DNA from: a virus
Lineage: Duplodnaviria; Heunggongvirae; Uroviricota; Caudoviricetes
IMG/VR virus record: IMGVR_UViG_2675903278_000002
Length of the DNA: 64,000 nt
Direction: 5' to 3' (one strand)
The notes beneath the pieces are model-generated. The model did not search any database. It had not been told where the DNA came from and worked only from the letters and a program-made list of their open reading frames with translations. How positions within the stretch are numbered: the stretch's first letter is position 1; every line of letters begins with the position of its first letter. This document shows, piece after piece, positions 1-64,000 of this stretch. The translations under genes and the position numbers were made by a program.

Positions 1-150
1 TAAAGATGGTCAGCACAGCTTACCAAAATAAGACAACTAATTATCTTCGGTGATCTCAATATTTCCCCTGAACAAAGTTGACATGACGCCATAAACCCGT
101 TCTCTGTTTGATATAATTGATACAGATTTTATAAGTAGGAACCTATTAGA

Positions 151-582
151 GTGAACACTGATATTTTTTCTAAAATCATGGCCGATCTGGAGTTCGACCG
201 CGACAACCTTGAGGAAGTATGGCGTAAACAGCCACGGCTTTTAATGGAGTATGGGTCAAAACTAGCGCAGGCAGATCGAGATGTCGCAGAGGCAAAACTT
301 AACCTTGAAGCTGTTGAAGCAAAGCTATACGACACAGAGCGTAAGAACTTGAGTATGAACGGCATTAAGTTTAACGAGTCTGTACTGGACGCTAAGGTTA
401 AAACAAACCCACAGTATCTGTCTAAACGGCAGAAGTTGGATGAAGCACGGCACATCGCAGACATATACAAACATGCTGTCGCCGCCTTTTCGCATCGCCG
501 AGACATGATCGTTCAGGCGTCAAAGATGGCCATCGTTGAATTAGAGCGATTAGGCTCTGAACGCTTTATTACTCCCCGTTGA
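151..582 (+). CDS. hypothetical protein (small helical protein directly upstream of the SSB gene; possible recombination mediator by size and position only)
   Basis: 143-aa ORF, no diagnostic motif recognised; antisense ORF 129..506 judged spurious. Confidence 0.35.
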   Translation: MNTDIFSKIMADLEFDRDNLEEVWRKQPRLLMEYGSKLAQADRDVAEAKLNLEAVEAKLYDTERKNLSMNGIKFNESVLDAKVKTNPQYLSKRQKLDEARHIADIYKHAVAAFSHRRDMIVQASKMAIVELERLGSERFITPR

Positions 583-699
583 TTTTTGATAGATAATAAG
601 TAAGTACTGATCTATCATCTAACAGCTCGAAAGAGCCACGAATGAACGAAAGCCCAACGCGCATAGCGCCATCGGCCAAATCACAACAAGGAGAAACAC

Positions 700-1728
700 A
701 TGTCTAAGACATTACTTGATTTGCTTAACAAAACTCGTGAAGACATTGCCGCCAAACGTGGCAACAACGTTGATCTGACTCGCTTAAAAGACGGCGTCAA
801 CTATATCCGCATCTTCCCGAATAAAGACGACCCAAACGGTAAGTTCTTCCAGACTTTCGGTATGCACTACGTTAAGTATCAGAACGAGGAAGGTAAAGAA
901 GCAACCAACGCTTATATTTGTGAGCAACATACTCACGGTCGCGCTTGTCAGCTATGCGAAATGGTTATGGAAGGTCGCGCTCGTCACAAGGGTAACAAAG
1001 CAATGGAAGAACGCATCGGTCAAATGCGTGCCACTCCTCGCTACCTGGTCAACGGCATTCTTTCTGCTCGTGAGGATTTCGCAGATGCTGAGAAATGCCA
1101 GTTAATCGAGCTGCCGTCTACTGTATTCGATGATATCTGCAAAGCAATCACCGAAGACATCGCTGATGATATCGGCAATCCACTGAGCAAAGAGGAAGGC
1201 TACGCATTCCTGATTAAACGTACTGGCTCTGGTCGCGATACCAAATATGACGTCTCGCCTAAGCGTAAAGTCTACAAAGGCGATATCGAAGATAAATTCT
1301 GGAACACCCAGCATGATCTGATCGCATACGCAAATCAGGCTGATGAAACTCGTCTTCTGTCGACAGTTCGCACTATGGGTCGTCTGATTGGCATCGCTGC
1401 ACCAACTGCCGCAGCATCTGCACCAGCAATTTCCTCAACCGCGAAAACATCGGCTGCGGCACTACCTGGATTTGGCTCTGTCACTGGTCATACGGAGGGT
1501 GCGACTGCTGTAGCAACCGCTCACACCCCAGCTTCTGAACCAACCAGTCTGGTTGATGAAGAAATCCTCCGTGCCGTTGAAACTGAATTTAAACCAGAAG
1601 CAAGTTCCGCTGCCGTTGCCGTATCAGTCAAAGAGTCTGAAGCAGTCGCAGCGACATCTGTAGCAGCCGCATCTGCGACGGAAGACGAAGGTCTGGATGA
1701 CCTACTGAGAGAGCTGGACTCTCTGTAA
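700..1728 (+). CDS. single-stranded DNA-binding protein, T4 gp32-like
   Basis: gp32-like N-terminal core (IRIFPNKDD, Cys/His cluster CEQHTHGRACQLC), Ala/Ser-rich linker, acidic C-terminal tail DDLLRELDSL; start preceded by AAGGAGAAACACATG. Confidence 0.8.
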   Translation: MSKTLLDLLNKTREDIAAKRGNNVDLTRLKDGVNYIRIFPNKDDPNGKFFQTFGMHYVKYQNEEGKEATNAYICEQHTHGRACQLCEMVMEGRARHKGNKAMEERIGQMRATPRYLVNGILSAREDFADAEKCQLIELPSTVFDDICKAITEDIADDIGNPLSKEEGYAFLIKRTGSGRDTKYDVSPKRKVYKGDIEDKFWNTQHDLIAYANQADETRLLSTVRTMGRLIGIAAPTAAASAPAISSTAKTSAAALPGFGSVTGHTEGATAVATAHTPASEPTSLVDEEILRAVETEFKPEASSAAVAVSVKESEAVAATSVAAASATEDEGLDDLLRELDSL

Positions 1729-1744
1729 TCCCATTACGTGACCA

Positions 1745-1775
1745 GTAAGGCGTCTACGGACGCCTTACTTTTTGG
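1745..1775 (+). terminator. Rho-independent terminator after SSB gene
   Basis: perfect 10-bp stem GTAAGGCGTC/GACGCCTTAC, 4-nt loop, followed by TTTTT. Confidence 0.7.
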
Positions 1776-1788
1776 AAGGAATGTACCG

Positions 1789-2733
1789 GTGAATTATCTC
1801 TTCGTAGATGGCAATAGCCTGGGTTATTACCACCAACAATCTGACAAATTGCACAACGGCGAAATGGAAGTACAGGCTGCTTTCGGCTTTGTTAAGAACG
1901 TCCGTCGTTATGCCTCCATCCTCCATGCCCGACCTATGATTCTTTGGGATGGATTTAGTGACAAGCGTCGCGACTTTTACCCGGACTACAAAGCAAATCG
2001 CGACGACGATCCTGATATGAAAAAGATGAAGGAAGGCTTTGCTATCCAGAAGCCATACATCCTCAAAATGATGACCGCGCTTGGAGTTACCCAACTCATT
2101 GCAAAAGATGCAGAAGCGGATGATCTGGCCGGGCTGCTGGTATCCCGCATGGCACCGCAGCCAACCGTTGAACACATCTATCTGTTAACAGGCGATAGCG
2201 ACTGGCTTCAGTTAGTTCGTGAAAACGTAAGCTGGGTAAGCCTGCGTGAAGACGCCAAAAACAAGCAGGTTAATTTTGAGCAATTTGCGGAGCTGACAGG
2301 ATTCGCCACGCCTCGCGCATTTTTGGAAGCAAAAGCATTACAAGGCGATAACTCGGACAACATTAGCGGTGTTGGTGGCATTGGTGCTGGCGGTGCGAAA
2401 GAGCTGCTGCATGAATGGGGAAGTGTCGCAACGATGGTACGCGGCATCAACGACGGCTCAATCGTGGTTAATAAAGGGCGTCATAAGACCGCCTTCAACA
2501 AACTAGCGAAGAATGCCTTCAACGAGAAAACAGGCTGTCGAATGCTCGAAGCGTTCAAGAGAAACATCACGCTAATGAACCTGATTGAGACGAAGTTTCC
2601 GCCTACCGAAATCGAAACAATCAAAGGCAATCGTGACGTGAAAGCATTCGAGCAACTGTGCTACGAGCTGAATTTCCGTTCGTTCCTTGAAGACCTTGAA
2701 GTGTTTGTTCTTCCATTCGAAAGGTATTGCTAA
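1789..2733 (+). CDS. 5'-3' exonuclease / flap endonuclease (T4 RNase H-like, FEN family)
   Basis: FEN motifs (LTGDSDWLQL; H3TH region GDNSDNISGVGGIGAGGAKELL); start set at in-frame GTG 1789 downstream of the terminator hairpin (ORF track start 1738 lies upstream of the hairpin). Confidence 0.75.
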   Translation: MNYLFVDGNSLGYYHQQSDKLHNGEMEVQAAFGFVKNVRRYASILHARPMILWDGFSDKRRDFYPDYKANRDDDPDMKKMKEGFAIQKPYILKMMTALGVTQLIAKDAEADDLAGLLVSRMAPQPTVEHIYLLTGDSDWLQLVRENVSWVSLREDAKNKQVNFEQFAELTGFATPRAFLEAKALQGDNSDNISGVGGIGAGGAKELLHEWGSVATMVRGINDGSIVVNKGRHKTAFNKLAKNAFNEKTGCRMLEAFKRNITLMNLIETKFPPTEIETIKGNRDVKAFEQLCYELNFRSFLEDLEVFVLPFERYC

Positions 2734-2999
2734 TGCTTAAATCGATTATCAATGGCGCTACAACCACCCCTGCCCAACTGGCAAAAGAGATTGTCTTTTA
2801 TCACGGTGAGTACGCTGTCATCGCACTGCCGTCAATTCTAGGCGCTGCCGGAATGAAAGCGACAGATCGCGAGTTTGGATTAGTCAGCGAGCAGGTCGTA
2901 AAAATCCTCGCTCGTGTATCCAGACTCCTTAACCACGATGCGATTGTATTCGATGAATCCGCCGCTTTAAAACGAATCAACGAAACAAAAGGAGCCTGA
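2733..2999 (+). CDS. hypothetical protein
   Basis: ATG overlaps upstream stop (TAATG coupling); 88 aa. Confidence 0.45.
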   Translation: MLKSIINGATTTPAQLAKEIVFYHGEYAVIALPSILGAAGMKATDREFGLVSEQVVKILARVSRLLNHDAIVFDESAALKRINETKGA

Positions 3000-3001
3000 T
3001 C

Positions 3002-4075
3002 ATGGCAAAAGGAAAATCCGCACTGGCACTTGCTCTGAAAAAGAAAATCGGTAGCAACGACGAAATTCAGAAAGTAACTCATTGGATTGATACAGGCTTT
3101 CCACCGTTAAACAAAGCTATTTCTGGTCGTTACGATGGCGGCTTCCCATGTGGTCGTATCGTCGAAGTATTCGGTCCTCCAAGTGCAGGGAAAACGTTCC
3201 TTGCAACAGCAGCGATGATCTCCGCTCAAAAACAAGATGGTCTGGCGGTATTCCTCGATCATGAAAACAGTTTTGACGTTGGCCTGGCTGTAGCCAATGG
3301 CCTGAACGCAGATGAGGATGACGGTCAGTGGGTATACAAGCAGCCAGATACCTTCGAAGACTCTGTAGAGTTGATCGGCACAATACTTAAATTGGTTCGT
3401 GATGAAGAGCTTATCCCCGAATCAGCACCTATCTGTATCGTGGCTGACTCTCTTGCGTCTATGGTTCCGAACTCCAAAGCCGAGAAGTTCGAAAAGATGG
3501 CTGAAGGCACTGCCAAAGACAAAGATCAGCTAAACATGAACGACAATACGGCACTGGCTCGTGCGACGAGTGCGAACTTCCCTACTCTGGCTTTGTGGGC
3601 ACGCAAATACAACGCCTGCATCATCTTCTTGAATCAGGTTCGCACAAAAATCGGTGTAATGTTTGGCGACCCTACTACGTCGCCAGGTGGAGATTCACCG
3701 AAGTTCTACGCTTCTGTACGTATCCGTCTTGGTGCATCGGTGATGAAGGATGGTAAAGAGAAGATCGGCCAGGACGTAGGCGCAGAATGCATCAAAAACA
3801 AAGTTGCACCACCGTATGGCAAATGCACCTGGAAATTCTACTTCGATCCTACTCGTGGCCTCGACGTTATCGAATCGCTCGTCGAGTACATGCTGGAAGA
3901 AGGATACCTGCCAAAGAACGCCAGCGGGCGAGTTGAAATTGGTGACAAGAAATACACCAAATCGCAGATCGTTGAGATGTATCGGGAGAAGCCACTGGCT
4001 GAAATCATTGCGGCTTTGCAGGCAATCGACGACCGAAGAGCAAAAGACAACCCCACCGAGTCAGTAGAAGAGTAA
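3002..4075 (+). CDS. RecA/UvsX-like recombinase
   Basis: Walker A GPPSAGKTF, RecA-fold core, 357 aa, acidic C-terminus. Confidence 0.85.
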   Translation: MAKGKSALALALKKKIGSNDEIQKVTHWIDTGFPPLNKAISGRYDGGFPCGRIVEVFGPPSAGKTFLATAAMISAQKQDGLAVFLDHENSFDVGLAVANGLNADEDDGQWVYKQPDTFEDSVELIGTILKLVRDEELIPESAPICIVADSLASMVPNSKAEKFEKMAEGTAKDKDQLNMNDNTALARATSANFPTLALWARKYNACIIFLNQVRTKIGVMFGDPTTSPGGDSPKFYASVRIRLGASVMKDGKEKIGQDVGAECIKNKVAPPYGKCTWKFYFDPTRGLDVIESLVEYMLEEGYLPKNASGRVEIGDKKYTKSQIVEMYREKPLAEIIAALQAIDDRRAKDNPTESVEE

Positions 4076-4080
4076 ACACA

Positions 4081-4106
4081 AGGCGTCCACAGGACGCCTT
4101 TTTTAT
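4081..4106 (+). terminator. Rho-independent terminator after recombinase gene
   Basis: AGGCGTCC-ACAG-GGACGCCT hairpin followed by TTTTTT. Confidence 0.7.
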
Positions 4107-4167
4107 CTCTTGAAAATATATAAGTACTTACTTATTATTTTCGCATAACAACCACATAGGAAAACAC

Positions 4168-4368
4168 ATGATCAAAATCTATCTATTGGCAGTAACCACA
4201 GGCCTTTCAGTGGCTCTCATCTACGGTTTACTGGTTCCGTCGCTGATTTCTACCAAGAGTGATTTAGCCGTCATGTTTGGAGTTATCGTTGGTTTTGGTG
4301 CTCCTGTAATCGGTCTTATTGCTGGTCGTAAGTTTATCAACTCATTAATCAAAGCAAAGGGGAAATAA
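4168..4368 (+). CDS. small membrane protein (2 predicted TM helices)
   Basis: 66 aa, two hydrophobic segments; coupled to downstream SPFH gene (4-nt gap). Confidence 0.5.
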   Translation: MIKIYLLAVTTGLSVALIYGLLVPSLISTKSDLAVMFGVIVGFGAPVIGLIAGRKFINSLIKAKGK

Positions 4369-4371
4369 GTA

Positions 4372-5202
4372 ATGAAGAAAGGTTTACTTGCAGTTGCTCT
4401 GGCGGCTATTTGCACAATGGGTCTTACTGGCTGCGATCGCGTGGAGCCTGGATACGTTGGCATCAAAGTAAACAAATTAGGTGAAGACAAAGGGATTGGT
4501 GAAGTGGTTGGCGTTGGTCGCCAATGGACAGGTCTTAACACCGAACTTTACGTATTCCCGACCTTCAAACAAATGAAGACCTACGACGAGCCGTTCACAT
4601 TCCAGATGAGTGACGGTACTGCTATTGGTCACAAAATTGGCGTTGCGTATCTGGTTAATCGTGACAAGGTAACGACGGTGTTCCAGACCTATCGCAAAGG
4701 CGTAGACGATATCACCGAATCAGATCTGCGTCAGAAAATTGCCGACTCTCTAAACCGTTTGGCCAGCCGTATGACCACTGACTCATTTATCGACGGTGGT
4801 AAGGCACAATTGCTGGACAACGCACTGAAAGATATTCAGAAAGAGATGTCTCCGGTTGGTATTGAGGTACTGAGCCTGTCATGGGTTGGAAAGCCTGATT
4901 ACCCAAAAACTGTCATTGAATCTATTAACGCCAAAGTAACGGCTAACCAGCGTACTCTGCAACGTCAGCAGGAAGTTGAACAACGTAAAGCTGAGGCGAA
5001 TATGCTACGTGAACAGGCTAATGGTGAAGCTGATGCTATCCGTGCTCGTGCGCAAGCAGAAGCAGACGCCATTCGTCTGCGCGGTGAAGCTCTGCGTCAA
5101 AACCCGAACGTTATGGAACTGGAAGCCATCAATAAATGGAATGGCCAGTTACCGCAGTACATGACTCAAGGGGCTAACACTCCTTTCATTACAGTGAAAT
5201 AA
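4372..5202 (+). CDS. SPFH/band-7 (stomatin/prohibitin-like) lipoprotein
   Basis: signal peptide with lipobox (LTGC), SPFH-like core, Ala/Glu/Arg/Gln-rich coiled C-terminal region. Confidence 0.55.
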   Translation: MKKGLLAVALAAICTMGLTGCDRVEPGYVGIKVNKLGEDKGIGEVVGVGRQWTGLNTELYVFPTFKQMKTYDEPFTFQMSDGTAIGHKIGVAYLVNRDKVTTVFQTYRKGVDDITESDLRQKIADSLNRLASRMTTDSFIDGGKAQLLDNALKDIQKEMSPVGIEVLSLSWVGKPDYPKTVIESINAKVTANQRTLQRQQEVEQRKAEANMLREQANGEADAIRARAQAEADAIRLRGEALRQNPNVMELEAINKWNGQLPQYMTQGANTPFITVK

Positions 5203-5218
5203 CTCCCCTAAAAAGTTC

Positions 5219-5244
5219 AGGCGTCCAGTTGGACGCCTTTTTTA
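5219..5244 (+). terminator. Rho-independent terminator
   Basis: AGGCGTCC-AGTT-GGACGCCT hairpin plus T6. Confidence 0.7.
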
Positions 5245-5293
5245 TCGCAATTATCTTATTAAGAAAACAATTTGTTTAAAAGGATAAGAAAAC

Positions 5294-5719
5294 ATGACAG
5301 CTATTAAGAAACTCTACGATGCCGCAAACGTGGCTCTGGATGTTATTGATGATGAAGTAGCAAAAGGCTTTCCTGAACCTGATTGGGCGCATCAGCTACG
5401 AAACGCTATCGCAGAAATGACCCCACCAGATCCAACCCCCGACGAGACAGACTGGCAGCGATTCATCCGTATGTACGCTCAGGAAATAGGTCCAACGCCA
5501 ACGGCAGAGCAGGCAATGCTGCTGAAATACTTCAAAGAGGCGGGAGAGGATTTACCAATTGATGACTCAGCATATTGGTTCCACTGCGCATGGCGTAAGT
5601 ATGACGTGATATTCACACAAGGCATGGGAAGCAAAGATATGGTTGTGTGGCATCTACTCCATATAGACACAGCCGTTGACAGAGTTATTGAACAGTTTTT
5701 CCCTAAACAAGAAGATTGA
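5294..5719 (+). CDS. hypothetical protein
   Basis: 141-aa ORF preceded by AAGAAAACAATTTGTTT motif. Confidence 0.5.
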   Translation: MTAIKKLYDAANVALDVIDDEVAKGFPEPDWAHQLRNAIAEMTPPDPTPDETDWQRFIRMYAQEIGPTPTAEQAMLLKYFKEAGEDLPIDDSAYWFHCAWRKYDVIFTQGMGSKDMVVWHLLHIDTAVDRVIEQFFPKQED

Positions 5720-5774
5720 TCGCCTATTCATAACTAACAAAATAAGTAAACACTAACCACAAAAGGAAAAACAC

Positions 5775-6050
5775 ATGAGAGTTTTAGTTCGAATCGTTAC
5801 CAGCACTGTCTATGACGTGTTTCCGCTTTTTATGGTCAAAGCCGATGGCCTTAACGACGAAGAAACTGACGCGCTGATCCAGCGTATTCTCGTTGAATAT
5901 ACAGGTCATGACGCTGATTCAGTGATGGTTGATGATGATGGTGTTTGTTGGCATAACGGCAACTGTTGGTACGTAGAAGAGACTCAACAAATCAGTGATG
6001 AAGATGCCGAACATCTTGAGCGTATTTTAAGCATCAGCACTTTTGAGTGA
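5775..6050 (+). CDS. hypothetical protein
   Basis: 91-aa ORF preceded by conserved leader AAAGGAAAAACACATG. Confidence 0.5.
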   Translation: MRVLVRIVTSTVYDVFPLFMVKADGLNDEETDALIQRILVEYTGHDADSVMVDDDGVCWHNGNCWYVEETQQISDEDAEHLERILSISTFE

Positions 6051-6265
6051 GTTTACAGTAAAATTTATATAAGTTAGTATCTACCTATCATGAAGATTTT
6101 TATTGAATACTTGTTACTCATCGTTTCAATAGCTTTTGTCATCGACTGCATTTTCACTGGTGTCATTCGTAAAGTCTTTTCCCCGGTGCACGACGTAGTC
6201 ATAAACGCTTTGGCTATCGTGCTCGTATTTAATTCAGCATTTGATGTAATCAAAGAGGTGGCAGC

Positions 6266-6601
6266 ATGAAGGCCATCCCATTCGCGCTGTTGTTCCTTTC
6301 TTCGATCGTTGTGGCCGACACCACTGTTTATCAGTGTGAAATGTCTGTAGCCGACGTTAAGAATGGCGCTCTTACCGACGTCATAAAAGCACCATATGGA
6401 GCGATGGTCGTAGACAGCGGCGACCAGTTCTATGTTGTGCGTGACGATCGAGTGTTGTCATCCCCATATCTCACAAATCGTAATGGCAAATTAACCGGCG
6501 TCGGAGAAGACCACTTCGTATACAACAAATACAAGGGCTTCTATGGCGTTCACGCTTCTCAGCAAAGCTACCTTTTCGATGACTGCAAGGAGGTTGGATA
6601 A
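6266..6601 (+). CDS. hypothetical exported protein
   Basis: N-terminal signal peptide (MKAIPFALLFLSSIVVA), 111 aa. Confidence 0.45.
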   Translation: MKAIPFALLFLSSIVVADTTVYQCEMSVADVKNGALTDVIKAPYGAMVVDSGDQFYVVRDDRVLSSPYLTNRNGKLTGVGEDHFVYNKYKGFYGVHASQQSYLFDDCKEVG

Positions 6602-6813
6602 TGGCATTAACACTGGCAGGTCTGGAAATCGAGAAAACAAGCGGCTACTGGCGTGCTAAGGGTTTCAAGCAGCCTGGCATTCTTGAGCGTCTGGAACGTG
6701 AAGATGGGTATATCGTCCACCAGCGGCGTGAATGGCGTATGTACGATCCAGAAACAGGAAAACTGACTACAAAAGCCGGAACACTTTGGGGTCTGTTGAA
6801 GAAAATACACTAA
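6601..6813 (+). CDS. hypothetical protein
   Basis: 70-aa ORF, start overlaps upstream stop. Confidence 0.4.
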   Translation: MALTLAGLEIEKTSGYWRAKGFKQPGILERLEREDGYIVHQRREWRMYDPETGKLTTKAGTLWGLLKKIH

Positions 6814-6820
6814 TAGCACC

Positions 6821-7303
6821 AACCACTGCGGTGAGTAGTCTGCTCACCGCATTCGTATCCAGCTCATTATCCACTGTAGTCAGTAACAAAACCTTCCTAC
6901 ATATCTGCTAACCACTGTAGCGAGTAGACAGCCTTTCATTCGCATCAAACAACCACTATGGTGAGTATTGGAGTGAGATGTCCAGCGGGTATCCACTATG
7001 GTGAGTAAGCCTTTGCTGTTTTCAGTGGATATCCACTCGCCACAGTGGATACGCTCAAAGATGAGGGCGACAACAACCACTATAGACAGTAAATTTTCCA
7101 AGATACCCAGTGACCACTAACCTCGCAGCCCTTGTTTCATCAGTGTTAGTGATCACTAACATTTAATTCAGTATTTGCATTCTACTGCCTACAGTGGTTA
7201 TCAACAGATAACGATACTCACTATAGTGGATAGCGAATTACAGATATAAGTAAGGCTCACTACAGTGGATAGTGAGCCTTACTACTAACTACAGTGGTTG
7301 GGC
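6821..7303. repeat. iteron array downstream of repA (about 10 copies of a ~19-bp repeat, both orientations; incA-like)
   Basis: repeated (A/T)ACCACT(A/G)T(A/G)G(T/C)GAGTA units at ~6821, 6869, 6910, 6951, 6991, 7026-7053 (palindromic pair), 7075, and inverted copies at ~7217, 7257, 7287. Confidence 0.75.
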
Positions 7304-8358
7304 TATTTGCGAGTCTTTGCCTTGCGCAACTCTTCGAGAAGCGCCAGTTCTTCTTTACTCAACATGACCATTTTGCCTTCTTTTTCGTCAGGCACAACGT
7401 CGATAATGTCATCTTGATTCTCATCTGGGAGGCTATATTCCGTCTCATCATTATCGATTTTTGTTGATATTTGTGCCTGGCGTAACTTTGGCCGCCTATA
7501 GTGGATGACGAAGTAGACCGAGTTTCCGCGCTTAACTTCCGTGTAATCGAGATATCCTATCTCTCGCAGCTGTTCCATAGCCTTTCTTACCGTCGCATTC
7601 TGAGTAATAGTGCGACTTGTCAGATTAAGTCTGGCGCGTAAACGGGCTAGTGATATTGGTGCCGGATCAGGCGGCAAACTTTCAATAAAAGTATAAAGCG
7701 CCTGAGCGGATTCTTTTCTTGAGAGTTCGTTTATAGCCCGGAGTTGCAGAAGAACCTTTTTGTCGAACTGGTAGAGTTCGAAAATCTTGGGATCTGCTTT
7801 CAGTTCGACCGTATCGTGCTTGACACTATATTTTGCCGTTTGCACAAGATGCGTTACGTAAAACTCATCAGAGCCTTTGCTACGGAACGAGATGGTATTT
7901 GTGGCAATACGGCTTAGCGAACTGTCCAGGCGTTTGCGTAACTTCGCTGATGACCTGGCGGTCGGAATGCCACACAGCCTTACAAACTCAACGAACGGCA
8001 ACGTGACAGTATCGCCAACGACCTTGTGTTTGGCAAACGCGTGGATTATTCCCACCCACGTTTTAAAGTCGTTATCCATATCAAGCCGAAGGCCAGAGAT
8101 CCTTATGTCTTCGTACCCTTCGGCTTTTGCCAGAGACAGCTGTTTGAGTTCAGCAGAGGCATCCATAGAGACCATTTGCCCCTTTCTTCCTCTGGATGTC
8201 GATTTCAGCGTCGGAACGAAGAGGCCCAGACGCATCAAAGCAACAGGCTGAACAGTGTTATTAGTGTTAGGAACCAACGTAACAACTTCGCCTGTCTTTT
8301 TATCTGTTTCTGAAAATGCTTCAACGATCGCTATGTTTTTATTGCCGTTTTCGCTCAT
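7303..8358 (-). CDS. repA: plasmid replication initiator RepA (P1 RepA / RepFIB family)
   Basis: 351 aa; recalled similarity to P1 RepA ([30 protein letters not shown]); flanked by iteron arrays. Confidence 0.8.
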
Positions 8359-8403
8359 TCCAAATGTCTCTTGTTATTCGACGGCTTTGGTGGCCTTTGC
8401 TGA

Positions 8404-8528
8404 TTACAGTGGATAGTAGCACTCATCACAGCGGTTATCCTACCGTCTATAGTGGTTTTTCTCCTCTCTATAGTGGTTGCTTTGCTCCCTATAGTGGATT
8501 ATTCGCTCTCTATAGTGGATATCGATCA
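8404..8528. repeat. six direct ~21-bp iterons immediately upstream of repA (origin/incC-like)
   Basis: TC(T/C)CTATAGTGG(A/T)T units at ~8404, 8425, 8445, 8466, 8487, 8508. Confidence 0.8.
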
Positions 8529-8559
8529 TGTCTGAAGGCAGATGGCACAACGGTTTGAG

Positions 8560-8690
8560 GTGGGCGGGGATCTTATTGGGTCTTTATGGGTCTCTTTGGT
8601 TCTCTTTGTGATCTGAATTACTGGATCGGGCCTGTGGATAAAAATCAGAGGATTTCAAGAACAGGTAACTCTACTCTTCTGTGGATATTT
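8560..8690. promoter_or_regulatory. origin-proximal region with perfect DnaA box and GATC sites
   Basis: TGTGGATAA at 8633-8641 (reverse complement of TTATCCACA); second near-box at ~8679; GATC at 8569, 8610, 8624; TCTCTTT repeats. Confidence 0.6.
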
Positions 8691-8800
8691 AAGGACATAA
8701 GAATCATGACTAAGAGTAGAGTTTAAAATATATCTATGTATATCAGTATGTTAATGAAGAATTAAGTCATTAAGTTATCCATAAAAGACAATGTGCTCTA

Positions 8801-8908
8801 CTCTCTACAGTGGATATATACAGCTCTCCAGAGTGGTTGTTTTACTCTTCATAGCGGTTATTCAGCTCTCTACAGAGGTTTCTTTGCTCTCCATAGTGGA
8901 TGGCAACA
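8801..8908. repeat. second array of five direct ~21-bp iterons
   Basis: units at ~8801, 8824, 8846, 8867, 8888, preceded by an AT-rich stretch (8690-8790). Confidence 0.7.
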
Positions 8909-8944
8909 CCCTTTCAGACCAGTAACCGCAACGGCTAGAGGCGA

Positions 8945-9005
8945 TCGGGGATCTCTTTGGATCTTCTATTTGATCTTACTTGGGATCTCTTATTTGGATC
9001 TATCC
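8945..9005. promoter_or_regulatory. cluster of five GGATCT/TGATCT heptamers (Dam sites) at ~11-14 bp spacing plus DnaA-box-like site
   Basis: GGATCTC, GGATCTT, TGATCTT, GGATCTC, GGATCTA within ~55 bp; TTATCCACT-like box on opposite strand at ~8993. Confidence 0.6.
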
Positions 9006-9101
9006 AGTGGATAACTGGGATAAGTAAAACAGGCAAATGCAGATTAAGGTATGCCTAATGAGTTATCGTAGCATCGGCCAATAACTACTGAAAAAACGAT
9101 T

Positions 9102-9746
9102 ATGGATCTAAAACGCACGCGCTGGGTTCGTCGTCTTGAGGACGGCTCCTACACTATCGAATCAAATTCCAACCTGAATAAGCAGAAGTTACTTTGTGAT
9201 ATCTGCGGTATAGCGGCGAAGTGCCCGATCTACGAAACCAGAATTAAACTTGATAAGGCTGGTGTGAACTTTCATTTGAATAGTTGTATCAGGTACGTTC
9301 CATTGCTCGCATTTCGTAAACCGATCATCGGATTGGATGCGCCCTACTTCAACACACTCCGTTCAGGAGTAACGTGGCGAGATCGTTTATCACCAGACAA
9401 ACTGATTTGCCTTGTATCCGCAGATACAGGAAAAATCATTCGTTTTGGGAAAGTAGACAAGGTTTACTCAGGCCCAGTTGACGAGATGTTGCGGAAACAC
9501 AGCCGGTTTAATCACCTCTGCATGGGTGGTGAGAAAATCGAGAAGGTTGAAGAAGTGATCCGCAAATCCTACGGACACTTCCTGACCAAAGATAGCCTGC
9601 TCACTGCAATCTACATCAGACATGTAAAACGTGAGTTCGACCTTGAATACCATAGCGAAGAAGAACTGAACCTTGTCGATCCACGTCCTAAAGCTGGCGT
9701 CATAAGCATAAATGCAGCGCGTAAAAAGCCCACTGACGCGCTGTAA
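9102..9746 (+). CDS. hypothetical protein (Cys-containing, next to origin)
   Basis: 214-aa ORF; followed by hairpin at ~9769-9792. Confidence 0.5.
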   Translation: MDLKRTRWVRRLEDGSYTIESNSNLNKQKLLCDICGIAAKCPIYETRIKLDKAGVNFHLNSCIRYVPLLAFRKPIIGLDAPYFNTLRSGVTWRDRLSPDKLICLVSADTGKIIRFGKVDKVYSGPVDEMLRKHSRFNHLCMGGEKIEKVEEVIRKSYGHFLTKDSLLTAIYIRHVKREFDLEYHSEEELNLVDPRPKAGVISINAARKKPTDAL

Positions 9747-10000
9747 CCCTCCAGATCGTATATTGGCGTAGATAGAATCTACGCCCCCTCAAAATAGCTC
9801 TCATAGCGTTCTACAGTGATCCAGTCTTATTTTTAGTCATACAGACAAGCAAAGTTGCGCCACGATAAATAGGTATATACTTACTTATAAATTTTGTATA
9901 TTAAGGCGCTCGTTTCATTCCTAACATACCGTTATGCATAGTTGTTTACCTCCTCATTGCTCTTAGAATTTGTATCAAAATAACCACAAAGGAAAAACAC

Positions 10001-11086
10001 ATGACTTTGCCATACGGCGTCATTTCTGACTGCCACTACCACAAATGGGATGCGTTCTCCACGACGAACGCTGAGGGGCTTAACTCCAGACTTGAAATAC
10101 AGTTGGAAGCAACGAAAGAAGCAGCCATCGCCATGAAGAAGGCCGGTTGTAAGTACATGTTGGTTGCCGGTGATACATTTCACGTCCGAGGAACTGTGTC
10201 CCCTTCTGTTTTGCATTACGTAACTGAAACGTACAAGTGGATTATCAACGAGCTTGATCTGACAGTAGTAATGCTGGCCGGTAATCACGATCTTGAAACC
10301 AACGATTCAGTATATAGCGCCAACGCAGCAGCATCGCTGAGTTCTATCGGCGTGGTAATCGTATGTGGCAAGCGCCCACACTCAATAAAAATTGGTGATG
10401 TGACTGTCCACCTGATTAGCTGGCGTAACAATCATGCGGAGCTTATCAGCGATCTGAAAGCATTACGTAAGAGCGTAGAAGGTGATAATCATGACGTTGT
10501 TATCCATACATCCATTAACAAAGCCATTCCAACAATGCCTGACGTCGGTATCGATGCGCAGGAGTTAAAGGATATCGGCTTTCGTCTCGTGCTTAGTGGG
10601 CATTACCACAACCACAAAGAGGTCATTCCTGGAGTTATCAGTGTCGGTGCACTGACTCATCAAAATTGGGGAGATGTTGGATCTCTGGCTGGCTACATGA
10701 TCGTAAACCCGGACGGCAGTTTCAGTCACTACGAAACCAGTGCGCCTAAATTCATTAACCTGGAAGATGATGTTGCTGATGACCAAATTCGCGGCAACTA
10801 CGTGCGTTTCCGCGCCGTAATTGAGAACGATGAAGAAGGCATTAAGTACCAGAACATCCTCAAAACAATGGGTGCAAAAGGTGTCGTGTGCAACTTCATC
10901 CGTAAGTCATCAATGATGGAAGGTACAGCCAGCACAACTGAAACCAGCAAAATCGATAGCCTGGGAGAGTCGGTATCTGCTTATTGCAAGATTGTCCACG
11001 ATACTGACGGCGGATTTGATCTGAGCAAATTGGATATTTTGTGTCAGGAAATCCTCACCGAAGCGGAGAGTTCGGAGGCTGTGTGA
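10001..11086 (+). CDS. SbcD/Mre11-family nuclease (T4 gp47-like)
   Basis: calcineurin-like phosphoesterase motifs (DCHYH, GDTFH, GNHD, GHYHNH); conserved leader upstream. Confidence 0.85.
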   Translation: MTLPYGVISDCHYHKWDAFSTTNAEGLNSRLEIQLEATKEAAIAMKKAGCKYMLVAGDTFHVRGTVSPSVLHYVTETYKWIINELDLTVVMLAGNHDLETNDSVYSANAAASLSSIGVVIVCGKRPHSIKIGDVTVHLISWRNNHAELISDLKALRKSVEGDNHDVVIHTSINKAIPTMPDVGIDAQELKDIGFRLVLSGHYHNHKEVIPGVISVGALTHQNWGDVGSLAGYMIVNPDGSFSHYETSAPKFINLEDDVADDQIRGNYVRFRAVIENDEEGIKYQNILKTMGAKGVVCNFIRKSSMMEGTASTTETSKIDSLGESVSAYCKIVHDTDGGFDLSKLDILCQEILTEAESSEAV

Positions 11087-11315
11087 AGCAAAGTCGTTAT
11101 GGGAGCTTTCGAGACTTTGCCATCACGATGAAAAGACTTGAACGAGGCCAGACGGTGATGTTTCACAAGCCCTACCCGCCACAAGGAAATCCCGTAGCGT
11201 TTTATCTTGGAAGGTTAACAAGAAAAGGCGTATTGAGGCGCAGATCCTTCCCGGCGCATACGGAGTTCAGATTGAAAGAAGGCCAAAAGCTAACACGCGG
11301 TATCAGAGGTGTTAT

Positions 11316-13232
11316 ATGAAGTTTTTAAAGCTCCAGGTTGAGAATTTTATGGCTATCGCCAGCGCGGAGGTCGAGTTAGATCAGCGTGGTTTAGTGCTTA
11401 TTCAGGGTGTTAATAGTGATGATAGTTCCGCATCAAGTAATGGCTCTGGAAAGTCAACTCTAATGAATAGCCTGATGTGGTGTCTTTATGGCGAAACAGC
11501 TCATGGTGTGAAGGGTGACGATGTGTTGTCTACCGACCATGAAAAGAACTGTCGTGTTGCAGTAACCATCGAGGATGAAGGCAAGAGATACGCAATCATT
11601 CGTCACCGTAAACACAAAGAGTTCAAAAATCGTCTTATCGTTCGTGGTGAAGATGGCGATATGACGAAAGGCAAAGATGCGCTGACGCAGGAGTTCGTCG
11701 AGCGTCTGATCGGTGCATCTAAAGAGGTTTTCATGGCTTCCATCTATGCGAGCCAAGAAGCTATGCCAGATTTACCTGGAATGTCCGACAAAAACCTCAA
11801 AACCATCGTAGAAGAAGCCGCTGGCGTTGACAGACTGACACGCGCCTACGCTATTGCTCGTGAGCGAGCTAATGCAGCTGCCGCACGTATGGATGTGGTT
11901 AAAACCAAATTGGAGTCGACAATCTCGACCATTGAGGCAACACAGTCAGAAATTGAGTCAGCGAAAGCCTCCTCTGAATCATGGGAGCAAGAGCGTTCTA
12001 AACGTTATGACGATGCCCTGGCTGGGCTGGCCAGTGCCGAAGTTGAGTTAACGGAAGTTGAACTTGAGATCCGCACTCTTCCCGAACAGATACGTGATAC
12101 CGAGAAGGCAATCGAAAGTGAGCGCAAAAAGTTAGCCTCAAAAGAAGAACATGACGCCAAGTTGCTCAAAGTTCGTGGTGCGATAACTGATATTCGGGCA
12201 AGCATCAAAGCTACAGAAAATAGTCAGGCTGATGCAATGAACCGCGCGCGTAATTTTAAGACCAAAGCAGAAGAGGTTGGTACTAAAGTGGGATCACCAT
12301 GCCCTACTTGTGGCAAAGCCTACTGCGAAGAAGATCTATCAACGGTGAAGGAGAGTTTCATTGAACAAGCACGTCAGGAAATTGGTCAGGCGAAGACACT
12401 TGCAGAGGCAATGGCTAAACACAAAACGAATCTTGAGAAAGCGTTAAGCATTGAGTCTGCCCTTGTTAAAACGACACCTGATGTAACGGCTATCATTGCC
12501 CGGATTGAAGAGCTTACGAAACAACTCTCATCTTTGCGTCATCGTGAGAAGGAGGTTGTTGCTATTGAGTCTCTTGTGACTCGTGCTCGTACTGAGGTCG
12601 ATCGTATATCAAAAGAGATTAATCCGTTTATTGCTCTTATCGCCAGACACGAAGATAACTTGGTATCCAGTAAGTCTACCTTCAAGTCCTTAAAAGATGA
12701 GTCGAAGGCTATTCAGGAACAAACGTTGCTATTGGAAAAAGCTCGTCAGGTCTACTCTCCTGCCGGGGTGCGTTCTCATATTTTGACGTCTGTTACGCCT
12801 TTCCTGAATACACGCACTGCCGAGTATCTCAATACGTTGTCTGACGGGAATATTACTGCTGAGTGGTCGACGATGGATGTCACTAAAAAAGGTGAGTATC
12901 GCGACAAATTCAACATTAGTGTGCAGAAGAAAGGTTCAAGTAAGTCGTTCCAGACCCTCTCTGGTGGTGAGAAGCGGAAGGTTCGCATTGCGTGTTCTTT
13001 GGCATTGCAGGATCTGGTTAGTAACCGGGCGAGTAAAAACATCGATTTGTTTATCGGCGACGAAATTGACGATGCACTCGATACAGCCGGTCTTGAACGC
13101 CTCATGGGTATTCTGGAGTCCAAAGCTCGCGAGCGAGGTACTGTGCTGATTATCTCCCATAAAGAGATGAAGTCATGGTTCCGGGAAACTATTACGCTGG
13201 AAGTTAAAGAGGGGCGCAGCTATGTCGTTTAA
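11316..13232 (+). CDS. SbcC/Rad50-family ATPase (T4 gp46-like)
   Basis: Walker A GSGKST, long coiled coil with CPTCG zinc hook, ABC signature LSGGEKRK, Walker B LFIGDEID. Confidence 0.85.
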   Translation: MKFLKLQVENFMAIASAEVELDQRGLVLIQGVNSDDSSASSNGSGKSTLMNSLMWCLYGETAHGVKGDDVLSTDHEKNCRVAVTIEDEGKRYAIIRHRKHKEFKNRLIVRGEDGDMTKGKDALTQEFVERLIGASKEVFMASIYASQEAMPDLPGMSDKNLKTIVEEAAGVDRLTRAYAIARERANAAAARMDVVKTKLESTISTIEATQSEIESAKASSESWEQERSKRYDDALAGLASAEVELTEVELEIRTLPEQIRDTEKAIESERKKLASKEEHDAKLLKVRGAITDIRASIKATENSQADAMNRARNFKTKAEEVGTKVGSPCPTCGKAYCEEDLSTVKESFIEQARQEIGQAKTLAEAMAKHKTNLEKALSIESALVKTTPDVTAIIARIEELTKQLSSLRHREKEVVAIESLVTRARTEVDRISKEINPFIALIARHEDNLVSSKSTFKSLKDESKAIQEQTLLLEKARQVYSPAGVRSHILTSVTPFLNTRTAEYLNTLSDGNITAEWSTMDVTKKGEYRDKFNISVQKKGSSKSFQTLSGGEKRKVRIACSLALQDLVSNRASKNIDLFIGDEIDDALDTAGLERLMGILESKARERGTVLIISHKEMKSWFRETITLEVKEGRSYVV

Positions 13233-13965
13233 ATTAAGCCGCTCGCAGTTTTTGCAGGTATTTGCAGTGATGCAGTCGATAAAACTGATCAATGGGCATA
13301 CTTCCAATGGTGCGGCTCCACGTATTCTGTGGGGCAGCAACAATATTGACGGAGTACAATTCGCCGCGTTGCTTGGTCTAATATCCGAGACGCCATTGAT
13401 GCAAAGTTTGAAATCACTACCACCTGGATGTATTGCGCCGATCCTGATTAATCCTTTTGTTGAGGGGGGATATCTTCCCAACGTCGGGCCTGGGTTTATT
13501 GCATCCCATGAAACTGAAGATCTTAACATTAATAGCGAAGGGTTCTTTGGGGGAATGGGTGCGCATCACTGTATGGCTTTCACGAACCTTATTCGACTTG
13601 CCAATAAGCGGGTGGATAGTTTGGCATCGCCAGGTGATGCTTTTACTGGTTTCCTTATCCAAAGGAGGGATAAAAAGTACAGTGCGGACAAACTACAGTT
13701 TGTTGGTAAGTATGGAGAAATGGTAGAAATCGAACTTCAGCTCCCTCATGTTTTAGCAAACGATAGTGCAGACAGTCGGAGGCTATTGGGCATCATGCGT
13801 CATTTCATAGCAAGTGGTGTTAAACATGCCGCAGATAAACGTGTCACGCAGGAAAATGAGTATTCAGACTTTGCAAACTATCCCCAACCAACGTTGCAAA
13901 CGGCAATAGTAGCCAATTCGTTGGAGGCGAGATTATTGGAAAACCCTATATGGGGAACATGGTAA
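13222..13965 (+). CDS. hypothetical protein
   Basis: 247-aa ORF overlapping the SbcC-like stop by 11 nt. Confidence 0.5.
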   Translation: MSFKLSRSQFLQVFAVMQSIKLINGHTSNGAAPRILWGSNNIDGVQFAALLGLISETPLMQSLKSLPPGCIAPILINPFVEGGYLPNVGPGFIASHETEDLNINSEGFFGGMGAHHCMAFTNLIRLANKRVDSLASPGDAFTGFLIQRRDKKYSADKLQFVGKYGEMVEIELQLPHVLANDSADSRRLLGIMRHFIASGVKHAADKRVTQENEYSDFANYPQPTLQTAIVANSLEARLLENPIWGTW

Positions 13966-13974
13966 GGAGACTAT

Positions 13975-14544
13975 ATGAGTAAAAAAATCAGCGTAGTTGG
14001 TGTTGATCCCTCAATGAGCAACTTTGGGCTTGCTGTGGGCACTTTAGACCTTGAGACGGACGAACTTGAGATTCACGGCCTTACTCTTGTTGAGACTAAA
14101 GCGGGGAGTAACAAAAAGACCGTTCGTGTGAACAGTGACGATCTGCGCCGCGCCAGTGAAATATGGCGTGTTGCGAAGCCAATCATTGATAAGGCAAATA
14201 TGGTTTTTTGTGAGCTACCGGTTGGGAGCCAAAACTCTCGTTCGCAGACGTCTTACGGTATTTGTATCGGTGTACTTGCGTGTGTGGATAAGCCATTGAT
14301 CCAGGTTACTCCAAACGAAATCAAGCATTTTGTCGGCAATAAACTTACTACATCGAAAGAAGAGATTATCCAGTGGGCTACGAAAAAACACCCTAAAGCA
14401 CCGTGGCTGCGTCGTAAGCAATCTGGACAGGATGTTCTCGTGAACAAAAACGAACATTTGGCTGATGCGGTGGCTGCCATCCATACCGGTATGCAAACAG
14501 ATCAGTTCCGCCAGGTGCGCGATGTTCTTAAGTCTCTCATTTGA
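13975..14544 (+). CDS. RuvC-like Holliday junction resolvase
   Basis: N-terminal VVGVDPSMSNFGLAV and C-terminal EHLADAVAAIHTG typical of RuvC-fold resolvases. Confidence 0.65.
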   Translation: MSKKISVVGVDPSMSNFGLAVGTLDLETDELEIHGLTLVETKAGSNKKTVRVNSDDLRRASEIWRVAKPIIDKANMVFCELPVGSQNSRSQTSYGICIGVLACVDKPLIQVTPNEIKHFVGNKLTTSKEEIIQWATKKHPKAPWLRRKQSGQDVLVNKNEHLADAVAAIHTGMQTDQFRQVRDVLKSLI

Positions 14545-14578
14545 TTTCATTGATAGGTAAGTGCTTATCTATTAACAT

Positions 14579-14610
14579 GGGCCACTATATTTAGTGGCCC
14601 TCTTTATTTG
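14579..14610 (+). terminator. hairpin terminator upstream of nrdA
   Basis: GGGCCACT-ATATTT-AGTGGCCC followed by T-rich run. Confidence 0.55.
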
Positions 14611-14617
14611 GTGATAC

Positions 14618-16933
14618 ATGATAAGCATCGTAAAACGTAACGGCCAAACAGAGCCGTTATCCGAAGAAAAATACAACCGCGTCGTAATGTATGGCGTAGA
14701 AGGCATTCGTGGTGTAAGCGCATCCGCTGTAGCAATGGGAGCTGCGGCCAGCATTTTTGATGGGATTACCACCAGCCAGTTGCATGAGGCTTTGGTTAAA
14801 TCTGCCGCTGATTTGATCTCACCAGAAGCACCAAATTACTCACAGGTGGCTGCCCGCCTGAACATTTTTAAAATCCGCAAAGATGCCTTCGGTCGTTACG
14901 ACTATCCGAACTTCTACCAACACATTGTCAAGAACGTTAACAAGGGCGTTTATGACAAGGATTTGCTGACACATTATTCGTTTGAAGAGATCGAAGAACT
15001 CGGCAATTACATTAAGCCGAAACGTGACGATCTTTTTGGCTATGCAGCTACGGTGCAGTTGCAAAGCAAATACCTCGTTCAAAACCGTGTTACTGGTGAG
15101 ATTCATGAGGGGCCGCAACATATCTATATGCTGGTAGGCATGTGTCTGTTCCAGAATTGGGAAGACGACTGCGCTGGCAAAACACGTATGGAGATGGTCA
15201 AAGGTTTCTATGACGTTACAAGTACGTTCAAACTGTCTCTGCCCACACCAATCATGGCCGGCGTCCGTACTCCAACCCGTCAGTTCTCCAGTTGTGTGCT
15301 GATTGAGTCTGGCGATAGTCTGAAAGGGATTAGTGCAGCTTCAGCCGCAATTATCGACTACGTTTCACGTCGTGCTGGAATTGGTATTGGTTTTGGCCGT
15401 ATCCGTGCGCTGGGCAGCGAGATCCGCAATGGTGAAGCCACCCATACCGGAGTTATTCCATTCCTGAAGCATTTCCAGACGGCTGTTAAATCTTGTTCGC
15501 AAGGTGGTGTTCGTGGTGGCGCAGCAACAGCGTTTTACCCGATCTGGCATCTTGAAGTTGAAAGTCTGCTGGTGGTGAAAAATAACCGTGGTATTGATGA
15601 AAACCGCGTTCGCCATCTTGATTACGGCGTCATGAGTAACCGTCTAATGTACCGTCGACTCGTCAGAAGCGAGAACATCACTCTGTTCAGCCCGCATGAT
15701 GTGCCTGATATGTACGAAGCCTTCTTCACAGACCAGGAGCTGTTTGAAAAGCTGTACCATAAATACGAAGCCGATGATTCAATTCGCAAGAAGTCAGTAC
15801 CTGCCATTGAGCTGTTCTCATCTCTGATGCAGGAACGAGCGTCCACGGGCCGAATTTATATTGCGAACGTCGATCATATTAACGAGCATGGCGCTTTCAT
15901 TCCTGCTCTTGCACCTGTTCGCCAGTCAAACCTGTGCATGGAGATCACTCTACCCACTCGTCCACTGGCATTTACCGACGACCCGAACGGTGAGATCGCG
16001 CTATGCACTTTATCCGCTTTTAACCTCGGAGCCATCCGTTCACTGGAGTCTCTTAAAGAGGTGGCGTTCTATGCCGTTGCTGCACTGGATTCGTTACTGG
16101 ATTATCAAGACTATCCGATGGAGGCAGCCGAAGTGCCTGCCAAAGCTCGTCGTAGCTTGGGAATTGGTGTAACCAACTTTGCTTATTACCTGGCAAAGAA
16201 TGGCGTTCGTTATTCTGATACCGCTGGCAATAAACTGGTGCATGAAACGTTCGAAGCTATCCAGTATTACCTTCTTGATGCCAGCTGCCGACTTGCTGAA
16301 GCAAAAGGTGAGTGTGACTGGTTTGAGCAGACCAAGTACGCAATTGGTCAGTTGCCGATCGACCATTACCGTTCTTCATTAGACGAAAGTGGCGAAACCA
16401 ACTTTGAGTTAAAGATGCCGTGGGAAGAACTGCGTGAACGTATTGCAAAATACGGCCTTCGCAACTCCACACTGACGGCACAAATGCCATGCGAGACTTC
16501 CAGCCAGATCACTAATTCCACCAACGGCATCGAACCGCCTCGTGGACCGGTGTCGGTGAAATCTTCTAAGGACGGCATCGTTAAGATGGTCGTGCCTGAG
16601 TTTGAAAAACTGAAGGAACAGTATGAATACCTGTGGGATATGCCGGACAACCGCGGCTATCTGACAAAGGTGGCGATCATCCAGAAGTTCTTTGACCAGG
16701 CTATTTCAGCCAATACCAACTATGACCCTTCTCGCTTTGAAGGCGATAAAGTCCCAATGATGACGCTACTGTCAGATTTGCTTCTCGCCTACAAGATGGG
16801 AGTTAAAACGCTTTACTACCACAACACCAGAGATGGGGCAGGAAAGCGTGATGACGACGAACCGCAGAATCCACTGACGCAAGCTGTAGCCGTCGAGCCA
16901 GAAGATGAGTGCGACGGAGCCTGCAAAATCTGA
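14618..16933 (+). CDS. nrdA: ribonucleotide reductase class Ia alpha subunit
   Basis: 771 aa; catalytic-site region SNLCMEI; C-terminal Cys pair CDGACKI. Confidence 0.9.
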   Translation: MISIVKRNGQTEPLSEEKYNRVVMYGVEGIRGVSASAVAMGAAASIFDGITTSQLHEALVKSAADLISPEAPNYSQVAARLNIFKIRKDAFGRYDYPNFYQHIVKNVNKGVYDKDLLTHYSFEEIEELGNYIKPKRDDLFGYAATVQLQSKYLVQNRVTGEIHEGPQHIYMLVGMCLFQNWEDDCAGKTRMEMVKGFYDVTSTFKLSLPTPIMAGVRTPTRQFSSCVLIESGDSLKGISAASAAIIDYVSRRAGIGIGFGRIRALGSEIRNGEATHTGVIPFLKHFQTAVKSCSQGGVRGGAATAFYPIWHLEVESLLVVKNNRGIDENRVRHLDYGVMSNRLMYRRLVRSENITLFSPHDVPDMYEAFFTDQELFEKLYHKYEADDSIRKKSVPAIELFSSLMQERASTGRIYIANVDHINEHGAFIPALAPVRQSNLCMEITLPTRPLAFTDDPNGEIALCTLSAFNLGAIRSLESLKEVAFYAVAALDSLLDYQDYPMEAAEVPAKARRSLGIGVTNFAYYLAKNGVRYSDTAGNKLVHETFEAIQYYLLDASCRLAEAKGECDWFEQTKYAIGQLPIDHYRSSLDESGETNFELKMPWEELRERIAKYGLRNSTLTAQMPCETSSQITNSTNGIEPPRGPVSVKSSKDGIVKMVVPEFEKLKEQYEYLWDMPDNRGYLTKVAIIQKFFDQAISANTNYDPSRFEGDKVPMMTLLSDLLLAYKMGVKTLYYHNTRDGAGKRDDDEPQNPLTQAVAVEPEDECDGACKI

Positions 16934-16938
16934 CATAT

Positions 16939-16970
16939 GGTGGGGGATATCCCCACCTTCTCTTTGATTT
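16939..16970 (+). terminator. Rho-independent terminator after nrdA
   Basis: GGTGGGGG-ATAT-CCCCCACC hairpin then T-rich run. Confidence 0.65.
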
Positions 16971-17039
16971 GTAAGCCTTGTTTAAACACATAAGATAACA
17001 ACTTGTTTAAACGCACCAAAAAAGAAAAAGGAAAAACAC

Positions 17040-18182
17040 ATGTCATATTCAACGTTCCGTTTGGGTGCTAATGATGCAACCAAAGAGCCTATGTTCCTCG
17101 GACAATCTGTCAACGTGGCACGTTACGATCAGCAAAAATACCGTGATTTTGAAAAGTTGATTGAACGTCAATTGTCTTTCTTCTGGCGGCCGGAAGAAGT
17201 TGATATTTCGAGCGATCGTATCGACTTCAACACGAAGCTGCGGGACCACGAACGTCACATTTTTCTGAGCAATCTCCGTTATCAAACGTTACTCGATTCA
17301 GTTCAGGGACGTAGTCCAAATGCAACGCTGCTGCCGCTTATCTCTATTCCTGAACTGGAAACGTGGGTTGAAACGTGGTCTTTCTCTGAGACTATCCATA
17401 GCCGCAGCTACACCCACATTATTCGTGGCATGGTGGACGATCCGAGCATTGTTTTTGACGGTATTGTTACGGATGAAGAAATCATCAACCGAGCGATCAG
17501 TATCTCTGCTGAATATGACAGGCTTTATGGGATGACCTGCGAGCGCCAGTCGTTAGGTGAGAAGGAATTTGAGCGTCTGTACGTAAATGAATATGGCTGG
17601 GAGCCATACCCTTTGCACCGTCAGCTTTTCCGCACGTTGGTGTCCATTAATGCGCTTGAGGCGATCCGTTTCTATGTAAGTTTTGCATGTACGTTTGCCT
17701 TTGGCGAACGGAAGTTGCTTGAGGGTAACACCAAAATTATGCGCTTTATTGCCCGTGATGAAGCTCTGCATTGCGAAGGAACTGAACGCATGATCCGCTT
17801 CATGCGTACCGGTCGCGAAGGTTTATTGTGGAAAGAGATTGCTGCTGATGAAGAAAACGTCATTTACGACACCATGAAATCAGTCGCCGAACAAGAAATG
17901 AACTGGGCAGACTATCTCTTCAAAGACGGTTCGATGATTGGTTTAAACGCGGATATTCTCAAAACCTATGTAAAATACCGCACCAATCTGGCTATGAATC
18001 GTCTTGGCCTGAAGGCTTTATTTCCAGAGGTTACCACCGATCCGCTGGTCTGGATGAACAAGTGGTTGTTAACCGACACACTGCAAATTGCACCACAAGA
18101 GGCAGAGCAAAGCACATATCTGGTAGGTCAGATCGATTCTACCGTGGATAAGGCTTCTCTAAGCCAGTTTGCAGACCTGTAA
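17040..18182 (+). CDS. nrdB: ribonucleotide reductase class Ia beta subunit
   Basis: 380 aa, position after nrdA, di-iron ligand-like E/H pattern. Confidence 0.85.
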
Positions 18183-18259
18183 ACCGATACAAAGCATTAT
18201 GTGGCCTGGCAACGCTGGGCCACAATGGATCACAAGAATTAAGAAGGAACAAAACTAGC

Positions 18260-19129
18260 ATGAACTTTACCAAACTGACTGACCACCTGAAACTTGCCAC
18301 CGATCGACTCATTGGATTTAAGCCAGAACCATATGAGTTGCATGAAGGCCATGGTGTAGCCACTGAAAGTATTTACAAGATGGTCGATCAGTTTCATGAA
18401 CTCTTCCAGCATCCGAGACGCGTTATGCCGACACCAGAGCTGCTTCGTCTCCGTGCAAGCCTGATTCATGAAGAAGCTGTAGTGGAAGGTATTCCAGCCG
18501 CAATGAATGGGGATATTGAGCAACTGCTGGATGCAATGGCCGACTTTTTATACGTTGGTGTTGGTACGATGGTCGCCATCAAAGGTGGTATTTCTACCGG
18601 CATGACCTATTACACGCAGGAACAGAGCATTGATCGCTTTATGCAGACAATTTTTGTGCCCGGTAACACTGTTTTCGATGATATGGCAATGCCATTTCAG
18701 GAAGCTCGTGAGGCGTCATGTATGCTCGAAGAGCTGGCAGATAAACTTGAGAACAAGACTGTTAAGGATTCTGAGCTGATTCAGGAACTGCGCCGTGTCA
18801 TGAACAAAATCTATGTGGCGTGCATGATGACCTATCGACTGGCTGATTTCCTCGGTATCAATGTAGTCGAGCTGGTTGGCGAAATTCATCGGTCTAACAT
18901 GACAAAATTATGGCCTGCTGATGTTGAGGAACGTCGCCAGGCTGTGGCCAACTGCAAATACGACTCTTCAGATCTGGGATTCCGCCATGCTGATGGCACC
19001 GATAAGATGATCGGTTTTCGAATTTCCGATGGAAAGATTCTGAAGTCTCCAACCTATAGTGATGTCGATTTATCCTCCTTTGTTGAGCAAGCTAAAGCCT
19101 CAGCAATGTACGGAATGATCAAAAAATAA
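18260..19129 (+). CDS. putative MazG-like nucleoside triphosphate pyrophosphohydrolase
   Basis: helical segment with E..E...D..E spacing (RLRASLIHEEAVVEGIPAAMNGDIEQLLDAMADFLY); context of nucleotide-metabolism genes. Confidence 0.4.
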   Translation: MNFTKLTDHLKLATDRLIGFKPEPYELHEGHGVATESIYKMVDQFHELFQHPRRVMPTPELLRLRASLIHEEAVVEGIPAAMNGDIEQLLDAMADFLYVGVGTMVAIKGGISTGMTYYTQEQSIDRFMQTIFVPGNTVFDDMAMPFQEAREASCMLEELADKLENKTVKDSELIQELRRVMNKIYVACMMTYRLADFLGINVVELVGEIHRSNMTKLWPADVEERRQAVANCKYDSSDLGFRHADGTDKMIGFRISDGKILKSPTYSDVDLSSFVEQAKASAMYGMIKK

Positions 19130-19198
19130 TTGTAGGTAGTTATCTATCTGTGTATATTGCGTTGGCGCGTTAAATTTCTGAAACAACTATTCGTTTTT

Positions 19199-19224
19199 GG
19201 TGGCCTATGGCCACCATTTTTTTA
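19199..19224 (+). terminator. hairpin terminator upstream of thyA
   Basis: GGTGGCC-TAT-GGCCACC followed by T9. Confidence 0.6.
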
Positions 19225-19273
19225 TCTGTCTGGTCTTGTTCTCTCAATAAATGTAAACTCACGCAATGAATAA

Positions 19274-20404
19274 GTGGTTACTTATCTTTGTGAGGTTTTT
19301 GTGTCACTCCTTTTGAATCGTGAGCATACGAACGGTCAGGTAACAAACGCATCGTATGCAAAAGTTATTGAGACGGTGCTTAAAAGCGGCGTGCAGGCTG
19401 ATGATCGCACAGGCACTGGTACTTTAAGCACCTGCTACGTTCCCTCTTACTACATGCTTACTGGTGGGACTGTGCCGCTTATTTCTGGAAAGGCGGTAAA
19501 TCTTAAGCCACTGCTTGTCGAACTTGAGTGGTATCTGAAAGGCACGGGCAACATCCAATTTCTCAAGGATAACGGCGTTAAGATTTGGGATGCATGGGCC
19601 GATGAGAATGGCGATTTGGGGCCGGTTTACGGTAAGCAGTGGCGTCGATGGGAAGATACCCGCATCGTGAGCCATAGTGAATATCTGAGCAAGATCGCTA
19701 CTTTCCGTGAACGCGGGTACAAAGTCGAGGGATACCTGGGTATCAGTGAAGATCGCGTAGTGCTGTCCCGTGAAATCGATCAGCTACAGCGTATTGTCGA
19801 TACACTGCGCACGAACCCTACCGATCGTCGCATCATGCTTAACGCATGGAACGTAGGCGAGCTTGAGGATATGAAACTGCCACCTTGCCACTTTGTCTTC
19901 TCTTTGTGGAGTCGTGAGCTGGATTTTGAAACCCGTTTAACGATGGCAACTGACATTGGTCTTCAACACAGTCGCCTCGGTTATGAGTCTATCTACACCA
20001 AGATGCTATACGATCTGGAGATGGACGGCAGTGTTACTGAAACTGAACTGGATGAACTTGGAATCCCCAAACGCATCCTCAACTCCTGCCTCGTACAGCG
20101 TAGCGTAGACACTTTTGTTGGTATGCCATTCAATATTGCTGGCTATGGCATTCTCACTCATTTTCTCGCGAAGATTACGGGTCACATGGCCGGTGCATTT
20201 GTGCATTTTGGCTTTGACGTGCATTTATACAATAACCACATGGAAAGTGTGTGTGAGCTAATGAAACGACAGGCTCCAGAGCATTCAGATCCGGTCGTTA
20301 TTTTCCCTCATGAATGGTCTGAGCTGGATGATTTCAAATGGGACGATATTCTGATTCTTGGCTATGACCCTCTACCGTGGATCAAGGTTCCAGTGGCGGT
20401 GTGA
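19274..20404 (+). CDS. thyA: thymidylate synthase (ThyA family, with large insertions)
   Basis: DRTGTGT, WADENGDLGPVYGKQWRRW, catalytic LPPCH, PFNIAGY (Asn retained); start may be GTG at ~19301. Confidence 0.85.
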   Translation: MVTYLCEVFVSLLLNREHTNGQVTNASYAKVIETVLKSGVQADDRTGTGTLSTCYVPSYYMLTGGTVPLISGKAVNLKPLLVELEWYLKGTGNIQFLKDNGVKIWDAWADENGDLGPVYGKQWRRWEDTRIVSHSEYLSKIATFRERGYKVEGYLGISEDRVVLSREIDQLQRIVDTLRTNPTDRRIMLNAWNVGELEDMKLPPCHFVFSLWSRELDFETRLTMATDIGLQHSRLGYESIYTKMLYDLEMDGSVTETELDELGIPKRILNSCLVQRSVDTFVGMPFNIAGYGILTHFLAKITGHMAGAFVHFGFDVHLYNNHMESVCELMKRQAPEHSDPVVIFPHEWSELDDFKWDDILILGYDPLPWIKVPVAV

Positions 20405-20405
20405 T

Positions 20406-20819
20406 ATGGCAAGAGGTATGTATGTCTTATGCGAAATTGAAGGTGTGCTGGCAAATGCCAGCCATCGTAAATCAGTATCTGACGCGGATGCAGGCCAGCT
20501 CATTGCCGGTGATGAACTCATTTTCCCCACCAGCCGTATGTTGCGTGGTTTTGCTCGCTCAGGGGCTGAAGTGGTGCTTATCAGTAGCCGCTCTGAAACT
20601 CTTGAAGCGCCAACTAAACGATGGCTGAAAGATTTTGGCGTTGATTATGACTGGCTTCATCTCGTACCGAATGGCACCAGTTATGAGAAGCATATTAAGC
20701 GCACATTAGCGGAGCATAAAGGCGATCTGCTTATCGCTGCGCTGGTGCACGATCCTCGACTCCGTGCCGCTTTAGCCGACTCTCACCATCGACCGGTCAT
20801 CTATGAGGTGAGCAAATGA
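20406..20819 (+). CDS. hypothetical protein
   Basis: 137 aa; ATG 2 nt after thyA stop; no canonical motif recognised. Confidence 0.45.
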   Translation: MARGMYVLCEIEGVLANASHRKSVSDADAGQLIAGDELIFPTSRMLRGFARSGAEVVLISSRSETLEAPTKRWLKDFGVDYDWLHLVPNGTSYEKHIKRTLAEHKGDLLIAALVHDPRLRAALADSHHRPVIYEVSK

Positions 20820-28886: not shown

Positions 28887-29501
28887 ATGTTCGGGATGTC
28901 AATTACTCAATCAGATGGAAGTTTGTGGATGAGTCCAGAATTTACTCCGCAAAATCTGATTAATAAAGGGACAATGTCTACATCTAAAGGTTCTGTTTTT
29001 CAAACATCAATCCCATCAAACAAATCATGCTTTTTCTTCATAAAAAGCAGTAATAAGGCGAACATGATGTTTATTCATGAGCATAGTAACGGATACAATG
29101 CTCTCAGATTGCATCAGGTAAATGGTAGCCCCGGAACAATAACAGTTTATGCTTTTTCTGATATGGTGTTACCACATTCTGGCTATGGCATTGCCATGTA
29201 TAACAGCGCAGGCGCAATGGTGTATCACGGTGAGATGATGCCCCTTGATGCGAAACTTATCACTATTTCTGACCCTCAATTTACAATAGATATGGGGTAT
29301 CCATGTGCGGTAATGCCTGCTATGGTTGGGGTATATAACTATAGACGAACCGATTACGACAGACCTGTCTATGTAACAATGACAGGTGCAACTGGAAACC
29401 AAGTATATAACGGTCAATGGTATTCCGGTAATGTCACATGGGATATTAAGAAGATTTATACAAACAAAATTCTGGTGATAAATACCTCCAAGTATGATTA
29501 G
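28887..29501 (+). CDS. hypothetical protein (low-GC insert)
   Basis: 204 aa from in-frame ATG 2 nt after upstream stop; Tyr/Asn/Gly-rich. Confidence 0.45.
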   Translation: MFGMSITQSDGSLWMSPEFTPQNLINKGTMSTSKGSVFQTSIPSNKSCFFFIKSSNKANMMFIHEHSNGYNALRLHQVNGSPGTITVYAFSDMVLPHSGYGIAMYNSAGAMVYHGEMMPLDAKLITISDPQFTIDMGYPCAVMPAMVGVYNYRRTDYDRPVYVTMTGATGNQVYNGQWYSGNVTWDIKKIYTNKILVINTSKYD

Positions 29502-29604
29502 CCAATGCCTTTATTTGAAGGATTGCCTGTTTATTTCTATTTAGTACCTTTTCATTTTTGAAATAATTGCACCATTAAACAAATCACTTCTTAATGGTGC
29601 AATT

Positions 29605-31290
29605 ATGAATACAGCCCTTTCCATCATCGACGATGCCAACTCAAACACTGCTATCGACTATCGGCAGGAAATGAACGTCATCCACGAAATTGTGGCCGAG
29701 TGCGAGAAAGAGATCGCCTTCATGTATCAGGTACACGACTTCGTTTATGGCGACGAACGCCACAACATGATTAATCGCCTGCTGAGACTAAACCATCGAC
29801 CAGATGAAGATCGCTCGCGTTTAAATCGAGGTTGGTTGGATAAAGTCGATCTGGAATGGGTGAAACAGAATATTTGGGCCGAGTACTGGAGGAAGGTCAC
29901 GGACATGACTAACGTTTTGCTGATCATGCCAGCTTCCCGTCGAGATGAGTGGCGCGAGCAGTTTATAGAGGGCAAACAGGAAGTCATCAAAACTGACAGA
30001 ACCGGCTACCAGATGAAGGTTAAAGAGTTCGTTGGTGTACCGGAGTTCAAAGCAGAAACGGTCATACCCACGATGCTTAATTTGCTGAATGACAGGCACA
30101 AATATCTCTCTGAGCGCGTGTATGGCTTGTTTAAGGCGCTGAGTCCTGCGCACAAGACAAATAAGACAAACGGTTTCAGCGAACGTCTGATAATCGCTGA
30201 CTGCATTTCTGATTTCTGGCGGGACAGCGTTAGTGTGAACTATCGCAAAGAGGACTATATCGACGATCTGCGTGTCTTGCTTCATTTCTTCGCGCACAAA
30301 GAATTTATTACCATCAACCGCACTGCTGAGGTGCTATCAGCTGCGTATCGGGCAAACGACTGCCAGACCGGTGACTGGATGAACGTCGATGGAAATCTAA
30401 TGCGCGTGAAGATGTTCAAGAACGGCAACGTTCACTTTGAAATACATCCTGACGTGGCCTGGAAGTTGAATGAGGTGCTGGCTTACAGTATGCCTGCTGC
30501 AATCCCCGCGCCATGTCGCACCGCGCCAAAAACACGGGCACCAAAGCAGTTCGGGTTAATCCAGAAGACGATCTCCGTGCCGGTTCGCACTGCGCTTCGT
30601 GACGGGCGATTAAGCAAAGACAAAGGCGTATGGTACTTCTCTGATTCAGCTCTCCAGAAGTCGCAGGTGGAAGAGCTTGAGCGCACACTGAGCTTCATTG
30701 GCGGCGTGCAGGAGAAAAAGCACTGGCAGTTCCCGTATGAGATCGGCCATACGCTAAATACGATTGTGGCTACCGGATTAATACCGGATACAAAATCACA
30801 CCAGTTCTACCCTACCCCACGCTTGATTGCTGAGTACGTTGCCAGAGCCACTGAATTGAAGTCTGGTGAGAAGCTGCTGGAGCCTCAAGCCGGACGTGGG
30901 GATCTTCTGGCCTATATCAACGCCGATCTGGAAGATGTTACCTGCATAGAAATCGCACCTCTCTTCGCTGATATCCTGCGCGGAAAAGGGTATACGAACA
31001 CGATTTGCTGCGACTTCATAAAGTGGTCTGAGGACAACGTAGGTTATCAGTTCGACAAAATCGTTATGAACCCGCCGTACTCGCTTGGTCGTCATAGAGA
31101 GCACACGCTGGCTGCGCTGGGGCATCTGAAAGTCGGCGGGCGTCTTGTAGCAGTATTGCCGGGCACTGCGCCAATACTGGACTGGATGACGATGGATAAT
31201 TACGTTTATGCCAGAGGGAAGTCGTTTACCAACGAGTTTGAAGACACAGGGATCACAGTCAGCGTATACGTTTTCAAACGCGTTAAATGA
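29605..31290 (+). CDS. DNA methyltransferase with long N-terminal domain of unknown function
   Basis: C-terminal ~170 aa carry SAM motif I LLEPQAGRGDL and catalytic NPPYS; N-terminal ~390 aa without recognisable motifs. Confidence 0.6.
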   Translation: MNTALSIIDDANSNTAIDYRQEMNVIHEIVAECEKEIAFMYQVHDFVYGDERHNMINRLLRLNHRPDEDRSRLNRGWLDKVDLEWVKQNIWAEYWRKVTDMTNVLLIMPASRRDEWREQFIEGKQEVIKTDRTGYQMKVKEFVGVPEFKAETVIPTMLNLLNDRHKYLSERVYGLFKALSPAHKTNKTNGFSERLIIADCISDFWRDSVSVNYRKEDYIDDLRVLLHFFAHKEFITINRTAEVLSAAYRANDCQTGDWMNVDGNLMRVKMFKNGNVHFEIHPDVAWKLNEVLAYSMPAAIPAPCRTAPKTRAPKQFGLIQKTISVPVRTALRDGRLSKDKGVWYFSDSALQKSQVEELERTLSFIGGVQEKKHWQFPYEIGHTLNTIVATGLIPDTKSHQFYPTPRLIAEYVARATELKSGEKLLEPQAGRGDLLAYINADLEDVTCIEIAPLFADILRGKGYTNTICCDFIKWSEDNVGYQFDKIVMNPPYSLGRHREHTLAALGHLKVGGRLVAVLPGTAPILDWMTMDNYVYARGKSFTNEFEDTGITVSVYVFKRVK

Positions 31291-31351
31291 TAGGTAAATA
31301 CTTACCTAATTTGTGTAAGAATGTAGTTACTAAACGATAAGAGAAAAACAC

Positions 31352-32056
31352 ATGAACAACCTCCAGTTAGAGCATTTTAACGTCACAGGCCATTCTGATT
31401 TTCCTTTCAAGTTTACATTGAAAGGTTATGCAGAGGATGCGGTAGGCCAGATCATTATTGATAAAGGCATCGTTAAGTTTGAGGGGGATTTTGATGAATC
31501 CGCGAAAACATTCATAGACTTCGTTGCCAAACGTTGGAGCGAGCAATGGAAAAACCTGGAAAAGCGCGCCAATGAGTTTGATCGGTTCATGGATGCAATG
31601 GATACAGCAAAAGAGGCTCTTGATGCCGGGACTCCGTTAGATCTGGAGTCACTTTTCAACGGCGAAGTGGCCTCTGCGATGTTCGCCACCATGTTCGCGG
31701 GTGAGTTCGTCCGCAGCGGTGCCAAAAACTACCTTGAGCTGGATTACAACGTCCCTGCAATTGGCGATTTCGTCGTTACCATCCAACGCAAAGAAGGTAA
31801 GACGCCAGGTGAACGCGTCGCAGAACTTGAGGCTGTTGTGGATCAGCGTAACGGAGAGTGTGACCGTTTGATCAACGAGCTTCATGCACTTCGGGAAGAA
31901 AGAATATGCGCGGGTAGCAATACACGTAATGCAGCGGATATCTACTTCCAGTTAGTTGAGGAATGCCAGATTCCACCAGGCGGCTCTCTTGTCGATTACG
32001 TCAGACATTTAATGACGGAAGTTAACTCCAGCCATAAAGATGGTGAGGTGCGCTGA
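31352..32056 (+). CDS. hypothetical protein
   Basis: 234-aa ORF; leader AGAGAAAAACACATG. Confidence 0.5.
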   Translation: MNNLQLEHFNVTGHSDFPFKFTLKGYAEDAVGQIIIDKGIVKFEGDFDESAKTFIDFVAKRWSEQWKNLEKRANEFDRFMDAMDTAKEALDAGTPLDLESLFNGEVASAMFATMFAGEFVRSGAKNYLELDYNVPAIGDFVVTIQRKEGKTPGERVAELEAVVDQRNGECDRLINELHALREERICAGSNTRNAADIYFQLVEECQIPPGGSLVDYVRHLMTEVNSSHKDGEVR

Positions 32057-32436
32057 TGTTTGGCATTGACGCACAGCGTATAGCCGCTTTTGCAAAAAGC
32101 CCTCTTGATAATCCCTTGTCTCGTAGTGAGCAAATGGAGCTGGCAAGGCTTTTTCTTCACATTCAAAAACAGGCAGACGTTTTCAATAACATGCCTGATC
32201 AACCTATTCTGGATGGTCACATCCAGATGGTCATTAACAGTCATGAGAAAGGCTGGGCTGCAATCGTCCCCTGCACAATTACATACAAGTTGGCGAAAGA
32301 GGTTCAAGAGTTTCGAAAAGTCAGCGTCGAATCAGAGTCTACCAAAGCCGCAATAAACACTCTTATTCGCATGGGGTTCACATGGGACGGTGGAGCTTAC
32401 TGGCAAGCGCCTCAACCCATTTTATACGGCAATTAG
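32056..32436 (+). CDS. hypothetical protein
   Basis: 126-aa ORF, start overlaps upstream stop. Confidence 0.45.
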   Translation: MFGIDAQRIAAFAKSPLDNPLSRSEQMELARLFLHIQKQADVFNNMPDQPILDGHIQMVINSHEKGWAAIVPCTITYKLAKEVQEFRKVSVESESTKAAINTLIRMGFTWDGGAYWQAPQPILYGN

Positions 32437-32574
32437 GCGCTACAAATCCTTCTGCATGAATAAATAAAGGCCATAACTTATGGCCTTAAATAAATTGTTT
32501 TCTACATTTTCTTATTTGTGAAAATAAACCAGCACTTGGTAGTGCTTATGTAACAGCAAAGAAGAGAAAAACAC

Positions 32575-33030
32575 ATGAGTAACAAAATCGAAAATCCCGT
32601 AGTTCTCATTCACAAGCGCGAGAACCACGACTCCTATGCGGTGGCGATCACCAATGGGAGTCACGATTTTTACGATGGCCTGCTAATGGCCTCAGTGTCG
32701 CCTGATGAGGCAGACAACTCTTTTGCCGTCTTCGCTATGGTTGGTTACTACATGGCTGCTGAAATTGAGAAGTTGCGGGCGCAGAGAGACGCATTAGCGG
32801 CGGAGAATGCAGCCCTGAAAGAATCTGAGCGAGCATTCGATGCGATGTGTGCCGAGGAACACGGAGATAATTGGGTTAGCGAATTAACGGAGACTCCAGC
32901 CACCGATGCTTTTCTGGCTGAAGTACGTGCGCAGGGCGTGGAGATGTTTGCTGAGTGCGCATACACACTTGAACATCATGATCACGCAGTAGCTTTTGCC
33001 GCTGAGCTTCGTACAGGAAATAAACAGTGA
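32575..33030 (+). CDS. hypothetical protein
   Basis: 151-aa ORF; leader AGAGAAAAACACATG. Confidence 0.5.
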   Translation: MSNKIENPVVLIHKRENHDSYAVAITNGSHDFYDGLLMASVSPDEADNSFAVFAMVGYYMAAEIEKLRAQRDALAAENAALKESERAFDAMCAEEHGDNWVSELTETPATDAFLAEVRAQGVEMFAECAYTLEHHDHAVAFAAELRTGNKQ

Positions 33031-33593
33031 ATGAGATTTACTACCTGACGTTACGTGAACGTTATTCACCAAAACCAGCGCCTAAATGCTCTGTTTGTGG
33101 CGAGGAAATGTCAATACAGCGCATATCTGGAGCACATGTTGTTTATGCCTGTTCCGGTGAGAGTGATGACGGATATTTTAAGATAGGGCGTACTTTTGCA
33201 GATGAACATTATGAAAAATCACGCGTAACAGTAGTTGATGATAGTGATCCCGATGTGATTGCACTGCTGGACGAACTGGATAAAAGACAGCAACACATCC
33301 GACGTCTTGAGCAGGAGAACGTAGAGATGGCCCTAACGCTTGAGAAACTGCGTGTTGAGCTGGAGACCGTTAAACAGCGGGAAAAGGATCTGTTTATGGA
33401 AAATGTTCGACTTAAGTCAGGTATAGCAGGTCTGATACACCTCGGTATTCGATATGCGAATGTCGAAGTCATGAAAATAGCTGGAGATGCCCAGCTTTCT
33501 ACTCCCTGTACTGACAGCATCATAAACAGTATTGCATCAGGCGTTTTCACCAAAGAGGGTCAGCATTATGAGAACAGTAGAAGTTCGCGCTGA
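33027..33593 (+). CDS. hypothetical protein (CxxC-containing, coiled-coil)
   Basis: 188 aa, CSVCGEE motif. Confidence 0.45.
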   Translation: MNEIYYLTLRERYSPKPAPKCSVCGEEMSIQRISGAHVVYACSGESDDGYFKIGRTFADEHYEKSRVTVVDDSDPDVIALLDELDKRQQHIRRLEQENVEMALTLEKLRVELETVKQREKDLFMENVRLKSGIAGLIHLGIRYANVEVMKIAGDAQLSTPCTDSIINSIASGVFTKEGQHYENSRSSR

Positions 33594-33753
33594 AGATGTA
33601 ACCCCAGGTGATGTGGTCATAACATCTAAAGGCAAACGATGTGCGGTTAAATCTTTCTGGATGGAAGGTGACAAAGTGACTCTGTTCGGTACGGATGGTT
33701 CCGAAACGGATTATGACTACGACGAATTGCTTGTTGTTGAGAGAGCTGCCTAA
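33568..33753 (+). CDS. hypothetical small protein
   Basis: 61 aa from ATG 33568 (ORF track start 33532). Confidence 0.35.
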   Translation: MRTVEVRAEDVTPGDVVITSKGKRCAVKSFWMEGDKVTLFGTDGSETDYDYDELLVVERAA

Positions 33754-34511
33754 TGACCACCTTAACCAAAGAACAGTTAATCTCCCATGCACGCGAAAGC
33801 GTTAGTTATCTGGAAGACTTGAAAGGACGTGTTAGTAAAGAAGGTGCGGACTGCAAAGTTGTTATTGAGATGGTTGCACGAGATCTAAAACTGGCACGAA
33901 TTGCACTGGCCTCGCTTGAGGCAAAACCAATAGGTGCATTCCACATTGCAGAACAGCAAGTTGACGGCACAAGTGACTACCTCAAGGATGGAGAATGGCC
34001 TATTGATAATGGGACAATTGAAGTATACGCCGCCCCTCCAGTGCCAGTAGTACCGGAAGAAAAACCAATGCCTAACGCTCTAAGCATGCTTGAAAGAGAG
34101 ATCACACAACTGATTGGTGATGCGCAGGAAGCCACTGTTACTGGCTATGAGTTAATCGCTGAAGCTTGGCGTTTGATGGATGGACAAGACCCTAAAACCA
34201 GCGATTGGCATAGCAAGGCTTCGAAGTATTTAAATTCCAATATTGTAGAAAAAGTTGATGATGACCGTATTGAGGCTGTTAAGGCCGTTTTGCGTAGACT
34301 GGCTGGCAACCATCCGGATTTTCCGGATAGTTCCCAACAATCGCCCAAGAAAAGCGTAAAAACCACTCTGGAAAGAGGCTATCTTGAGGCCGCATTAAAG
34401 ATTAAGCCGGGCCATACGCTAGGCGTCATTGATGCCATGTTGGTTCATGAAATGGCGAAGGCTTTATTGCCGCTGGTGGCTGATAAAATTCCGAATAAGG
34501 CCGATATCTGA
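33753..34511 (+). CDS. hypothetical protein
   Basis: 252-aa ORF. Confidence 0.5.
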   Translation: MTTLTKEQLISHARESVSYLEDLKGRVSKEGADCKVVIEMVARDLKLARIALASLEAKPIGAFHIAEQQVDGTSDYLKDGEWPIDNGTIEVYAAPPVPVVPEEKPMPNALSMLEREITQLIGDAQEATVTGYELIAEAWRLMDGQDPKTSDWHSKASKYLNSNIVEKVDDDRIEAVKAVLRRLAGNHPDFPDSSQQSPKKSVKTTLERGYLEAALKIKPGHTLGVIDAMLVHEMAKALLPLVADKIPNKADI

Positions 34512-34556
34512 TCACCATGCTAAAATCCCCTCAATTCACAGAGGGGATTTTTGTAT

Positions 34557-34823
34557 ATGTTGCATAGAGTTTTATGGAAAAGCGTTATTGTCGGCGCGAT
34601 ACTGGCTATATCTGGGTGTGCAATGGTGCAATACAACGACGGTGAAAAGGTAAGCATACAGTCAGATGGTTGGTATGGCCTGGATAGCCTGCAAAAAACC
34701 GCAGATAAAGCCTGTCAGCAATATGGGAAGTCTAAAGCAGTATATCAGCATAGCGCGAACGCTAACCCTAATCTTGCGCCCGGTTCGGGTGTTCAGAATA
34801 CCATCTGGAAATGTGAGCCTTAA
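34557..34823 (+). CDS. small lipoprotein
   Basis: signal peptide with lipobox AISGC; 88 aa. Confidence 0.45.
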
Positions 34824-34825
34824 AT

Positions 34826-35077
34826 ATGAGCGACTGGAATATTGCAGCTAAAAGTCAGGAAGAACGGGATAAGGTTAACGTTGATCTGGCTGCCAGCGGT
34901 GTGGCGTACAAAGAGCGATTGAACATACCTGTCATAGCTGAACAGGTAGCCCGCGAGCAACCAGAGAACCTGCGCACCTATTTCATGGAACGGTTACGGC
35001 ACTACCGGCAGTTAAGCCTCCAGTTGCCAAAAGGAAGCCATCCGGTGTATCAGAACGAGGATGCACCAAGAAAATAA
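34826..35077 (+). CDS. hypothetical protein
   Basis: 83-aa ORF. Confidence 0.4.
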
Positions 35078-35453
35078 CGGCAAGATGGGGAAGACATTAA
35101 ACATGCTTAACTATCACGACAACACGCGTTCTATGCAGACAATCCGCACCAATACAGCGGTGGTCGATAGCTTTCCTGTACATACTCAAGGCCGTGAAGA
35201 TACCGTGGAAGTGCGACGCATGTTGTGTCGCCGGTCACCAGGCCACCAGCACTTCATCGTAACGTTTAAAAGCGATGTAGAGCGCGCCGAGAAAATCTCT
35301 AACTCCACATCTCTGGTTAGTCCGTTGGCGGAGGTTATTGTGCGCAACAATAAGGCGCGCTTTGTCCTTGAGGAGCATCATTCTGATTTTAATGAAAAAA
35401 TTGAGTCAAGCATTTTGCAATATATGAATGGCAAGTTCACGCCACCAATGTGA
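35061..35453 (+). CDS. hypothetical protein
   Basis: 130-aa ORF; start uncertain. Confidence 0.4.
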
Positions 35454-35514
35454 TTAGCCCCCAGCGTGGCGCGCCTGCAAACCCCGCTTTCACAAACTAT
35501 GCCTTTTCAATGTA

Positions 35515-35534
35515 TACTGTATGAATAAACAGTA
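35515..35534 (+). promoter_or_regulatory. LexA (SOS) box
   Basis: TACTGTATGAATAAACAGTA matches CTGT-N8-ACAG consensus; ~20 nt upstream of the UmuD-prime-like start. Confidence 0.75.
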
Positions 35535-35552
35535 TCATTGAGGTAAAACGCT

Positions 35553-35942
35553 ATGGGCTTCCCTTCTCCTGCGGCGGATTATGCAGAGAGCCGTATTTCT
35601 CTTGATCAGCAACTAATCAGACATCCTTCAGCGACCTACTTCATGCGGGCAGCTGATAGTCATCATCGTGAGGGAATATTACAGGGTGCATTGCTGGTGG
35701 TCGATTCCTCACTTACCCCGGTTGATGGTTCTCTGCTTGTATGCGCTCTGGATGGGGAATATCGCGTAAAAAGATACCGGAAGTACCCACGTCAGCATCT
35801 GGAGGATTTAAGAACCGGTAAGAAGGAAGCATTGCCAAAGGATGACGATGGATGCACGGGCAGCAATGCCGTGTTTGGTGTGATCACTCACATTATCAAC
35901 GACGCAAGAAGTGGCGAGTTTGATGATTGTCCCGTGATGTAG
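35553..35942 (+). CDS. UmuD-prime-like protein (S24 peptidase fold, begins at the position of processed UmuD)
   Basis: N-terminus MGFPSPAADYAE corresponds to UmuD residues just after the autocleavage site; QLIRHPSATYF, ADS and VK motifs retained. Confidence 0.8.
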   Translation: MGFPSPAADYAESRISLDQQLIRHPSATYFMRAADSHHREGILQGALLVVDSSLTPVDGSLLVCALDGEYRVKRYRKYPRQHLEDLRTGKKEALPKDDDGCTGSNAVFGVITHIINDARSGEFDDCPVM

Positions 35943-35953
35943 GAGAACTGATT

Positions 35954-35979
35954 AGGCGGTGCATTGCACCGCCTTTTTA
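35954..35979. terminator. bidirectional terminator between UmuD-prime-like gene and apbC
   Basis: AGGCGGTGC-ATT-GCACCGCCT hairpin flanked by A/T runs. Confidence 0.65.
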
Positions 35980-37080
35980 TCACACTGCGCGGAATGCGAT
36001 TTCGCCAGGTATTACTTCACCTTGCCAATACATTTGGGCAGCAACGCGATCTGCGAGGTCACGATAAATAGCCGTAAATTCGCTATCTGGACGACTAATA
36101 ACGGTTGGTGTTCCGTTATCCAGATCTTCACGAAGAGAGATATGAAGTGGCATTTGGCCTAACAACTGCGTGTTGTATTTCTCGGCCAGTTTCTGTGCGC
36201 CACCGGTGCCAAAAATTGGCTCGTGATGACCGCAGTTACTGCAAATATGCACACTCATGTTTTCGACGATACCCAGTACCGGCACTTCGACTTTTTCGAA
36301 CATCACAATGCCTTTCTTCGCATCGATCAGCGCGATGTCTTGCGGCGTAGTTACCACAACCGCACCAGTTACAGGAATGTTCTGCGCCAGCGTCAACTGA
36401 ATATCACCAGTGCCCGGCGGCATATCGAGAACGAGATAGTCCAGATCAGGCCATAGAGTTTCCTGCAACATCTGCATCAGCGCCTTGCTGGCCATCGGTC
36501 CACGCCACACCATTGCATTGTCGTCGGTGACCAGATAACCAATAGAGTTGGTTGCCAGGCCATGAGACATGATAGGTGCCATGTGAGTACCGTCCGGTGA
36601 GGTTGGACGTTGGTTTTCCGCGCCCAGCATGGTTGGAATTGATGGACCATAGATATCGGCATCCAAAATACCAACTTTCGCACCTTCAGCAGCCAACGCC
36701 AGTGCCAGATTTACCGCCGTGGAGGATTTACCTACGCCGCCCTTGCCTGAGCTGACGGCGATAATGTTCTTAACGCCATTAATGCCTGGTTGGTTTTTGA
36801 CGCGCTTAAGCGTGGCAATGTTGTACGACAGCTTCCAGTCAATAGCCTTTGCGCCAGTGATACGGAGCAGATCACCACTACATTGCTCTTTCAGGTCTTC
36901 AAAAGGCTTATTCCACACGAAAGGCATGATTAGTTCGACATGCAGTGTGTCATCCATCAACGCAACATGGTGTAACGCTTTAAGCGTAGTCAGGTTGTGT
37001 TTCAGGGTTGGGTGCTGAAAATTAGCCAGCGTACCGGCTACCATTGCTCTCAGGGCATCCGGCGATTTGGACTCGCTCAT
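35980..37080 (-). CDS. apbC: Fe-S cluster carrier ATPase ApbC/Mrp
   Basis: 366 aa; near-identical to enterobacterial Mrp as recalled (SGKGGVGKS P-loop, CSNCGH motif); divergent from metG as in E. coli. Confidence 0.9.
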   Translation of the reverse strand: MSESKSPDALRAMVAGTLANFQHPTLKHNLTTLKALHHVALMDDTLHVELIMPFVWNKPFEDLKEQCSGDLLRITGAKAIDWKLSYNIATLKRVKNQPGINGVKNIIAVSSGKGGVGKSSTAVNLALALAAEGAKVGILDADIYGPSIPTMLGAENQRPTSPDGTHMAPIMSHGLATNSIGYLVTDDNAMVWRGPMASKALMQMLQETLWPDLDYLVLDMPPGTGDIQLTLAQNIPVTGAVVVTTPQDIALIDAKKGIVMFEKVEVPVLGIVENMSVHICSNCGHHEPIFGTGGAQKLAEKYNTQLLGQMPLHISLREDLDNGTPTVISRPDSEFTAIYRDLADRVAAQMYWQGEVIPGEIAFRAV

Positions 37081-37236
37081 CCCGTCTCCTTTATTTTAAT
37101 TTGCGCAATTGTCGCCTTGTAGTGTACTCCAGCTACGACATTTAATCATTTATGAGAAATGCTGTTATCACATGGCAGACATAAGGCCATTTTGTTACTA
37201 TCAAGCCCCTTTTCACTACAAAGAAGTAATGCCTAC

Positions 37237-39271
37237 TATGACCCAAGTCGCGAAGAAAATTCTGGTGACGTGCGCGCTGCCGTACGCTAACGGCTCAATC
37301 CACCTCGGCCATATGCTGGAGCACATCCAGGCTGATGTCTGGGTTCGTTACCAGCGAATGCGCGGCCACGAGGTTAATTTCATCTGTGCCGACGATGCCC
37401 ACGGTACGCCGATCATGCTGAAAGCACAGCAGCTTGGTATCACACCGGAGCAGATGATTGGCGAAATGAGTCAGGAACACCAGACTGATTTCGCAGGCTT
37501 TAACATCAGCTATGACAACTATCACTCGACGCACAGCGAAGAGAACCGTCAGTTGTCTGAGCTTATCTATACTCGCCTGAAAGAGAACGGTTTTATTAAA
37601 AACCGCACTATCTCTCAGTTGTACGACCCGGAAAAAGGCATGTTCCTGCCGGATCGTTTTGTAAAAGGCACCTGCCCGAAATGTAAAGCGCCAGATCAAT
37701 ACGGCGATAACTGTGAAGTCTGCGGCGCAACATATAGCCCGACTGAATTGATCGAGCCGAAATCGGTGGTTTCTGGCGCTACCCCGGTAATGCGTGATTC
37801 CGAACACTTCTTCTTTGATCTGCCTTCTTTCAGCGAAATGTTGCAGGCATGGACCCGCAGCGGCGCGTTGCAGGAGCAGGTGGCGAACAAAATGCAGGAA
37901 TGGTTTGAATCCGGCCTGCAACAGTGGGATATCTCCCGAGATGCGCCTTACTTCGGTTTTGAAATTCCGAACGCGCCGGGCAAATATTTCTACGTCTGGC
38001 TGGACGCGCCGATTGGCTACATGGGTTCCTTCAAGAATCTGTGCGACAAGCGCGGCGATACCACCAGCTTCGATGAATACTGGAAGAAAGACTCCACCGC
38101 CGAGCTGTACCACTTCATCGGTAAAGATATTGTTTACTTCCACAGCCTGTTCTGGCCTGCCATGCTGGAAGGCAGCAACTTCCGCAAGCCGACCAACCTG
38201 TTTGTTCACGGCTATGTGACGGTGAACGGCGCGAAGATGTCCAAGTCTCGCGGCACCTTTATTAAAGCCAGCACCTGGCTGAATCATTTTGACGCCGACA
38301 GCCTGCGTTACTACTACACTGCGAAACTCTCTTCGCGCATTGATGATATCGATCTCAACCTGGAGGATTTCGTTCAGCGCGTGAATGCCGATATCGTGAA
38401 CAAAGTGGTTAACCTGGCCTCCCGTAATGCAGGCTTTATCAACAAGCGTTTTGACGGCGTGCTGGCAAGCGAACTGGCTGACCCGCAACTGTACAAAACC
38501 TTTACTGATGCCGCTGAAGTGATTGGCGAAGCATGGGAAAGCCGCGAATTTGGTAAAGCTATCCGTGAAATCATGGCATTGGCTGACCTGGCTAACCGCT
38601 ATGTCGATGAACAGGCTCCGTGGGTGGTGGCGAAGCAGGAAGGACGCGATGCCGATCTGCAGGCGATTTGCTCTATGGGCATTAACCTGTTCCGCGTGCT
38701 GATGACGTACCTGAAGCCGGTACTGCCGAAACTGACTGAACGTGCAGAAGCATTCCTGAATACAGAACTGACCTGGGATGGTATCCAGCAACCGCTGCTG
38801 GGCCATAAAGTAAATCCGTTCAAGGCACTGTATAACCGCATCGATATGAAGCAGGTTGAAGCACTGGTGGAAGCATCCAAAGAAGAAGTGAAAGCCACAG
38901 CCGCACCGGTAACTGGCCCACTGGCTGACGACCCGATTCAGGAAACTATCACCTTTGACGACTTCGCCAAAGTTGACCTGCGCGTGGCGCTGATTGAAAA
39001 CGCAGAGTTTGTAGAAGGTTCTGACAAACTGCTTCGCCTGACGCTGGATCTCGGTGGTGAAAAGCGTAATGTCTTCTCAGGCATCCGTTCCGCTTATCCA
39101 GATCCACAGGCACTGATTGGTCGTCACACCATTATGGTGGCTAACCTGGCACCACGTAAAATGCGCTTCGGTATCTCTGAAGGCATGGTGATGGCTGCTG
39201 GCCCCGGCGGGAAAGATATCTTCCTGTTAAGCCCGGATGCTGGTGCTAAACCTGGCCACCAGGTTAAGTAA
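37237..39271 (+). CDS. metG: methionyl-tRNA synthetase
   Basis: 677 aa from [10 protein letters not shown]; HIGH-type [12 protein letters not shown] and KMSKS motifs; near-identical to E. coli MetG as recalled; large antisense ORF 37295..38806 rejected. Confidence 0.95.
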
Positions 39272-39291
39272 TTAAACAACCTCTCTTCGCA

Positions 39292-39319
39292 ATGCCCGGC
39301 AACACGCCGGGCATTTTCA
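39292..39319 (+). terminator. Rho-independent terminator after metG
   Basis: ATGCCCGGC-AACACG-CCGGGCAT then TTTCAT. Confidence 0.65.
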
Positions 39320-39432
39320 TATAGACACAATCCCTTCTGATTTACACAGTACCTAAAACAATTTGTTTTCTGCCTTTTGTTGATGGAGATAATAAACCAC
39401 ATAAGAAAACAACTTGTTTTGGAGTGGTTGAA

Positions 39433-39732
39433 ATGTTGAACATTACCCAAGCCTACCAGGTGGCATTGATCAGCTCATCTCATACATCAGAGGAAGATGC
39501 TCGCCGATTCATGATCGCAAGCAATGAGCTGGATTGGGTTTCACAAATTGAGTACGGTTGCATTGTCCACGCCGGGTTACAGGACGATGACTGGAAAGAT
39601 GAGTTGCGTCGATATGGTATATCCGAGGGCGCGATTGCGAACATTCAGAAAGTACTTGATGTAGGCTTTGACTCTGTACATTTTGATTGTGGTGCACCGG
39701 TCGTTGAAGGGCTAGAGTGCTGGCAATGGTAA
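39433..39732 (+). CDS. hypothetical protein (accessory cassette)
   Basis: ATG 39433, two motif A copies upstream (39356-39370, 39403-39420). Confidence 0.5.
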   Translation: MLNITQAYQVALISSSHTSEEDARRFMIASNELDWVSQIEYGCIVHAGLQDDDWKDELRRYGISEGAIANIQKVLDVGFDSVHFDCGAPVVEGLECWQW

Positions 39733-39768
39733 TCCGGCAATCGCTTCATACTAGACAACGGAGAATTT

Positions 39769-39954
39769 ATGCTTAAAGAAGACTCATATCTACTAAAGGC
39801 GCTTGAAATGCGTGGCGTTGAACCTACAGTGAAAAACGCTCACGATATCTACCTTCAGTTTTCACCGGAGCTGAAACGGTTCATAAATCAATACGGGGTT
39901 AATGACTCAAGTGTTAAAGCAATGATAGATGATGAATTAGACCATCTCATCTAA
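39769..39954 (+). CDS. hypothetical small protein
   Basis: 61-aa ORF with RBS. Confidence 0.4.
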   Translation: MLKEDSYLLKALEMRGVEPTVKNAHDIYLQFSPELKRFINQYGVNDSSVKAMIDDELDHLI

Positions 39955-40106
39955 TCGTTTCCTATGATAATGGTTTTCACTTTGAGATTGTTATTTTTCA
40001 TAGCTAAAGCTGATGTTTGTGGAAGGTGGATTGATAAACGGATGCGTATTTAGGTTATACAAGTGAGAAAATTGATAATATATAAACGCGATTTTTATGT
40101 GATGGA

Positions 40107-40676
40107 ATGGATGTGATGGAAACCCAGAACCAACAAACAAAACCTCTGAATAACATTTATGCGTGGATTCTAGCGTTCATGCCTTTCTTCTTTGGAGTAT
40201 CGCCGGAAGAGTATACCAATTACGCTATTATAATTGGGGGTGTAACTACCATCGGTTTGTTAGTAGCTGACAGAATGGCTCTATCGGAGTCTGGCTGTGA
40301 ACCACCTTCAATTCTATGGGGGGTATTCCTCCTGCCTGTCTATCTCTGGAAGCGCGCGACTATTACAAAAGGCAGCAGAGTGCCATTTATCATAATCGTT
40401 GCGTCGCTGGCTTGGATTATCTTCATCGGCATCCCACACAAGGACGAGGTTGCTCTTGAAGAAGCAGCCTGCCCTCTCGTGACAACTATTCTGAAAGAGA
40501 ATAACGGTTCGACTGCACCAAAATGTATGAAGGTGACAATAGAGGACAAGGTGACGGATAAGTTCTATAGAGCAACGGCTACACTAGACAATGGTAATGA
40601 CATTAACATTACTCTGGAACTTACCGGCGACAGGAACTTCTACGTCCGTGTTCCAAATGTTTATCTGAACAACTAA
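40107..40676 (+). CDS. hypothetical integral membrane protein (about 4 TM)
   Basis: 189 aa, four hydrophobic helices. Confidence 0.5.
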   Translation: MDVMETQNQQTKPLNNIYAWILAFMPFFFGVSPEEYTNYAIIIGGVTTIGLLVADRMALSESGCEPPSILWGVFLLPVYLWKRATITKGSRVPFIIIVASLAWIIFIGIPHKDEVALEEAACPLVTTILKENNGSTAPKCMKVTIEDKVTDKFYRATATLDNGNDINITLELTGDRNFYVRVPNVYLNN

Positions 40677-40795
40677 CGGTTGCAACTTATTGATAATGGC
40701 GGTCACAATTTGATTCTTTTCTATAAGAACCCGTTGATCGCCACTACTCCCCTCCCATACCAGCAATCACATCATTAAATATCAATAGGTTATGG

Positions 40796-41560
40796 TTGTT
40801 TATACAAATAAGAAAACAACTAAATAACAGATCAACGAAACGTCAACGCTTTCACCCGATTTGGTCTAAAAAATTGACGTTTTCACACATCACTTCTTAT
40901 ACCCGTAACTCTACGCAGCAGACATCGCCACAGCGTCCAATTTTCACCACAGACGACCCAACACACTACCAACAAAAACACACGCTCAAAATCGCTCCCG
41001 TTGCGTTACACAACCATATAAACAACTTATTTTCAGGCATAACAAAACAACTAAATAACACACATGCCATTTCCAAAAACAACCAACCTCTTTATGGCAG
41101 GCTACCGAAAAGACCCACCTCTTCTCCCCAGGCTACCGGACAACCAACCTAACTTTCACAGGCAATCCGAAAACATTCATACGCGCGATACCCACGACAC
41201 GCCATTACCCAAACAGCGAAGAAACACCAGAATCACTGAACCCCCAACGAAGCCTGTAACCGCAAGGCTTCTCTCAATCCCAAAAGACACGAAACAGAAC
41301 AATCACGGGAAACGCCATTACCCAACACACGAATAACTACAAAAGCCCTTCACGCACTCCAGACAAACAACTCAAACACAATAACGAAAGGAATCGCCCA
41401 CCTGCCATTACTCCATACACGGAGAAGAACAATCACCAAAACGACGAGAACACCCCATAGAAGAACCACCGCAAAACGAACGAAACCACATACACCGACA
41501 GAGAGAACAACACACCCAATTCACCAACAGAATTAGTCGCCGTATAGAACGTTCTGGAAG
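40796..41560. other. ~750-bp strongly strand-asymmetric C/A-rich, G-poor non-coding tract
   Basis: top strand dominated by A and C with few G; only low-complexity ORFs; internal ~30-bp repeats CAGGC(T/A)ACCG... at ~41097, 41130, 41159. Confidence 0.6.
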
Positions 41561-41747
41561 GAGTGAGTGTTAACGTCCATAGAGAGGTTGAGACAGATAA
41601 AACACGAATAAAACACAACATGTATAGCGAAGAAGCCAGGTATGTATAAGTGGGGAGAGAAGGAGGGGTGTCGCCTCCTTTTTCGTATTTATTCAACTCC
41701 TGATTTTACCCCCCGTAACACCCCTACGGTCAGCCTTCGGTCCATAC

Positions 41748-41890
41748 AGGGAAAAGGCTGCATCCCGCTACAGAAACGGCTGGGTTGCCTTCGGGGAACG
41801 GCTGGAGGTTTTCAGGGAAACGGTCGAGTTGCCTGTGTGGATTTCGGGAAAAGGCTCGATGCCGGTTCAGGAACGGTGGCGTACCGGTAT
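41748..41890. repeat. six direct repeats GG(G)AAA(A)CGGCT at ~21-22 bp periodicity
   Basis: units at ~41750, 41772, 41794, 41815, 41846, 41869; related array at 45775-45890. Confidence 0.65.
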
Positions 41891-42259
41891 AGCGTGAGGG
41901 AGAGTTGCGGCTGTCCACCTGTAATGTGCGGGAAGAAGAGAGGCGCTCACGTGCAGGCGAACTTACTTACCGCTGGATTCCCTCTGAATGCCCAGCTACA
42001 GCGTAATTGTGCCAGACAGTCAGCGGGTCACAATCGATTTCAGTAGGTTTTCGGGGAGAAGAAAATTCTGCCCACCAGCCCTGCGGCGCGCGTAGAGCAG
42101 AATATCGTAAATACTGGTTCCGTGTCGTTCCCGGATACTCACTACCCAGCCTGGCTTTCCCGACATAAAATCCTTTTCCGCCTTTGTCTTATTGCGATAA
42201 TAACACCAACAAGTAAACAACATGTTTAGACGTTATATAAACGAAGTGAGGATGAAGAG

Positions 42260-42478
42260 ATGATTAAGATGCCTGTGACGGTTGAGGTGTGGGGCGTGGA
42301 TTCCCTGGCTGAGTGTCTGGATGCAGTGGGGCCGGAGTTGTACCGCAAGTTGTGGTCGTTCGTCCCGGCAGAAGGGGAATCGCCCAAAGGGAAGGATATC
42401 TGGCACCTGCTGAGTGAAGATGAAAAGCGGGAGCTGGTGGACGCGGTACACAGCGAGTTCCCGGGCGACGAAGATTAA
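42260..42478 (+). CDS. hypothetical small acidic protein (cassette)
   Basis: 72 aa; motif A at 42211-42228; terminator hairpin GGCCACCAGCACGGTGGC after stop. Confidence 0.5.
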   Translation: MIKMPVTVEVWGVDSLAECLDAVGPELYRKLWSFVPAEGESPKGKDIWHLLSEDEKRELVDAVHSEFPGDED

Positions 42479-42616
42479 GAGTGAGGCCACCAGCACGGTG
42501 GCTTTTGTCGCTATTAACCTCCGGGCAGCGCAGCACCGTAACGATATACTTTGTGGCCGTTTTCTTACTGGTATTGTTTACGCAATTCAGAAAACAACAT
42601 GTTTAAGGATTGCGTT

Positions 42617-42946
42617 ATGTTTGCAAATATCGACATCAACCAAATCAAGAAAATGACTCAAAAAGAGTTTGACCAGTTTTATGAGTTAGAAGGTTGGTCT
42701 TCCACTCTGATCAATTCGCGGTGGGTGCTTGAGCTGATGACTCGTGATGACGCACCTGCTTTGATGATTTGCGACATGGGTGAAGATGCTGACTTTATGG
42801 ATATGAGCGAATTTTGTGTGGACACATACAACCGCAGCCAGAAGTACTACTTCACATGCGATAGCGAAAATGACGTGATTTCTAAGGTCTATCTTCACCT
42901 CGTCCAGCATTGGGACGTTCAGGAGTTTCTTGAAGTATTCGAGTAA
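42617..42946 (+). CDS. hypothetical protein (cassette)
   Basis: 109 aa from ATG 42617; motif A at 42588-42606; hairpin after stop. Confidence 0.5.
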   Translation: MFANIDINQIKKMTQKEFDQFYELEGWSSTLINSRWVLELMTRDDAPALMICDMGEDADFMDMSEFCVDTYNRSQKYYFTCDSENDVISKVYLHLVQHWDVQEFLEVFE

Positions 42947-43099
42947 CCCCAACCAAAGCCAGCATTGCTGGCTTAATTTCTCTATAGCCGCAGGGAAGAA
43001 CCTGCATATCGCTCATGCACCTGATCAATATGCTTTGTAGCCGTTTTCTTACTGGTATTATTTACGCCATTGAGAAAACAAGTTGTTTACGGAGTTGTG

Positions 43100-43411
43100 A
43101 TGAAAAAATCATTGGTTCTTGGTCTGGACAAAGACCAGAAGAGAAAAGAGAAGCCTGCGCTGGTTGCTCAATTAACTTTGCTGGACATCGTTGCCAATGG
43201 AACCTCTATTCGTCTGTTCCGTGAAACAGCGGTGTCTTTCGATAAAAACACCTTTACTCGTTATGTAATGAATGTTCGTCGCCAGCGTGGAAAAGGCTGG
43301 GTGGCATTTCAAAGAATGTGGCCGGAACATCAGCTCGAACTGGCTTTGATGGAAGTTAACCGCGTGGCCCAGCAAGAGATTCAGAGAGCATCAGTGATGG
43401 CAATAGCCTGA
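43100..43411 (+). CDS. hypothetical protein (cassette)
   Basis: 103 aa from ATG 43100; motif A at 43072-43090; upstream ~65 bp homologous to the 42541-42606 region. Confidence 0.5.
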   Translation: MKKSLVLGLDKDQKRKEKPALVAQLTLLDIVANGTSIRLFRETAVSFDKNTFTRYVMNVRRQRGKGWVAFQRMWPEHQLELALMEVNRVAQQEIQRASVMAIA

Positions 43412-43445
43412 TAATGTGCAAGTGGTAATTAGTCGACAGTACGAC

Positions 43446-43474
43446 AGCCCCGCCATCCTTACGGGGCTTTTTTG
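43446..43474 (+). terminator. Rho-independent terminator
   Basis: AGCCCCG-CCATCCTTA-CGGGGCT then TTTTT. Confidence 0.65.
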
Positions 43475-43537
43475 TATTGTAAGTACATACTTATGATCAT
43501 AGAATATAAAAATAACCAAAACACTACGGAGAGTGAA

Positions 43538-43933
43538 ATGACCGTTAAACGCGAAAAACTGACAGTTGATGTTTACTATGCCTCTGAAACCGCCGAAGGT
43601 AAGAATGTGGCAAAAATCACCGTTGTTACGTACAACACCGAAACTGGTGCCGAAGTCCAGGCCAGTACGATCGTGCGTAAAGGTGATGCCTCCGACGGCG
43701 AGTACGCGACTCAATACCAGTCCATTCTCGATGCAACTGACCCGCTGCTGCTGAAAATCGAGAACTACTTCCGCCAGGTTGATGAAGAGGTGTTTGAAAC
43801 CATGATGAATATGGTTAACACCGTATTCGCCTCCAACCTGAATACCAACACTACCTGGATTGGTCAGTACGGCCTGCGCATTACCTCTGGCATTCCTGCC
43901 GACACCTTAATCCCTGAAAGCGTATTCGCTTAA
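43538..43933 (+). CDS. hypothetical protein (cassette)
   Basis: 131 aa from ATG 43538; hairpin AAATGGCGCG-TAAA-CCGCGCCATTT after stop. Confidence 0.5.
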   Translation: MTVKREKLTVDVYYASETAEGKNVAKITVVTYNTETGAEVQASTIVRKGDASDGEYATQYQSILDATDPLLLKIENYFRQVDEEVFETMMNMVNTVFASNLNTNTTWIGQYGLRITSGIPADTLIPESVFA

Positions 43934-44050
43934 TCCTCTTTAAATGGCGCGTAAACCGCGCCATTTTCTTATGCCCGATAACAATTTGTTTTCTGCCTTA
44001 TCTGATTTGTGAAAATGATTTCACTGAAGCAACTTAATAAGGAAACCATC

Positions 44051-44425
44051 ATGGGACTTGATATCTATATCGAGACACAGCCTAAAAACGATCTGAATAA
44101 CGAGGCATCCAGAAAGCAGGTTGCTTACTTCCGTAAGTTCAATGCGCTCGTTGGGTGGATGGAGCGCAACGTAGGTGAAGTCGAAAATTGTGAGCTTTTA
44201 GAATTAACGATGAATGACATTTGTTTTCTGAAGGCTCATTTGATGCACATAAACGAAAGTAATTGCGAAGAGTACTTGCCTACCCGGGAAGGTTTTTTCT
44301 TCGGCAGTCAGGAGTACGATGAAGGTTACTGGCATGATGTGGGGCAGTTGAAAGAGCTTGTGGAAGATCTGATTAAGAACCACGACTTTCACAATAACAG
44401 ACTGACCTTCTGCGCCTGGTGGTAA
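44051..44425 (+). CDS. hypothetical protein (cassette)
   Basis: 124 aa from ATG 44051; motif A variant at ~43981-43993. Confidence 0.5.
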   Translation: MGLDIYIETQPKNDLNNEASRKQVAYFRKFNALVGWMERNVGEVENCELLELTMNDICFLKAHLMHINESNCEEYLPTREGFFFGSQEYDEGYWHDVGQLKELVEDLIKNHDFHNNRLTFCAWW

Positions 44426-44427
44426 AT

Positions 44428-44571
44428 ATGGGCGATTTCAAGAAACGCCTGAAGGAAAGAGCCGAGATGGTCAGAAAGCAAAACGCCTCTTCTGTCATCA
44501 GATACGCAAGGCAGTTTAGTCGCAACAACAAATCAGTTGAGGAAAAGATCCTTAGCGTAATCGGTCGATAA
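44428..44571 (+). CDS. hypothetical small basic protein (47 aa)
   Basis: not in ORF track (below 60 aa); ATG 2 nt after upstream stop; followed by conserved terminator hairpin at ~44577-44610. Confidence 0.35.
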   Translation: MGDFKKRLKERAEMVRKQNASSVIRYARQFSRNNKSVEEKILSVIGR

Positions 44572-44760
44572 TTATTAAGGCCACCAGCATTGGTGGTCTT
44601 AAATGACTTTTAATAACCGAAGGTTAGTTTGAAACCTGGCTATCAACTTCCAGAACCTTTCTTGTGTATTCAGCCTGTATTAACTTCTTTTATGCCTTAT
44701 CTACACTGCGATAATTACACCAACAAGAAAACAACATGTTTACGCAGTGAGGATATGCTC

Positions 44761-45042
44761 ATGACTGATTTCACCATTACCCCTAAAGCACAAAATGTAT
44801 TTCTTGAATCATGGCTGGACTTGCCGGAAACAGAACAGCAAGAAATGGATCATGTGGATTATGACGAGCAGGTAAGCACGCGATTCTTCCACTTTGAGGG
44901 ATGCGTTTACGACATTGCTGACTTCATGCGAGATGACCGCTTCCCTGAATGGCACGCCAGTTATCCACTAAACGCCTTTGCCATGCTGATGATCCGTGTG
45001 GATGATTCAGGGGATACCATCGACATCGGTCTGCTCCACTAA
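44761..45042 (+). CDS. hypothetical acidic protein (cassette)
   Basis: 93 aa from ATG 44761 (RBS GAGGA); motif A at 44726-44743; hairpin GGCCACCAATGCTGGTGGCC after stop. Confidence 0.5.
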   Translation: MTDFTITPKAQNVFLESWLDLPETEQQEMDHVDYDEQVSTRFFHFEGCVYDIADFMRDDRFPEWHASYPLNAFAMLMIRVDDSGDTIDIGLLH

Positions 45043-45079
45043 AGATTAAGGCCACCAATGCTGGTGGCCTTAAATGACC

Positions 45080-45180
45080 ATCCTGTTTCCCGCAGGCTAA
45101 AAACACCAACCTCTTACCTCCAGGCAACCGACAAACCCACCTGTTCCCGTCCGGCTACCGCAACTTTCCACTTTGACGCC
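45080..45180. repeat. C/A-rich tract with three ~30-bp CAGGC(T/A)A(C/A)CG repeats (short copy of the 40796-41560 tract)
   Basis: units at ~45093, 45121, 45152 resembling those at 41097-41170. Confidence 0.55.
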
Positions 45181-45246
45181 TTATTCGTACAACGATAATT
45201 AACACCAACAAGAAAACAATTTGTTATTTACGATAAGGAATTAATC

Positions 45247-45729
45247 ATGAATTTTATCGCTACTGTAAACGCACCCGCACATGGCAATATCGCTGTAACG
45301 TTCTCTGACATTGAAAAACGAGTACTTGGTGCATGGCGCGACAATGAGACGGTAGAACTGTCAGCACAAGAAAAATGCATTATTGCACGCGACATCATTG
45401 GCAATCGTCGTTACTCGCGGGTATTTGAGAAAGCGTATGTGGTAAATTCTGGGTTCGGAACGTTCGTCTTTCCGGTGCGCTCCGGGCGATTCTGCCAGTC
45501 CAAGCTGATTGAGTTCGCTACGCAGATTTCTGTCTGGATTAAAACTCAATCGTCGTTCAAATTTTCCGACGATGAAGCAGTATCGCAGGGGATGCGGATC
45601 GCCAACAATGCGATTAAATGCAAAAACATTACGTATACCGCTGGCGTTGATACATGGAAACTGTTTTGCGCTAACTTTATGCTGAATGTATACGCAAGCA
45701 ACCGCATCCACATCCTTGATGGCGTGTAA
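45247..45729 (+). CDS. hypothetical protein
   Basis: 160-aa ORF; motif A at 45210-45227; terminator hairpin ~45735-45757. Confidence 0.5.
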   Translation: MNFIATVNAPAHGNIAVTFSDIEKRVLGAWRDNETVELSAQEKCIIARDIIGNRRYSRVFEKAYVVNSGFGTFVFPVRSGRFCQSKLIEFATQISVWIKTQSSFKFSDDEAVSQGMRIANNAIKCKNITYTAGVDTWKLFCANFMLNVYASNRIHILDGV

Positions 45730-45774
45730 CTGAGAAGAGGGCCAGAAACGGCCCTTTCTCTATAGCCACCAGCT

Positions 45775-45890
45775 GCCGCAGGGAAATTTTCAGAAACGGC
45801 GAGGAACGTATTCATAAGCCGACGGGAAACGGCCAGGATTTTTTCGGGAAACGGCTGCATTCGCCTTTATGTAGAAAAAAACATCGGGAA
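45775..45890. repeat. second array of GGGAAACGGC-type direct repeats
   Basis: units at ~45778, 45791, 45822, 45845, 45884, same family as 41748-41890. Confidence 0.6.
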
Positions 45891-46346
45891 GCTGGTGGAA
45901 TCCAACCAGCGGTTGTCGGACAGGCGAGCGGGGAAAATTATGATGACTTTCGTCGCCTGAGACATCCAGATTTCTTTCGTAGCATAATCACATACGTGAT
46001 TAAGTGGTGTGATTATGTGAAAAATCACGCGCACATAATACGCGAGCGGATACGGAACAAAACAAAATGCCGATCCGCGCCGACAAATAAACGCGGATCA
46101 CATAGCAAGAATAAAAGCCAATGATTAGCCATACGTTATAGCGCAATATAACGCATTTTAAGCGCGTTAATGTGCTAAGTAATGGGTATGTACTGGTAAG
46201 GATATAAAAGCGCGTCTATGGCGTTATTTTGGCGCTTATTTTTATGTTGTTGGAGTGAGTTAAAGACAATAAAAAACGCGCCATCATTGGCGCGCTATGG
46301 TGGGAGTATTGGAAACGAAAAAAGCGCCCATAGTGGGCGCTCGATT

Positions 46347-46577
46347 TTATTTGTGTAAACTGATTTTAAATCCCATTTCTACAAACGCTTTTAACATTAA
46401 AAATATATCAGCGTCGTTGATTCCAATATCCGAACGCTCAATATCATTTAATAAATCAATTTTACGCGTTGTTTCATCGATAAACTCGACTGAGCGCCCA
46501 GCGTAACCAGCGATCCCAGCGATGCGATTAACAAAATATTCATTGCGCACGTTAACGCCAGCGATAAGAACAAACAT
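46347..46577 (-). CDS. hypothetical protein (low-GC island)
   Basis: 76 aa; strong RBS AAGGAG; AT-rich codon usage. Confidence 0.45.
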   Translation of the reverse strand: MFVLIAGVNVRNEYFVNRIAGIAGYAGRSVEFIDETTRKIDLLNDIERSDIGINDADIFLMLKAFVEMGFKISLHK

Positions 46578-46598
46578 GATAAAGCTCCTTAAAAAAAA

Positions 46599-46802
46599 TT
46601 AAATAGAATTTTGAAGTTTTCCGATTAATGCGCTTAAACGTAAGTATTCACGTTTGCGCTTGCAATCTCGCTTGCTGTTGAGCAAATCAGAAAACGTAAA
46701 ATTTAATTGGTCGCGTTGCGCGATCAAATCATCGATTAATTCCAGTTTATAAGCGCGATACTTTGCGCGATATTCCGCGCGGATCTTGTCATAGCTGACC
46801 AT
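46599..46802 (-). CDS. hypothetical small basic protein (low-GC island)
   Basis: 67 aa from ATG at 46802 with RBS AAGGAG (ORF track start 46847). Confidence 0.4.
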   Translation of the reverse strand: MVSYDKIRAEYRAKYRAYKLELIDDLIAQRDQLNFTFSDLLNSKRDCKRKREYLRLSALIGKLQNSI

Positions 46803-46850
46803 TTTTAAAGCTCCTTTAAAGCGCCCACTATGGGCGCTTGATTCCATTAA

Positions 46851-47501
46851 TTACGCTTTGAAAGCATCAGCTAAATAATTGTAGAAATCATTTTTAATGA
46901 AGCGATATTGCTGAGTACCAGCTTTCGCGCTCCCAGCTCCTTTGACTTTTTCAACAAGTCCAAGACGTTCGCAAAGATTGATCAACTGGTTGGCTTGAGT
47001 ATAGCCAGCGTCCAATTTAATTTCGCACGCTTTTTTCGCTTCATTCATTAAATCGAAAACAGCGCCATTGGTGAACGTGTCGATCTCGTCGTTAATCATA
47101 TCGATTAATGCGAATACACGAGATCCGGACATATCAGCGACGGAATAAACACACTTTCCAGCTTTAATGGATTTAACCAGATAAACCAGTTTTTCCAGAG
47201 AATAACTATTAGTCATTGCATCACGGAAAAATACTTCTGGCGCTTGTTTGCTTGCTTTGATCGCATAGTAGAAAACAGAGCACAATTTTTCGTCTTCTAC
47301 AGCGTTTACAACGTTGTTGATGAAGTAAGCAAGTTTAGTGGTTGCAGCTTGCATATTTGCTTTGTCTGCTTTGGTGTGCGTGCCATTTTTATAATGTTCG
47401 TTATATGTTTGAGTTGCCAGATCTGCTTTTTCGCGCAGTTCATCGGATACAATGGAAGCAGCTTCAATGATGGATTTTTTAGAAATGATAATGTTAGCCA
47501 T
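46851..47501 (-). CDS. hypothetical protein (low-GC island)
   Basis: 216 aa; RBS AAGGAAAAATTATCATG; possible helix-turn-helix-like C-terminal segment. Confidence 0.5.
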   Translation of the reverse strand: MANIIISKKSIIEAASIVSDELREKADLATQTYNEHYKNGTHTKADKANMQAATTKLAYFINNVVNAVEDEKLCSVFYYAIKASKQAPEVFFRDAMTNSYSLEKLVYLVKSIKAGKCVYSVADMSGSRVFALIDMINDEIDTFTNGAVFDLMNEAKKACEIKLDAGYTQANQLINLCERLGLVEKVKGAGSAKAGTQQYRFIKNDFYNYLADAFKA

Positions 47502-47784
47502 GATAATTTTTCCTTATGTAAATTTAAAATTTATTGTCGTTAGCGTCTTCGCTTTCGACGAGTTCAATTATCGATATGCGAAAAAAGATTGCAAGTGTTT
47601 TTTTTAAATTTTTTGCAGGGATGAAAGTCCTAGAAATAAAAGCGAGATCGTCGAAGGTGTTCCCTAAATAAATAATTGATTGCGGCTTTAGACCTTATAT
47701 ATATTTAGGTTATTTGATTTGTAGATATAAAGAAGTGATGTGAAAAATAATAACCGGACTTAGCCGGTTATTAACCTTATAGAT

Positions 47785-48093
47785 TTATTGAACAGACTCT
47801 ACAGCCTTACGATTGGTGTCAAATAGCGCATCAACGAACTGTGCCGATGACTCGCTAGATTCGCAATCCAACATTGCCCGTTCTTCATTTGCCACTTTCT
47901 TACACAGTTCCACATTCTCACCTATCGCTTTTCCTGCTTTTACGGCTGCCGAAAATTGATACATGCAAACTGATACATTCTGAGACGTTGAGCACACGTC
48001 ATTCATCAGCGACTGAATGACAGGCTTATAGTCCATTGCATTTGCCGCAACTGAGCAAAGTAAAAATAATGGTGGTAACAATATCGATTTCAT
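47785..48093 (-). CDS. hypothetical exported Cys-containing protein
   Basis: signal peptide MKSILLPPLFLLCSVAANA; 102 aa. Confidence 0.5.
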   Translation of the reverse strand: MKSILLPPLFLLCSVAANAMDYKPVIQSLMNDVCSTSQNVSVCMYQFSAAVKAGKAIGENVELCKKVANEERAMLDCESSESSAQFVDALFDTNRKAVESVQ

Positions 48094-48096
48094 AAC

Positions 48097-48621
48097 TCAA
48101 AAAGGCAAAATTCGTTCAACCCAATCGAACAAAACAACTATTTTTCTACCGTTCTCGACACGTAGTGTAACCTGACAAGCATCTGCGCCTGCTGACACCC
48201 CCTCAATTTCACGGCCATCCGCCATGTACACCCTTATAGATTTGTTTGCTTTGTAGGCTTGGTTGCAAATTGCAAAAAAATCGCGGCGTGATGGCCGATT
48301 ATCGACATAATCAGGGTGAACTGTTAGTCGACCTTTGAAATCGTGAGCGATACTGTCAACCACACCTGATTCAATTGTACTAATGCGTTCAAGTGGGAGC
48401 CTTATACGATTTTCTTTGTCAAAAGGGGCTGGGCAAAGGTCAACTTTGTTACGAGATGGCATGAGGCCATAAACGTACATGCAAAACGCCTGGCCATCTT
48501 CGAGAGTGACCCTTACAGGAATTTGTTCTCTGCGCCAGAACATCAGTAGTTTTTCAACGTTAGTGTAATCTCGCGGCCAGAGTTCAGCTTGGATACCGTA
48601 GGTAATATCTTTGGTTGTCAT
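48097..48621 (-). CDS. hypothetical protein
   Basis: 174 aa from internal Met chosen to avoid overlap with upstream lipoprotein gene; start uncertain. Confidence 0.4.
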   Translation of the reverse strand: MTTKDITYGIQAELWPRDYTNVEKLLMFWRREQIPVRVTLEDGQAFCMYVYGLMPSRNKVDLCPAPFDKENRIRLPLERISTIESGVVDSIAHDFKGRLTVHPDYVDNRPSRRDFFAICNQAYKANKSIRVYMADGREIEGVSAGADACQVTLRVENGRKIVVLFDWVERILPF

Positions 48622-48625
48622 ATCA

Positions 48626-49048
48626 TCACAGAGTTGTTGGCAGAATGTCGATGTCACCAGAATTGCTGGTAAACACCCTGAACGCTTTTGTGTCTCCATT
48701 CTTCAGAGTCGTTTCTCGCTCTTGACGAGCGGGGTTTAGAGCACATAAACCTGCACCTTCAAGAGATGCACCCACAATTAATTCTCCGGCATTTAAATGG
48801 AAAGTCGCTTTTTCGCCTGTAGCCAGTTTTGCGACAGTTTCGCCGTTGATGAAAATGGAAGCATCACATCCAGCTCCTACAAAACCTGTGTCTCTCATTA
48901 CCACCAACGTAGCTGGCGCTGCGCTTTGATACTTGAACACTTTGGCCTGCGGTGCTGGTTTGGCGTCATGGATTGATATTGGGTGTGATTGGCACGCGGC
49001 AAGCATCAACACTGGTAACGTTAGTAGAGGGAGAAGCGAGTATTTCAT
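48626..49048 (-). CDS. hypothetical lipoprotein
   Basis: signal peptide with lipobox (LMLAAC) from Met at 49048; 140 aa. Confidence 0.5.
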   Translation of the reverse strand: MKYSLLPLLTLPVLMLAACQSHPISIHDAKPAPQAKVFKYQSAAPATLVVMRDTGFVGAGCDASIFINGETVAKLATGEKATFHLNAGELIVGASLEGAGLCALNPARQERETTLKNGDTKAFRVFTSNSGDIDILPTTL

Positions 49049-49116
49049 GATAGTTTTAGAACAGAAAGTGAACAGTATGGGAGACTTCATCTTTGTCTCC
49101 CTAATTGATAGCGTGA

Positions 49117-49395
49117 TTATTTTAATCTGCTTAATAGCGTTTCGAGATCTTCCTTTGTCATATTAGAGTTCTCATAGATACGCATGATTTTCTCACGAGT
49201 CTTAGCGGAAGCCCCGACAGAAGATATAACCTTGTCAAAGTCGGCCATTGTCAATTGTTCCAGAATGGTATTTATGACTTCAGCCTTAGACATTTTGATA
49301 TTTTTTTCTTTTAGTTTCACTTGAAACTTTCCAAGTTTGTCATTGGCCTTATCAGACAATGCTACCTGACAGTAAGTTGTTTTCTTTTCACTCAT
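49117..49395 (-). CDS. hypothetical protein
   Basis: 92-aa ORF directly downstream of the helicase gene on the minus strand. Confidence 0.45.
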   Translation of the reverse strand: MSEKKTTYCQVALSDKANDKLGKFQVKLKEKNIKMSKAEVINTILEQLTMADFDKVISSVGASAKTREKIMRIYENSNMTKEDLETLLSRLK

Positions 49396-49397
49396 AA

Positions 49398-50957
49398 CTA
49401 ATCTCGTTTCAGAACTCCAAAATCGAATGCTCCATCAATAGGCAATACACCTTCTGCAAAGCCAGGTGTGGTGTCGATGATGTGTTTTCGCTCATAAGAG
49501 TGAGACAACAGGTATTTGTTGCTAATGTCAATGAAATCAGTGATAAAACACACGTTTGCCTGATTTTTTTTGGCTCGTAAGCCACGACCGACACGCTGCC
49601 TCATTTCAACTTCTGCTTTTCCACCACCAGCCAGAATGACCGCACCAACGCTTGGCACATCAACACCGACATCCAGAATAGTCGAGCCTATTAAAACATC
49701 TATTTCGCCAGACGCTAAACTGTTCAGCTTTGCTTGCCTTGTCGCCTGGTTCGATTCCCCATAGATGAAGTCAACTTTAAGACCTGACTCCTTCATCATC
49801 TCCATCAGGATTTGCCCGTGGCGTTTAAGACGAACCAGAGTCATGCAATTGAGAGAATGTTGCTTATAGAGCAATGCTTCGCGCACAATGGCCTCGTTAC
49901 GTCCCAAATTATACACGATCCCCAACTGATAAGCCTTTTGGTAGGCTGTGCTCATACCTACTCTAAAATTAAGGTGTTTGTTGGCAAGTTCCGCCTTGAT
50001 TCTGACCTCGTCTGGCTTGTAAGCAACTTTATGATAAAGGAAGTACGGTTTTGCCAGAATGCCTCGATCAATCAGGTACTTTTCTGTGACTTTAATTTCA
50101 ATTCGACCGGCCACAGCCATCAGACGCATGTTGGCTTCTGTAGAATCCTTCATGAACGGCGTGGCCGTAAGCGCCAGACGATAGTCTGCGTTCACACATA
50201 ATCTGGCAATGTCATAGAAATTAGAGCCTGAAGACTCATGCGCTTCTTCCAGAATAAGCAGAGACACACTTGAAAGGAAGCGTTTCACCAACTCCCGACG
50301 TTTGAGGTGGTAGCTTTTCTTATCTGGTGTTGCATCGCGTGGTGGTTCTTCGAGGAAACTTGCAAGAGTTTGAACTGTAGCGACGTTGATATGTCGTGAT
50401 ACCTGGAACTCACCCGAGCCAATGACTCCAACCTTTTGGTCTTTTAACCACGGTTCGCCATTTTCGGCGCGGTAGTCGATGGATCTCTGGAAGTTTTCGG
50501 CCATTTGAAACATCAGAACAGAGCGGGTTGTTAAAAATAATGTCATTCGACCGATACGTGCAGCTGCTTTGCAGGCAACGTTAGATTTCCCGCCACCAGT
50601 AGCGATCTGCGCAATCATCATTCCCTCTCGAACCAGTGTTTCCACAGTCTGATCCTGATACGCATAATCAGGATTGTATGGGAATGGGTTAACCGCCGGA
50701 TTTGGTTTACCAAGCGCCGGGGCTTTGTCTTTGCGGATATGAACACATTTGATGCCCGCCTTGTTCAAGTTCGCCGCTACAGGCTTGGCAAAGCCAGCAG
50801 GGAACGAGTTTTTACTCCAGTTGAACATCGTGCTTGTGCCCTTCCAGTCGCCAGTCTCGACTTCGTAGCTCAACATTTGCTGCACCAGTTGCTTTACCTT
50901 GTCATCTGCGCCAGAAATAAGCGCATTTACTGCGTTAGATACAATCCGAACAGTCAT
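49398..50957 (-). CDS. superfamily 2 DNA helicase (UvsW-like by context)
   Basis: Walker A ATGGGKS, DEAH-type box LILEEAH, helicase C motif QRVGRGLR; 519 aa. Confidence 0.7.
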   Translation of the reverse strand: MTVRIVSNAVNALISGADDKVKQLVQQMLSYEVETGDWKGTSTMFNWSKNSFPAGFAKPVAANLNKAGIKCVHIRKDKAPALGKPNPAVNPFPYNPDYAYQDQTVETLVREGMMIAQIATGGGKSNVACKAAARIGRMTLFLTTRSVLMFQMAENFQRSIDYRAENGEPWLKDQKVGVIGSGEFQVSRHINVATVQTLASFLEEPPRDATPDKKSYHLKRRELVKRFLSSVSLLILEEAHESSGSNFYDIARLCVNADYRLALTATPFMKDSTEANMRLMAVAGRIEIKVTEKYLIDRGILAKPYFLYHKVAYKPDEVRIKAELANKHLNFRVGMSTAYQKAYQLGIVYNLGRNEAIVREALLYKQHSLNCMTLVRLKRHGQILMEMMKESGLKVDFIYGESNQATRQAKLNSLASGEIDVLIGSTILDVGVDVPSVGAVILAGGGKAEVEMRQRVGRGLRAKKNQANVCFITDFIDISNKYLLSHSYERKHIIDTTPGFAEGVLPIDGAFDFGVLKRD

Positions 50958-51039
50958 AAACCTCTTTCCTTAGTGCCTTTTGTATGTTATTTGGCTATTA
51001 TAATAAGTAAGTGATTACTTAGTGGATTGTAGCAATAAA

Positions 51040-51720
51040 ATGGATGTAAAAATCACGATTTTGCAGGTTGATGTTGCCAACCTTCGCCCGAATACCTGGA
51101 ACACCAATTCGGTTGGTGCGCAGAATTTTGAAAAACTGAAAGGTTCTATCGAAAAATTGGGCTTTTTTAAGCCAATTTTGGCTCGTGAACTTGAAGATGG
51201 ATTTTTTGAAATCCTCGGCGGTGAACATCGCTGGCGTGCTGCTATTGAGCAAGGAATTTCAACGGTTCCGGTGCTTTCTGTGGGCAAAATTAGCGATGTC
51301 GTAGCTAAACAGATGTCACTGGTGGACAACGAGCGATACGGTGAAGACGACCAAATCGCATTGCAACGCTTCATTGAAGAAATTCAGTCAGAACTTGACT
51401 ATCAACTGTCTGAAATCGCCCCGTATGACGACGAAATCTCGATGGTTTTAGCAAAAGAGGCGGCAATCGACCTTGAAGCACTGGAGGCGTTGTCTCGTGG
51501 TAGTGATGAGCCTGTCGATACCGACAAACGAGAGAAAACCGAACGTGTGGGTGCGGAACATCAGACCATGCGCTTCAAAGTAACTTTCGATGCGTCAGAT
51601 CGTGTTGCAGAAACCATAAAAAACATCATCAAAGAGCAGGCTATTAACACCGGTAATGAAATGGAGAACGCTGGTGAGGCTCTGGTGTGGCTGGTCGACT
51701 ACTACAAGGAGCGTATGTAA
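51040..51720 (+). CDS. ParB/Srx N-terminal-domain protein 1
   Basis: ParB-box-like ILGGEHRWRAA; acidic C-terminus; ORF track start 51022 overlaps a palindromic motif, ATG 51040 preferred. Confidence 0.65.
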   Translation: MDVKITILQVDVANLRPNTWNTNSVGAQNFEKLKGSIEKLGFFKPILARELEDGFFEILGGEHRWRAAIEQGISTVPVLSVGKISDVVAKQMSLVDNERYGEDDQIALQRFIEEIQSELDYQLSEIAPYDDEISMVLAKEAAIDLEALEALSRGSDEPVDTDKREKTERVGAEHQTMRFKVTFDASDRVAETIKNIIKEQAINTGNEMENAGEALVWLVDYYKERM

Positions 51721-52388
51721 TGACCAAAAAGTTTGAAATCGTATATCGCGACCCGGCAGATCTTATTCCCTATGAGATGAATGCCAAAAAGCATGATGAA
51801 CAGCAGATCAGAGATTTGGCCGCAGCCATTAAAAAGCGCGGATTTGACCAGCCAATTACGGTCGATAAGAACGACGTAATTATTACTGGCCACGGCCGCC
51901 GTGAGGCTGCAATTTTTGCTGGACTTGAGCGCGTACCGGTTATTGTTCGTGATGATCTGAGTGATGACGAGGTTCGTGCGAAGCGCCTTGAAGATAACCG
52001 ACTTGCCAGCATTGATTACGATGCAATTAAGCTACAGAAAGAGCTTGAGTCGCTTGTTCTGGACGATATTGAGGTTTTCGGCTTTGAAGAGCGTGAGTTG
52101 AATGTTCTCGTTGGCAGTATGACAGAAGAAATGGACACCGACTCGCTAGTTATCGATCTTGGCGAAGAAACTAAACGACAGAAGGATGAACACACCGAGA
52201 TCAGTCGTGAAGTTGCAGCGGAAGAAGTACGTGTTGTCGACGTATTGGGCTTTAAAACGCTCCCTGCTGGCTCTGCCATTGTTGTTGGTGATTTGCTTGC
52301 CCATATGGAAGAAATGACGGGAGAAAGCGGGGTAGACGCATTTGTGGCATATGCGGAGAAGATCTCTTCCGGGGAGATGGCTGCATGA
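51720..52388 (+). CDS. ParB/Srx N-terminal-domain protein 2
   Basis: ITGHGRREAA motif; ATG overlaps upstream stop (TAATG). Confidence 0.65.
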   Translation: MTKKFEIVYRDPADLIPYEMNAKKHDEQQIRDLAAAIKKRGFDQPITVDKNDVIITGHGRREAAIFAGLERVPVIVRDDLSDDEVRAKRLEDNRLASIDYDAIKLQKELESLVLDDIEVFGFEERELNVLVGSMTEEMDTDSLVIDLGEETKRQKDEHTEISREVAAEEVRVVDVLGFKTLPAGSAIVVGDLLAHMEEMTGESGVDAFVAYAEKISSGEMAA

Positions 52389-53050
52389 GCAAATACATCA
52401 TCAACGTATCGTTTCAGACACGCGTAAATAAAACCACGCGCACGTTGGAAATCGCTGAGTCGTTCGGGCTTGGCCTGGACGAAAAAGAGTGGACGCTTTA
52501 CGACAATCTGGAGCTGGAAGTGAAGCAGGGCGATGTGGTGTACATCACCGGCCAATCCGGTTCCGGCAAATCCGTTGTGCTGCGCGAGTTGCAACGACAG
52601 ATGAAGGATGAAGGGCTGTCTGTAGCCTCCATCGATGATTTTACCTTCGATAATGAGGTTAACGTCATCGATCAGTTGGGCAAAACGACCAGTGATGCGC
52701 TTGGGTTGTTATCTATGGCTGGTCTGAACGATGCATATCTGTTTGTTCGCAAGCCTTCTGAAATGTCAGACGGCCAGAAATATCGTCTCAAGATTGCCAA
52801 ACTGATTGAGTCAGGCGCTAAAGTATGGGCTGCTGACGAGTTCGGCGCTGTTCTCGACCGTGTAACCGCTCAGGTTGTGGCGTCTAACCTCCAGCGTGCC
52901 GCTCGAAAGGTTGGTGCGACGGTAATGGTGGCGACGACTCACGAAGACCTGAAGAACGCGCTGCGCCCTGATATGCAGATCACCAAGCACTACAAAGAAC
53001 GCGTGAAGGTGGAATATCACAATGGTAGTCATGATGAGGTCCATTCATGA
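52385..53050 (+). CDS. standalone ABC-type ATPase
   Basis: Walker A GQSGSGKS, ABC signature-like LSDGQKYRL, Walker B VWAADEFG, H-loop ATTHE; 221 aa, no transmembrane partner nearby. Confidence 0.55.
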   Translation: MSKYIINVSFQTRVNKTTRTLEIAESFGLGLDEKEWTLYDNLELEVKQGDVVYITGQSGSGKSVVLRELQRQMKDEGLSVASIDDFTFDNEVNVIDQLGKTTSDALGLLSMAGLNDAYLFVRKPSEMSDGQKYRLKIAKLIESGAKVWAADEFGAVLDRVTAQVVASNLQRAARKVGATVMVATTHEDLKNALRPDMQITKHYKERVKVEYHNGSHDEVHS

Positions 53051-53937
53051 CGGACATCATCATTAAACGCTACCGCCCTGAAGAGTTTCCGCGTCATCTG
53101 GACTTTCTGGAGCGAATGACTGTTACAAAGGGAACTGTAGAGGACTGGCACGCTCTTAAGTCGCTTCACTACAAAACAGACGGCAAACCTTTCGCGCCAA
53201 CTTACTATCGCTGCGAACTTGATGACCGTCTGGTGGGCGTCGTGGTTATGGCTTACCCGAAACTACTGTTGGCACCTCGCCACCGCATGTTTCCTAAGTT
53301 GAAACCAACCACTAATACCACCGTGGCTAACCAGTACTGGGGTCGGTACGTGAATAACAACTTTGCGGTGATCAGTCGCTCAGTTGTGGATACTCAGTAT
53401 CGTGGCGTAGGCGTCTCTTATAGAATGATTAACCTGGTTAGCAGGATGCATGACCGGCCAATCATTGAGATCCAGTCCTCGATGAGCAAATACAATCCCT
53501 TCGCCATGAAAGCAGGGTTTAAGTTCATCCGCCCTGAGCGACCGAAGAGCTATGAAAGTGCACTGCGTGTGTTCCAGCGCCATTTCCGCTCCGACCCGGG
53601 TGATAACGAGGCGATCGTCAAAGAGTTGTTCGCTATGAGCGAGTCTCGTCGTCGCCGTGCGCTGCGCGATTTGGTGGCGGACTACCATAAGAACAGTTCC
53701 CTGGCAAAAGCTGGGCGGAATCGTGGCACGACGATTCAGGACATTGCCGACAGTCTGGTGGACGAGGCCAGCATTGTGAAGCTGCTCAAGGACATTCACA
53801 ACCTGAGCTTTACGTCTCCGTTGTATGGTGTGTACCGAAACCCTGACTTTGGCCGTCGACTGCCTGACACGCTGCCACTGCTGGCATTCGACAAACAACC
53901 TTTGGATAAACCGTTAGAAATTGCTTTACCGGCATAA
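53047..53937 (+). CDS. hypothetical protein with GNAT acetyltransferase-like core
   Basis: GNAT motif-A-like QYRGVGVSYRMI; 296 aa. Confidence 0.35.
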   Translation: MTDIIIKRYRPEEFPRHLDFLERMTVTKGTVEDWHALKSLHYKTDGKPFAPTYYRCELDDRLVGVVVMAYPKLLLAPRHRMFPKLKPTTNTTVANQYWGRYVNNNFAVISRSVVDTQYRGVGVSYRMINLVSRMHDRPIIEIQSSMSKYNPFAMKAGFKFIRPERPKSYESALRVFQRHFRSDPGDNEAIVKELFAMSESRRRRALRDLVADYHKNSSLAKAGRNRGTTIQDIADSLVDEASIVKLLKDIHNLSFTSPLYGVYRNPDFGRRLPDTLPLLAFDKQPLDKPLEIALPA

Positions 53938-53946
53938 GGATTTGCC

Positions 53947-54213
53947 ATGACGTTAACCGACAAACAAAAGGACATCATCAAAACGCTCAATCTCGGTTAT
54001 GAGCGAGGTCATCTACTTGACCTGGACGAATTGCTTGAAGTTTTGCCGTACAAGACAACCAAGCAAAGTATCCAGTTCTCAATTCGCGCTCTGATAAAAA
54101 AGGGGCTGGTGGAGAAAGGGCATACGCGCCAACGCAGTGACAATCGCTATCACCGCCGGACTCTTGGGTTAACCACTTTAGGTCGAGCCAAAGCGAAGTT
54201 ACTGGTGATGTAA
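53947..54213 (+). CDS. small putative winged-helix DNA-binding protein
   Basis: 88 aa, basic, helix-turn-helix-like central segment. Confidence 0.35.
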   Translation: MTLTDKQKDIIKTLNLGYERGHLLDLDELLEVLPYKTTKQSIQFSIRALIKKGLVEKGHTRQRSDNRYHRRTLGLTTLGRAKAKLLVM

Positions 54214-54228
54214 TCGGTCTGGGAGCTT

Positions 54229-54300
54229 ATTTAAAGACCTGCATCTGTATATATAAATAATAAGTAACTTATTAAATATATACGGAAGCAGGCTTCGTAA
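54229..54300. promoter_or_regulatory. GC-clamped hairpin element with TATAAATA core (copy of the 24751-24809 element)
   Basis: CTGTATATATAAATAATAAGTAACTTATTAAATATATACGGAAGCAGGC; followed by two motif A copies (54328-54344, 54353-54370) upstream of TerS. Confidence 0.45.
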
Positions 54301-54408
54301 GACATGCCAGACCTAATTAAACACCCCAGAAAACAAGTTGGTTAGCAGATGCAGTAAACAAGTTGTTTTAGAGCGCATGGACGCGCTCTGTGTGTTTTAG
54401 AGGGATCT

Positions 54409-55041
54409 ATGACGGTCGAAAAAGACGAGGTAAAAACTCGCCTGACACCAGCGGAGTGGGCCGAAGCTGAAGCCAAATGGACGTCAGGCGAATATACACT
54501 CTCAAAGCTGGAGGAAGAGTACGGCATTCGTCGTGAAACACTCTCCAGACATTTCAAAAAGCGAGGATTAGAGAAAGGCGCGGACTCTGTTGGGAAGATG
54601 GTTCGTGAGTCTCTTAAATCTGACGCAGAGCTTCGCGCTAAAGCCCGTGCGGAAAAGATAGAAGAACGTCGTACACGTTATGACGGCTGGGCGTATGCGT
54701 TGGGGCAGATGGTGATGGTCGAAGTCACTACGGCCAAACGTGAGGGTAAGCCTTTAGGGGCGATTGAGGATTCTCTCAAGAGCTTACAGAGAGCCAGTAA
54801 TACCCTTGCAAAATGCTTTGAAGTTTCGTCCAAAGCATTGGGCATGGATCATGCGGAAAATGACGAGGAAGAAATTCCGAACCTGGTATTTGGTGAGCTT
54901 ACGCCTTCCCAGGTGGCGAAATTACGTCAGGAAGACGACGAGCCTGAAATCATCGATGACGAATTGCTTGAGACGTTGGAAGAAGAAGCTCTAAGCGAAT
55001 TTGATGCGACAGATGATGGAAGTGAAGGGGAGGACGAATAA
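54409..55041 (+). CDS. terminase small subunit (putative)
   Basis: 210 aa, N-terminal HTH-like region, acidic C-terminal tail, directly upstream of TerL. Confidence 0.55.
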   Translation: MTVEKDEVKTRLTPAEWAEAEAKWTSGEYTLSKLEEEYGIRRETLSRHFKKRGLEKGADSVGKMVRESLKSDAELRAKARAEKIEERRTRYDGWAYALGQMVMVEVTTAKREGKPLGAIEDSLKSLQRASNTLAKCFEVSSKALGMDHAENDEEEIPNLVFGELTPSQVAKLRQEDDEPEIIDDELLETLEEEALSEFDATDDGSEGEDE

Positions 55042-56297
55042 TGGCAATCCCGTCCTCGCTCAGTCTTGTGCAACTGCATTCTGGACAGATGAAAGTCTTC
55101 CAGTCTCCGCATCGATTTAAAGTTGTTTGTGCTGGTCGACGCTGGGGAAAATCCCGGTTGTCGATCTCCACTATTATTCGTGCGGCGGCAAAGGAAAAAA
55201 AGCAAAGAGTCTGGTATGTCGCTCCTACTTACCAGATGGCTCGCCAGATTTTGTGGGACGATCTACAGGAAGTTCTGCCTCGTAAGTGGGTTAGGAAAAA
55301 GAACGACACCACGATGACAATCGTGTTGAAGAACGGTTCGGAGATCGCCCTCAAAGGTGCTGATAAGCCTGACACTCTGCGCGGCGTAGCGTTGCATTTT
55401 GTAGTGCTTGATGAATTTCAGGATATGAAGGCTGACACCTGGTACAAGGTGTTACGACCTACTCTTTCATCGACACGCGGCGGTGCACTGATCATTGGTA
55501 CGCCAAAAGGCTTCTCGGAATTTCACAAACTGTGGACTATAGGCCAGAACGTAGAGCTGCAAACAAAGGGACAGTGGAAGAGCTGGCAGTTTGTAACTGC
55601 CGATTCTCCGTTTGTACCTACGGCGGAAATTGAAGCTGCTAAGAACGATATGGACCCGAAATCGTTCGCTCAGGAGTACCTGGCGAGCTTTGAGAACATG
55701 TCCGGGCGCGTTTACTACCCGTTCGATCGTAACGTGCATGTAAAACCGCTTCAGTTCAACCCTCGGTTGCCTATATGGGTAGGGCAGGACTTCAACATTG
55801 ACCCGATGTCTTCAGTAATTTTGCAACCTCAGCCAAATGGTGAGCTATGGGCAATTGATGAATTGGTGCTCTTTTCCTCTAACACGGCAGAGGTTTGTGA
55901 TGAGCTTGAGAGACGCTTCTGGCGCTGGAAATCACAGATAACGGTATTTCCAGATCCGGCAGGTGCTTATCGCCAACATGCTCGCGGGGAGTCTGACGTC
56001 GACATATTCAAAGAGAAGGGATTCTTACGTGTCGATTATTCGAAAAAGCACCCGCCAATTGCGGATCGTGTTAATGCTGTTAACCGAATGCTGATGACCG
56101 CATCTGGAGATATCCGGCTGTATATCGATCCGAAGTGCAAGCATTTGATTGATTCACTGGAAAAAGTCATCTACAAGCCTGGAACACGAGATATGGATAA
56201 GACAGGTGGCATTGAGCATAGTGCAGACGCATTGGGCTATCCAGTACATCGTAGGTATCCAGTCAAAAACCGTGTTATTCTTGGTGGTTCTCGATAG
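55041..56297 (+). CDS. terminase large subunit
   Basis: Walker A VVCAGRRWGKS, Walker B-like VVLDEFQD, C-terminal nuclease-type region; 418 aa. Confidence 0.8.
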   Translation: MAIPSSLSLVQLHSGQMKVFQSPHRFKVVCAGRRWGKSRLSISTIIRAAAKEKKQRVWYVAPTYQMARQILWDDLQEVLPRKWVRKKNDTTMTIVLKNGSEIALKGADKPDTLRGVALHFVVLDEFQDMKADTWYKVLRPTLSSTRGGALIIGTPKGFSEFHKLWTIGQNVELQTKGQWKSWQFVTADSPFVPTAEIEAAKNDMDPKSFAQEYLASFENMSGRVYYPFDRNVHVKPLQFNPRLPIWVGQDFNIDPMSSVILQPQPNGELWAIDELVLFSSNTAEVCDELERRFWRWKSQITVFPDPAGAYRQHARGESDVDIFKEKGFLRVDYSKKHPPIADRVNAVNRMLMTASGDIRLYIDPKCKHLIDSLEKVIYKPGTRDMDKTGGIEHSADALGYPVHRRYPVKNRVILGGSR

Positions 56298-56323
56298 GTA
56301 AGTAATTATCTAAGGTTATTCAA

Positions 56324-57898
56324 ATGGAATTGAACGACAAACAAATTAAGGATCTGGTGGCGCGACGCCACCCGGAATACGAAAAGAAAAAAGAACATTG
56401 GGACTTCCTCGCCAGCACTTACGCTGGCGGGCGTGGTTGGTTTACAGACAATATCTTTCGTTACTTTAAAGAGGGAGATCAGGAGTTTAAGGAGCGAGTT
56501 GAACGTGCTTATCGCTTCAACCACACTCGTGAGGTGGTAAACCTCATCAACAAATATCTCTTTAAAGAAGACATTCATAGAAATATCGAAGAGGCACCAG
56601 AGCAGATCCGCAATTTCTGGAAACGTGCGACTCGCCAGAATGCCTCTATTGACTCATTTATGGCCGCTATTGATTTGCAGTCGTCTATTTACGGTCGCAT
56701 ATGGGTTGTTGTCGATAGCACGATGAGTGGTGATGTTGAGTCAGTAGCTGACGAGAAAAAGAAAGATGCTCGCGCCTACGCCTACTGGATTTCACCTCAG
56801 CAAATGCTGGATGTGGCATGGGACGACGACGGGAATATGTTGTGGGCGTTAATTGTGGAAGTCGCTCGTGATGACGCAGATCCTTTTACTTCTACAGGTC
56901 AGGAATACCAACGTTATCGTCTGTGGACACAAAACGAGTGGTATCTGTTCCGTGAGGAAGTGAAGAAGGGCGCTGGTGGAGCAGGTCGCCGTCAGGCAAA
57001 AGTTATTTTAGAGGATAGCGGTGAGCATAATCTCGGCGTAGTTCCTGTGTTTCCTGTTGATTGTATTGGAGAAAGTGAATCACCGTATTTCAGCCCATCG
57101 TTGATCGATGATATCGCTTATCTTGATCGTGCGGTTGCAAACTATCTGTCAAACCTTGATGCCATTATTCAGGATCAGACATTTAGCCAGTTGGCTATAC
57201 CGGTACAGTCGCTTTTACCTGGTGATGAAAACCACACTAAAGTGCTTGAAATGGGCACAAAGCGAGTATTCACCTACGATTCTGAAGGTGGAAACCAGCC
57301 GTTTTATCTGTCACCAGACCCGAAACAAGCTCAGATGATCATCACTACGATTAAGACGGTGATTAACGAAATCTACCATTCAGTTGGTGTAGCTGGTGAG
57401 CGAACGAAGCAGGACAACGCACAGGGAATCGATAATTCATCTGGTGCCGCAAAAATGTATGACTTCCAGCGTGTAAATAGCTTGCTTGTCACAAAAGCAG
57501 AGCGTCTGGAAAGGGCTGAACGCCAAATCATGCTACTGGTTGCGAAATGGATGGGGGTAGATCTGGACGAAGACCACTCTTTAATTGCGTATCCAGAAAG
57601 TTTCGATATTCGTGGCCTTACTGATGAATTTTCTGTTGCCGAGAAACTGTCATTACTTCAGGCACCGGACTCTGTACGTCGTCACCAGATGGAAATGCTT
57701 ATTGAGAAGATTTTCCCGAACATTACTGAGGCGATGAAAAAGGAATTTGATAAAGATCTCTTGAATTTTCCTCCAAAAAATGATCTAAATACCCTTGAAA
57801 ATAAGTCAGTACTTACTTATGATCGTGGTGCAGCCCAAGAAAGCGGGCAAGATCAACCCCGAGGGAATGGGGACTCATCTACTCAAGAGAACGAGTGA
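56324..57898 (+). CDS. portal protein (putative)
   Basis: 524 aa, position between TerL and scaffold/capsid genes. Confidence 0.6.
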   Translation: MELNDKQIKDLVARRHPEYEKKKEHWDFLASTYAGGRGWFTDNIFRYFKEGDQEFKERVERAYRFNHTREVVNLINKYLFKEDIHRNIEEAPEQIRNFWKRATRQNASIDSFMAAIDLQSSIYGRIWVVVDSTMSGDVESVADEKKKDARAYAYWISPQQMLDVAWDDDGNMLWALIVEVARDDADPFTSTGQEYQRYRLWTQNEWYLFREEVKKGAGGAGRRQAKVILEDSGEHNLGVVPVFPVDCIGESESPYFSPSLIDDIAYLDRAVANYLSNLDAIIQDQTFSQLAIPVQSLLPGDENHTKVLEMGTKRVFTYDSEGGNQPFYLSPDPKQAQMIITTIKTVINEIYHSVGVAGERTKQDNAQGIDNSSGAAKMYDFQRVNSLLVTKAERLERAERQIMLLVAKWMGVDLDEDHSLIAYPESFDIRGLTDEFSVAEKLSLLQAPDSVRRHQMEMLIEKIFPNITEAMKKEFDKDLLNFPPKNDLNTLENKSVLTYDRGAAQESGQDQPRGNGDSSTQENE

Positions 57899-57919
57899 TA
57901 AGTAACAAAAGGAATTTTT

Positions 57920-58807
57920 ATGAATCTGTGGCAAATGCTTTTGGCCCGTCGTGGTCTGATGGATGTCGCTGAAGCGCATGAGCGTGGAGGCGCTGGCGGT
58001 GTAGCTGCTGATAATGAGCAGAGTACACAAGATCCTGACAAACAGGGTGAACAAAAAGAGCAGCCGAAGGGCGATGACGAATACGCTGGCATGACTCAGG
58101 AAGAGTTACTGGCCGAACTTCGTAAAACCAAGAAAGCTGGTGCTGAACTGCTGAAGGAGAACATGAAGCGCAAAGAGAAAGAGCGCACATTGGCCGATCA
58201 GCTTGCTCAGTACGGTGATATCGATCCGGCTCGTGCTCGCCAGCTTTTAGAAGCTGAACAGGCCGCAGAAAACGCACGTCGTGAGGCGGAGCAAGCTGAA
58301 CTGGAGCGTCGTGGTGAGTTCGATGCTGTTAAAAAACAGATGATCGAAGCACACCAGGCAGAGCTGGCACAGCGTGACGAACGTTATGCAGCACTGGAAA
58401 GTGAAAACGCATCACTGAAATCTCAATTAGTCGAGATGACCGTGGGCGCTTCCTTCAGTAACTCTCTCTTCCTACGTGACAAAGTTCTGATGACCCCGGC
58501 AAAAGCCCGCGTGATCTACGGTTCTCATTTTGAAGTGGGTGAAGACGGTAGCGTAGTGGGTTATGACAAACCGGCAGGTCACAAAGAACGAGCTGTTCTG
58601 GTTGACGGTGAAGGTAAGCCGTTGCCGTTTGAATCCGCGATTGAACGCATTGTGCGGGCAGATCCGGAAGCTGACGCATTGATGCGTAGCGAAGCCAAGC
58701 AGGGTGTAGGCTCACATTCCAAATCGACCTACACAATATCCCAACCGAAGAACAAGTCGACTATGGATAAGTTGGCCTCCGGTCTGGGGAAAATTGGACT
58801 TAAGTAA
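57920..58807 (+). CDS. scaffolding protein (putative)
   Basis: 295 aa, central Ala/Glu/Arg/Gln-rich coiled coil, directly upstream of capsid gene. Confidence 0.55.
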   Translation: MNLWQMLLARRGLMDVAEAHERGGAGGVAADNEQSTQDPDKQGEQKEQPKGDDEYAGMTQEELLAELRKTKKAGAELLKENMKRKEKERTLADQLAQYGDIDPARARQLLEAEQAAENARREAEQAELERRGEFDAVKKQMIEAHQAELAQRDERYAALESENASLKSQLVEMTVGASFSNSLFLRDKVLMTPAKARVIYGSHFEVGEDGSVVGYDKPAGHKERAVLVDGEGKPLPFESAIERIVRADPEADALMRSEAKQGVGSHSKSTYTISQPKNKSTMDKLASGLGKIGLK

Positions 58808-58832
58808 CATCTAAATCAAAGGGAATTGATAG

Positions 58833-59708
58833 ATGCCATTACTGCGTGAAGAAGCTGAAAAGCTGTCTAACAACGAACTTGAACAGGGTGTGATCGAAAC
58901 TATCATCGATCGCGATGACCTGTTTGCCATCCTGCCTTTTATGAAAATTAATTCAAAGGCATATCTGTACAACCGTGAAAAAACGCTGAGTGAAGCTACC
59001 TTCATCGACGTTAACGACACCATCCCTGAAGGTGCAGCAACCTTCGAAGAATGCGTTGCGAAACTGCGTATTCTGGCTGGTGACGTAGACGTTGATAAAT
59101 TCCTGGCGACCACTATGGCCGACACCAACAACCAGTTGGCTATTCAGGTTCGTCAGAAAGTTAAAGGTCTGGCTCGTGCGTTCCGTCGCAACCTGATTTT
59201 GGGTGACTCCAGCTCCAACAACAAGGCGTTTGACGGCATTCCACGCCTGATGCACGCAGATCAGAAGATCGATATCGCCGGTGCATCTATGACTTTCTCT
59301 ATGTTCGACGAACTGGTCGATGCGGTGAAAGATCTTGGTGCTGACTGCATCATGATGCGTTCAGAGCACCTGCGTGCTTACCGTGCGCTGCTGCGTACAG
59401 TAAACGTAGGTCCGTCTGAAATCATGATGGAGAACTTCGGTCGTCCGATGCTGTGTCATAACGGCGTTCCGTTCATCATCAACGACTTCATCCCGACCGA
59501 TTCTGGCAAAGCAAGCATCTACTGCCTGCATCTGTCAGAAGAGAACGGCGTTACTGGTCTGTATGGCGGCGACAACGCAGGTATCGTTGTTGAAAACATT
59601 GGTACTGTACAGAACAAAGACGCAGTACGTACCCGTGTGAAGTGGTACTGCTCTCTGGCGAATAAGCACGATAAGGCTATCGCTGCACTGACCAATGTAA
59701 AAATTTAA
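58833..59708 (+). CDS. major capsid protein (putative)
   Basis: 291 aa, position after scaffold; followed by strong terminator hairpin at ~59741-59770. Confidence 0.6.
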   Translation: MPLLREEAEKLSNNELEQGVIETIIDRDDLFAILPFMKINSKAYLYNREKTLSEATFIDVNDTIPEGAATFEECVAKLRILAGDVDVDKFLATTMADTNNQLAIQVRQKVKGLARAFRRNLILGDSSSNNKAFDGIPRLMHADQKIDIAGASMTFSMFDELVDAVKDLGADCIMMRSEHLRAYRALLRTVNVGPSEIMMENFGRPMLCHNGVPFIINDFIPTDSGKASIYCLHLSEENGVTGLYGGDNAGIVVENIGTVQNKDAVRTRVKWYCSLANKHDKAIAALTNVKI

Positions 59709-59781
59709 TCAGTGTAGTAGATAAGTAGTTATCTATGTTAAAGGGTGGGCTATACGCCCACCCTTTTTGTAGGAGCGAGAA

Positions 59782-60702
59782 ATGCCAGAACAAAAGATGA
59801 AGATTACGGAAGAGGCATTTTCGGATTTTACGGGGCATATGTGCCGTGCCGGATTTACCAATTCTATCTCCGATCAACCTTTAACTGAGCGGCAACAAAG
59901 TCAGCTATCTGCTTGTTTGCAGGCGGTTCCCCTCTCCCAATCCGTAAACATAACCCCGGCTTCACCGTCAGTTTTGGTTGGGAAAACTGTTCAACTTAGT
60001 GCAGGTATTAGTATGGGTAAGAGTGCCAGTTCATTCACCTGGAAGTCAGCCAATGACCAAATTGCAACCGTTAACGGCACTGGATTAGTAACTGGCGTAG
60101 CACCAGGCAAAGTAAAAATTACTGCAACTGATCAGGAAACCCAGCTTTCCGCTTCAGTGGAAGTCACCGTAAATCCGGTAGCCGTTCAATCCGTAACGGT
60201 AACGCCAGAATCAACGTCTGTTGAGAAAGGGAAATCAGTCAGTCTGAAAGCGAATGTTCAGCCGTCAAATGCGACGAATAAGGCTGTTACCTGGTCTTCC
60301 AAAAATGAAGATAAGGCAACGGTAGACCAGAGCGGGAACGTTACTGGTGTAGAAGTTGGCACTGCGACGATTGAGATCGTTTCCCAAGATGGCAGCAAAA
60401 AGGCAACTGCAACGGTGGAAGTAACTGCGCCTGTTGTGGCTGTTACCGGCGTCGAAATCGACCCAAATAGCACAACCGTTGAGGCAAACAAAACTGTTCA
60501 GCTGACCGCAAATGTCGAGCCGGCAGGAGCAACAAATAAAACCGTTACTTGGGAATCCAAAAATACCGAGTTTGCAACGGTGGATAGCGAAACCGGTGTT
60601 GTAACTGGCGTTGCGGCTGGTACTGCCACAATCGAGGTTACTACCCAAGATGGTAGCCACAAAGCGACAGCGACCGTAGAAGTCACTGCTGCACAGGAAT
60701 AA
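59782..60702 (+). CDS. Ig-like (Big_2-type) repeat protein, possible capsid decoration protein
   Basis: three tandem ~85-aa Ig-like repeats (VTVTPESTSVEKGKSVSL, ATVDQSGNVTGV, TATIEV). Confidence 0.5.
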   Translation: MPEQKMKITEEAFSDFTGHMCRAGFTNSISDQPLTERQQSQLSACLQAVPLSQSVNITPASPSVLVGKTVQLSAGISMGKSASSFTWKSANDQIATVNGTGLVTGVAPGKVKITATDQETQLSASVEVTVNPVAVQSVTVTPESTSVEKGKSVSLKANVQPSNATNKAVTWSSKNEDKATVDQSGNVTGVEVGTATIEIVSQDGSKKATATVEVTAPVVAVTGVEIDPNSTTVEANKTVQLTANVEPAGATNKTVTWESKNTEFATVDSETGVVTGVAAGTATIEVTTQDGSHKATATVEVTAAQE

Positions 60703-60746
60703 TCAATATTGGGCGGCGAAAGCCGCCCATGTAGAGAGAATGCGTT

Positions 60747-61181
60747 ATGAAACCAGCAAAAATTGTTTTATTAGAACCGCAATTTTCCGGTTATTCGGGA
60801 ATGTTGTGCGGCGTTCAGTTCGAGAACGGGGTGTCCGTAGCGGAGTTGCCTTTTATCGATCAGCAAAGGATTTGTGCCTCAATGCGAGCATCAACAGTCG
60901 AGGGCAAAAATGTTTCTCCGTCTGCCGCATACAGTGATCGTGGCGAGTTGACCGCAGACCTGATTACCGAGCCAGCAGCACCTGACATTGTGCCAATGAA
61001 ACGTGGGACACCAGATGAACCGGCCAAACAGATCCAGACTTTCACACGAGAAGAGTTGGAGTCAATTGCAGACAATGAAGGCATTGCCGGTCTACGTGTG
61101 ATTGGTAATCAGGTTGGTGTCAAAGCGAAAGGAATTGTCGAGATGATTGAAGGCATCCTGAAAGCACAAGGCGGTGAGTAA
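60747..61181 (+). CDS. hypothetical structural-module protein
   Basis: 144-aa ORF in head-tail joining region. Confidence 0.45.
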   Translation: MKPAKIVLLEPQFSGYSGMLCGVQFENGVSVAELPFIDQQRICASMRASTVEGKNVSPSAAYSDRGELTADLITEPAAPDIVPMKRGTPDEPAKQIQTFTREELESIADNEGIAGLRVIGNQVGVKAKGIVEMIEGILKAQGGE

Positions 61182-62014
61182 TGGCGCAGATCGACTCGTA
61201 TCGTAGCGGTGAAGCTGTTTCCCTTTCATTTGCCTTCAACGTGCTGGATATCGAATCTGCTACCTACACAGTAAAGGACAGCACCGGGGCTATTCTCGTT
61301 GATGGCGAGCCGCTAGAAATTACCAGCGGTCAAATGTCGATTCCGGTTGTCGTGTCGGCTGAATATAACCAGCTCTCTGAGAAAGAACGCGATCTGCGGT
61401 ACGTCATTGTGAAGGCTGTTGCATCGGGTCTGACGCATGAAGAGCGGCAAATGTATGTTCTGCTGAATAGTTTTGAACTGTCGATACCAGAACAGTCGTT
61501 TGCAACTGTCGCTGATGCTCAAATGCAAGCGATCGATATGCTGAATGGGGACACTTTGCTGTCGGATGGTGAAGGCTTAATGCGCAAGCGTCTCATTGAG
61601 GCTACCAGACGAATTAAAACTTTACCGTTCTCAATCCGCAAAATTCTACGTATCGACTTTGACCGATACGATCGCCCTCAAAATATGCTGAATGTGTATG
61701 ACATTCCGTGGGGAGCAGATGGAGCGTACCGGCATGATTTAGTCGATTGGGAAAAGATGACGCAGGAGAAGTTTGAAGAGTTCCCTGACTACTTCAAAGA
61801 AGCGTTGATGCTTGCCGTTGTCAACGAAGCGTGTGAGATCGCAAATGGCAATGATGTTGCCGCAGCACGAGAGGATGGCATTTTGTCAGAGTCAATCGGT
61901 GAAACAACCAACATGTACCGTACCGGTAAAGCTGCAAACGTGCATGTGGCTCGCAGTACCTGGCGCTTGCTGGTCAGTTACATCAACAACCGTATGATTG
62001 TTCGCCGTGCGTAA
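61181..62014 (+). CDS. hypothetical structural-module protein
   Basis: 277-aa ORF, start overlaps upstream stop. Confidence 0.5.
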   Translation: MAQIDSYRSGEAVSLSFAFNVLDIESATYTVKDSTGAILVDGEPLEITSGQMSIPVVVSAEYNQLSEKERDLRYVIVKAVASGLTHEERQMYVLLNSFELSIPEQSFATVADAQMQAIDMLNGDTLLSDGEGLMRKRLIEATRRIKTLPFSIRKILRIDFDRYDRPQNMLNVYDIPWGADGAYRHDLVDWEKMTQEKFEEFPDYFKEALMLAVVNEACEIANGNDVAAAREDGILSESIGETTNMYRTGKAANVHVARSTWRLLVSYINNRMIVRRA

Positions 62015-62438
62015 CGCCAGTCGCATTATTTACTTTTGGTCGAAAGGGTTTTTGGCCAGTAATGAGAGCGACCGACAACAACAGAGAGAGAGCATGAATA
62101 TTTCGTGGCAAACAGAAATTGCGATCTACCGCTTTGGCGCAAAGAACGTTTACGGCGAGGCGCAATTACAATTCGTCAGGAAGACGAATGTCGGCGTGGT
62201 TAAGTTCGAACAGAGTAATGAGAAATCGTCAGTTCGTGCTGATAGCTCTGGTAGTCGTGGTAAGGCGAGTCTGGAGCTGTTTGATGCTGTGTTAGTTGTC
62301 CCTTTAGAAGCGGCTGTACAACTTGATGATGTGCTGATCCTTGAAGGTCAAAAATTAAAGGTGTCCAGTGTTCATCGCCGCTGGGGGCTACGAGGAAGAC
62401 CTGGGCATCTTGAAGTAGGGGCGAATATATGGGTCTGA
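61998..62438 (+). CDS. hypothetical structural-module protein (head-tail connector candidate)
   Basis: 146-aa ORF. Confidence 0.4.
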   Translation: MFAVRNASRIIYFWSKGFLASNESDRQQQRESMNISWQTEIAIYRFGAKNVYGEAQLQFVRKTNVGVVKFEQSNEKSSVRADSSGSRGKASLELFDAVLVVPLEAAVQLDDVLILEGQKLKVSSVHRRWGLRGRPGHLEVGANIWV

Positions 62439-62902
62439 AATACGATGCGCATCAGTTCAAACGTGCGGGGAATCGACTCAACAACAGCCAGAAAGCATTT
62501 AAGCGATATCTTATCCGGGACATGGAAAAGCTGGCGCGTTTGGTTGAGCGTCTCAGCCGTGCAATGGCCCCGCTGGAAACCGGATCTCTGGAGACAGCCA
62601 TCTTTGCCAGGGTGATTAAAGAAGGTTATTCAGGGCTGCGTATTGAGCTTTCTGTGTCTGGAGCAAAACCACGTCAGGGGCATCCGGGCGTAGAAGTAGG
62701 TGACTATGCTAAGTACATGGAGCTGGGTAAATACCGACTCGGTTATCTTTCTCGAATGAAGAACGTGACAAACCCACCAATTGCCGGTGTTAAACCCCGT
62801 GTTGGGCCACACTTTCTGGAAAGAGCGGTGGAAATTAGCGAGAAGCAGTTCTCAGAAGCGATTCTTGAGGCTGCCAGAAAAGCCGGATTTACGAGAGGTT
62901 AA
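62429..62902 (+). CDS. hypothetical structural-module protein
   Basis: 157-aa ORF. Confidence 0.45.
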   Translation: MGLKYDAHQFKRAGNRLNNSQKAFKRYLIRDMEKLARLVERLSRAMAPLETGSLETAIFARVIKEGYSGLRIELSVSGAKPRQGHPGVEVGDYAKYMELGKYRLGYLSRMKNVTNPPIAGVKPRVGPHFLERAVEISEKQFSEAILEAARKAGFTRG

Positions 62903-62903
62903 T

Positions 62904-63287
62904 GTGTTTATTGAAGCGTTTGCAAGTTTGATGCAGAAGGCAAAGATTGGCACGGTCGGGACTGACATTTTCTGTCACTACTTGCCTGCCAATGTGAAAT
63001 CTGGCGTCCTGCTTATTAACCCAAATACCGGCATCAGCATCGATCATGAGCTACAGGGCTTTTATCACGAATCATTCACAATCATTGTGCGTGGTTCGTC
63101 AATTACTACGACGGTTGAGAAAGCCCATAAAATCATTGAGATGTTTCCAGTAGAGGAAACGGAATCTGGTGGTGTTTATTTTCGACTTGTACGACCGATG
63201 GCGATGCCAATCATTTATCCCAAAAATGATGGGGCATTAATAGAAGCAGGCATTCCTGTTGAATTTGCTGGCTATTTATTGAATTAA
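62904..63287 (+). CDS. hypothetical structural-module protein (tail completion candidate)
   Basis: 127 aa from GTG 62904 (RBS GAGAGG), 1 nt after upstream stop. Confidence 0.4.
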   Translation: MFIEAFASLMQKAKIGTVGTDIFCHYLPANVKSGVLLINPNTGISIDHELQGFYHESFTIIVRGSSITTTVEKAHKIIEMFPVEETESGGVYFRLVRPMAMPIIYPKNDGALIEAGIPVEFAGYLLN

Positions 63288-63361
63288 CTCAATTGGTAAG
63301 TATATACTTACTATTAGCGCAATGAATGCGTAGAATTAACGGAAAAAGGAGTTTTCCATCA

Positions 63362-64000
63362 ATGTCTAATACCCATGTAAAAAACATCAAACTTGGTGCC
63401 TGTAAGGTGTCGTTTGGTGGTGTGGATTTGGGTTACACCAAAGGTGGTGTTCAGGTTGAAGTAGCCACTGAAACGCTGAAAGTCACCGTCGATCAGTTGG
63501 GGCAGACCGTAATTTCCGAATTAGTTCAGGGGCGCAACATTACCATCACCGCGCCTCTGGCTGAGTCTGTACTCCAAAACATGGTTGACCTGATGCCTGG
63601 TTCTACTCTGAGCGAAGATGACAACTCTGTCACGATCACATCTGCACAGGGCGTTAACCTGATTGATGTGGCGAAGGAGCTGGTTCTGACTCCGCAGGAC
63701 ACCACCGACTATGTGTTGACCATCCCGAAAGCGGCAACCGCGGGCAACTTCACTATGACCTACCAGTCTGATGATGTTCGTGTGTTCTCTGTTCAGTTCA
63801 GCGCATACCCGGATGATGAAGGCGTTCTGGGCAAAATGAGCGGTCCTAAACCGGTAAAAACTGTGTCGATCTCACCGGAATCTCCAACCGTAAAAGCTGG
63901 AGAAACTGTGCAACTGACAGCCGAAATCACTCCAGCTGATGCCGCAGACAAAACCGGTGTTTGGGAATCCGAAGACCAGGAAAAGGCCACGGTAGATCAA
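63362..64000 (+). CDS. major tail protein with C-terminal Ig-like domain (3' end beyond window)
   Basis: RBS AAAAAGGAG; N-terminus typical of siphovirus tube proteins (KLGACKVSFGGVDLGYTKGGVQVEV); Big_2-like repeat starting ~aa 165; no stop within window. Confidence 0.65.
   Translation, partial: MSNTHVKNIKLGACKVSFGGVDLGYTKGGVQVEVATETLKVTVDQLGQTVISELVQGRNITITAPLAESVLQNMVDLMPGSTLSEDDNSVTITSAQGVNLIDVAKELVLTPQDTTDYVLTIPKAATAGNFTMTYQSDDVRVFSVQFSAYPDDEGVLGKMSGPKPVKTVSISPESPTVKAGETVQLTAEITPADAADKTGVWESEDQEKATVDQ

Follow-up and report, generated by a model that had tools for sequence, protein, structure and literature searches.

What are the AT-rich palindromes that recur in the gaps between genes of this DNA, and what might act on them? 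The window, i.e. the whole stretch of 64,000 nucleotides analysed here, is from an E. coli phage-plasmid of the SSU5-like kind. An earlier note had listed such palindromes at 13 positions and suggested that they represent a second class of regulator or promoter.

Copies of the palindrome in the window and in close relatives

We found the repeated unit to be a 22-bp palindrome with the halves GATAGGTAAGT and ACTTACCTATC and with symmetric flanks, present in 14 strong and four to five weak copies in the window and about 25 times per whole genome. Copies were scored with a symmetrised 22-bp matrix, and the strong ones among those listed earlier reached 21-29 bits. The described sequence was present at all 13 positions. 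Eleven of these were strong matrix matches (starting at 595, 4115, 6068, 9868, 14552, 24104, 26319, 31289, 51002, 56293 and 59716), 63296-63311 was part of a wider-spaced variant, and 19132-19148 was only a weak half-site of 10.6 bits. Two strong copies (19265-19286 and 57800-57821) and the weak copies at 25144, 43474, 54252 and 24767 had been missed.

Enrichment over chance was confirmed by 200 second-order Markov simulations of the window, in which 0.01 copies were expected at a matrix score of at least 16 bits and 14 were observed. For TAGGTAAGTA with at most one mismatch 1.7 copies were expected and 14 observed, and for the 22-mer consensus with at most six mismatches 0.14 and 12, respectively. 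Of the 20 strong palindromes of Cyrano, a close and near-identical relative, 19 were located outside annotated CDS in a genome that is 87% coding (binomial p ~3e-16). Depending on the score threshold, Cyrano carries 20-27 and SSU5 22-26 sites, at the starts of gene blocks. The sites of the window, none with an assigned strand, are the following.

595-616: copy AATAAGTAAGTACTGATCTATC, 27.9 bits, between a uvsY-like gene and ssb (700-1728); overlapped by promoter-like TAGATA-17-TATCAT (590-618, plus strand); kept in Cyrano and SSU5
4115-4136: copy, 27.8 bits, 3' of a terminator (4080-4100) and 5' of membrane/SPFH genes; occupies the spacer of TTGAAA (4110-4115)-17-TATTAT (4133-4138), promoter match 10/12; frame TTGAAA/TTGCAA-17-TATxxT kept in Cyrano, SSU5, pMT1 and a Cronobacter plasmid, with a lineage-specific operator in the spacer
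6068-6089: copy TATAAGTTAGTATCTACCTATC, 21.0 bits, after the gene at 5775-6050; overlapping promoter-like calls TTTACA-17-TAGTAT and TTTATA-16-TATCAT
9868-9889: copy, 25.2 bits, 112 nt 5' of sbcD (10001); orthologues in SSU5 and the Cronobacter plasmid, the latter with a type-2 centre (types described below)
14552-14573: best copy, GATAGGTAAGTGCTTATCTATT, 29.4 bits, between a ruvC-like gene and nrdA; overlaps promoter TTGATA (14550)-17-TAACAT (14573-14578), which abuts a terminator hairpin (14579-14600); layout of -35, operator, -10 and hairpin kept in SSU5 and the Cronobacter plasmid
19127-19148: weak half-site, 10.6 bits, after a mazG-like gene and before a terminator (19198-19216)
19265-19286: copy, 21.3 bits, just 5' of thyX; orthologues in Cyrano, SSU5 and the Cronobacter plasmid
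24104-24125: copy, 27.9 bits, 10 nt before the dam start codon; promoter-like TTGCCA-17-AAAAAT (24078-24106) finishes on its first bases; orthologue with type-2 centre in the Cronobacter plasmid
25144-25165: weak copy with only the left half good, 16.3 bits, after the gene at 24891-25145
26319-26340: copy, 25.0 bits, overlaps the RNase H stop codon, 5' of the gene at 26469; kept in SSU5
31289-31310: copy, 27.5 bits, overlaps the stop codon of a DUF4942 gene, 5' of an ead-like gene (31352); identical copy in SSU5
43474-43495: weak copy GTATTGTAAGTACATACTTATG, 12.9 bits, in the accessory region after a terminator; promoter-like TTGTAA-17-TAGAAT
51002-51023: copy, 23.3 bits, in the divergent gap between a uvsW-like helicase operon (minus strand) and a parB-like operon (plus strand); a TATTAT hexamer follows on the minus strand; orthologues in SSU5 and the Cronobacter plasmid
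56293-56314: copy, 23.6 bits, in the 26 bp that separate the portal gene from the terminase large subunit gene (terL), whose stop codon it includes; a site with lineage-specific centre is present in this gap in most of 80 related loci
57800-57821: copy, 27.4 bits, within the 3' end of the portal gene, 5' of DUF6651/capsid genes; occupies the spacer of TTGAAA (57795)-17-TATGAT (57818-57823), promoter match 10/12; TTGA(A/T)A-17-TAT(G/C/T)AT kept at 57795-57823 in 77/80 related loci, with the spacer switching type by lineage
59716-59737: copy, 22.3 bits, 3' of the major capsid gene; next come a terminator hairpin (59743-59764) and an Ig-like gene; orthologues present
63291-63312: variant copy with arms 4 bp wider apart, 20.4 bits, 5' of the major tail gene; contains the perfect 16-bp palindrome 63296-63311; promoter-like TTGAAT-18-TATACT (63279-63308); same variant copy in SSU5

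Promoters, terminators and genes behind the sites

About one third of the sites were found within sigma-70-like promoters aimed at the downstream gene. Among 79 sites of five genomes, full -35/-10 pairs overlapping a site numbered 22 in the gene direction versus 5 in the opposite one, and six versus none in the window, where 6-8 of about 16 sites overlap such a pair. At two promoters the hexamers were invariant while the spacer changed type. A test for -10 elements alone (TAnnnT at the site edge) showed no strand bias (47 versus 45), so that likeness to a -10 is a property of the symmetric palindrome and not independent evidence for promoters. The other two thirds or so showed no recognisable -35, and several sites are only 1-12 nt away from a start codon (portal, dam and a 59-aa ORF at 6090), so that the classical role of a promoter operator cannot apply to all of them. 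Our preferred reading is an operator in or beside ordinary sigma-70-type promoters. The idea of a second regulator or promoter class thus stands as far as a separate regulatory motif at the starts of transcription units is concerned, but the motif is better not taken for a new kind of promoter. No overlap was seen with the other repeat family of the earlier note, presumably the dispersed palindrome GAAAACAAnTTGTTTTC (17 sites), and the described order of palindrome and then terminator hairpin was found at 14552, 59716 and the weak site 19127.

The genes that had been named behind the palindromes were essentially correct (ssb, sbcD, nrdA, thyX, dam, portal, Ig-like and major tail). The proposed separation of temporal gene classes fails, however, because the same motif precedes early-type genes for replication and nucleotide metabolism (ssb, sbcD, nrdA, thyX and dam, as well as helicase and primase blocks in Cyrano) and packaging, head, tail and lysis genes alike. 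The motif instead divides the lytic genes from accessory, maintenance and lysogeny-expressed genes, which are without it. Only one of the 14 lysogeny-expressed Cyrano genes (CYRAN_81) had even a weak site upstream.

Lineage-specific centres and a candidate repressor

Related plasmids carried sites in the same gaps, and all sites within one genome shared one lineage-specific centre. The variants were AAGTACTT, AGnTAnCT and ATTTAAAT, with GTCAGTACTGAC in Acinetobacter. Type 1 (AAGT/ACTT) is common to SSU5, Cyrano, Klebsiella and pMT1. Type 2 (AGnT/AnCT) was found in seven IMG/VR loci and the Cronobacter plasmid, with no type-1 half-sites among them, and type 3 (ATTT/AAAT) in five loci and a Pectobacterium plasmid. 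The Acinetobacter plasmid carried the halves TATAGTCAGT and ACTGACTGAT at 14 or more sites in 50 kb. This concerted change over all sites of a genome indicates a trans-acting factor encoded by the element itself.

A candidate for this factor is an XRE-type repressor encoded beside the integrase (CYRAN_45 in Cyrano), outside the window; CP053388, the nearest relative of the window, carries a 98.4% identical copy of CYRAN_45. This repressor is the sole protein of its module with a recognisable DNA-binding domain (HTH_3/HTH_19-like fold call), and its gene was described as transcribed in LF82 lysogens (PMC9928086). The palindrome core GGTAAGYACTTACC was located directly after the -10 of the repressor-gene promoter P_rep in five type-1 lineages, namely Cyrano, Klebsiella, pMT1 and two more from IMG/VR whose repressors are 98% and 70% identical. 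P_rep reads TTTACA-16-TAATAT-C followed by GGTAAG(T/C)ACTTACC, or by AGTAAGCACTTACC in pMT1, about 30 nt before the repressor ATG. Only the 14-bp core is present in this copy, and the outer GATA/TATC arms are absent. Copies of the own variant were also found in the immunity regions of the Acinetobacter plasmid (three) and the Cronobacter plasmid (one), while the type-3 Pectobacterium plasmid showed no clear copy in its immunity region.

Among type-1 elements, Cyrano, pMT1 and L129 have the repressor recognition helix YKNANNLSLIKSG and Klebsiella has YKNPNILSLIKKG; the type-2 helix is YENANNLSNIKTG, the type-3 helix YSSHNNVSMLKSG and that of Acinetobacter FKRPNVLSMIKSG. Helix variants thus appear to go with motif types, over four types only, which are too few for statistics, and with the Klebsiella helix three positions off the other type-1 helices. 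We consider it probable that the palindromes are double-stranded DNA operators of a dimeric factor encoded by the phage-plasmid, most likely the XRE-type repressor beside the integrase. Against an XRE dimer, a site of 20-22 bp is long for such a small protein, and the actual binder, or a second one, could be the 70-aa protein encoded divergently or some other conserved factor. Which protein binds, whether it represses or activates at sites that have no -35, and whether some sites serve as roadblocks are inferred.

According to this operator model, the genome would be divided into many short transcription units, with an operator that covers or adjoins a sigma-70-type promoter at the beginning of each lytic unit. 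At different sites the operator would fill the spacer between -35 and -10, supply both elements, or be located at the transcription start. With the repressor on all of the about 25 sites in the lysogenic (plasmid) state, genes for replication, recombination, nucleotide metabolism, packaging, head, tail and lysis might be silenced together. Copies in very short gaps without a -35 would probably be roadblocks or mark weak promoters, and the core at the start of the repressor transcript, putatively of lower affinity, might mediate negative autoregulation. A change of the centre from AAGTACTT to AGCTAACT would then be expected to affect repression.

Tentatively, this could extend to the SSU5 super-family, which includes Yersinia pestis pMT1, pHCM2-like Salmonella plasmids, Klebsiella and E. 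coli phage-plasmids and Acinetobacter relatives. It is possible, if still doubtful, that there the whole lytic programme is under one layer of about 25 identical palindromic operators, whose central 6-8 bp diversified together with the recognition helix into discrete 'immunity types', and that the sites double as promoter elements, roadblocks and promoter/terminator junctions. At such junctions a new transcript would begin within the terminator hairpin of the preceding unit. If true, operator type would predict cross-immunity and co-residence of these plasmids, which are widespread and in some cases carry resistance genes. We found no description of a many-operator silencing scheme for the medically relevant SSU5-type plasmid family.

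Known systems and competing explanations

By analogy, the scheme is best read as many-operator silencing similar to that by C1 of P1, but with a palindromic site and a different protein family. P1 (features from the annotation of record NC_005856 and established knowledge) is likewise a plasmid prophage of about 100 kb with many transcription units, with one immunity repressor (here the proposed one) and many operators scattered genome-wide, which overlap sigma-70 promoters of lytic genes, here in about a third of cases, and include copies at the repressor's own gene. The P1 operator, however, is an asymmetric 17-mer bound by a monomer, in contrast to the 20-22-bp palindrome and candidate XRE-type HTH protein here. 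P1 late genes are also turned on separately by Lpa, whereas here the same site precedes head, tail and lysis genes. Further parallels are with the lambdoid and 434-type CI-Cro operators, where dimers of XRE-family HTH proteins bind dyad-symmetric sites. They consist in the HTH_3/HTH_19-like fold call, dyad symmetry of the operator around a 14-bp core, a copy lying over the promoter of the repressor itself, and operator variants that appear to follow the lineage of the repressor, as they do in heteroimmune phages. Lambdoid operators, on the other hand, are found in two clusters at the immunity region and not as about 25 single sites over 100 kb, and the repressor here lacks the S24 self-cleavage domain.

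A different phage-encoded binder is an unlikely alternative, though the most serious one. It might be a lytic activator that substitutes for the -35 like P1 Lpa, a Cro-like repressor from the divergent early operon, or a ParB pair like KorB of plasmid RK2, and the copy at the repressor promoter would then shut the repressor off. The 11 Lpa-dependent late promoters of P1 have, in addition to a -10, an inverted repeat of 9 bp at about -22 (PMC10695390). As here, where most sites are without a -35, that repeat is located between the -35 position and the -10 of -35-poor promoters, and the P1 LPhot box AAGTTACTT resembles AAGTACTT. However, the repeat is 22 bp long here, its centre is 7.5-10.5 bp before the -10 and not 14 bp as in LPhot, and the sites are not confined to late (morphogenesis and lysis) genes but also precede early-type ones. 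Searches by tblastn with P1 C1 found no homologue in the window, Cyrano, SSU5 or the Cronobacter plasmid (E 6 or worse). No Lpa homologue emerged either, the genome search giving a single weak hit (E = 1) to a variable, non-conserved gene that is swapped for a lipoprotein gene in the window. Some site-bearing promoters have a consensus -35, which argues for repression and not activation. A site between consensus -35 and -10 with the optimal 17-bp spacer, or at +1 as in P_rep, is in a position that to our knowledge represses for every factor class except MerR. A ParB-type binder is suggested by the parB-like operon immediately after site 51002, with two ParB_N-domain genes. Against a binder from the divergent operon, no DNA-binding domain was recognisable in its small proteins. 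Phage SSU5 retains all sites without the XRE repressor, which also favours another binder; however, close plasmid relatives carry a block of about 3 kb with integrase and repressor exactly where SSU5 is without it, and the flank of one of these relatives is 99.4% identical, so that repressor loss looks recent. SSU5 therefore does not appear to be a counter-example to the repressor reading.

Less probable still, the sites might serve mainly as elongation roadblocks or termination aids that block read-through between prophage units, and not as promoter operators. Many copies include the stop codon of the preceding gene or begin no more than about 10 nt from it (terL, RNase H, DUF4942), some gaps are too small for a 5' UTR (portal, dam), and terminator hairpins follow several copies (14552, 59716). 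The model here are the stoperators of mycobacteriophage L5, where dozens of gp71 repressor sites are similarly found in short intergenic gaps across the prophage, beyond the immunity region. Stoperators are 13 bp long, asymmetric and orientation-dependent and act on elongation, whereas here we see palindromes that often form part of promoters, in one third of cases conserved, directional ones of sigma-70 type. A roadblock would be compatible with the operator role and probably additional to it, and the same bound protein would still be required.

That the palindromes act in RNA, as hairpins for processing, stabilising, weak termination or as translational operators in polycistronic transcripts, is very improbable: they are indeed located between cistrons, could form a 9-10-bp stem and are in several cases followed by T-runs, and a hairpin would tolerate the extra central bases of the 63296 variant better than a dimeric protein site, but their stems are AT-rich unlike those of terminators, conservation across about 25 paralogous sites is of primary sequence and not of pairing, the core recurs at the repressor promoter, and compensatory covariation is absent. 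Mirrored arm positions varied independently in three genomes; at positions 5/18 in Cyrano, for instance, the combinations GC, AT, GT and AC occurred 5, 6, 4 and 4 times. On the sense strand, G:T mismatches, compatible with G:U pairing, were not commoner than A:C mismatches (17 versus 13, 25 versus 23 and 20 versus 23 in the three genomes), and other mismatches were equally common. This independence of the arms without G:U bias points to separate recognition of the two half-sites by a symmetric dimer and not to base pairing.

Distribution of the palindrome in SSU5-like phage-plasmids

The described AT-rich sequence was present at all 13 palindrome coordinates of the earlier note, with qualifications for two copies: at 19132 it forms merely a half-site, and at 63296 the palindrome is present with arms 4 bp wider apart than in the other copies. 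Alignment on the dyad axis yielded a 22-bp consensus, GATAGGTAAGT|ACTTACCTATC (motif B), with the centre AAGTACTT. The sequence TAGGTAAGTA occurred 14 times in the window with at most one mismatch (1.7 expected), the 22-mer 12 times with at most six mismatches (0.14 expected), and 14 window sites scored at least 16 bits with a symmetrised matrix, against 0.01 expected from 200 Markov simulations. Two strong copies were additional to those listed, at 19265 before thyX and at 57800 inside the 3' end of the portal gene.

The right-end 13 kb of the window showed 99.4% identity to phage Cyrano (phage-plasmid pLF82 from E. coli strain LF82), 98.5% to Escherichia phage CMS-2020a and about 80% to Salmonella phage SSU5. 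Going by the Cyrano annotation, the window covers ssb, then recombination, replication-initiator, nucleotide-metabolism and accessory genes, and finally terminase, portal, capsid and the first tail genes. SSU5-like phage-plasmids are frequent among Enterobacteriaceae; Y. pestis pMT1 belongs to them, as do plasmids of Salmonella and elements of Klebsiella.

Whole-genome scans found 20 motif-B sites of at least 16 bits in Cyrano (27 of at least 12 bits) and 22 to 26 sites in SSU5, in the same gaps. In Cyrano 19 of the 20 sites were non-coding although 87% of the genome is coding (p ~3e-16), and no strong site fell within the accessory/moron or plasmid-maintenance regions. Orthologous gaps occupied across relatives included the terL|portal gap, the portal 3' end and the gap after the capsid gene. 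Motif B is real, conserved and functionally constrained. The proposal of a second regulator was supported; a separation of temporal gene classes was not, the sites not being late-specific. For annotators of SSU5-like genomes the map provides a simple marker of transcription-unit starts.

Candidate factors reading motif B

We compared complete plasmids and 80 IMG/VR loci that had the terminase gene at their centre. The centre was AAGT|ACTT (type 1) in elements of E. coli, Salmonella and Klebsiella and in Yersinia pMT1, AGnT|AnCT (type 2) in seven loci and a Cronobacter plasmid, which contained zero type-1 half-sites, and ATTT|AAAT (type 3) in five loci and a Pectobacterium plasmid. An Acinetobacter relative carried TATAGTCAGT|ACTGACTGAT at at least 14 intergenic sites per 50 kb. 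Such concerted change at every site of a genome points to a specific reader factor carried by the element. A host factor is unlikely as the binder, since all copies of the motif change together between elements whose hosts are closely related. Among element-encoded proteins we considered the following:

48097-48699, minus strand: 200-aa protein of the FljA family (Pfam PF03614, 'repressor of phase-1 flagellin', E = 2.5e-84), with a weak Hfq-like signal and 78-82% identity in Cyrano and SSU5

This protein was rejected as the motif-B binder because its identity does not track motif type (40% in the type-1 loci L067 and L078 versus 53% in type-2 loci) and the flanks of type-3 loci lacked it; its family, moreover, targets mRNA (PMC2652032). 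The proteins encoded near terL (a ParB-like pair, an 88-aa phrog_900 protein and terS) were rejected as well, as they lacked type-specific divergence.

A reading of motif B as an RNA hairpin or terminator, which would predict co-variation at mirrored positions and more G:U than A:C mismatches on the sense strand, was rejected on the pair-type counts. Neither signature was found in three genomes: positions 5/18 in Cyrano held GC 5, AT 6, GT 4 and AC 4 times, the G:T versus A:C totals were 17/13, 25/23 and 20/23, and other mismatches were as frequent as these two. Instead, each arm fits the consensus RATARGTAAGT independently of the other, as a symmetric dimeric protein bound to double-stranded DNA requires. 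Motif B is very probably the site of a phage-encoded DNA-binding regulator.

With moderate confidence, we consider motif B to be the scattered operators of the prophage repressor of this family, and this repressor to be its binder. The candidate is an XRE-type HTH protein of 126-154 aa encoded beside the integrase, outside the window, and it holds the sole recognisable DNA-binding domain of the integrase-adjacent module. The gene or its homologues were present in 865 PLSDB plasmids of the SSU5-like family, and the copy in the nearest relative of the window was 98.4% identical. In Cyrano it is CYRAN_45, annotated as 'putative repressor', which is transcribed in lysogens (PMC9928086). Cyrano is SOS-induced with ciprofloxacin (PMC9928086); the candidate repressor has no S24 domain. 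No homologue with a solved structure was found by sequence.

In five type-1 lineages with repressors of 58-100% identity, TTTACA-16-TAATAT-C precedes the repressor gene and is directly followed on its 3' side by a core palindrome GGTAAG(T/C)ACTTACC (AGTAAGCACTTACC in pMT1), about 30 nt upstream of the repressor ATG. The palindrome, lying right after the -10 of this promoter, thus covers the start of transcription, where operators for negative autoregulation classically sit. The immunity region contained three copies of its own motif variant in the Acinetobacter plasmid, one motif copy in the Cronobacter plasmid and no convincing copy in the type-3 Pectobacterium plasmid. The predicted recognition helix differed among motif types, in lineages too few for statistics, and these sequence differences in step with the motif are suggestive.

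Two relatives bear on the repressor module:

SSU5, 42500-42800: lacks the integrase and XRE-repressor block
pMT1, 24833-27589: F1 capsule locus (caf1), adjoining the integrase/repressor module

The SSU5 loss looks recent, because close plasmid relatives carry a block of about 3 kb exactly at this gap, between the tRNA region and cobT, and the flank of one of them is 99.4% identical. The motif-B sites retained by SSU5 are therefore not informative, and SSU5 would fit a recent derivative minus the lysogeny module. The degenerate prophage pMT1 may still run the repressor circuit, since it retains type-1 palindromes and the core operator at the repressor promoter.

Predicted promoters and terminators at motif-B sites

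Consensus scans predicted gene-strand promoters of sigma-70-like type overlapping sites 595, 4115, 6068, 14552, 43474, 57800 and 63291, and another reaching just the first bases of site 24104. A -10-like hexamer (TAnnnT) occurred at the site edge 47 versus 45 times on the two sides; it therefore belongs to the symmetric motif and is no evidence on its own, so we dropped an asymmetric -10 as proof of promoters and limited the evidence to full -35/-10 pairs. Under the same criteria, 79 sites in five genomes showed 22 pairs in gene direction versus 5 opposite (6 versus 0 at window sites). Arrangements at individual sites were:

4110-4138: TTGAAA-17-TATTAT, shared by Cyrano, SSU5, pMT1 and the Cronobacter plasmid
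57795-57823: TTGA(A/T)A-17-TAT(G/C/T)AT, conserved in 77 of 80 loci, with a 17-bp spacer that changes between operator types
14573-14600: predicted -10 directly abutting an intrinsic-terminator hairpin, conserved in SSU5 and the Cronobacter plasmid
59734-59764: predicted -10 directly abutting an intrinsic-terminator hairpin

Promoter overlap is compelling at the first two. In the ruvC|nrdA gap the -35 (TTGATA) comes from the operator itself, and the -10 (TAACAT or TATCAT) abuts the hairpin in three lineages. Transcription starting about 7 nt downstream of this -10 would begin inside the 5' arm of the hairpin; read-through from upstream would be stopped at the hairpin and the new transcript, begun within the arm, would escape the terminator. 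Such a junction would account for the order of palindrome, terminator and gene pointed out in the earlier note. About two thirds of motif-B sites have no -35, several lying 1-12 nt upstream of a start codon, and such sites may act as roadblocks or as weak promoters.

The functionally closest known system is the C1 regulon of P1, in which operators scattered over a plasmid prophage likewise guard each of its many transcription units. The motif-B system stands outside that family: no homologue of P1 C1 was found, and the P1 operator is asymmetric whereas motif B is palindromic. The late promoters of P1 Lpa share an inverted repeat of similar sequence (AAGTTACTT) between -35 and -10, but differ in spacing, in late specificity and in Lpa itself, of which no homologue was found here; the weak Lpa match CYRAN_116 was rejected, being a variable gene replaced in the window by a lipoprotein gene. 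Stoperators are similarly spread throughout in short gaps but are asymmetric, and 434/lambda-type systems resemble the repressor protein and core operator found here but confine their operators to the immunity region. Full-text literature searches, outside the older genome papers on pMT1 and pHCM2, returned no mention of motif B or SSU5 operators, and no description of lysis-lysogeny control in SSU5-like phage-plasmids was found in the searchable literature. The genome-wide operator map and named candidate repressor make addressable how the prophage is silenced, how SOS induction reaches a repressor that lacks an S24 domain, whether immunity groups correspond to operator types and whether pMT1 still uses the circuit.

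Motif A and further repeats

A second dispersed palindrome, GAAAACAAnTTGTTTTC, gave 17 matches in the window against 0.7 expected and is probably the motif A of the earlier note. It never overlaps motif B, in line with the separation noted there. Window positions of its 17-mers were:

5263, 16994, 27216, 27945, 32486, 39354, 39405, 41018
42590, 43074, 43977, 44727, 45212, 54329, 54354

Its centre resembles CAAGTTGT in the Salmonella fliC leader. Most Cyrano copies lie 10-39 nt upstream of a start codon, which suggests a translational or RBS-proximal operator; the genes concerned are helicase, cobT, nrdB, tciA, parA, terS (two copies) and many accessory genes. The FljA family targets mRNA, FljA blocking translation of fliC mRNA (PMC2652032). 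The FljA-family protein at 48097-48699 may bind motif A or silence host flagellin.

Other repeats in the window were:

6818-7091, 7216-7275, 8399-8523 and 8800-8906: arrays of ~20-bp repeats with a CTATAGTGG core at 21-bp spacing, flanking repA (7303-8358, minus strand)
41076-41172 and 45071-45164: two triplets of ~30-nt tandem units, ACCAACCTCTT...CAGGCTACCG, in the accessory region
24753-24809 and 54238-54294: two copies of a 57-bp element, CCTGC(T/A)TCTGTATATATAAATAA...TATACGGAAGCAGGCT

The arrays around repA look like iterons of the plasmid replicon. The 57-bp element is a long AT-rich palindrome with GC clamps at its ends, the interior of which gives weak matches to the motif-B matrix. 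Its copy at 54238-54294 lies directly upstream of terS, spans the start point of the Cyrano and SSU5 records and may be a packaging or termini-related site.

Follow-up and report, generated by a model that had tools for sequence, protein, structure and literature searches.

A conserved A/C-rich leader marks a subset of early genes in SSU5-like phage-plasmids and is a candidate translation enhancer

A family-specific leader on early genes

We analyzed a 64,000-nt stretch of phage DNA (the window) in which nine genes open with a near-identical A/C-rich leader. On balance, sequence comparisons favor reading this leader as a family-specific, cis-acting translation initiation region of the enhancer type that serves a subset of early genes in SSU5-like phage-plasmids. 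The subset covers DNA replication, recombination, nucleotide metabolism and some accessory genes. The leader has a defined motif, is specific in strand and position, is biased in composition and free of predicted structure, and is under purifying selection with deep conservation. The window is itself an SSU5-like phage-plasmid, with 98.9% identity to Escherichia phage Cyrano (pLF82), and the phage carries T4-like genes for recombination and replication (UvsY, gp32, UvsW and gp46/47-like). SSU5-like phage-plasmids are widely distributed across E. coli, Klebsiella, Salmonella, Enterobacter and Yersinia; this SSB appears in 829 plasmid records. The leader singles out a defined part of their early genes, and the literature we searched contained nothing on gene regulation in these elements.

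Nine leader copies, each at a start codon

The nine genes for which the first-pass annotation had proposed an almost identical leader all carry it, at the following positions:

686..702, + strand: leader and start codon (ATG at 700) of the gp32-like SSB gene; ACAAGGAGAAACAC ATG, 23.4 bits, with CACAACA directly upstream
4154..4170, + strand: leader and start codon (ATG at 4168) of a small membrane protein gene; ACATAGGAAAACAC ATG, by motif and weight matrix
5761..5777, + strand: leader and start codon (ATG at 5775) of a hypothetical 91-aa gene (CYRAN_59 homologue); preceded by TAACCACA, by weight matrix
9987..10003, + strand: leader and start codon (ATG at 10001) of an SbcD-like nuclease gene; preceded by TAACCACA, by weight matrix
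17026..17042, + strand: leader and start codon (ATG at 17040) of NrdB; by weight matrix, kept in SSU5 and a distant K. pneumoniae plasmid
27241..27257, + strand: leader and start codon (ATG at 27255) of a TciA-like (TerB-domain) gene; by motif and weight matrix
27964..27980, + strand: leader and start codon (ATG at 27978) of a hypothetical 189-aa gene (CYRAN_87 homologue); by motif and weight matrix
31338..31354, + strand: leader and start codon (ATG at 31352) of an Ead-like gene; weak SD GAGA, by motif and weight matrix
32561..32577, + strand: leader and start codon (ATG at 32575) of an Eae-like gene; weak SD GAGA, by motif and weight matrix

The consensus reads ...RGGA(A)AAACAC-ATG. In the window, the + strand has nine copies of the string AACACATG, all of them at start codons of annotated genes, and the − strand has none. 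The nine ATGs open reading frames of 66–380 aa that each match an annotated Cyrano gene from residue 1. A search with AGGAAAAACACATG allowing up to two mismatches returned eight matches against 0.83 expected, a number reached in 0 of 100 shuffles. Scored with a weight matrix (−14 to +3), the nine sites fell at 20–25 bits, with nothing at 12–20 bits and an empty − strand, while shuffles gave 1.2 matches at ≥12 bits; since family leaders, these nine sites among them, went into the matrix, the score gap is the meaningful result. A longer shared leader, first ascribed to three genes, held for two of them: TAACCACA stands at 5775 and 10001, but 4168 reads CAACCACATAGGAAAACAC, and the TAACCACA at 4193 is within a coding region. 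We rejected a reading of TAACCACA as a DnaA box, given two to three mismatches to TTATNCACA and a motif position tied to the ribosome-binding site (RBS).

Conservation beyond the Shine–Dalgarno sequence

The suggestion that the leader is conserved beyond what a Shine–Dalgarno (SD) sequence needs was borne out, and the scan that the first-pass annotation had named as able to overturn it did not do so. Identity among the nine copies was 1.0 at −6..−1, 0.6 at −14..−7 and 0.38 at −23..−15. Farther upstream it was at background, about 0.3 (pairwise 0.28–0.32 past −24, against 0.25 expected), as it was downstream of the ATG. In six leader genes, entropy at −8..−1 was ∼0.3 bit, compared with ∼0.7 bit for 12 control genes and ∼0.8 bit for third codon positions, making the leader spacer two to three times more conserved than the spacers of control genes. 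Strand bias extends beyond the window: SSU5 (78% nucleotide identity) has 11 motifs on the + strand and 0 on the − strand, and 80 related loci have 240 on the gene strand and one on the opposite strand.

Individual sites behave alike. SSB orthologues retain AAA(C/T)AC, AACCACAAAGGAAA of the SbcD leader is unchanged in 16 distinct orthologous sequences, and the 189-aa gene has AAACAC in its SSU5 orthologue and AAATAC in the Cyrano copy. The membrane-protein leader (4154..4170) is a 21-nt identical island in a region where window and Cyrano are ∼80% identical. We rejected the leader as a junction of mosaic recombination: The two places compared with Cyrano showed an identical island or near-identical surroundings, without a breakpoint.

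A distant plasmid family (KpPF25 p2 of K. pneumoniae; 42% SSB identity) keeps AACACATG, with eight copies on the + strand and none on the − strand in 29 kb. The leader is retained at orthologous positions in SSU5 and KpPF25 p2 while the flanks diverge; in the latter, some copies of the motif precede different genes, RecA among them, and RuvC has AAGCAC. Where the hexamer varies, most changes are transitions (AAATAC, AAGCAC, AGACAC and AAACGC) and free A/C exchange is not seen, so the constraint is sequence-specific and goes beyond composition alone. The GGA-to-CAC distance varies by 1–2 nt. Together, the comparisons indicate purifying selection on the leader.

Composition and structure

The leader is nearly all A and C, with an embedded SD (AGGA, GGAG or GAGA) and then a fixed RRRYAC, usually AAACAC, abutting the AUG. 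Over −25..−1, the A+C fraction was 0.77 in leader genes and 0.49 in others (p 2e-7), with 2.5 versus 6.7 U residues (p 6e-6); at −12..−1, U makes up about 2% of the leader. Predicted folding over −30..+33 was correspondingly weak (−5.1 versus −9.4 kcal/mol, p 8e-5): The SD–AUG stretch was unpaired in nine of nine predicted folds, and z-scores were mostly ≥0. ACA triplets flank the SD on both sides. Leaders hold 2.9 of them over −30..+1, other genes 0.61 (p 4e-8), and the difference persists upstream of the SD alone (1.25 versus 0.37, p 4e-4), a count independent of the defining hexamer.

Two pairing partners were considered and rejected. The sole reverse-complement match in the window, TGTTTTTCC at 27125–27133, folds with the TciA leader no better than shuffles do, and the 16S rRNA segment CAUGUGGUUU near position 950 is base-paired inside the ribosome.

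Predicted promoters and hairpins upstream of the leaders

Sequence upstream of several leaders suggests the following elements:

590..618, + strand: predicted SSB promoter, TAGATA-N17-TATCAT, with ATAAGTAAGTAC in the spacer
625..676, + strand: conserved hairpins in the SSB 5′ UTR, followed by the unstructured leader (12 diverse sequences compared)
4110..4138, + strand: predicted sigma-70-type promoter, TTGAAA-N17-TATTAT (10/12 matches), with a ATAAGTACTTACTTAT palindrome in the spacer
9964..9969, + strand: predicted −10 hexamer TAGAAT of the SbcD transcription unit; TAnnAT in all orthologues
31314..31322, + strand: predicted extended −10, TGTAAGAAT, upstream of the Ead leader

The promoter at 4110..4138, which a terminator-like hairpin (4080–4100) precedes, would yield a 5′ UTR of ∼25 nt, that is, the leader itself; this and the other 5′ ends of leader genes are predictions, like the promoters. 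The SSB hairpins are GCUC-GAAA-GAGC at 625–636 and GCC..[GCGC-loop-GCGC]..GGC at 652–676. Among the 12 sequences, their stems were invariant or changed by wobble pairs and their loops were variable; compensatory changes were absent, and no pseudoknot was predicted. The whole window had no Rfam match to a known RNA family. Separately, a ∼60-nt cassette-like repeat recurs at 39–45 kb, with the layout gCCTTTT...GATAAT...ACCAACAAGA-AAACAAnTTGTTT-SD.

A candidate ACA-type translation enhancer

ACA motifs adjoining the SD are translation enhancers in Salmonella and E. coli (yifK, dppA and gltI); replacing the four ACAs in dppA lowers expression >100-fold, the placement of ACA with respect to SD and AUG can vary, and the authors suggest that ACA is an anchor point for the 30S subunit, possibly for protein S1 (Yang, Figueroa-Bossi & Bossi 2014, PMC3879156). 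Our leaders share with these an A/C-rich, G-poor sequence, ACA adjoining the SD, flexible position and the same hosts. The SSB leader AAAUCACAACAAGGAG is similar to the dppA leader of E. coli, AAAACAACAAACAUCACAAUUGGAG, and dppA AACAUCACAAUUGGAG is close to SSB AAUCACAACAAGGAG; complementarity to R1 of the sRNA GcvB is taken up below. In Pseudomonas phage nickie, which has a syntenic replication module, many operon-first genes have ACA immediately 5′ of the SD. There are also differences. The most conserved ACA here is between SD and AUG (AAACAC-AUG), whereas the published enhancers lie upstream of the SD (PMC3879156); one hexamer is fixed over about 12 unrelated genes and in distant relatives; and our genes are phage early genes known from sequence, unlike the published amino-acid transporters.

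We propose that an A/C-only leader, unable to fold on itself and offering no alternative start codon, would keep the ribosome-binding site always open, and that its ACA triplets would work as translation-enhancing modules, as in Salmonella yifK and dppA. The scarcity of U may also eliminate preferred RNase E sites. The expected result would be fast, strong and uniform translation of the leader mRNAs once early promoters fire. The leader would then be a natural, strongly conserved candidate for an ACA-type enhancer between SD and AUG, and it makes testable how ACA elements aid the 30S subunit. Several observations pull against enhancement. A very good initiation region might be expected on the highest-expressed late genes, none of which has the leader; host ribosomal-protein genes and unrelated phages likewise lack it. 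The constraint on the hexamer is one of sequence and goes beyond composition, and the arrival of different genes at the same hexamer in distant families would also fit a regulon with a common trans-acting factor.

Alternative explanations

Such a factor could be phage-encoded: The leader may be the operator of a translational regulator, analogous to RegA or to gp32 autoregulation, that shuts about 12 early mRNAs off or on through RRRYAC-AUG. We consider this a plausible but rather unlikely explanation. Overlap with the start codon, confinement to early and DNA-metabolism genes and a constraint on sequence beyond composition speak for it, as does the motif's absence from host genes and unrelated phages; the gain of different genes in the distant family resembles regulon evolution. 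T4 RegA operators are likewise short conserved sequences over the start codons of many early replication and nucleotide-metabolism genes. The window also encodes a gp32-family SSB (PF08804, E 1.7e-66) whose own mRNA carries the leader behind the conserved hairpins, much as in T4 gene 32, where a structured 5′ element precedes an unstructured RBS stretch. Against this, no match to RegA (PF01818) or RegB was found by Pfam (E ≤ 0.01) among 66 hypothetical or poorly annotated Cyrano proteins and nine window-specific ORFs, and no small basic RNA-binding candidate was identified. The 1- to 2-nt variation in GGA-CAC distance is also unfavorable. T4 gp32 and RegA prefer A/U-rich RNA, as found in T4 RegA sites, and gp32 binds poly(rC) poorly, whereas our leader is A/C-rich and almost devoid of U. 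Unlike the gene 32 leader, moreover, the unstructured stretch here is common to eight other genes and comes without a detected pseudoknot or covariation. An FljA-like protein (window 48097–48699) was set aside as a leader-binding factor: The E. coli fliC 5′ UTR, its presumed target, is unlike the leader.

The factor could instead come from the host, with the leader as target of a post-transcriptional regulator of C/A-rich or ACA-GGA sites, mainly the Hfq-dependent sRNA GcvB with its G/U-rich R1 seed, alternatively CsrA or MazF; in that case, translation of early lytic genes would depend on host physiology. We regard this as improbable. GcvB is known to target and silence ACA enhancers, with dppA a named target (PMC3879156). 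All nine leaders carry AAACACA (−6..+1), the full 7-nt complement of R1 UGUGUUU, and AUCACAAC (8 nt) of the SSB leader complements GUUGUGAU, an R1 segment also complementary to AUCACAA of the E. coli dppA leader. However, A/C-only sequence is expected to match in this way fairly often: We estimate a roughly 15% chance that an A/C-only 7-mer matches the G/U-only R1, so the match is weak evidence. Because RNA duplex folding against R1 gave unrealistically loopy duplexes, we counted contiguous complements, which reached ≥7 nt in nine of 12 leader genes and six of 111 others; a crude duplex-energy comparison did not separate the two groups (p 0.13). The two complementary SSB segments are also in the wrong order to pair with R1 simultaneously. 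CsrA usually needs two sites, and each leader has one GGA only.

A wider formulation, in which AAACAC-AUG with upstream CACAA/ACA is a regulon-defining operator and ∼12 early lytic genes are controlled by a phage RNA-binding protein (a non-homologous RegA analogue) or by GcvB, is conceivable yet doubtful. With GcvB as the agent, leaky or induced lytic expression would be coupled to host amino-acid status. Either way, the leader makes post-transcriptional control of the plasmids' early lytic genes testable, whether the agent is a phage factor or the host's GcvB.

It had also been proposed that a promoter-leader cassette was duplicated. This we reject, since similarity among copies ends by about −23; recent duplication or gene conversion, with no selected function, is very improbable. 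At least two unrelated types of promoter or operator element lie upstream, and the motif keeps its orthologous positions in SSU5 and KpPF25 p2 where flanks have diverged. In its favor, AACCACA lies upstream of three leaders, and the ∼60-nt repeat at 39–45 kb implies that copying of regulatory modules happens in the element. PeSLs (promoter-early stem-loops), reportedly described by Arbiol, Comeau and Krisch in 2010 as mobile regulatory cassettes of T4-type phages, likewise repeat ahead of many early genes; they are whole promoter and stem-loop modules that mediate shuffling, whereas similarity here spans ≤23 nt at the RBS, and the ∼60-nt repeat is the better analogue.

That the leader is simply the generic optimal host RBS and spacing, with no additional conservation, is scarcely credible: AGGA with a 6- to 7-nt A-rich spacer is a near-optimal arrangement and single copies of the exact 16-mer AAAGGAAAAACACATG turn up in many unrelated viral contigs, but the leader is on 0 of 65 E. 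coli genes (ribosomal-protein operons included), CAC at −3..−1 comes 41st among the 64 triplets at 897 GGA-type starts from 89 unrelated viral contigs, and within the element itself just about 10% of genes carry the leader. The exact-pattern scan of viral contigs is of limited use, yielding mostly lone chance or sporadic RBS matches; megablast of one unrelated contig, L161, gave no match. In the full element AAACAC precedes nine of 123 Cyrano start codons, other hexamers at most two each, and the RRRYAC-AUG class comprises about 12 genes, all early and none late (the major capsid protein gene, for example, is without it). The motif can also correct start-codon calls, as for cobS in a K. pneumoniae plasmid, with the SSU5 ligase and primase regions as possible further cases.

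Identity of the element

Over its first 25 kb, the window shares 98.9% identity with Escherichia phage Cyrano (OV696614; pLF82 of E. coli LF82) and ∼78% with Salmonella phage SSU5. On Cyrano it corresponds to the sequence from position ∼52,063 on, wrapping around into genes for the terminase and head. On the basis of these identities and this mapping, we assign the window to an SSU5-type phage-plasmid. Its early region, which holds the leader sites, encodes UvsY, a gp32-like SSB, an exonuclease, RecA, RepA, SbcCD, RuvC, NrdAB, ThyX, and DHFR, among others. No publication on how SSU5-like elements regulate their genes was found in the literature searched. According to the LF82 paper, ciprofloxacin induces Cyrano, and the genes expressed in lysogeny include none of the leader genes.

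A discrete class of leaders on early genes

Nine genes of the window begin directly after an A/C-rich leader ending in RGGA(A)AAACAC. The nine positions named in the first-pass annotation were exact: AACACATG occurs nine times on the + strand, each time at one of them, and never on the − strand. All nine ATGs open ORFs that match annotated Cyrano proteins from residue 1:

700, + strand, SSB
4168, + strand, membrane protein
5775, + strand, CYRAN_59 homolog
10001, + strand, SbcD
17040, + strand, NrdB
27255, + strand, TciA-like protein
27978, + strand, CYRAN_87 homolog
31352, + strand, Ead-like protein
32575, + strand, Eae-like protein

A 14-mer search allowing up to two mismatches returned eight matches in the window, with 0.83 expected. 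Scored with a weight matrix spanning −14 to +3, the nine sites reach 20–25 bits, the range of 12–20 bits is empty, and the − strand of the window has no scoring site; given this gap, the leader sites form a discrete class and not the upper end of a continuum. The longer upstream stretch ascribed to three sites held for two of them, which read TAACCACA, and failed at 4168, which reads CAACCACA.

Across the 123 annotated CDS of the full Cyrano genome, AAACAC precedes nine start codons and every other hexamer at most two. One of the nine belongs to PolIII-alpha, located outside the window, and three more genes have close variants (helicase, AAGCAC; cobS, AAACGC; CYRAN_87, AAATAC, as against AAACAC in its homolog at 27978). 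These Cyrano genes, variants included, are early throughout. The motif was found in none of the Cyrano structural and lysis genes, and the majority of its translationally coupled genes are without it. In the Klebsiella pneumoniae plasmid KpPF25 p2 (compared contig L209), the leader-ATG of cobS lies at 2318, 12 nt upstream of the annotated start at 2330, and in SSU5, leader-ATGs at 35837 and 39590 lie a short way 5′ of the start codons annotated for primase and ligase; the motif suggests that start codons were mis-called or small ORFs missed in these public annotations.

Selection on the leader

The leader is under selection. In SSU5 the gene strand carries 11 copies and the opposite strand none; in 80 related IMG/VR loci (SSB 77%–100% identical; 1.41 Mb), the counts are 240 and one. 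Orthologous genes keep RRRYAC-ATG while the SD part and all sequence further upstream vary. Mean column entropy over −8 to −1 was ∼0.3 bit in six leader genes, compared with ∼0.7 in twelve control genes and ∼0.8 at third codon positions. The membrane-protein region is ∼80% identical between the window and Cyrano, yet the 21-nt block AACCACATAGGAAAACACATG is intact. The conservation past the SD first noted in the window is confirmed and extends to the whole SSU5 supergroup.

The distant plasmid KpPF25 p2 (SSB 42% identical) has AACACATG eight times on the gene strand and never on the opposite strand in 29 kb. Its sites precede SSB, SbcD, NrdB, the membrane protein, and cobS, plus RecA; RuvC has AAGCAC. 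RecA and RuvC have ordinary leaders in Cyrano. It follows that the motif is old, with a carrier gene set that turns over. Pseudomonas phage nickie (SSB 30% identical) shares the syntenic replication module but lacks AAACAC.

Proposed mechanism of the leader

Between −25 and −1, leaders are 77% A+C (49% in other genes) and hold a mean of 2.5 U (6.7 in other genes). Predicted folding of −30 to +33 is weaker (−5.1 vs. −9.4 kcal/mol in other genes), the SD–AUG stretch is unpaired in all nine predicted folds, with z-scores mostly ≥0, and a search of Rfam gave no family match. ACA occurs 2.9 times per leader and 0.61 times in other genes; upstream of the SD alone, where the count is independent of the defining hexamer, the values are 1.25 and 0.37. 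Typical leaders are arranged as ACAAAGGA, ACAAGGAG, or ACATAGGA, then AAACAC-AUG.

In Salmonella yifK, ACA triplets adjoining the SD stimulate translation; every base change in them cuts expression, and triple changes do so by up to ∼90% (Yang, Figueroa-Bossi and Bossi, PMC3879156). Replacing four ACAs in dppA lowered expression >100-fold, the distance to the SD or AUG need not be fixed, and ribosomal protein S1 was suggested as the reader (PMC3879156). The C/A-rich enhancer of gltI is described as transferable (Sharma et al. 2007, as cited in PMC3879156). The E. coli dppA leader (AAAACAACAAACAUCACAAUUGGAGCAGAAUA-AUG) bears a striking resemblance to the SSB leader (AAAUCACAACAAGGAGAAACAC-AUG), and in phage nickie many operon-first genes likewise have ACA directly 5′ of the SD. 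The phage-plasmid leader differs in that its ACA-containing spacer is unusually fixed. Given its ACA richness and its likeness to dppA and nickie, we interpret the motif as the form that this enhancer-type initiation region takes in the phage-plasmid. Such a cis-acting, ACA or C/A-rich region for early genes is the best-supported mechanism, and we consider it somewhat probable. A leader of A and C only would offer further benefits: It would not pair with itself, would contain no alternative start codon, and would be free of the U-rich sites preferred by RNase E. Nickie (contig L210) also has a recurring leader of its own, (T)CAAACAG(C)GAG, before cobT, cobS, SbcD, and several hypothetical genes; in this lineage-specific counterpart, ACA immediately precedes the SD.

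The main alternative to an enhancer-type region is a trans-acting layer on the leader genes, either phage-encoded or host (GcvB). These genes have the look of a regulon: The hexamer is sequence-specific, with variants that are mostly transitions and not free A/C exchanges; the leader is family-specific, limited to early genes, and absent from highly expressed late genes; and different genes gain it in different lineages. Binding of the leader by a phage translational repressor of the RegA or gp32 type, as the first-pass annotation proposed, is less probable; the search for such a factor yielded no candidate protein, and Pfam detected no RegA or RegB family member among the hypothetical proteins. 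For the SSB gene alone, gp32-type autoregulation stays plausible, since the SSB genuinely belongs to the gp32 family and its mRNA has two conserved hairpins. These (GCUC-GAAA-GAGC and GCC..GCGC-loop-GCGC..GGC) precede the unstructured leader in the 5′ UTR (625–676), their stems constant and their loops variable among relatives, and this pairing of a structured element with an unstructured leader resembles T4 gene 32 in concept; they show no covariation, and no pseudoknot was predicted for them. The G/U-rich host sRNA GcvB, which represses through pairing with ACA elements (PMC3879156), is a possible regulator of the leader genes. AAACACA (−6 to +1) is a perfect complement to UGUGUUU of GcvB R1, and the SSB leader additionally has AUCACAAC, complementary to GUUGUGAU of R1; however, so short a match is fairly often expected for an A/C-only sequence, and duplex energies did not single out the leader genes.

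Duplication of a promoter–leader unit, also raised earlier, is rejected, as copy identity ends near −23 and the control regions are of different kinds. Identity among the nine copies is 1.0 at −6 to −1, 0.6 at −14 to −7, and 0.38 at −23 to −15. Farther upstream, and past the ATG, it equals background. The upstream regions contain:

Membrane protein and SSB: predicted good sigma-70-type promoter with a TAAGTA/TACTTA palindrome in the spacer
SbcD and Ead: −10-like TAGAAT or TGTAAGAAT
NrdB, TciA-like, and CYRAN_87 homolog: palindrome AAACAAnTTGTTT
PolIII-alpha: ORF overlapping the leader

Since these differ in kind, the leader is a module of its own, joined to several promoter kinds.

A plain host or phage RBS is rejected, with no motif carrier among 65 E. 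coli K-12 genes, large ribosomal-protein operons included; the scan proposed at the outset as a refuting check has been run, and conservation past the SD stands. CAC at −3 to −1 ranks 41st of 64 in 897 GGA-type starts from 89 unrelated viral contigs. The exact 16-mer occurs singly in unrelated phages and is therefore usable as an RBS elsewhere; set against the unrelated phages scanned, repeated occurrence was seen in this SSU5-like family only. Three genes lying within 10 kb in an unrelated phage (viral contigs L161/L140; GC 0.40), for which the phage collection gave no match, start with AAGGAGAAAAACAC-ATG, AAAGGAAAAACAC-ATG, and AAAGGAAAGAACAC-ATG.

Other repeats and accessory features

Palindrome AAACAAnTTGTTT has 16 copies in the window, with 13-nt cores at:

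5265, 16996, 27218, 27947, 32488, 39356, 39407, 41020
42215, 42592, 43076, 43979, 44729, 45214, 54331, 54356

Many lie within a conserved ∼60-nt cassette (gCCTTTT, ∼10 nt, −10-like GATAAT, ACCAACAAGA, palindrome, SD, ATG) that precedes small hypothetical genes, is densest at 39–45 kb, and is shared with SSU5 and with the distant Klebsiella plasmid. We take this one to be the real promoter cassette of the element. Were GATAAT the −10 element, the palindrome would occupy about +7 to +20 of the RNA; it has the appearance of an early-promoter operator.

Another palindrome, ATA(A/G)GTAnnnTACTTA(C/T)CTAT, lies across the −35 region or the spacer in sigma-70-like promoters whose −10 is TAAGAAT/TAGAAT:

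598–612, 4122–4133, 9871–9882, 24107–24118, 26322–26337
31292–31303, 43481–43492, 51005–51020, 63298–63309

Cyrano also has it (GGTAAGCACTTACC) in the divergent region that precedes the putative repressor CYRAN_45. We regard this palindrome as a candidate operator for the prophage repressor; half-sites (GATAAGTAAGTAAC) occupy the short intervals separating late genes.

At 48097–48699 (− strand), a 200-aa protein matches PF03614 Flag1_repress (FljA) over its full length (E = 2.6e-79 for the Cyrano copy, with which the window copy shares only 78% identity); a flagellin repressor on a phage-plasmid would be a lysogenic-conversion function. At ∼40800–41550 (+ strand), ∼700 nt are strongly A/C-rich and G/T-poor (2-kb bin AT skew 0.185, GC skew −0.10), with four GCCATT(A/T)C(C/T)C-type repeats, downstream of the cassette-like promoter at 41020. 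Cyrano annotation there has only low-complexity ORFs (CYRAN_103/104), and the stretch could be a non-coding RNA, an origin/iteron region, or an R-loop region.

The RecA gene spans 1074 nt in the window (3002–4075) and 2340 nt in Cyrano (55065–57404), and Cyrano therefore has an insertion of ∼1.3 kb, putatively intein or homing-endonuclease-like, that is absent from the window element. PolIII-alpha is seemingly split in some relatives into 787-aa and 389-aa ORFs, the second opening with the same leader. Accessory genes (34826–35077 and 37238–39271) include a DNA polymerase III theta-subunit homolog (PF06440, E = 4.5e-34) and a full-length methionyl-tRNA synthetase (CYRAN_100 in the Cyrano annotation).

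Follow-up and report, generated by a model that had tools for sequence, protein, structure and literature searches.

A dispersed 17-bp dyad motif at gene starts of an SSU5/pHCM2-type phage-plasmid, and its possible role as an operator

Recurrence and placement of motif A

A near-palindromic 17-bp motif (motif A) recurs ahead of genes in a 64,000-nucleotide stretch of DNA (the window), which belongs to an Escherichia coli phage-plasmid of the SSU5/pHCM2 type. A preliminary description had proposed that it was either an operator for a dimeric repressor acting at many dispersed sites or the core of a phage-specific promoter. The reality of the motif, its position, and its distribution were examined. 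With the consensus AAGAAAACAAnTTGTTT, 15 matches having two or fewer mismatches in the 17-mer were detected, compared to an expectation of 0.14 ± 0.38, and none of 100 shuffled sequences reached 15 matches, confirming the recurrence. The matches start at positions 5261, 16992, 27214, 27943, 32488, 39356, 39403, 42211, 42588, 43072, 43979, 44725, 45210, 54327, and 54352, with those at 32488, 39356, and 43979 on the minus strand. The earlier coordinates were right to within 1 to 2 nt and the copies listed were real, but the copy at 32488 had been missed and the inversion of the three minus-strand copies had gone unremarked. All 15 copies had position weight matrix (PWM) scores of at least 22.7, with the next independent match at 18.4; the degenerate half-sites described near 40.8 to 41.05 kb were present but weak, with PWM scores of 13 to 17.

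With refined gene starts, 14 of the 15 copies were wholly intergenic in a window with a non-coding share of 13% (binomial p of ∼6 × 10−12 by our own calculation). The sole overlap of the remaining copy was with a 47-codon ORF that is unannotated in phage Cyrano. An unbiased word count placed AGAAAACAA first among intergenic 9-mers (11 of 16 occurrences intergenic). Its core is a dyad, AAACA-N3-TGTTT, with 5-bp arms and an A-rich extension on one side. An Rfam covariance-model scan of the window gave no match at the gathering score. Motif A marks ∼13 gene heads in the window, lying on or just past a predicted promoter. The genes behind it are, as originally stated, phage-plasmid genes (nrdB, the TerB-like gene tciA, terS, and small accessory genes), with no flagellin gene among them. 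Apart from the first terS copy, direct copies end 11 to 40 nt before a start codon preceded by an SD sequence, close to the interval of 14 to 45 nt first given.

Position relative to predicted promoters

The first copy, AAGAAAACAATTTGTTT (5261..5277, plus strand), is preceded by a terminator hairpin (GGCGTCC-AGTT-GGACGCC-T6) and lies 16 nt before the ATG at 5294 of a DUF7238 gene. Before nrdB (ATG at 17040), the copy AAGATAACAACTTGTTT (16992..17008, plus strand) is overlapped by a predicted promoter, TTGTAA (16969-16974)-16 nt-TAAGAT (16991-16996); an nrdB-specific A-to-T change at motif position 5 forms the last T of this −10 hexamer and is kept in three genera. The tciA copy, TAGAAAACAACTTGTTT (27214..27230, plus strand), is intercistronic, beginning 15 nt past the stop codon of the upstream ORF and lying 24 nt before the ATG at 27255, and no credible sigma70 promoter was found for it in the promoter scan. 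The sequence AAGAAAACAACTTGTTT occurs twice on the plus strand. At 27943..27959 it lies 18 nt before the ATG at 27978 (phrog_5508), and a predicted promoter (TTGCTC-16-CACAAT) that ends 9 nt 5′ of this copy is kept in SSU5 and the Klebsiella element. At 39403..39419 it lies 13 nt before the ATG at 39433 of a gene for a DUF5983 C-terminal-domain protein, with a −10 GATAAT at 39388-39393, 9 nt upstream. An inverted copy (39356..39372, minus strand) is situated 47 bp upstream of the latter, centre to centre, and covers the −35 position of the predicted GATAAT promoter. The other inverted copies, TAGAAAACAATTTATTT on the minus strand (32488..32504, upstream of the ATG at 32575) and that at 43979..43995 (minus strand, upstream of the ATG at 44051), lie 3′ of a terminator hairpin, directly so for the 32488 copy, and each is followed by TGtGAAAAT (32517-32525 and 44008-44016, respectively).

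Small ORFs follow one another from 39 to 46 kb, and between several of them lie a terminator and a conserved promoter module of ∼55 bp. Within this module the distance from the −10 to motif A is fixed at 9 to 10 nt. Extended −10 boxes precede the plus-strand copies AAGTAAACAACATGTTT (42211..42227; TGcGATAAT, with GATAAT at 42196-42201; 32 nt before the ATG at 42260), CAGAAAACAACATGTTT (42588..42604; TGgTATTGT, 42572-42577; 12 nt before the ATG at 42617), GAGAAAACAAGTTGTTT (43072..43088; TGgTATTAT, 43056-43061; 11 nt before the ATG at 43100), and AAGAAAACAACATGTTT (44725..44741; TGcGATAAT, 44710-44715; 19 nt before the ATG at 44761). The copy AAGAAAACAATTTGTTA (45210..45226, plus strand), 20 nt before the ATG at 45247, follows a −35-like TTGACG, a 15-nt spacer, and a −10 GATAAT (45194-45199). 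Two plus-strand copies precede terS, with CAGAAAACAAGTTGGTT (54327..54343) ending 65 nt before the start and CAGTAAACAAGTTGTTT (54352..54368) lying 40 nt before the ATG at 54409; no sigma70 promoter was detectable for either in the promoter scan. A leader hairpin, AGAGCGC-ATGGAC-GCGCTCT, followed by GTGTGTTTT (54370..54398, plus strand), separates motif A from the terS SD, and the stem of this hairpin is kept via compensatory changes in other lineages.

Of 30 motif A copies tested, 24 adjoined a predicted sigma70-type promoter with a score no lower than the 95th percentile for random positions, and such promoters were conserved between orthologues. For high-scoring promoters, the end of the predicted −10 ranged from 8 nt inside motif A to 11 nt upstream of it, a register spread of ∼19 nt, and the predicted +1 fell at motif positions −3 to +16. 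The predicted −10 overlapped the motif at nrdB (TTGnnn-16-TAAGAT), abutted it at dnaB (TTGAT(C/T)-16-TAGTAT or TACGAT), and ended 8 to 11 nt upstream at parA, cobT, orf27978, DUF4942, and the small-gene cassettes. Of 50 copies, 38 were direct and 12 inverted; a TGn-extended −10 was present at 16 of the 38. The inverted copies were mostly upstream of predicted promoters, lying 51 to 85 nt before the start codon in 7 of the 8 cases with a callable start, and inverted-then-direct pairs had a spacing of exactly 47 bp in three genera, with the inverted copy over the −35 position. At cobT, motif A occupied the same place past an extended −10 but was direct in SSU5 and inverted in Klebsiella and Cyrano. 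Nearly all independent copies close to a predicted transcription start site (TSS) were direct, and this strong bias counts against a repressor, since a symmetric dimer would not require one orientation. The variable overlap with the −10 and +1 and the occurrence of either orientation at cobT nevertheless support an operator better than a promoter core. Judged by these positions, motif A is probably not a promoter core and behaves like an operator. Of the two readings initially offered, the repressor operator fared better, and the promoter core is not supported, as the motif lies over or 3′ of predicted sigma70-type −10 boxes.

A second palindrome, motif B (TAAGT-N-ACTTA), was found in the −35/−10 spacer of other promoters, namely, large early-gene promoters, and a motif-B-like form was present in the divergent region beside the HTH repressor gene of the element in phage Cyrano. 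This placement makes motif A a second putative operator class, so that the element would have two classes, A and B. The comparison with P1 C1 made in the preliminary description therefore needs qualifying, as motif A would not be the immunity operator of the element.

Conservation of motif A and candidate partner proteins

In Salmonella SSU5 and a Klebsiella relative, orthologous genes retained motif A amid drifting flanks; in orthologous alignments the 17-mer was constant and the adjacent spacers diverged. The claim that it defines a regulon holds, given this conservation among the E. coli, Salmonella, and Klebsiella elements. Kluyvera, Buttiauxella, and Yersinia pestis loci contained further sites. 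The dyad arms were conserved and the 3-nt centre varied (AnT, ACA, ACG, or AGA), and a divergent lineage had the form GAAAACA-GGA-TGTTTT, with 6-bp arms.

Presence of the dyad was compared across 50 TerL-anchored relatives. The core was found in all 20 relatives with a module downstream of uvsW and in none of the 30 without this module. Backbone proteins (ParB1, ParB2, p88, TerS, and others) persisted in relatives lacking motif A, with ParB1 and ParB2 both present in 30 of 30. Motif and module probably co-occur because the relatives concerned form one clade, in effect a single evolutionary event, and the pattern fits either of two module proteins equally well. One of these, a 92-aa protein (phrog_1466; orthologue CYRAN_117) encoded just downstream of uvsW (49117..49395, minus strand), is a candidate DNA-binding partner whose distribution nearly matched that of motif A and whose RNA was at ∼12 times background in a Cyrano lysogen. 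Its sequence pattern and predicted helices (residues 15 to 30 and 37 to 47) are compatible with a ribbon-helix-helix (RHH) fold, a dimeric fold in which an N-terminal beta-strand is followed by helix A, a G/N-x-S/T turn, and helix B. No match to Pfam RHH families was obtained even at an E value of ≤10, the AF2 monomer had a pLDDT of 55, and an hhalign alignment to CopG had the right register at an E value of 0.028 and a probability of ∼2%, close to the negative controls. The protein possibly has this fold and is a candidate binder of motif A. The other, a 174-aa FljA-family protein (PF03614; 48097..48621, minus strand), is a candidate RNA-level partner. It matched PF03614 over its full length (E value of 2.5 × 10−84), the family alignment keeping the invariant residues, and a tandem Hfq/Sm-like fold is predicted. 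Its distribution among the TerL-anchored relatives matched motif A exactly, and its phage-plasmid clade had 38 to 40% identity to proteins named phase-1 flagellin repressors.

In lysogen RNA data for Cyrano (PMC9928086, S1 table), 13 of 14 motif A genes were at background and parA was 5-fold above it. A comparison of motif A genes with other phage genes gave a Mann-Whitney p of 0.31. As most phage genes were at background, the lysogen RNA-seq results do not discriminate.

Competing explanations and known systems

The explanation towards which we lean, with moderate confidence, is that motif A is the DNA operator of a lineage-specific, element-encoded putative repressor. We infer that the predicted promoters are real and that a protein, with the 92-aa protein as a candidate, would bind the motif and repress them. 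In SSU5/pHCM2-type phage-plasmids, motif A would lie over the −10/+1 of ∼15 to 19 sigma70-type promoters per genome, serving parA, dnaB, nrdB, cobT, and many small accessory-gene cassettes, with terS and tciA carrying it at no recognisable sigma70 promoter. A bound repressor would hinder RNA polymerase binding or promoter clearance, and at some promoters repression would be reinforced by an inverted copy that covers the −35 position, 47 bp 5′ of the direct one. The result would be a second regulon kept silent in the plasmid-prophage state beside the motif B regulon.

A different level of action is unlikely but carries appreciable weight, namely, that the FljA-family protein reads motif A in 5′ leader or intercistronic mRNA, instead of or besides DNA, and blocks ribosome binding and destabilises the mRNA, as FljA reportedly does on the fliC leader. 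If true, this would constitute a global post-transcriptional lock on ∼19 phage-plasmid genes. The full-length PF03614 protein and its exact match in distribution would fit such an RNA operator, as would the presence of motif A in the sense strand of the predicted leader near the SD at the cassettes, parA, and cobT (SSU5). The motif core and a Salmonella fliC leader segment share the 8-mer CAAGTTGT, the fljB leader being without this segment, but the likeness extends to just these 8 nt (p of roughly 0.002 per 40-nt region by our own estimate), and motif A is absent from the E. coli K-12 fliC leader. The predicted +1 falls within motif A at nrdB and dnaB, so that most of the motif would stay untranscribed unless read-through transcripts matter, and an RNA role for the inverted copies 47 bp upstream is not obvious. 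For a single-strand binder, a conserved dyad is also unexpected; the self-hairpin is marginal (−0.7 kcal/mol), and arm variants are non-compensatory. FljA acts on the fliC mRNA leader in Salmonella flagellar phase variation. The phage-plasmid resembles that system in encoding a PF03614 protein and in having most motif A copies in a sense-oriented predicted leader near an SD, and differs in that the putative targets are ∼19 genes rather than one and in that, at nrdB and dnaB, overlap with the predicted promoter points to action on DNA.

It is improbable that motif A is instead a phage-specific promoter core or the site of a positive factor for middle or late genes, including terS. Weak or absent −35 elements at cassette promoters, the lack of a canonical sigma70 pair in 39 to 46.5 kb, the two copies at terS, which heads the late operon and has no sigma70 promoter, and the silence of motif A genes in the lysogen would fit this. 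However, the ∼19-nt variation in register argues against it, since a promoter core or a class I/II activator site would be expected at a constant distance upstream; many TGn-extended −10 boxes need no activator; parA bears motif A yet is expressed in the lysogen; and ∼50 proteins, many of no assigned function, yielded no RNA polymerase or sigma domain when screened with Pfam or PHROGs. Similarly improbable is the absence of a dedicated binder, in which case the 17-mer would belong to a promoter-terminator cassette that recombination has spread, or would be an A/U-rich translation enhancer or an RNase site. The A/U-rich motif RNA and the terminators and fixed-distance module among the 39- to 46-kb small ORFs agree with this, whereas the constancy of the 17-mer between diverging spacers, its absence from backbone relatives, and its presence at the unrelated parA, dnaB, nrdB, and cobT core-gene promoters, which do not share the cassette sequence, in another register, and even flipped, do not. 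Arbiol et al. are said to have described in 2010 T4-type PeSL cassettes, in which an early promoter and a stem-loop flank small ORFs. The small accessory ORFs at 39 to 46 kb are similar, with a conserved promoter module and terminator hairpins lying between them, but the module here carries a specific putative dyad operator, which is found at core promoters outside the cassettes as well. It is highly improbable that the copies are dispersed centromere or ParB-type sites like those of N15 or the KorB operators of RK2. In favour of this, one copy lies at the promoter of parA, genes for two ParB_N proteins are close by, and the site has the format of a 13-bp palindrome. Against it, all 30 relatives lacking motif A have both ParB-like proteins, and the copies are tied to gene starts.

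A DNA operator for a dispersed repressor would place motif A alongside P1 C1 and the Kor systems, which share many copies at promoters; here the overlap is with a predicted core promoter or TSS, in variable register. Phage-specific promoters (T7-type, T4 MotA/late, and P1 Lpa) differ in that motif A is no fixed-register element replacing the −35/−10. The many P1 C1 operators conform to an asymmetric 17-bp consensus, ATTGCTCTAATAAATTT, and control ban, lpa, ref, and others. Likewise, this phage-plasmid has an asymmetric 17-bp site scattered over ∼100 kb at replication and accessory promoters, including that of the replicative helicase. It differs from P1 in that its site has an unrelated sequence, a C1 homologue was not detected, two dispersed putative operator classes are present, and motif A is mostly at the predicted +1 to +20 rather than −35/−10. 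In RK2/IncP, many backbone promoters carry 12- to 13-bp palindromic operators, OA for KorA and OB for KorB. Two short palindromic sets on a plasmid backbone, with the partition operon included, are common to both systems, but KorB is a ParB homologue, the ParB-like proteins here do not track motif A, and no KorA-like HTH was identified. The RHH regulators and centromere binders (omega of pSM19035, ParG, CopG, Arc, and Mnt) are small dimers whose sites are short inverted or direct repeats that overlap promoters, and omega also controls the promoter of the type Ib parA (delta) and other dispersed promoters. Although the site sequence is unrelated to theirs and RHH membership of the 92-aa protein is only putative, motif A is similarly found at parA and other dispersed promoters.

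Distribution and conservation of motif A

From its sequence matches, the window was identified as about 60% of a ~108-kb phage-plasmid of the SSU5/pHCM2 type, since over its 39-46 kb region Escherichia phages CMS-2020a, Cyrano (pLF82), and PhiR41_1 matched it at 95 to 97% identity, Klebsiella phage-plasmids and Salmonella phage SSU5 matched it less well, and its TerS and FljA-like proteins were 100% identical to those of CMS-2020a (CP053388). According to the Cyrano annotation, the gene order is uvsY/gp32-like ssb, repA, sbcCD, nrdAB, thyX, and then a long run of small accessory genes; the right part contains a minus-strand block (46-51 kb), parB-like genes, and then terS, terL, and head genes. 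Phage-plasmids of the SSU5/pHCM2/pMT1 type are common in E. coli, Klebsiella, Salmonella, Enterobacter, and Yersinia pestis. No account of the control of lysogeny, replication, or late genes in SSU5-type phage-plasmids was found in the searchable literature, and motif A offers an entry into the regulatory circuit of this very widespread family.

The recurring 17-bp near-palindrome of the preliminary description (motif A) was confirmed. With up to 2 mismatches, the 17-mer was present 15 times in the window, versus 0.14 copies expected, and a position weight matrix derived from these copies scored all of them at 22.7 or higher, the next independent match scoring 18.4. The suggested comparison of intergenic and coding frequencies detected intergenic enrichment: with refined start codons, 14 of the 15 copies were wholly intergenic, whereas noncoding DNA makes up 13% of the window. 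The fifteenth overlapped only an unannotated 47-codon ORF. In an unbiased count of intergenic 9-mers, AGAAAACAA ranked first.

Further copies were located in the rest of the Cyrano genome 5' of parA and the replicative helicase gene, with a weak inverted copy 5' of cobT. Strong copies were found at the same genes in SSU5 (n = 19) and Klebsiella phage pJN2-26 (n = 17); those common to the relatives were terS, parA, dnaB, nrdB, tciA (the TerB-like gene), orf27978 (a phrog_5508 gene starting at ATG 27978), DUF4942, and the small-gene cassettes. The motif was also detected in Kluyvera, Buttiauxella, and Yersinia pestis loci and in two MAGs. Alignments of orthologous upstream regions showed the 17-mer, a -10-like element, a weak -35-like element, and the SD/ATG as conserved islands separated by diverged spacers. 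The core AAACA-N3-TGTTT was conserved around a variable center (AnT, ACA, ACG, or AGA), and one divergent lineage had a dyad with 6-bp arms (GAAAACA-GGA-TGTTTT). A one-sided (A/C)AG-A extension was retained in both orientations, indicating that the site is inherently asymmetric. Overall, these results indicated that motif A is real and conserved and that it defines a regulon, as had been proposed, marking about 15 to 19 putative promoters, among them those of parA, dnaB, nrdB, cobT, and terS.

Position of motif A relative to predicted promoters

In the window, 12 of the 15 copies were oriented with the downstream gene (direct); the inverted copies at 32488, 39356, and 43979 were located further 5', each shortly past the preceding gene's terminator hairpin. 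Four genomes together contained 38 direct and 12 inverted copies. Where a start could be called, 33 of 36 direct copies ended 11 to 40 nt (median, ~19) before an SD-preceded start codon, and 7 of 8 inverted copies were 51 to 85 nt upstream; the eighth, at cobT in Klebsiella, was at 14 nt. Inverted copies were positioned exactly 47 bp 5' of direct ones in all three genera, covering the -35 position. A TAnnnT-type hexamer ended exactly 9 to 10 nt 5' of the motif in 20 of the 38 direct copies, and a TGn-extended -10 was present at 16 direct copies.

A canonical sigma70 scan of the motif A sites at the tool's thresholds gave no match, and a promoter search permitting a weak -35 and an extended -10 was used instead. 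Near 24 of 30 copies, this search gave predicted promoters that reached at least the 95th percentile of scores at random positions and that were conserved among orthologues. The predicted nrdB promoter (TTGnnn-16-TAAGAT) has a -10 built from the first five bases of motif A; the last T of this -10 comes from an A-to-T substitution at motif position 5 that is specific to nrdB and retained in all three genera. At dnaB, TTGAT(C/T)-16-TAGTAT or TACGAT abuts the motif, and the predicted parA promoter (TTTACA-17-TAGGCT) lies 11 nt 5' of it. The cobT prediction was an extended -10 ending 8 to 11 nt 5' of the motif, which is direct in SSU5 and inverted in Klebsiella; by manual reading, TGcTACATT ends 12 nt 5' of the weak inverted copy in Cyrano, where the automated search favored another arrangement. 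Promoters were predicted 9 to 10 nt 5' of the motif for orf27978, DUF4942, and the cassettes, and no credible sigma70 promoter was found for tciA or terS. The predicted +1 ranged from ~3 nt before motif A to position 16 inside it.

Motif A overlies the predicted -10/+1 region in both orientations and with a register that varies, as an operator would. A promoter core would be expected to keep a fixed register, and so the alternative offered in the preliminary description, a phage-specific promoter core, is unlikely and was not upheld. The most likely mechanism, which we favor by somewhat more than even chances, is that motif A is a DNA operator, with a putative lineage-specific repressor that would bind it and block the -10/+1 region. 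A regulon of this kind would be of the dispersed-operator type described for P1 and for the IncP and inc18 plasmids. It is unlikely that motif A is a cassette without a dedicated binder or a centromere site.

In the transcriptome of an LF82 lysogen, 13 of 14 motif A genes were at background and parA was 5-fold above it, while the Cyrano genes CYRAN_45 and CYRAN_117, the TA systems, repA, the umuD-like gene, and uvsW were clearly on (PMC9928086). These RNA levels agree with silencing through motif A without discriminating, as most phage genes were at background.

Candidate binders of motif A

Three lineage-specific genes lie downstream of uvsW, encoding a 92-amino-acid (aa) protein (49117-49395, minus strand), an FljA-like protein of 174 aa (48097-48621, minus strand; PF03614, E = 2.5e-84), and a 216-aa protein (46851-47501). 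The analysis proposes a testable wiring diagram of two operator classes and a three-gene module with two candidate regulators. Association with motif A was examined in 80 TerL-anchored IMG/VR loci (56 to 100% TerL identity). The core AAACA-N3-TGTTT, counted in either orientation, was present in 20 of 20 loci with an FljA-family gene (28 matches in 388 kb; 0.6 expected) and in 0 of 30 loci where the FljA slot was covered but empty; one locus (L145) had been misclassified because its contig is truncated. Between these motif-bearing and motif-free loci, the FljA-like protein was distributed 20/20 versus 0/30, the 92-aa protein 20/20 versus 2/30, and the 216-aa protein 17/20 versus 0/30. This co-occurrence probably represents one clade and hence one event. 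A UvsW-anchored genome scan recovered close relatives only, all with every candidate and hence no natural knockout, and an exact-pattern scan of IMG/VR gave no discrimination among the matches listed. No usable members of the FljA clade were found outside SSU5-type elements. The outgroup Pseudomonas phage nickie is syntenic and lacks both FljA and the dispersed motif but is too distant (57% GC). One locus (L168) had a 92-aa homologue without FljA or motif A, and the 21 kb searched contained no alternative dispersed dyad. In the divergent lineage of L170 (IMGVR_UViG_3300045988_137065; a 108-kb contig), a very divergent FljA-family protein of 26% identity (3003-3518, minus strand) was accompanied by a variant terS motif, GAAAACA-GGA-TGTTTT, at 9320; protein and site may covary.

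Several other candidates were rejected. Motif-free relatives still carry UvsW, ParB1, ParB2, ABC, p296, p88, TerS, portal, and MCP, so neither ParB nor the 88-aa protein is a likely partner. The genes behind motif A were all DUFs or unknown PHROGs and were rejected as autoregulated regulators. CYRAN_45, the lysogen-expressed HTH repressor of Cyrano, was rejected because its own divergent region has palindromes of a second type (motif B) and no motif A and because SSU5, which lacks the whole int/CYRAN_45/46 module, retains 19 motif A copies. A Pfam screen of ~30 further proteins of no assigned function yielded nothing useful. A heteroresistance preprint dealt with an unrelated family of phage-plasmids. 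The 92-aa protein, one of the two candidate regulators, has a beta-strand, helix, turn, helix pattern resembling RHH repressors, and its orthologue CYRAN_117 was strongly on in lysogens; a PDB sequence search, an AF2 monomer model, Pfam at E ≤ 10, and hhalign gave no firm RHH assignment.

The FljA-like family was found almost wholly on 100- to 115-kb contigs and shared only 38 to 40% identity with proteins named phase-1 flagellin repressors. An AF2 model (pLDDT, 86) contained two helix-plus-five-strand modules, with Hfq and Sm/LSm proteins as the best PDB matches, and this predicted structure shows an Hfq/Sm fold for the family, a link for which no paper was found in the searchable literature. 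FljA-type proteins have been described as blockers of fliC mRNA translation, an RNA-level action for which such a fold would account; the fold also raises the question of the family's role in hosts that lack flagella. Both the fold and the distribution of the family were unexpected. The marker was present on 831 PLSDB plasmids, and 341 Klebsiella and 62 Yersinia plasmids carried an intact gene.

These properties underlie the main rival explanation, in which the tandem-Sm FljA-like protein would recognize motif A as a site in mRNA leaders. It is favored by the translational block, the predicted fold, the intact plasmid genes, and the presence of CAAGTTGT in the Salmonella fliC leader, within a 10-nt segment absent from the fljB leader; motif A was not found in the E. 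coli K-12 fliC leader. An element acting purely as RNA leader would have to lie 3' of +1 at every site, however, and recognition as DNA agrees better with the overlap of motif A with the predicted nrdB and dnaB promoters, with the inverted copies that cover the -35, and with conservation of the dyad. The RNA hairpin of motif A was marginal (-0.7 kcal/mol), and the motif was no more unpaired than its surroundings. We consider the leader site rather improbable as an alternative to the DNA operator; the two mechanisms could also act at once.

Motif B and other features of the window

Motif B, (A/G)TAAGT-N2-5-ACTTA(T/C), is a dispersed palindrome of the intergenic regions and the proposed second operator class. 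It was present in 17 copies in the window versus 2.1 expected (601, 4121, 6070, 9870, 14558, 19271, 24106, 26325, 31291, 43480, 51008, 56299, 57802, 59722, and 63297, among others), in 24 in SSU5, and in 21 in the Klebsiella element. It occupies the -35/-10 spacer of canonical sigma70 promoters, such as TTGATA-17-TAACAT 5' of nrdA and the tool-detected TTGTAA-17-TAGAAT at 43477. These promoters head ssb, sbcD, nrdA, thyX, and parB/uvsW, and further copies lie between structural genes. Some distant relatives have motif B without motif A, indicating that the two are separable. Motif-B-like palindromes occur in the divergent CYRAN_45/CYRAN_46 region; as SSU5 retains its motif B copies without that module, CYRAN_45 is no more than a candidate binder.

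A ~57-bp perfect-arm hairpin, GCCTGC(T/A)TCTGTATATATAAATAA...(T/A)ATATACGGAAGCAGGC, occurs twice (24752-24808 and 54238-54293). The second copy is just 5' of the two motif A sites at terS and has a motif-B-like core, ATAAGTAACTTAT, inside it; these hairpins could be pac-related, terminator, or regulatory structures. A hairpin at 54370-54398, lying after motif A and before the terS SD, is conserved through compensatory changes across lineages (arms AGAGCGC/GCGCTCT, GAGCGC/GCGCTC, GGCGTC/GATGCC, and GGCGC/GCGCC), with an AGGA-containing loop and, in some lineages only, a following U-tract. It may be a late-operon attenuator.

Iteron-like repeats, ACAGTGG(A/T)T, flank repA (7303-8358, minus strand) at 7042-7299 and 8406-8815, as expected for a plasmid origin. 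The window also encodes a full-length methionyl-tRNA synthetase (37109-39271) and a DNA polymerase III theta subunit homologue (34826-35077; PF06440, E = 4.5e-34), and a faint, subthreshold match to the T7 gp5.9 RecBCD inhibitor was seen at 39769-39954. Rfam and tRNA scans of the window, including the two stretches described next, gave no match. An A+C-rich, G-poor stretch of ~850 nt (40796-41650; A 40%, C 30%, G 14%) is probably noncoding, perhaps a long ncRNA or an origin-like region. Its 5' end has degenerate copies of motif A (40810 and 41020), GCCATT(A/T)C is repeated within it at 41066, 41201, 41314, and 41404, a terminator closes it (41657-41690), and the matching Cyrano-annotated ORF had zero reads in lysogens. 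A structured-looking 584-nt intergenic region (25146-25729) lies 5' of an RNase H-like gene; in the matching Cyrano region, the 44-codon ORF CYRAN_81 was at ~12-fold background in lysogens, suggesting an abundant ncRNA. A perfect LexA-box core, CTGTATGAATAAACAG (35517-35532), is positioned 21 nt 5' of a umuD/humD-like gene (35553-35942), whose Cyrano orthologue was on in lysogens and further up in macrophages, a pattern compatible with regulation by the host SOS response.

Follow-up and report, generated by a model that had tools for sequence, protein, structure and literature searches.

The locus analysed here raises the question of which of its repeat arrays serves as a replication origin and what the remaining ones contribute. 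It lies in a stretch of 64,000 nucleotides, hereafter the window, to which all coordinates refer. A first-pass annotation had described a plasmid-type iteron replicon, with iteron arrays on both sides of a repA gene. Very probably, this region is what maintains an SSU5-family phage-plasmid in its prophage-plasmid state, as a theta replicon of the P1 oriR/RepFIB class that is controlled by iterons. As such it is already known, being the annotated RepA/IncFIB replicon of Cyrano/pLF82 and of the same type as those of pMT1 and SSU5. What sets it apart is solely a tandem duplication of the entire origin module, and this duplicated origin within an otherwise ordinary, known replicon is little described.

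Results

Identity and plasmid state of the replicon

Positions 6700-9100 are 100% identical to Escherichia phage Cyrano (pLF82) and equally to many circular plasmids typed IncFIB; this replicon type (MOB-suite typing as given by PLSDB) is assigned both to plasmids with the 100% identical region and to pMT1. Of 5,426 complete E. coli genomes, 91 carry the identical intergenic region, in every case on a plasmid and in none on a chromosome; all 90 E. coli genomes that match it in one piece have it at full length. For Cyrano/pLF82, a copy number of ~5.5 per cell has been reported (PMC9928086). Maintenance of the element as a plasmid in lysogeny, proposed in the first-pass annotation, is thereby confirmed.

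The minus-strand repA gene had been assigned to the P1 RepA/RepFIB type, and the protein indeed falls in the Rep_3 initiators rather than in a non-initiator family. It matches the Pfam families Rep3_N (1.3e-10) and Rep3_C, both above cut-offs, as well as PHROG 775. F RepFIB RepA shares 60% of its residues (E 5e-143) and P1 RepA 49% (E 5e-93). Identity amounts to 69% with a Pantoea plasmid Rep and to 91-92% with the RepA proteins of SSU5 and pMT1. Searches of the PDB sequences and of NCBIfam with RepA returned no match.

Iterons and the downstream array

Shuffles lead one to expect the 10-nt core YAYAGYGGWT 1.3 +/- 1.1 times; the window has it 23 times, and 20 of these 23 copies lie within 6869-8901. 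Iterons were called by scanning the whole 64 kb with a 21-nt position-weight matrix. The scan yields 23 array iterons, namely 12 downstream of repA, six directly upstream and five further out. Scores exceed 19 bits for 21 of them, while mononucleotide shuffles peak at 12-18.7 bits; apart from an iteron-like site inside repA (Table 1), no site elsewhere in the 64 kb reaches 15 bits. Tandem Repeats Finder independently recovers both 21-bp arrays and adds repeats of 10 bp (8576-8608) and of 12-13 bp (8949-9001). All elements named in the first-pass annotation are present within a few bases of where it had placed them and far above chance, although some of its counts had to be revised. The downstream array, described there as about ten iterons in both orientations, does contain both orientations, but the position-weight scan finds 12 iterons. 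Its size varies among relatives, with 14 iterons in pMT1 and 15 in SSU5.

The iteron-like site inside repA is conserved in pMT1 and SSU5, yet it lies within the conserved IHYRRP coding motif of the gene, and its significance is uncertain. A palindrome at 7145-7160 has no second copy within the 64-kb window, and an Rfam search of 6400-9400 gave no match to an RNA regulator at E <= 1.

Table 1. Coordinates and orientation of the replicon features, in order along the window.
Feature	Position	Strand	Remarks
incA-like control array, 12 iterons	6819-7301	both orientations	position-weight scores 18.6-26.8 bits
Inverted iterons of downstream array (n=6)	6819, 6867, 6908, 6949, 6989, 7073		
Origin-orientation iterons of downstream array (n=6)	7012, 7032, 7181, 7213, 7252, 7281		
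repA	7303-8358	minus	351-aa Rep_3 (winged-helix WH1+WH2) replication initiator
Iteron-like site inside 3' part of repA	7488-7508	plus	15.7 bits, within shuffle range
Proximal iterons, six direct	8396-8522	plus	21-bp phase; 38 bp from repA start codon
Proximal GGNTCT repeats, 10-bp period	8566-8627	plus	paralogous to 8942-9001
Perfect DnaA box TTATCCACA	8633-8641	minus	end of proximal module
Inter-module spacer	8642-8796		AT-rich tract and two one-mismatch DnaA-like boxes
One-mismatch DnaA-like boxes in spacer	8680-8688; 8775-8783	minus; plus	
Distal iterons, five direct	8797-8903	plus	21-bp phase
GC-rich spacer of distal module	8904-8941		40 bp from last iteron to first GATC
Distal GATC repeats, 10-13-bp period	8942-9001	plus	six GATC (Dam) sites; presumed strand-opening region
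Distal DnaA box TTATCCACT	9006-9014	minus	identical to first P1 oriR box
Degenerate second DnaA box after TTATCCACT	within 9006-9023	minus	

Two tandem origin modules upstream of repA

Upstream of repA, a complete P1-type origin module occurs twice, as tandem paralogues ~381 bp apart. In each, 5-6 iterons phased at 21 bp are accompanied by a GC-rich spacer, by GATC-type repeats with a 10-13-bp period and by a DnaA box. What had been noted as an extra iteron array is therefore a genuine array (8797-8903) but does not stand alone, being part of a complete second oriR-type module.

In the proximal module, the six direct iterons annotated upstream of repA are placed at 8396-8522 by the position-weight scan, with start spacings of 22, 21, 21, 21 and 21, and are presumed to form the repA operator. 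The GATC sequence is retained in only three of the six repeat units that follow (8569, 8610 and 8624), the other three having decayed to GGTCT or GTTCT; the decayed repeats are invariant across Cyrano, pMT1, SSU5 and RHB41. The perfect DnaA box reported at 8633-8641 is there on the minus strand, and the 64 kb contain just one other perfect box; in pMT1, SSU5 and RHB41 the 8633-8641 box reads TTATACACA, which is still within the box consensus. A conserved sigma-70-like promoter, sought in the proximal iterons across four relatives, was not located. The P1 -10 hexamer TAGGAT is found between proximal iterons 2 and 3 (8438-8443, minus strand), with no recognisable -35 element. A promoter-like site further out on the minus strand (8754->8727, 10/12 match) was rejected, as it is not conserved in relatives.

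The distal iterons have start spacings of 23, 21, 21 and 21. The GATC cluster behind them, with six sites in 58 bp (8943, 8950, 8960, 8972, 8984 and 8997), is the densest in the window, which elsewhere holds at most three per 80 bp and on average 4.4 per kb. The cluster had been recorded as five GGATCT motifs; it stands as a cluster, with four exact GGATCT, one TGATCT and one CGATCG. All six sites are invariant in four relatives. Across 6700-9200, one of the least stable duplex segments found is a 40-mer inside these repeats (-45.0 versus a window mean of -53.7 +/- 3.7 kcal/mol). The distal DnaA box is one base off the consensus in this lineage.

Between the modules, the annotated AT-rich stretch is borne out by a GC content of 23-27% at 8680-8799. 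For the spacer, however, the value of 25% is specific to this lineage (40-42% in pMT1, SSU5 and RHB41), and with 62-64% identity to the relatives it evolves at the neutral level. In pM-64-197, a natural 3-kb insertion of ISEcp1-blaCTX-M-64 at 8653-8657, between the modules, is tolerated; this variant does not discriminate between the two modules. A composite origin resembling F ori2, made up of the DnaA boxes at 8633 and 8680, the AT-rich tract and the distal iterons, was rejected because the AT-rich tract is lineage-specific, the spacer evolves at a neutral rate and the 3-kb insertion is tolerated.

Selection and distribution of the two modules

Selection was measured as identity to pMT1 and SSU5, with the four-fold degenerate sites of repA (63-64%) as the neutral yardstick. 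Identity reaches 89-90% for the proximal iterons, 86-87% for the distal iterons, 84% for the distal GC-rich spacer and 77-78% for the distal GATC repeats with their DnaA box. The proximal repeats with their DnaA box are the best-conserved non-coding segment at 94-95%. By this sequence measure, both modules are under purifying selection (77-95% versus 63-64%). That the proximal GGNTCT/DnaA segment is the most conserved of all (94-95% among SSU5, pMT1 and Cyrano) would be unexpected for a mere relic by the operator, and does not sit easily with assigning the origin role to the distal module.

Among relatives whose RepA is at least 67% identical, 47 could be analysed, and ~40 of these have two iteron clusters upstream of rep; they include Kluyvera, Buttiauxella, Yersinia, Rahnella, Erwinia, Pantoea, Franconibacter and Cedecea; on Pantoea plasmids the layout occurs in records of 200 kb and more. 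Without exception, 5-7 GATC sites follow the distal cluster in these ~40 relatives, compared with 0-6 behind the proximal cluster, and in the Pantoea relatives both modules have 4-6 GATC sites and a DnaA box. Single-module relatives in the same phage backbone have a GATC/DnaA core that is homologous to the distal copy.

Partition functions and neighbouring genes

The replicon is surrounded by genes for a Cra-like protein, hypothetical proteins, an SPFH protein, RecA, an ASCH-annotated protein and SbcCD. None of these is a parA-type ATPase, in line with the earlier remark that, unlike in P1, no such gene is adjacent; a parA-parB-parS operon next to the incA-like array was likewise not found. 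The annotated ParA of Cyrano is ~31 kb from repA. The protein labelled MinD in the Cyrano record (35980-37080) was rejected as a partition ATPase, since its gene gives an NCBIfam equivalog match to the iron-sulfur carrier ApbC/Mrp (759 bits). Two ORFs with ParB_N domains (~51-52.4 kb) were rejected as a partition locus, as they have no adjacent ParA.

Discussion

We infer by homology how the replicon works with respect to origin firing, RepA binding, Dam dependence and autoregulation. Following the established P1 and RepFIB mechanism, RepA monomers would bind the phased iterons and host DnaA the terminal box, and the two proteins would jointly open the GATC-repeat region, a step expected to require Dam methylation. 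RepA bound to the repA-proximal iterons would repress the repA promoter, and copy number would be limited by RepA-mediated pairing ("handcuffing") of the origin iterons with the downstream array or with the iterons of a sister copy.

With two modules at hand, these roles may be divided in several ways. We see about an even chance that the distal module (8797-9023) is the principal Dam-dependent origin, and that the proximal module (8396-8641) acts mainly as the repA operator, its origin-like core being auxiliary or a back-up. On another, rather unlikely reading, it is the proximal module that works as the origin, and the distal one is an extra copy-control locus (handcuffing/incompatibility) whose origin-like sequence has merely been retained. 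The proximal module has the best-conserved repeats (94-95%) and the perfect DnaA box, it occupies the place next to repA that the origin has in P1, F RepFIB and every single-module relative, and an insertion of 3 kb that parts the distal module from repA is tolerated. Yet a pure handcuffing array would need neither GATC repeats nor a DnaA box, while four lineages show no change at any of the six distal GATC sites, and the segment holding them is conserved at 77-78% versus 63% for neutral sites. Furthermore, the ~40 relatives keep 5-7 GATC sites at the distal module, whereas the proximal number falls to 0, and the geometry and sequence of P1 oriR are matched by the distal copy, not by the proximal one. 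The loss of proximal GATC sites in some lineages, which implies that a second origin is not universally maintained, also bears on the proposal that both modules are independent functional origins for one RepA, one rich and one poor in Dam/SeqA sites, with two modes of initiation control. No class of origin element is missing from either module, and purifying selection acts on both; the Pantoea relatives keep 4-6 GATC sites and a DnaA box in each, and the insertion variant indicates that the modules need not be contiguous. However, conservation of the proximal core could instead stem from promoter or regulatory roles, and we consider two independent origins improbable as well. Still more doubtful is the specific claim that the tandem modules are two differently controlled origins, Dam/SeqA-rich distally and GATC-poor proximally, through which one RepA runs two initiation regimes. 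If it were true, one regime could be, for example, a strictly sequestered maintenance mode, once per cycle, and the other a relaxed or Dam-independent mode of firing, used in some hosts or following induction. The dual-origin layout would then be a defining trait, so far unrecognised, of a large subclade of RepFIB across the Enterobacterales.

Two further explanations deserve little credence. The distal module lies ~90 bp upstream of a conserved gene (9102-9746) in all SSU5-like relatives, and the element can grow lytically and encodes replisome genes of its own, so that the second module might serve lytic phage replication or control of this gene instead of plasmid maintenance. This is very improbable: the same two-module layout occurs on Pantoea plasmids (records of at least 200 kb), one of which, on inspection, has no annotated CDS for ~1.4 kb beyond the distal module, and the distal module is homologous to P1 oriR and the F RepFIB origin, both theta origins of the plasmid mode. 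Least probable of all is the idea that duplication or recombination left one upstream array behind as a non-functional relic, as the decay of three of six proximal GATC sites might suggest. The decayed repeats themselves are invariant in Cyrano, pMT1, SSU5 and RHB41, in a segment at 94-95% versus 63% for neutral sites; both arrays persist across genera in which RepA is only 67-77% identical; and the region retains its full length in all 90 E. coli genomes with a one-piece match.

Whichever module fires, the two-module layout, conserved and selected in ~40 related replicons, looks like a stable feature of a RepFIB subclade and not like an accident. It has a bearing on replicon typing and on the choice of array for incompatibility-based curing cassettes. 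According to the account of Ni (2008) given in PMC6199537, the cloned pMT1 replicon cures pMT1 through incompatibility. The layout also bears on copy-number control in phage-plasmids with resistance genes, one relative having ISEcp1-blaCTX-M-64 exactly between the modules. A 2026 preprint on copy-number mutants of a phage-plasmid deals with another replicon, of the CopA/IncFII type.

Comparison with known replicons

P1, the replicon of a temperate phage that is likewise a prophage-plasmid, provides the reference for the geometry of the origin. The upstream region had been called P1 oriR-like in architecture, and it does match P1 in spacing and in stretches of shared sequence. In both P1 oriR and the distal module, five iterons follow one another in 21/22-bp phase (22, 21, 21 and 21 bp between starts in P1 incC), and 40 bp separate the last of them from the first Dam site. 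In both, the Dam-site spacings start with 7 and 10, and a DnaA box comes after a further 6 bp; the later Dam-site spacings differ (12, 12 and 13 here versus 11 and 23 in P1). At the distal box, a 21-nt stretch (TTGGATCTATCCAGTGGATAA) is identical to P1 oriR, and the P1 record annotates DnaA binding at the position that matches 9006-9023. Judged by spacing and shared sequence, the distal module is thus the one of the two copies that most resembles P1 oriR. The downstream array also follows P1 incA in its layout, with the inverted iterons far from repA and the direct ones adjoining it, but it has six plus six iterons, 12 in all, where P1 has six inverted and three direct, that is nine control iterons. 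P1 further differs in its iteron sequence, in having one origin module instead of two and in carrying parAB directly adjacent to the replicon, a position where the element here has no par genes. P1 RepA is 65 aa shorter, and the BLASTP alignment covers only residues 28-293 of RepA here, leaving the acidic C-terminal tail unmatched.

The closest initiator outside the clade is that of F RepFIB (F / P307 / pO157), with origin iterons BCDD'D'' and control iterons E-K. In RepFIB, the upstream iterons are associated with the origin and the downstream iterons with control and incompatibility (PMC11983097). The iterons are related to those of the present replicon (TACTGACYAYAGYTTAT vs TACTCACYAYAGTGGAT), and the same core of GATC cluster and DnaA box is present, homologous to the distal Dam-site region. 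F RepFIB has a single origin module, and the 3' half of its iteron differs from the one here; cross-incompatibility is therefore not expected.

Within the SSU5 family, the replicons of SSU5, pMT1, the pHCM2-type Salmonella plasmids and pLF82-Cyrano (typed IncFIB) are the same replicon as the one described here. Those of SSU5 and pMT1, at 80-83% DNA identity to this region, likewise share both modules, with 6 + 5 iterons upstream, and a downstream array of the same type; the DnaA boxes differ by single bases, and the inter-module spacer is AT-rich only in the present lineage. Other SSU5-like elements carry alternative replicons (Klebsiella pKPHS1 type and E. coli rep_cluster_488 type) with a Rep that is ~50% identical, a different iteron (ACCGCTGACAGCATA) and only one origin module, the GATC/DnaA core of which is homologous. 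These replicons occupy the same genomic position, between the Cra-like gene and gene 9102-9746, and in the E. coli rep_cluster_488 type the flanking proteins are identical to those here. Evidently, the replicon is a cassette that has been exchanged within the otherwise conserved SSU5-like phage backbone.

Identity of the replicon and its initiator

The replicon is already known, with an annotation and an IncFIB typing, and is common to pMT1, pHCM2-type plasmids and SSU5; the cloned pMT1 replicon has been put to use for incompatibility curing, according to a citation in PMC6199537. Across 6700-9100 the identity is 100% with Escherichia phage Cyrano (OV696614), which is the phage-plasmid pLF82 of E. 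coli LF82; Salmonella phage SSU5 matches at 83%, and 174 circular plasmids of ~100-125 kb in PLSDB, of MOB-suite type IncFIB and non-mobilizable, match at 99-100%. Among 5,426 complete E. coli genomes, 91 carry the 743-bp region upstream of repA (full-length in the 90 records with a one-piece match); it is plasmid-borne every time, with no chromosomal case. Together with the report that Cyrano is an inducible siphovirus with a plasmid state at ~5.5 copies per cell (PMC9928086), this backs the view of the first-pass annotation that the element is a plasmid in lysogeny.

The initiator had been placed in the P1 RepA/RepFIB type, which agrees with its Rep3_N and Rep3_C matches and with its identity to RepA of the plasmid F RepFIB (60%) and of P1 (49%). 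Its identity is 91-92% with RepA of pMT1 and of SSU5, 69% with Rep of a 206-kb Pantoea plasmid and 50% with Rep of an alternative SSU5-like replicon. As had also been stated, and unlike in P1, no ParA is found among the genes neighbouring repA; the annotated ParA of Cyrano lies ~31 kb from repA, beyond the window. The gene at 35980-37080 (minus strand), annotated in Cyrano as "septum site-determining protein MinD", matches the NCBIfam ApbC iron-sulfur carrier equivalog at 759 bits (cut-off 348) and is an auxiliary metabolic gene (ApbC) and not a partition ATPase.

Features of the replicon
Feature	Coordinates	Strand	Description	Basis
repA	7303-8358	minus	351 aa	Pfam Rep3_N + Rep3_C, PHROG 775
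Downstream iterons	6819-7301		12: six inverted, six direct	21-nt weight matrix
Proximal iterons	8396-8522		6, direct	21-nt weight matrix
Distal iterons	8797-8903		5, direct, spacings 23, 21, 21, 21	21-nt weight matrix
DnaA box	8633-8641		perfect; closes proximal module	
GATC cluster	8943-9000		six sites, densest in the window; distal module	

A duplicated origin module

Copies of the iteron core YAYAGYGGWT number 23 across the 64 kb, where shuffles give 1.3 +/- 1.1, and 20 of them fall within 6869-8901. A 21-nt weight matrix run across the window (shuffled windows peak at 12-18.7 bits) recovers three arrays and, besides these and one site inside repA, no further site of at least 15 bits in the window; Tandem Repeats Finder independently reports 21-bp arrays together with 10-bp and 12-13-bp repeats. 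The six direct iterons described upstream of repA are confirmed, as are the perfect DnaA box and the AT-rich stretch; the downstream array stands with 12 iterons in place of ~10. The dense cluster described as five GGATCT heptamers is real but comprises four exact GGATCT plus TGATCT and CGATCG. The site inside repA, TTGGCCGCCTATAGTGGATGA at 7488-7508, is weak (15.7 bits) and kept in pMT1 and SSU5; it could be coincidental, since it overlaps the conserved IHYRRP codons. In the mid-gap of the downstream array lies a perfect 16-bp palindrome, GTTAGTGATCACTAAC (7145-7160), with an inverted half-site at 7109-7121 and no second copy in the window. It may be a protein-binding site; its form is not canonical for a terminator. 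Two other replicon types have similar GGTTAGTRACCACTGG motifs in or beside their downstream arrays (L006, ~838-905; L012, ~1063-1120).

The "third array" of five iterons noted earlier exists, yet it is not a lone extra array: it is part of a duplicated origin module. The proximal (8396-8641) and distal (8797-9023) modules are paralogous end to end and offset by ~381 bp; the paralogy takes in the iterons, the spacer, the periodic repeats and the DnaA box. The proximal copy has six iterons, one extra repeat unit and a single but perfect DnaA box, and only 3 of its 6 repeat units contain GATC, the others reading GGGTCT or GGTTCT. Per 40-mer, the distal repeats melt more easily (-45.0 vs -48.0 kcal/mol; window mean -53.7 +/- 3.7). 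The AT-rich inter-module spacer carries a strong promoter-like site on the minus strand (8727-8754; TTAACA, 16-nt spacer, TATATT; 10/12 matches) facing the proximal module and repA. In pMT1 and SSU5, whose spacers have 40-42% GC, this site is not conserved.

For conservation, Cyrano was aligned against pMT1, SSU5 and one divergent plasmid of E. coli, with four-fold degenerate sites of repA (63-64% identity) as the neutral yardstick. The inter-module spacer is at the neutral level (62-64%). Identity reaches 89-90% in the proximal iterons and 94-95% in the proximal repeats plus DnaA box, 86-87% in the distal iterons, 84% in the distal spacer and 77-78% in the distal GATC repeats plus DnaA box, where all six GATC sites are invariant. 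Since these values exceed the neutral one, both modules are under purifying selection.

Spread and rearrangement of the two modules

When one genome was scanned for each species, 80 loci with RepA 62-91% identical came up; 47 loci with near-full-length RepA identity of 67% or more were analysable. About 40 of the 47 carry two same-core iteron clusters upstream of rep, 200-400 bp apart, in Kluyvera, Buttiauxella, Yersinia, Rahnella, Phytobacter, Erwinia, Pantoea, Franconibacter and Cedecea. Within 140 bp after the cluster, GATC sites number 5-7 in every distal case and 0-6 in proximal ones; read directly, the 206-kb Pantoea agglomerans plasmid has both modules complete, with 4-5 GATC sites and one DnaA box in either. 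There is a single module in a sister group whose iteron core differs (L070-L094), and likewise in P1, in F RepFIB and in the alternative replicons of Klebsiella and E. coli. This makes the duplication old; as far as these loci indicate, it marks out a RepFIB subclade and is not confined to phage-plasmids.

In pM-64-197 (NZ_MT773672.1), an otherwise near-identical phage-plasmid, an ISEcp1-blaCTX-M-64 transposition unit of ~3 kb lies at window-equivalent 8653-8657, with TTTCA as its 5-bp target duplication, 12 bp past the proximal DnaA box and exactly between the modules, which places a resistance gene within the non-coding region of the replicon. Because this is a complete circular plasmid despite the insertion, the two modules need not be contiguous. 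The replicon appears to have been swapped as a cassette (window 6601-9746 against loci L012 and L006). E. coli plasmids of rep_cluster_488 carry the flanking proteins WP_001229345.1 and WP_000364573.1, equivalents of the window ORFs 6601-6813 and 9102-9746 and the same as around repA on the 100%-identical IncFIB plasmids, but in Rep the identity drops to about 50%, the iterons are different and there is one origin module.

Proposed mechanism and principal origin

By homology with the well-established P1 and RepFIB systems, we infer that RepA monomers would load onto the phased iterons, DnaA would bind the terminal box and the methylated GATC-repeat region would open. These repeats resemble the oriC 13-mers GATCTnTTnTTTT (e.g. 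GATCTCTTATTTG at 8984). RepA bound to the repA-proximal iterons would repress the repA promoter, and iteron pairing with the downstream array would restrain copy number. The P1 and RepFIB steps of this scheme draw on annotations of the P1 record, on the FIB replicon dissection (PMC11983097) and on papers by Abeles, Brendler, Mukhopadhyay and Park that PMC5043065 lists. A Dam-family N6-adenine methyltransferase is encoded at 24136-24729 on the plus strand (Pfam PF05869, 2.5e-38) and, if GATC-specific, could methylate the element's own origin.

The distal module is our candidate for the principal origin, on three grounds: it is the copy colinear with P1, its GATC cluster is what stays invariant throughout the clade, and it is the one matched by relatives that have a single module in the same backbone. 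We give this assignment only about an even chance, since in this lineage no segment is better conserved than the proximal core.

Comparison with P1 and RepFIB origins

The tandem duplication of the whole module, which we did not find described in the accessible literature (older primary papers lie outside its coverage), is a descriptive refinement of a known replicon. The P1 oriR-like architecture proposed earlier agrees with the curated P1 record. There, five incC iterons (start spacings 22, 21, 21, 21) are followed after 40 bp by five Dam sites (7, 10, 11, 23) and 6 bp further by tandem DnaA boxes; the distal module has its five iterons, the same 40 bp, six GATC sites (7, 10, 12, 12, 13) and, again 6 bp further, TTATCCACT. 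The alignment reflects real homology, with 21 identical nucleotides, TTGGATCTATCCAGTGGATAA. Downstream of repA, P1 has a nine-iteron incA array (six inverted and three direct, the direct ones adjoining repA), whose logic the array here follows with six of each. The F RepFIB origin has the same GATC/DnaA core, and so do two further types of SSU5-like replicon at their origins.

Follow-up and report, generated by a model that had tools for sequence, protein, structure and literature searches.

MucA, RumA, and ImpA, the UmuD homologs that plasmids and ICEs encode in mucAB, rumAB, and impCAB operons, are S24 accessory subunits of Pol V-like polymerases under SOS control, and activation of Pol V-type polymerases requires a RecA filament. 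In phage P1, humD is an SOS gene under LexA regulation (PMC9603915), and plaques form without it (PMC10695390). The title of McLenigan et al. 1999 (J Bacteriol 181:7005; PMC94175) speaks of functional homology and of the facilitation of SOS mutagenesis. The P1 reference record describes humD as 'DNA repair; functionally complements E. coli UmuD'' and labels a 20-mer upstream of it 'LexA binding site in the regulatory region of lxr and humD'; searching the text of the P1 Ref paper for LexA turned up nothing about humD regulation. P1 HumD is said to dimerise and to bind both UmuC and RecA filaments, and complementation was reportedly best at, or dependent on, high copy number, native expression being poor. 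The gene, its control by LexA, and the pre-activated form of its product are thus already known, having been described for P1 since the 1990s, and a curated NCBI model names the protein.

Here, we describe a humD gene on a 64-kb stretch of viral DNA (the window), compare its product, control region, and surroundings with those of known relatives, and weigh what the gene may do for the element that carries it.

Family membership and truncation point

The gene was located from the open reading frame list and from matches to NF051876, Pfam, and phrog_811, and the tail codons from alignments:

35553..35942, plus strand: humD, encoding a pre-truncated UmuD' homolog of 129 aa with the start MGFPSPAADYAE
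35910..35939, plus strand: codons for the C-terminal tail SGEFDDCPVM (residues 120-129), which is absent from UmuD

The protein matched the NCBIfam equivalog NF051876, 'HumD family translesion DNA polymerase', at 219.7 bits (cutoff 120), with residues 1-129 on profile positions 1-129, and stayed under the cutoffs of the UmuD subfamily model (87.9 bits; cutoff 110) and of the TIGR00498 lexA model, which it matched over the C-terminal domain only (27.9 bits; cutoff 110.95). Pfam assigned it to Peptidase_S24, and its PHROG match was phrog_811, 'UmuD-like'. The closest solved structures by sequence were UmuD' (1umu, E 3.5e-23) and UmuD, and a Foldseek search with an AlphaFold model of HumD (mean pLDDT 69.9, core near 85; one of five models reasonable) returned the same UmuD' entries as its top PDB matches. 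RefSeq likewise uses the name 'HumD family translesion DNA polymerase' for WP_053272004.1, which sits on an E. coli plasmid 100% identical to the window over 35000-36100.

Searches of phage records with tblastn placed the protein closest to those of Escherichia phages Cyrano, CMS-2020a, and PhiR41_1 (98-99% amino-acid identity), followed by HumD of P1, P7, D6, SJ46, and RCS47 (92-93%) and by N15 gp26, phiKO2 Gp23, and the HK140 and HK639 homologs (65-71%). At the nucleotide level, 35500-35941 is 86% identical to P1, a segment that takes in operator, ribosome-binding site, and the whole gene. A full-length profile match, an M-GFPSP start, the lack of umuC, and a predicted LexA operator, the traits by which we recognized the HumD family, all occur together at this locus. 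By sequence, the gene at 35553-35942 is an ortholog of P1 humD and an ordinary copy of a known gene. The initial annotation had called it a UmuD-prime homolog, which alignment to UmuD and HumD bore out, and had seen the P1 gene as analogous; the relation to P1 is real, but at 92% amino-acid and 86% nucleotide identity 'analogous' understates it, the two being the same gene.

An in-frame TAA lies 9 nt upstream of the humD ATG, so that the reading frame cannot be extended and no N-terminal arm can be encoded. In alignments, Gly2 of HumD falls on Gly25 of E. coli UmuD, the first residue of UmuD', which agrees with the earlier reading that the protein starts just past the UmuD autocleavage site. 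The cleavable Ala/Cys-Gly bond that stands behind an arm or domain in self-cleaving S24 proteins is absent, as the protein begins at the Gly. The catalytic Ser60 and Lys97 of UmuD have Ser36 and Lys73 as their counterparts in HumD. Pairwise and multiple alignments with UmuD led us to reject an insertion of ~25 aa that had been proposed near the C terminus: they contain a 1-residue deletion before the Ser, a net insertion of 4 residues in a region of low conservation (residues ~76-105), and a C-terminal extension of 10 residues.

LexA operator and transcription signals

The control signals around the gene are as follows:

35489..35518, plus strand: predicted sigma-70-like promoter (-35 TTCACA, 18-nt spacer, -10 TATACT; 10/12 in a consensus scan)
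35515..35534, no strand assigned: predicted LexA operator (SOS box) TACTGTATGAATAAACAGTA, its letters read directly
35540..35543, plus strand: ribosome-binding site GAGG, read from the sequence, 9 nt before the ATG and conserved in P1
35954..35981, plus strand: intrinsic-terminator-like hairpin (9 bp, 7 of them G-C, then TTTTTAT)

The operator matches the palindromic consensus TACTGTATATATATACAGTA at 17 of 20 positions with both half-sites intact, and is the sole site within 3 mismatches of that consensus on either strand of the 64-kb window; none of 100 dinucleotide-preserving shuffles contained such a site. We found no convincing further SOS box in the window, where the looser CTGT-N8-ACAG core occurs just once more, at 43214, no more than chance would give. 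At 35515-35534 a near-consensus CTGT-N8-ACAG site thus lies over a promoter-like sequence, the predicted -10 hexamer (which ends at 35518) sharing its bases with the first 4 of the box, and we regard the site as a predicted LexA operator in the humD promoter region. The LexA box of the initial annotation is therefore upheld at its exact position, and its distance to the 129-aa protein, given there as ~20 nt, is 18 nt from the end of the box to the ATG. The homologous P1 operator, TACTGTATAAATGAACAGTA, occupies P1 87545-87564, and the phiKO2 record also annotates a LexA site before its HumD homolog. The predicted -35 lies outside the segment common to the window, P1, and Cyrano.

No divergent lxr-like gene shares the operator: 35081-35499 is unrelated to P1 lxr, and its minus-strand ORFs are of just 48 and 54 aa. 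At the other end of the gene, the terminator-like hairpin starts 12 nt past the humD stop, between the stop and a host-like block at 35984, and falls outside both the P1 homology, which ends at 35941, and the homology to the E. coli chromosome.

Conservation among phage homologs

We compared 10 phage homologs for their start and upstream box. All 10 start M/V-[G/E]FPSP, and a CTG-N10-CAG box precedes 9 of the genes; its distance to the start codon is 32-37 nt in 8 of these and 62 nt in phiKO2. The exception is HK140, where no box is present and the gene directly abuts a small upstream ORF. As the flanks of the boxes are unrelated among these homologs, the box itself is the conserved element. 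On a broader scale, among the matches listed (120 of 578 clusters), protein length ranged over 97-223 aa with 100 of the 120 clusters at 126-130 aa, and GFPSP stood at residue 2 in 106 of the 120; the longer cluster proteins have an internal M-GFPSP behind unrelated upstream read-through.

The catalytic positions are less stable. In an alignment of 121 sequences (the 120 listed clusters plus the query), the Ser36 position was S in 79, T in 40, and A in 2, with Tyr in Hafnia phages, and the Lys73 position was Lys in 118, with Met in HK639 and Arg in Hafnia phages. The residue before the Ser, Asp here, is R, C, A, or D among relatives, and the motif of the window protein reads ADSH where UmuD has G-D-S-M. 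The dyad noted at first sight as retained is indeed present as Ser36 and Lys73, but it is not conserved in the family, where about one third of the close relatives have Thr and the Hafnia phages Tyr; because of this lack of conservation, its presence here is no evidence of activity and the dyad looks vestigial. Such variation would be expected if selection on an unused protease site had relaxed.

Remnants of humD were also encountered, mostly unannotated and in phages of the prophage type. In BTP1 (L012 1501-1873) the gene is frameshifted, leaving a 28-aa ORF and a tblastn match in two pieces, and in APC_JM3.2 (L013 1501-1884) it is shortened to 98 aa; LexA-like boxes are still upstream in both. 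Stx-converting phages (hits H94-H100), mEp234, and Sf101 have just the C-terminal two thirds of humD left.

The carrier element and the humD neighborhood

Over most of its length, the window shares 99.2-99.8% identity with E. coli E03 plasmid p2 (109,854 bp, circular); between about 41.1 and 47.8 kb the figure is 91-98%. A frameshifted ISEc52 in this closest plasmid (NZ_JBUZKL010000003.1 98630-99879) is absent from the window at 2707-2709. The plasmid encodes virion proteins (terminase, portal, capsid, tape measure, tail), maintenance functions (repA and ParB-family partition genes), and a set of DNA metabolism proteins comprising DnaE, a DnaB-like helicase, ligase, a RecA homolog, nrdAB, thymidylate synthase, and dfrA51. 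As dfrA51 is a marker described for the Salmonella phage-plasmid SSU5 and its relatives (PMC12217456), we assign the element to the SSU5-type phage-plasmids (~110 kb), not to the P1-like ones. By the RefSeq annotation of the near-identical plasmid, dfrA51, a trimethoprim-resistance gene, lies at about 20810-21290 of the window on the plus strand in a cluster with nrdA, nrdB, and thymidylate synthase. A 357-aa ORF at 3002-4075 on the plus strand corresponds to the 'recombinase RecA' annotated on the same plasmid, so that an element-encoded RecA homolog accompanies the element-encoded UmuD' analogue.

No umuC was found in the 64-kb window by tblastn with an approximate UmuC query and with a UmuC N-terminal fragment from a database match, and no Y-family polymerase is annotated in the 109.8-kb near-identical plasmid. 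The early observation that no umuC follows humD therefore stands, and the next gene, apbC, is convergent. The genes flanking humD are:

34826-35077, upstream of humD: theta-subunit homolog (Pfam DNA_pol3_theta), sharing 93% DNA identity with P1 hot
35061-35453, plus strand: 130-aa ORF (phrog_2594, no Pfam match), sharing 17 nt with the 3' end of the theta homolog
35980-37080, minus strand: apbC (mrp), convergent to humD, in the host-like block
37238-39271, plus strand: metG (methionyl-tRNA synthetase), in the host-like block

The 130-aa ORF takes the place of the divergent LexA-regulated lxr of P1, to which it is unrelated. The apbC-metG block matches the E. coli chromosome at ~90% identity between 35984/35987 and 39272 and begins 42 nt after the humD stop; humD had been placed at the boundary of a captured host block, and these coordinates agree, with humD itself outside. 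On a phage-plasmid, the block amounts to a second copy of host genes; it is 98% conserved in phage Cyrano, and in complete E. coli genomes it occurs at 226 places on plasmids. A literature search for apbC-metG as cargo of SSU5-type phage-plasmids gave, among the matches listed, none joining 'SSU5' and 'metG'.

Homology to P1 begins at 35500 and the Cyrano junction falls at 35506. Since both junctions lie just upstream of the operator, operator and humD appear to recombine as a cassette. The same cassette is flanked by hot and phd-doc in a Salmonella P1-like element, at the end of an Enterobacter prophage where it adjoins host yedD, and beside dinI, tail-fibre, integrase, or partition genes in phiKO2, N15, HK140, and HK639. 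The LexA box and humD would accordingly move as a unit among temperate elements that are unrelated to one another: P1-like, N15-like, lambdoid, P22-like, and, as seen here, SSU5-type.

A conserved C-terminal tail

Each of the residues E122, F123, D124, D125, C126, P127, and V128 recurs in 109-118 of the 121 aligned sequences (the clusters among the matches listed, with the query), and 117 of the 121 end in M, I, or L. A homolog at 44% overall identity still ends in the variant SEFDDNPCM. The tail is, on these alignments, the best-conserved part of the HumD family, and appears to be under strong constraint. The family therefore seems to combine a decaying catalytic site with a strongly constrained extra tail. 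When 50%-identity representatives with both landmarks present were compared, an acidic-aromatic tail was found in 5 of 15 pre-truncated proteins versus 0 of 42 arm-bearing ones (Fisher p = 7e-4). The tail is thus confined to pre-truncated homologs, and these have no umuC partner. In the AlphaFold model the tail has low pLDDT (mean 46 over residues 121-129; <50 for 126-129).

The C-terminal tip of E. coli SSB reads ...DFDDDIPF-COOH. The tail consensus of HumD, ...[S/N]GEFDDCPV[M/I/L]-COOH, resembles that layout, and divergent family members, which end ...EFDDTPF and ...FEFHDNLPF, come closer still. It is conceivable, though we think it improbable, that the tail is a short docking motif that mimics the SSB tip and either recruits HumD-UmuC to SSB partners or competes with SSB. 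If true, such mimicry would be a property of phage HumD that host UmuD' lacks. In either case, the tail is not explained by a simple model of HumD as a UmuD' substitute; it is the residual novelty of this locus and the sole lead worth an experiment.

Proposed role of HumD and alternatives

We propose that HumD is a LexA-repressed, damage-induced, ready-made UmuD' analogue that dimerises, recruits host UmuC, and bypasses the delay of RecA-dependent cleavage, a reading in which we have high confidence. In an undamaged cell, host LexA would sit on the operator over the -10 and start region of the humD promoter and keep the gene off. Upon DNA damage, activated RecA would trigger self-cleavage of LexA, and humD would be transcribed as a single-gene unit, with transcription probably ending at the hairpin downstream of the gene. 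Once the initiator Met is removed, HumD would begin GFPSPAADY..., the N terminus of cleaved UmuD. HumD would skip post-translational activation, since it is made with the N terminus that UmuD gains only by slow RecA-stimulated self-cleavage. The HumD dimer would then form a Pol V-like translesion polymerase with UmuC, presumably that of the host because the element has none of its own, and the expected result is more damage tolerance and more mutagenesis of lysogen and element DNA early in the SOS response. The gene, its operator, the promoter-like site, the truncation point, the family membership, and the lack of umuC are features of this locus itself. UmuD' complementation, dimerisation, and binding to UmuC and RecA filaments are drawn from the 92%-identical P1 protein, and HumD of the window would be expected to behave in the same way. 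The initial annotation had already interpreted the gene as an SOS-controlled, pre-truncated UmuD-prime, and family, fold, and P1 annotation all favor that interpretation. An error-prone-synthesis shortcut of this kind, on widespread phage-plasmids with a trimethoprim-resistance gene, may matter for the mutation supply of clinical E. coli.

Several points weigh against this explanation. P1 humD is dispensable for plaque formation, which bears on the benefit to the element; the promoter is a consensus match only, with its -35 outside the segment shared with P1 and Cyrano; and the invariant tail is absent from UmuD'. The tail is also one of the observations that would suit HumD as mainly a modulator of the replisome or of SOS timing, binding Pol III alpha, beta, or epsilon or heterodimerising with host UmuD and so tuning replication restart, as it suggests a partner that UmuD' does not have. 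Products of umuD bind the alpha, beta, and epsilon subunits of Pol III, humD is linked to the theta homolog hot in P1, in the Salmonella P1-like element, and in the window, and genes for DnaE, a DnaB-like helicase, a RecA homolog, and ligase are present on the near-identical plasmid. The linkage does not hold in Cyrano, however, which has the same humD without hot or the 130-aa ORF upstream, and in lambdoid and P22-like prophages the surroundings of humD contain no replisome genes; together with the reported complementation of UmuD' by P1 HumD, this leaves the replisome role unlikely.

Still less probable, and in our view very doubtful, is an active S24 serine protease that acts in trans, through Ser36 and Lys73, on another protein such as host UmuD, LexA, or a phage repressor. 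UmuD cleavage can occur intermolecularly, both residues align with the UmuD dyad, and Lys73 is kept in 118 of 121 close relatives, but GDSM has degraded to ADSH, and the replacements of the Ser by Thr (40/121), Ala (2/121), or Tyr (Hafnia) and of the Lys by Met (HK639) or Arg (Hafnia) are hard to square with a working protease. Finally, the gene might be a decayed fragment of a LexA/CI-type repressor or of a full-length umuD, as its weak similarity to LexA C-terminal domains and the humD remnants of BTP1, APC_JM3.2, and the Stx phages could suggest. Such a pseudogene is effectively refuted. The ORF is intact, matches the HumD model over its full length, and scores far under the lexA cutoff; no coding sequence lies upstream in frame; it has its own ribosome-binding site, promoter-like site, operator, and terminator-like hairpin; the same start and a length of 126-130 aa recur in 100 of 120 clusters among the matches listed; and the 92%-identical P1 protein is reported functional. 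A repressor C-terminal fragment was the outcome that the initial annotation had named as fatal to its reading, and we rejected it on these grounds.

Comparison with known systems

The closest described system is humD of P1 (P1_gp103), whose product, like HumD of the window, has 129 aa, an M-GFPSP start, and the same C-terminal tail, at 92% identity. The homologous LexA box lies 19 nt before the ATG in P1 and 18 nt before it in the window, the ribosome-binding site is the same, neither element has a umuC partner, and in both a theta homolog (hot in P1) lies upstream of humD. The carriers differ, P1 being a Punavirus whereas the window comes from an SSU5-type siphovirus-like phage-plasmid. The surroundings differ as well: P1 has the divergent lxr where the window has an unrelated same-strand ORF of 130 aa, and downstream of humD stand phd-doc in P1 and the apbC-metG block in the window.

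More distant phage relatives, namely N15 gp26, phiKO2 Gp23, and the homologs of HK140, HK639, and Hafnia phages, share with HumD the pre-truncated start, the same tail, and, mostly, the LexA box, and are likewise single-gene accessory units at module or prophage ends. They are 44-71% identical to HumD of the window, have the catalytic Ser replaced by Thr or Tyr, and in some cases are arranged divergently with dinI.

E. coli UmuD' has the same fold as HumD at 45% identity, with the Ser/Lys positions present in both and with SOS (LexA) control, predicted in the case of HumD, in both. HumD is made directly, without an arm and outside a umuC operon, whereas UmuD' has to arise by RecA-stimulated self-cleavage, and the degenerate GDSM motif, the 4 extra internal residues, and the 10-residue acidic tail are all particular to HumD. 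MucA, RumA, and ImpA (of mucAB, rumAB, and impCAB) are, as proposed for HumD, SOS-controlled S24 accessory subunits of Pol V-like polymerases on mobile elements; in contrast to HumD, which is pre-cleaved and has no partner gene, they are full length, need cleavage, and are encoded together with a UmuC-type polymerase of their own.
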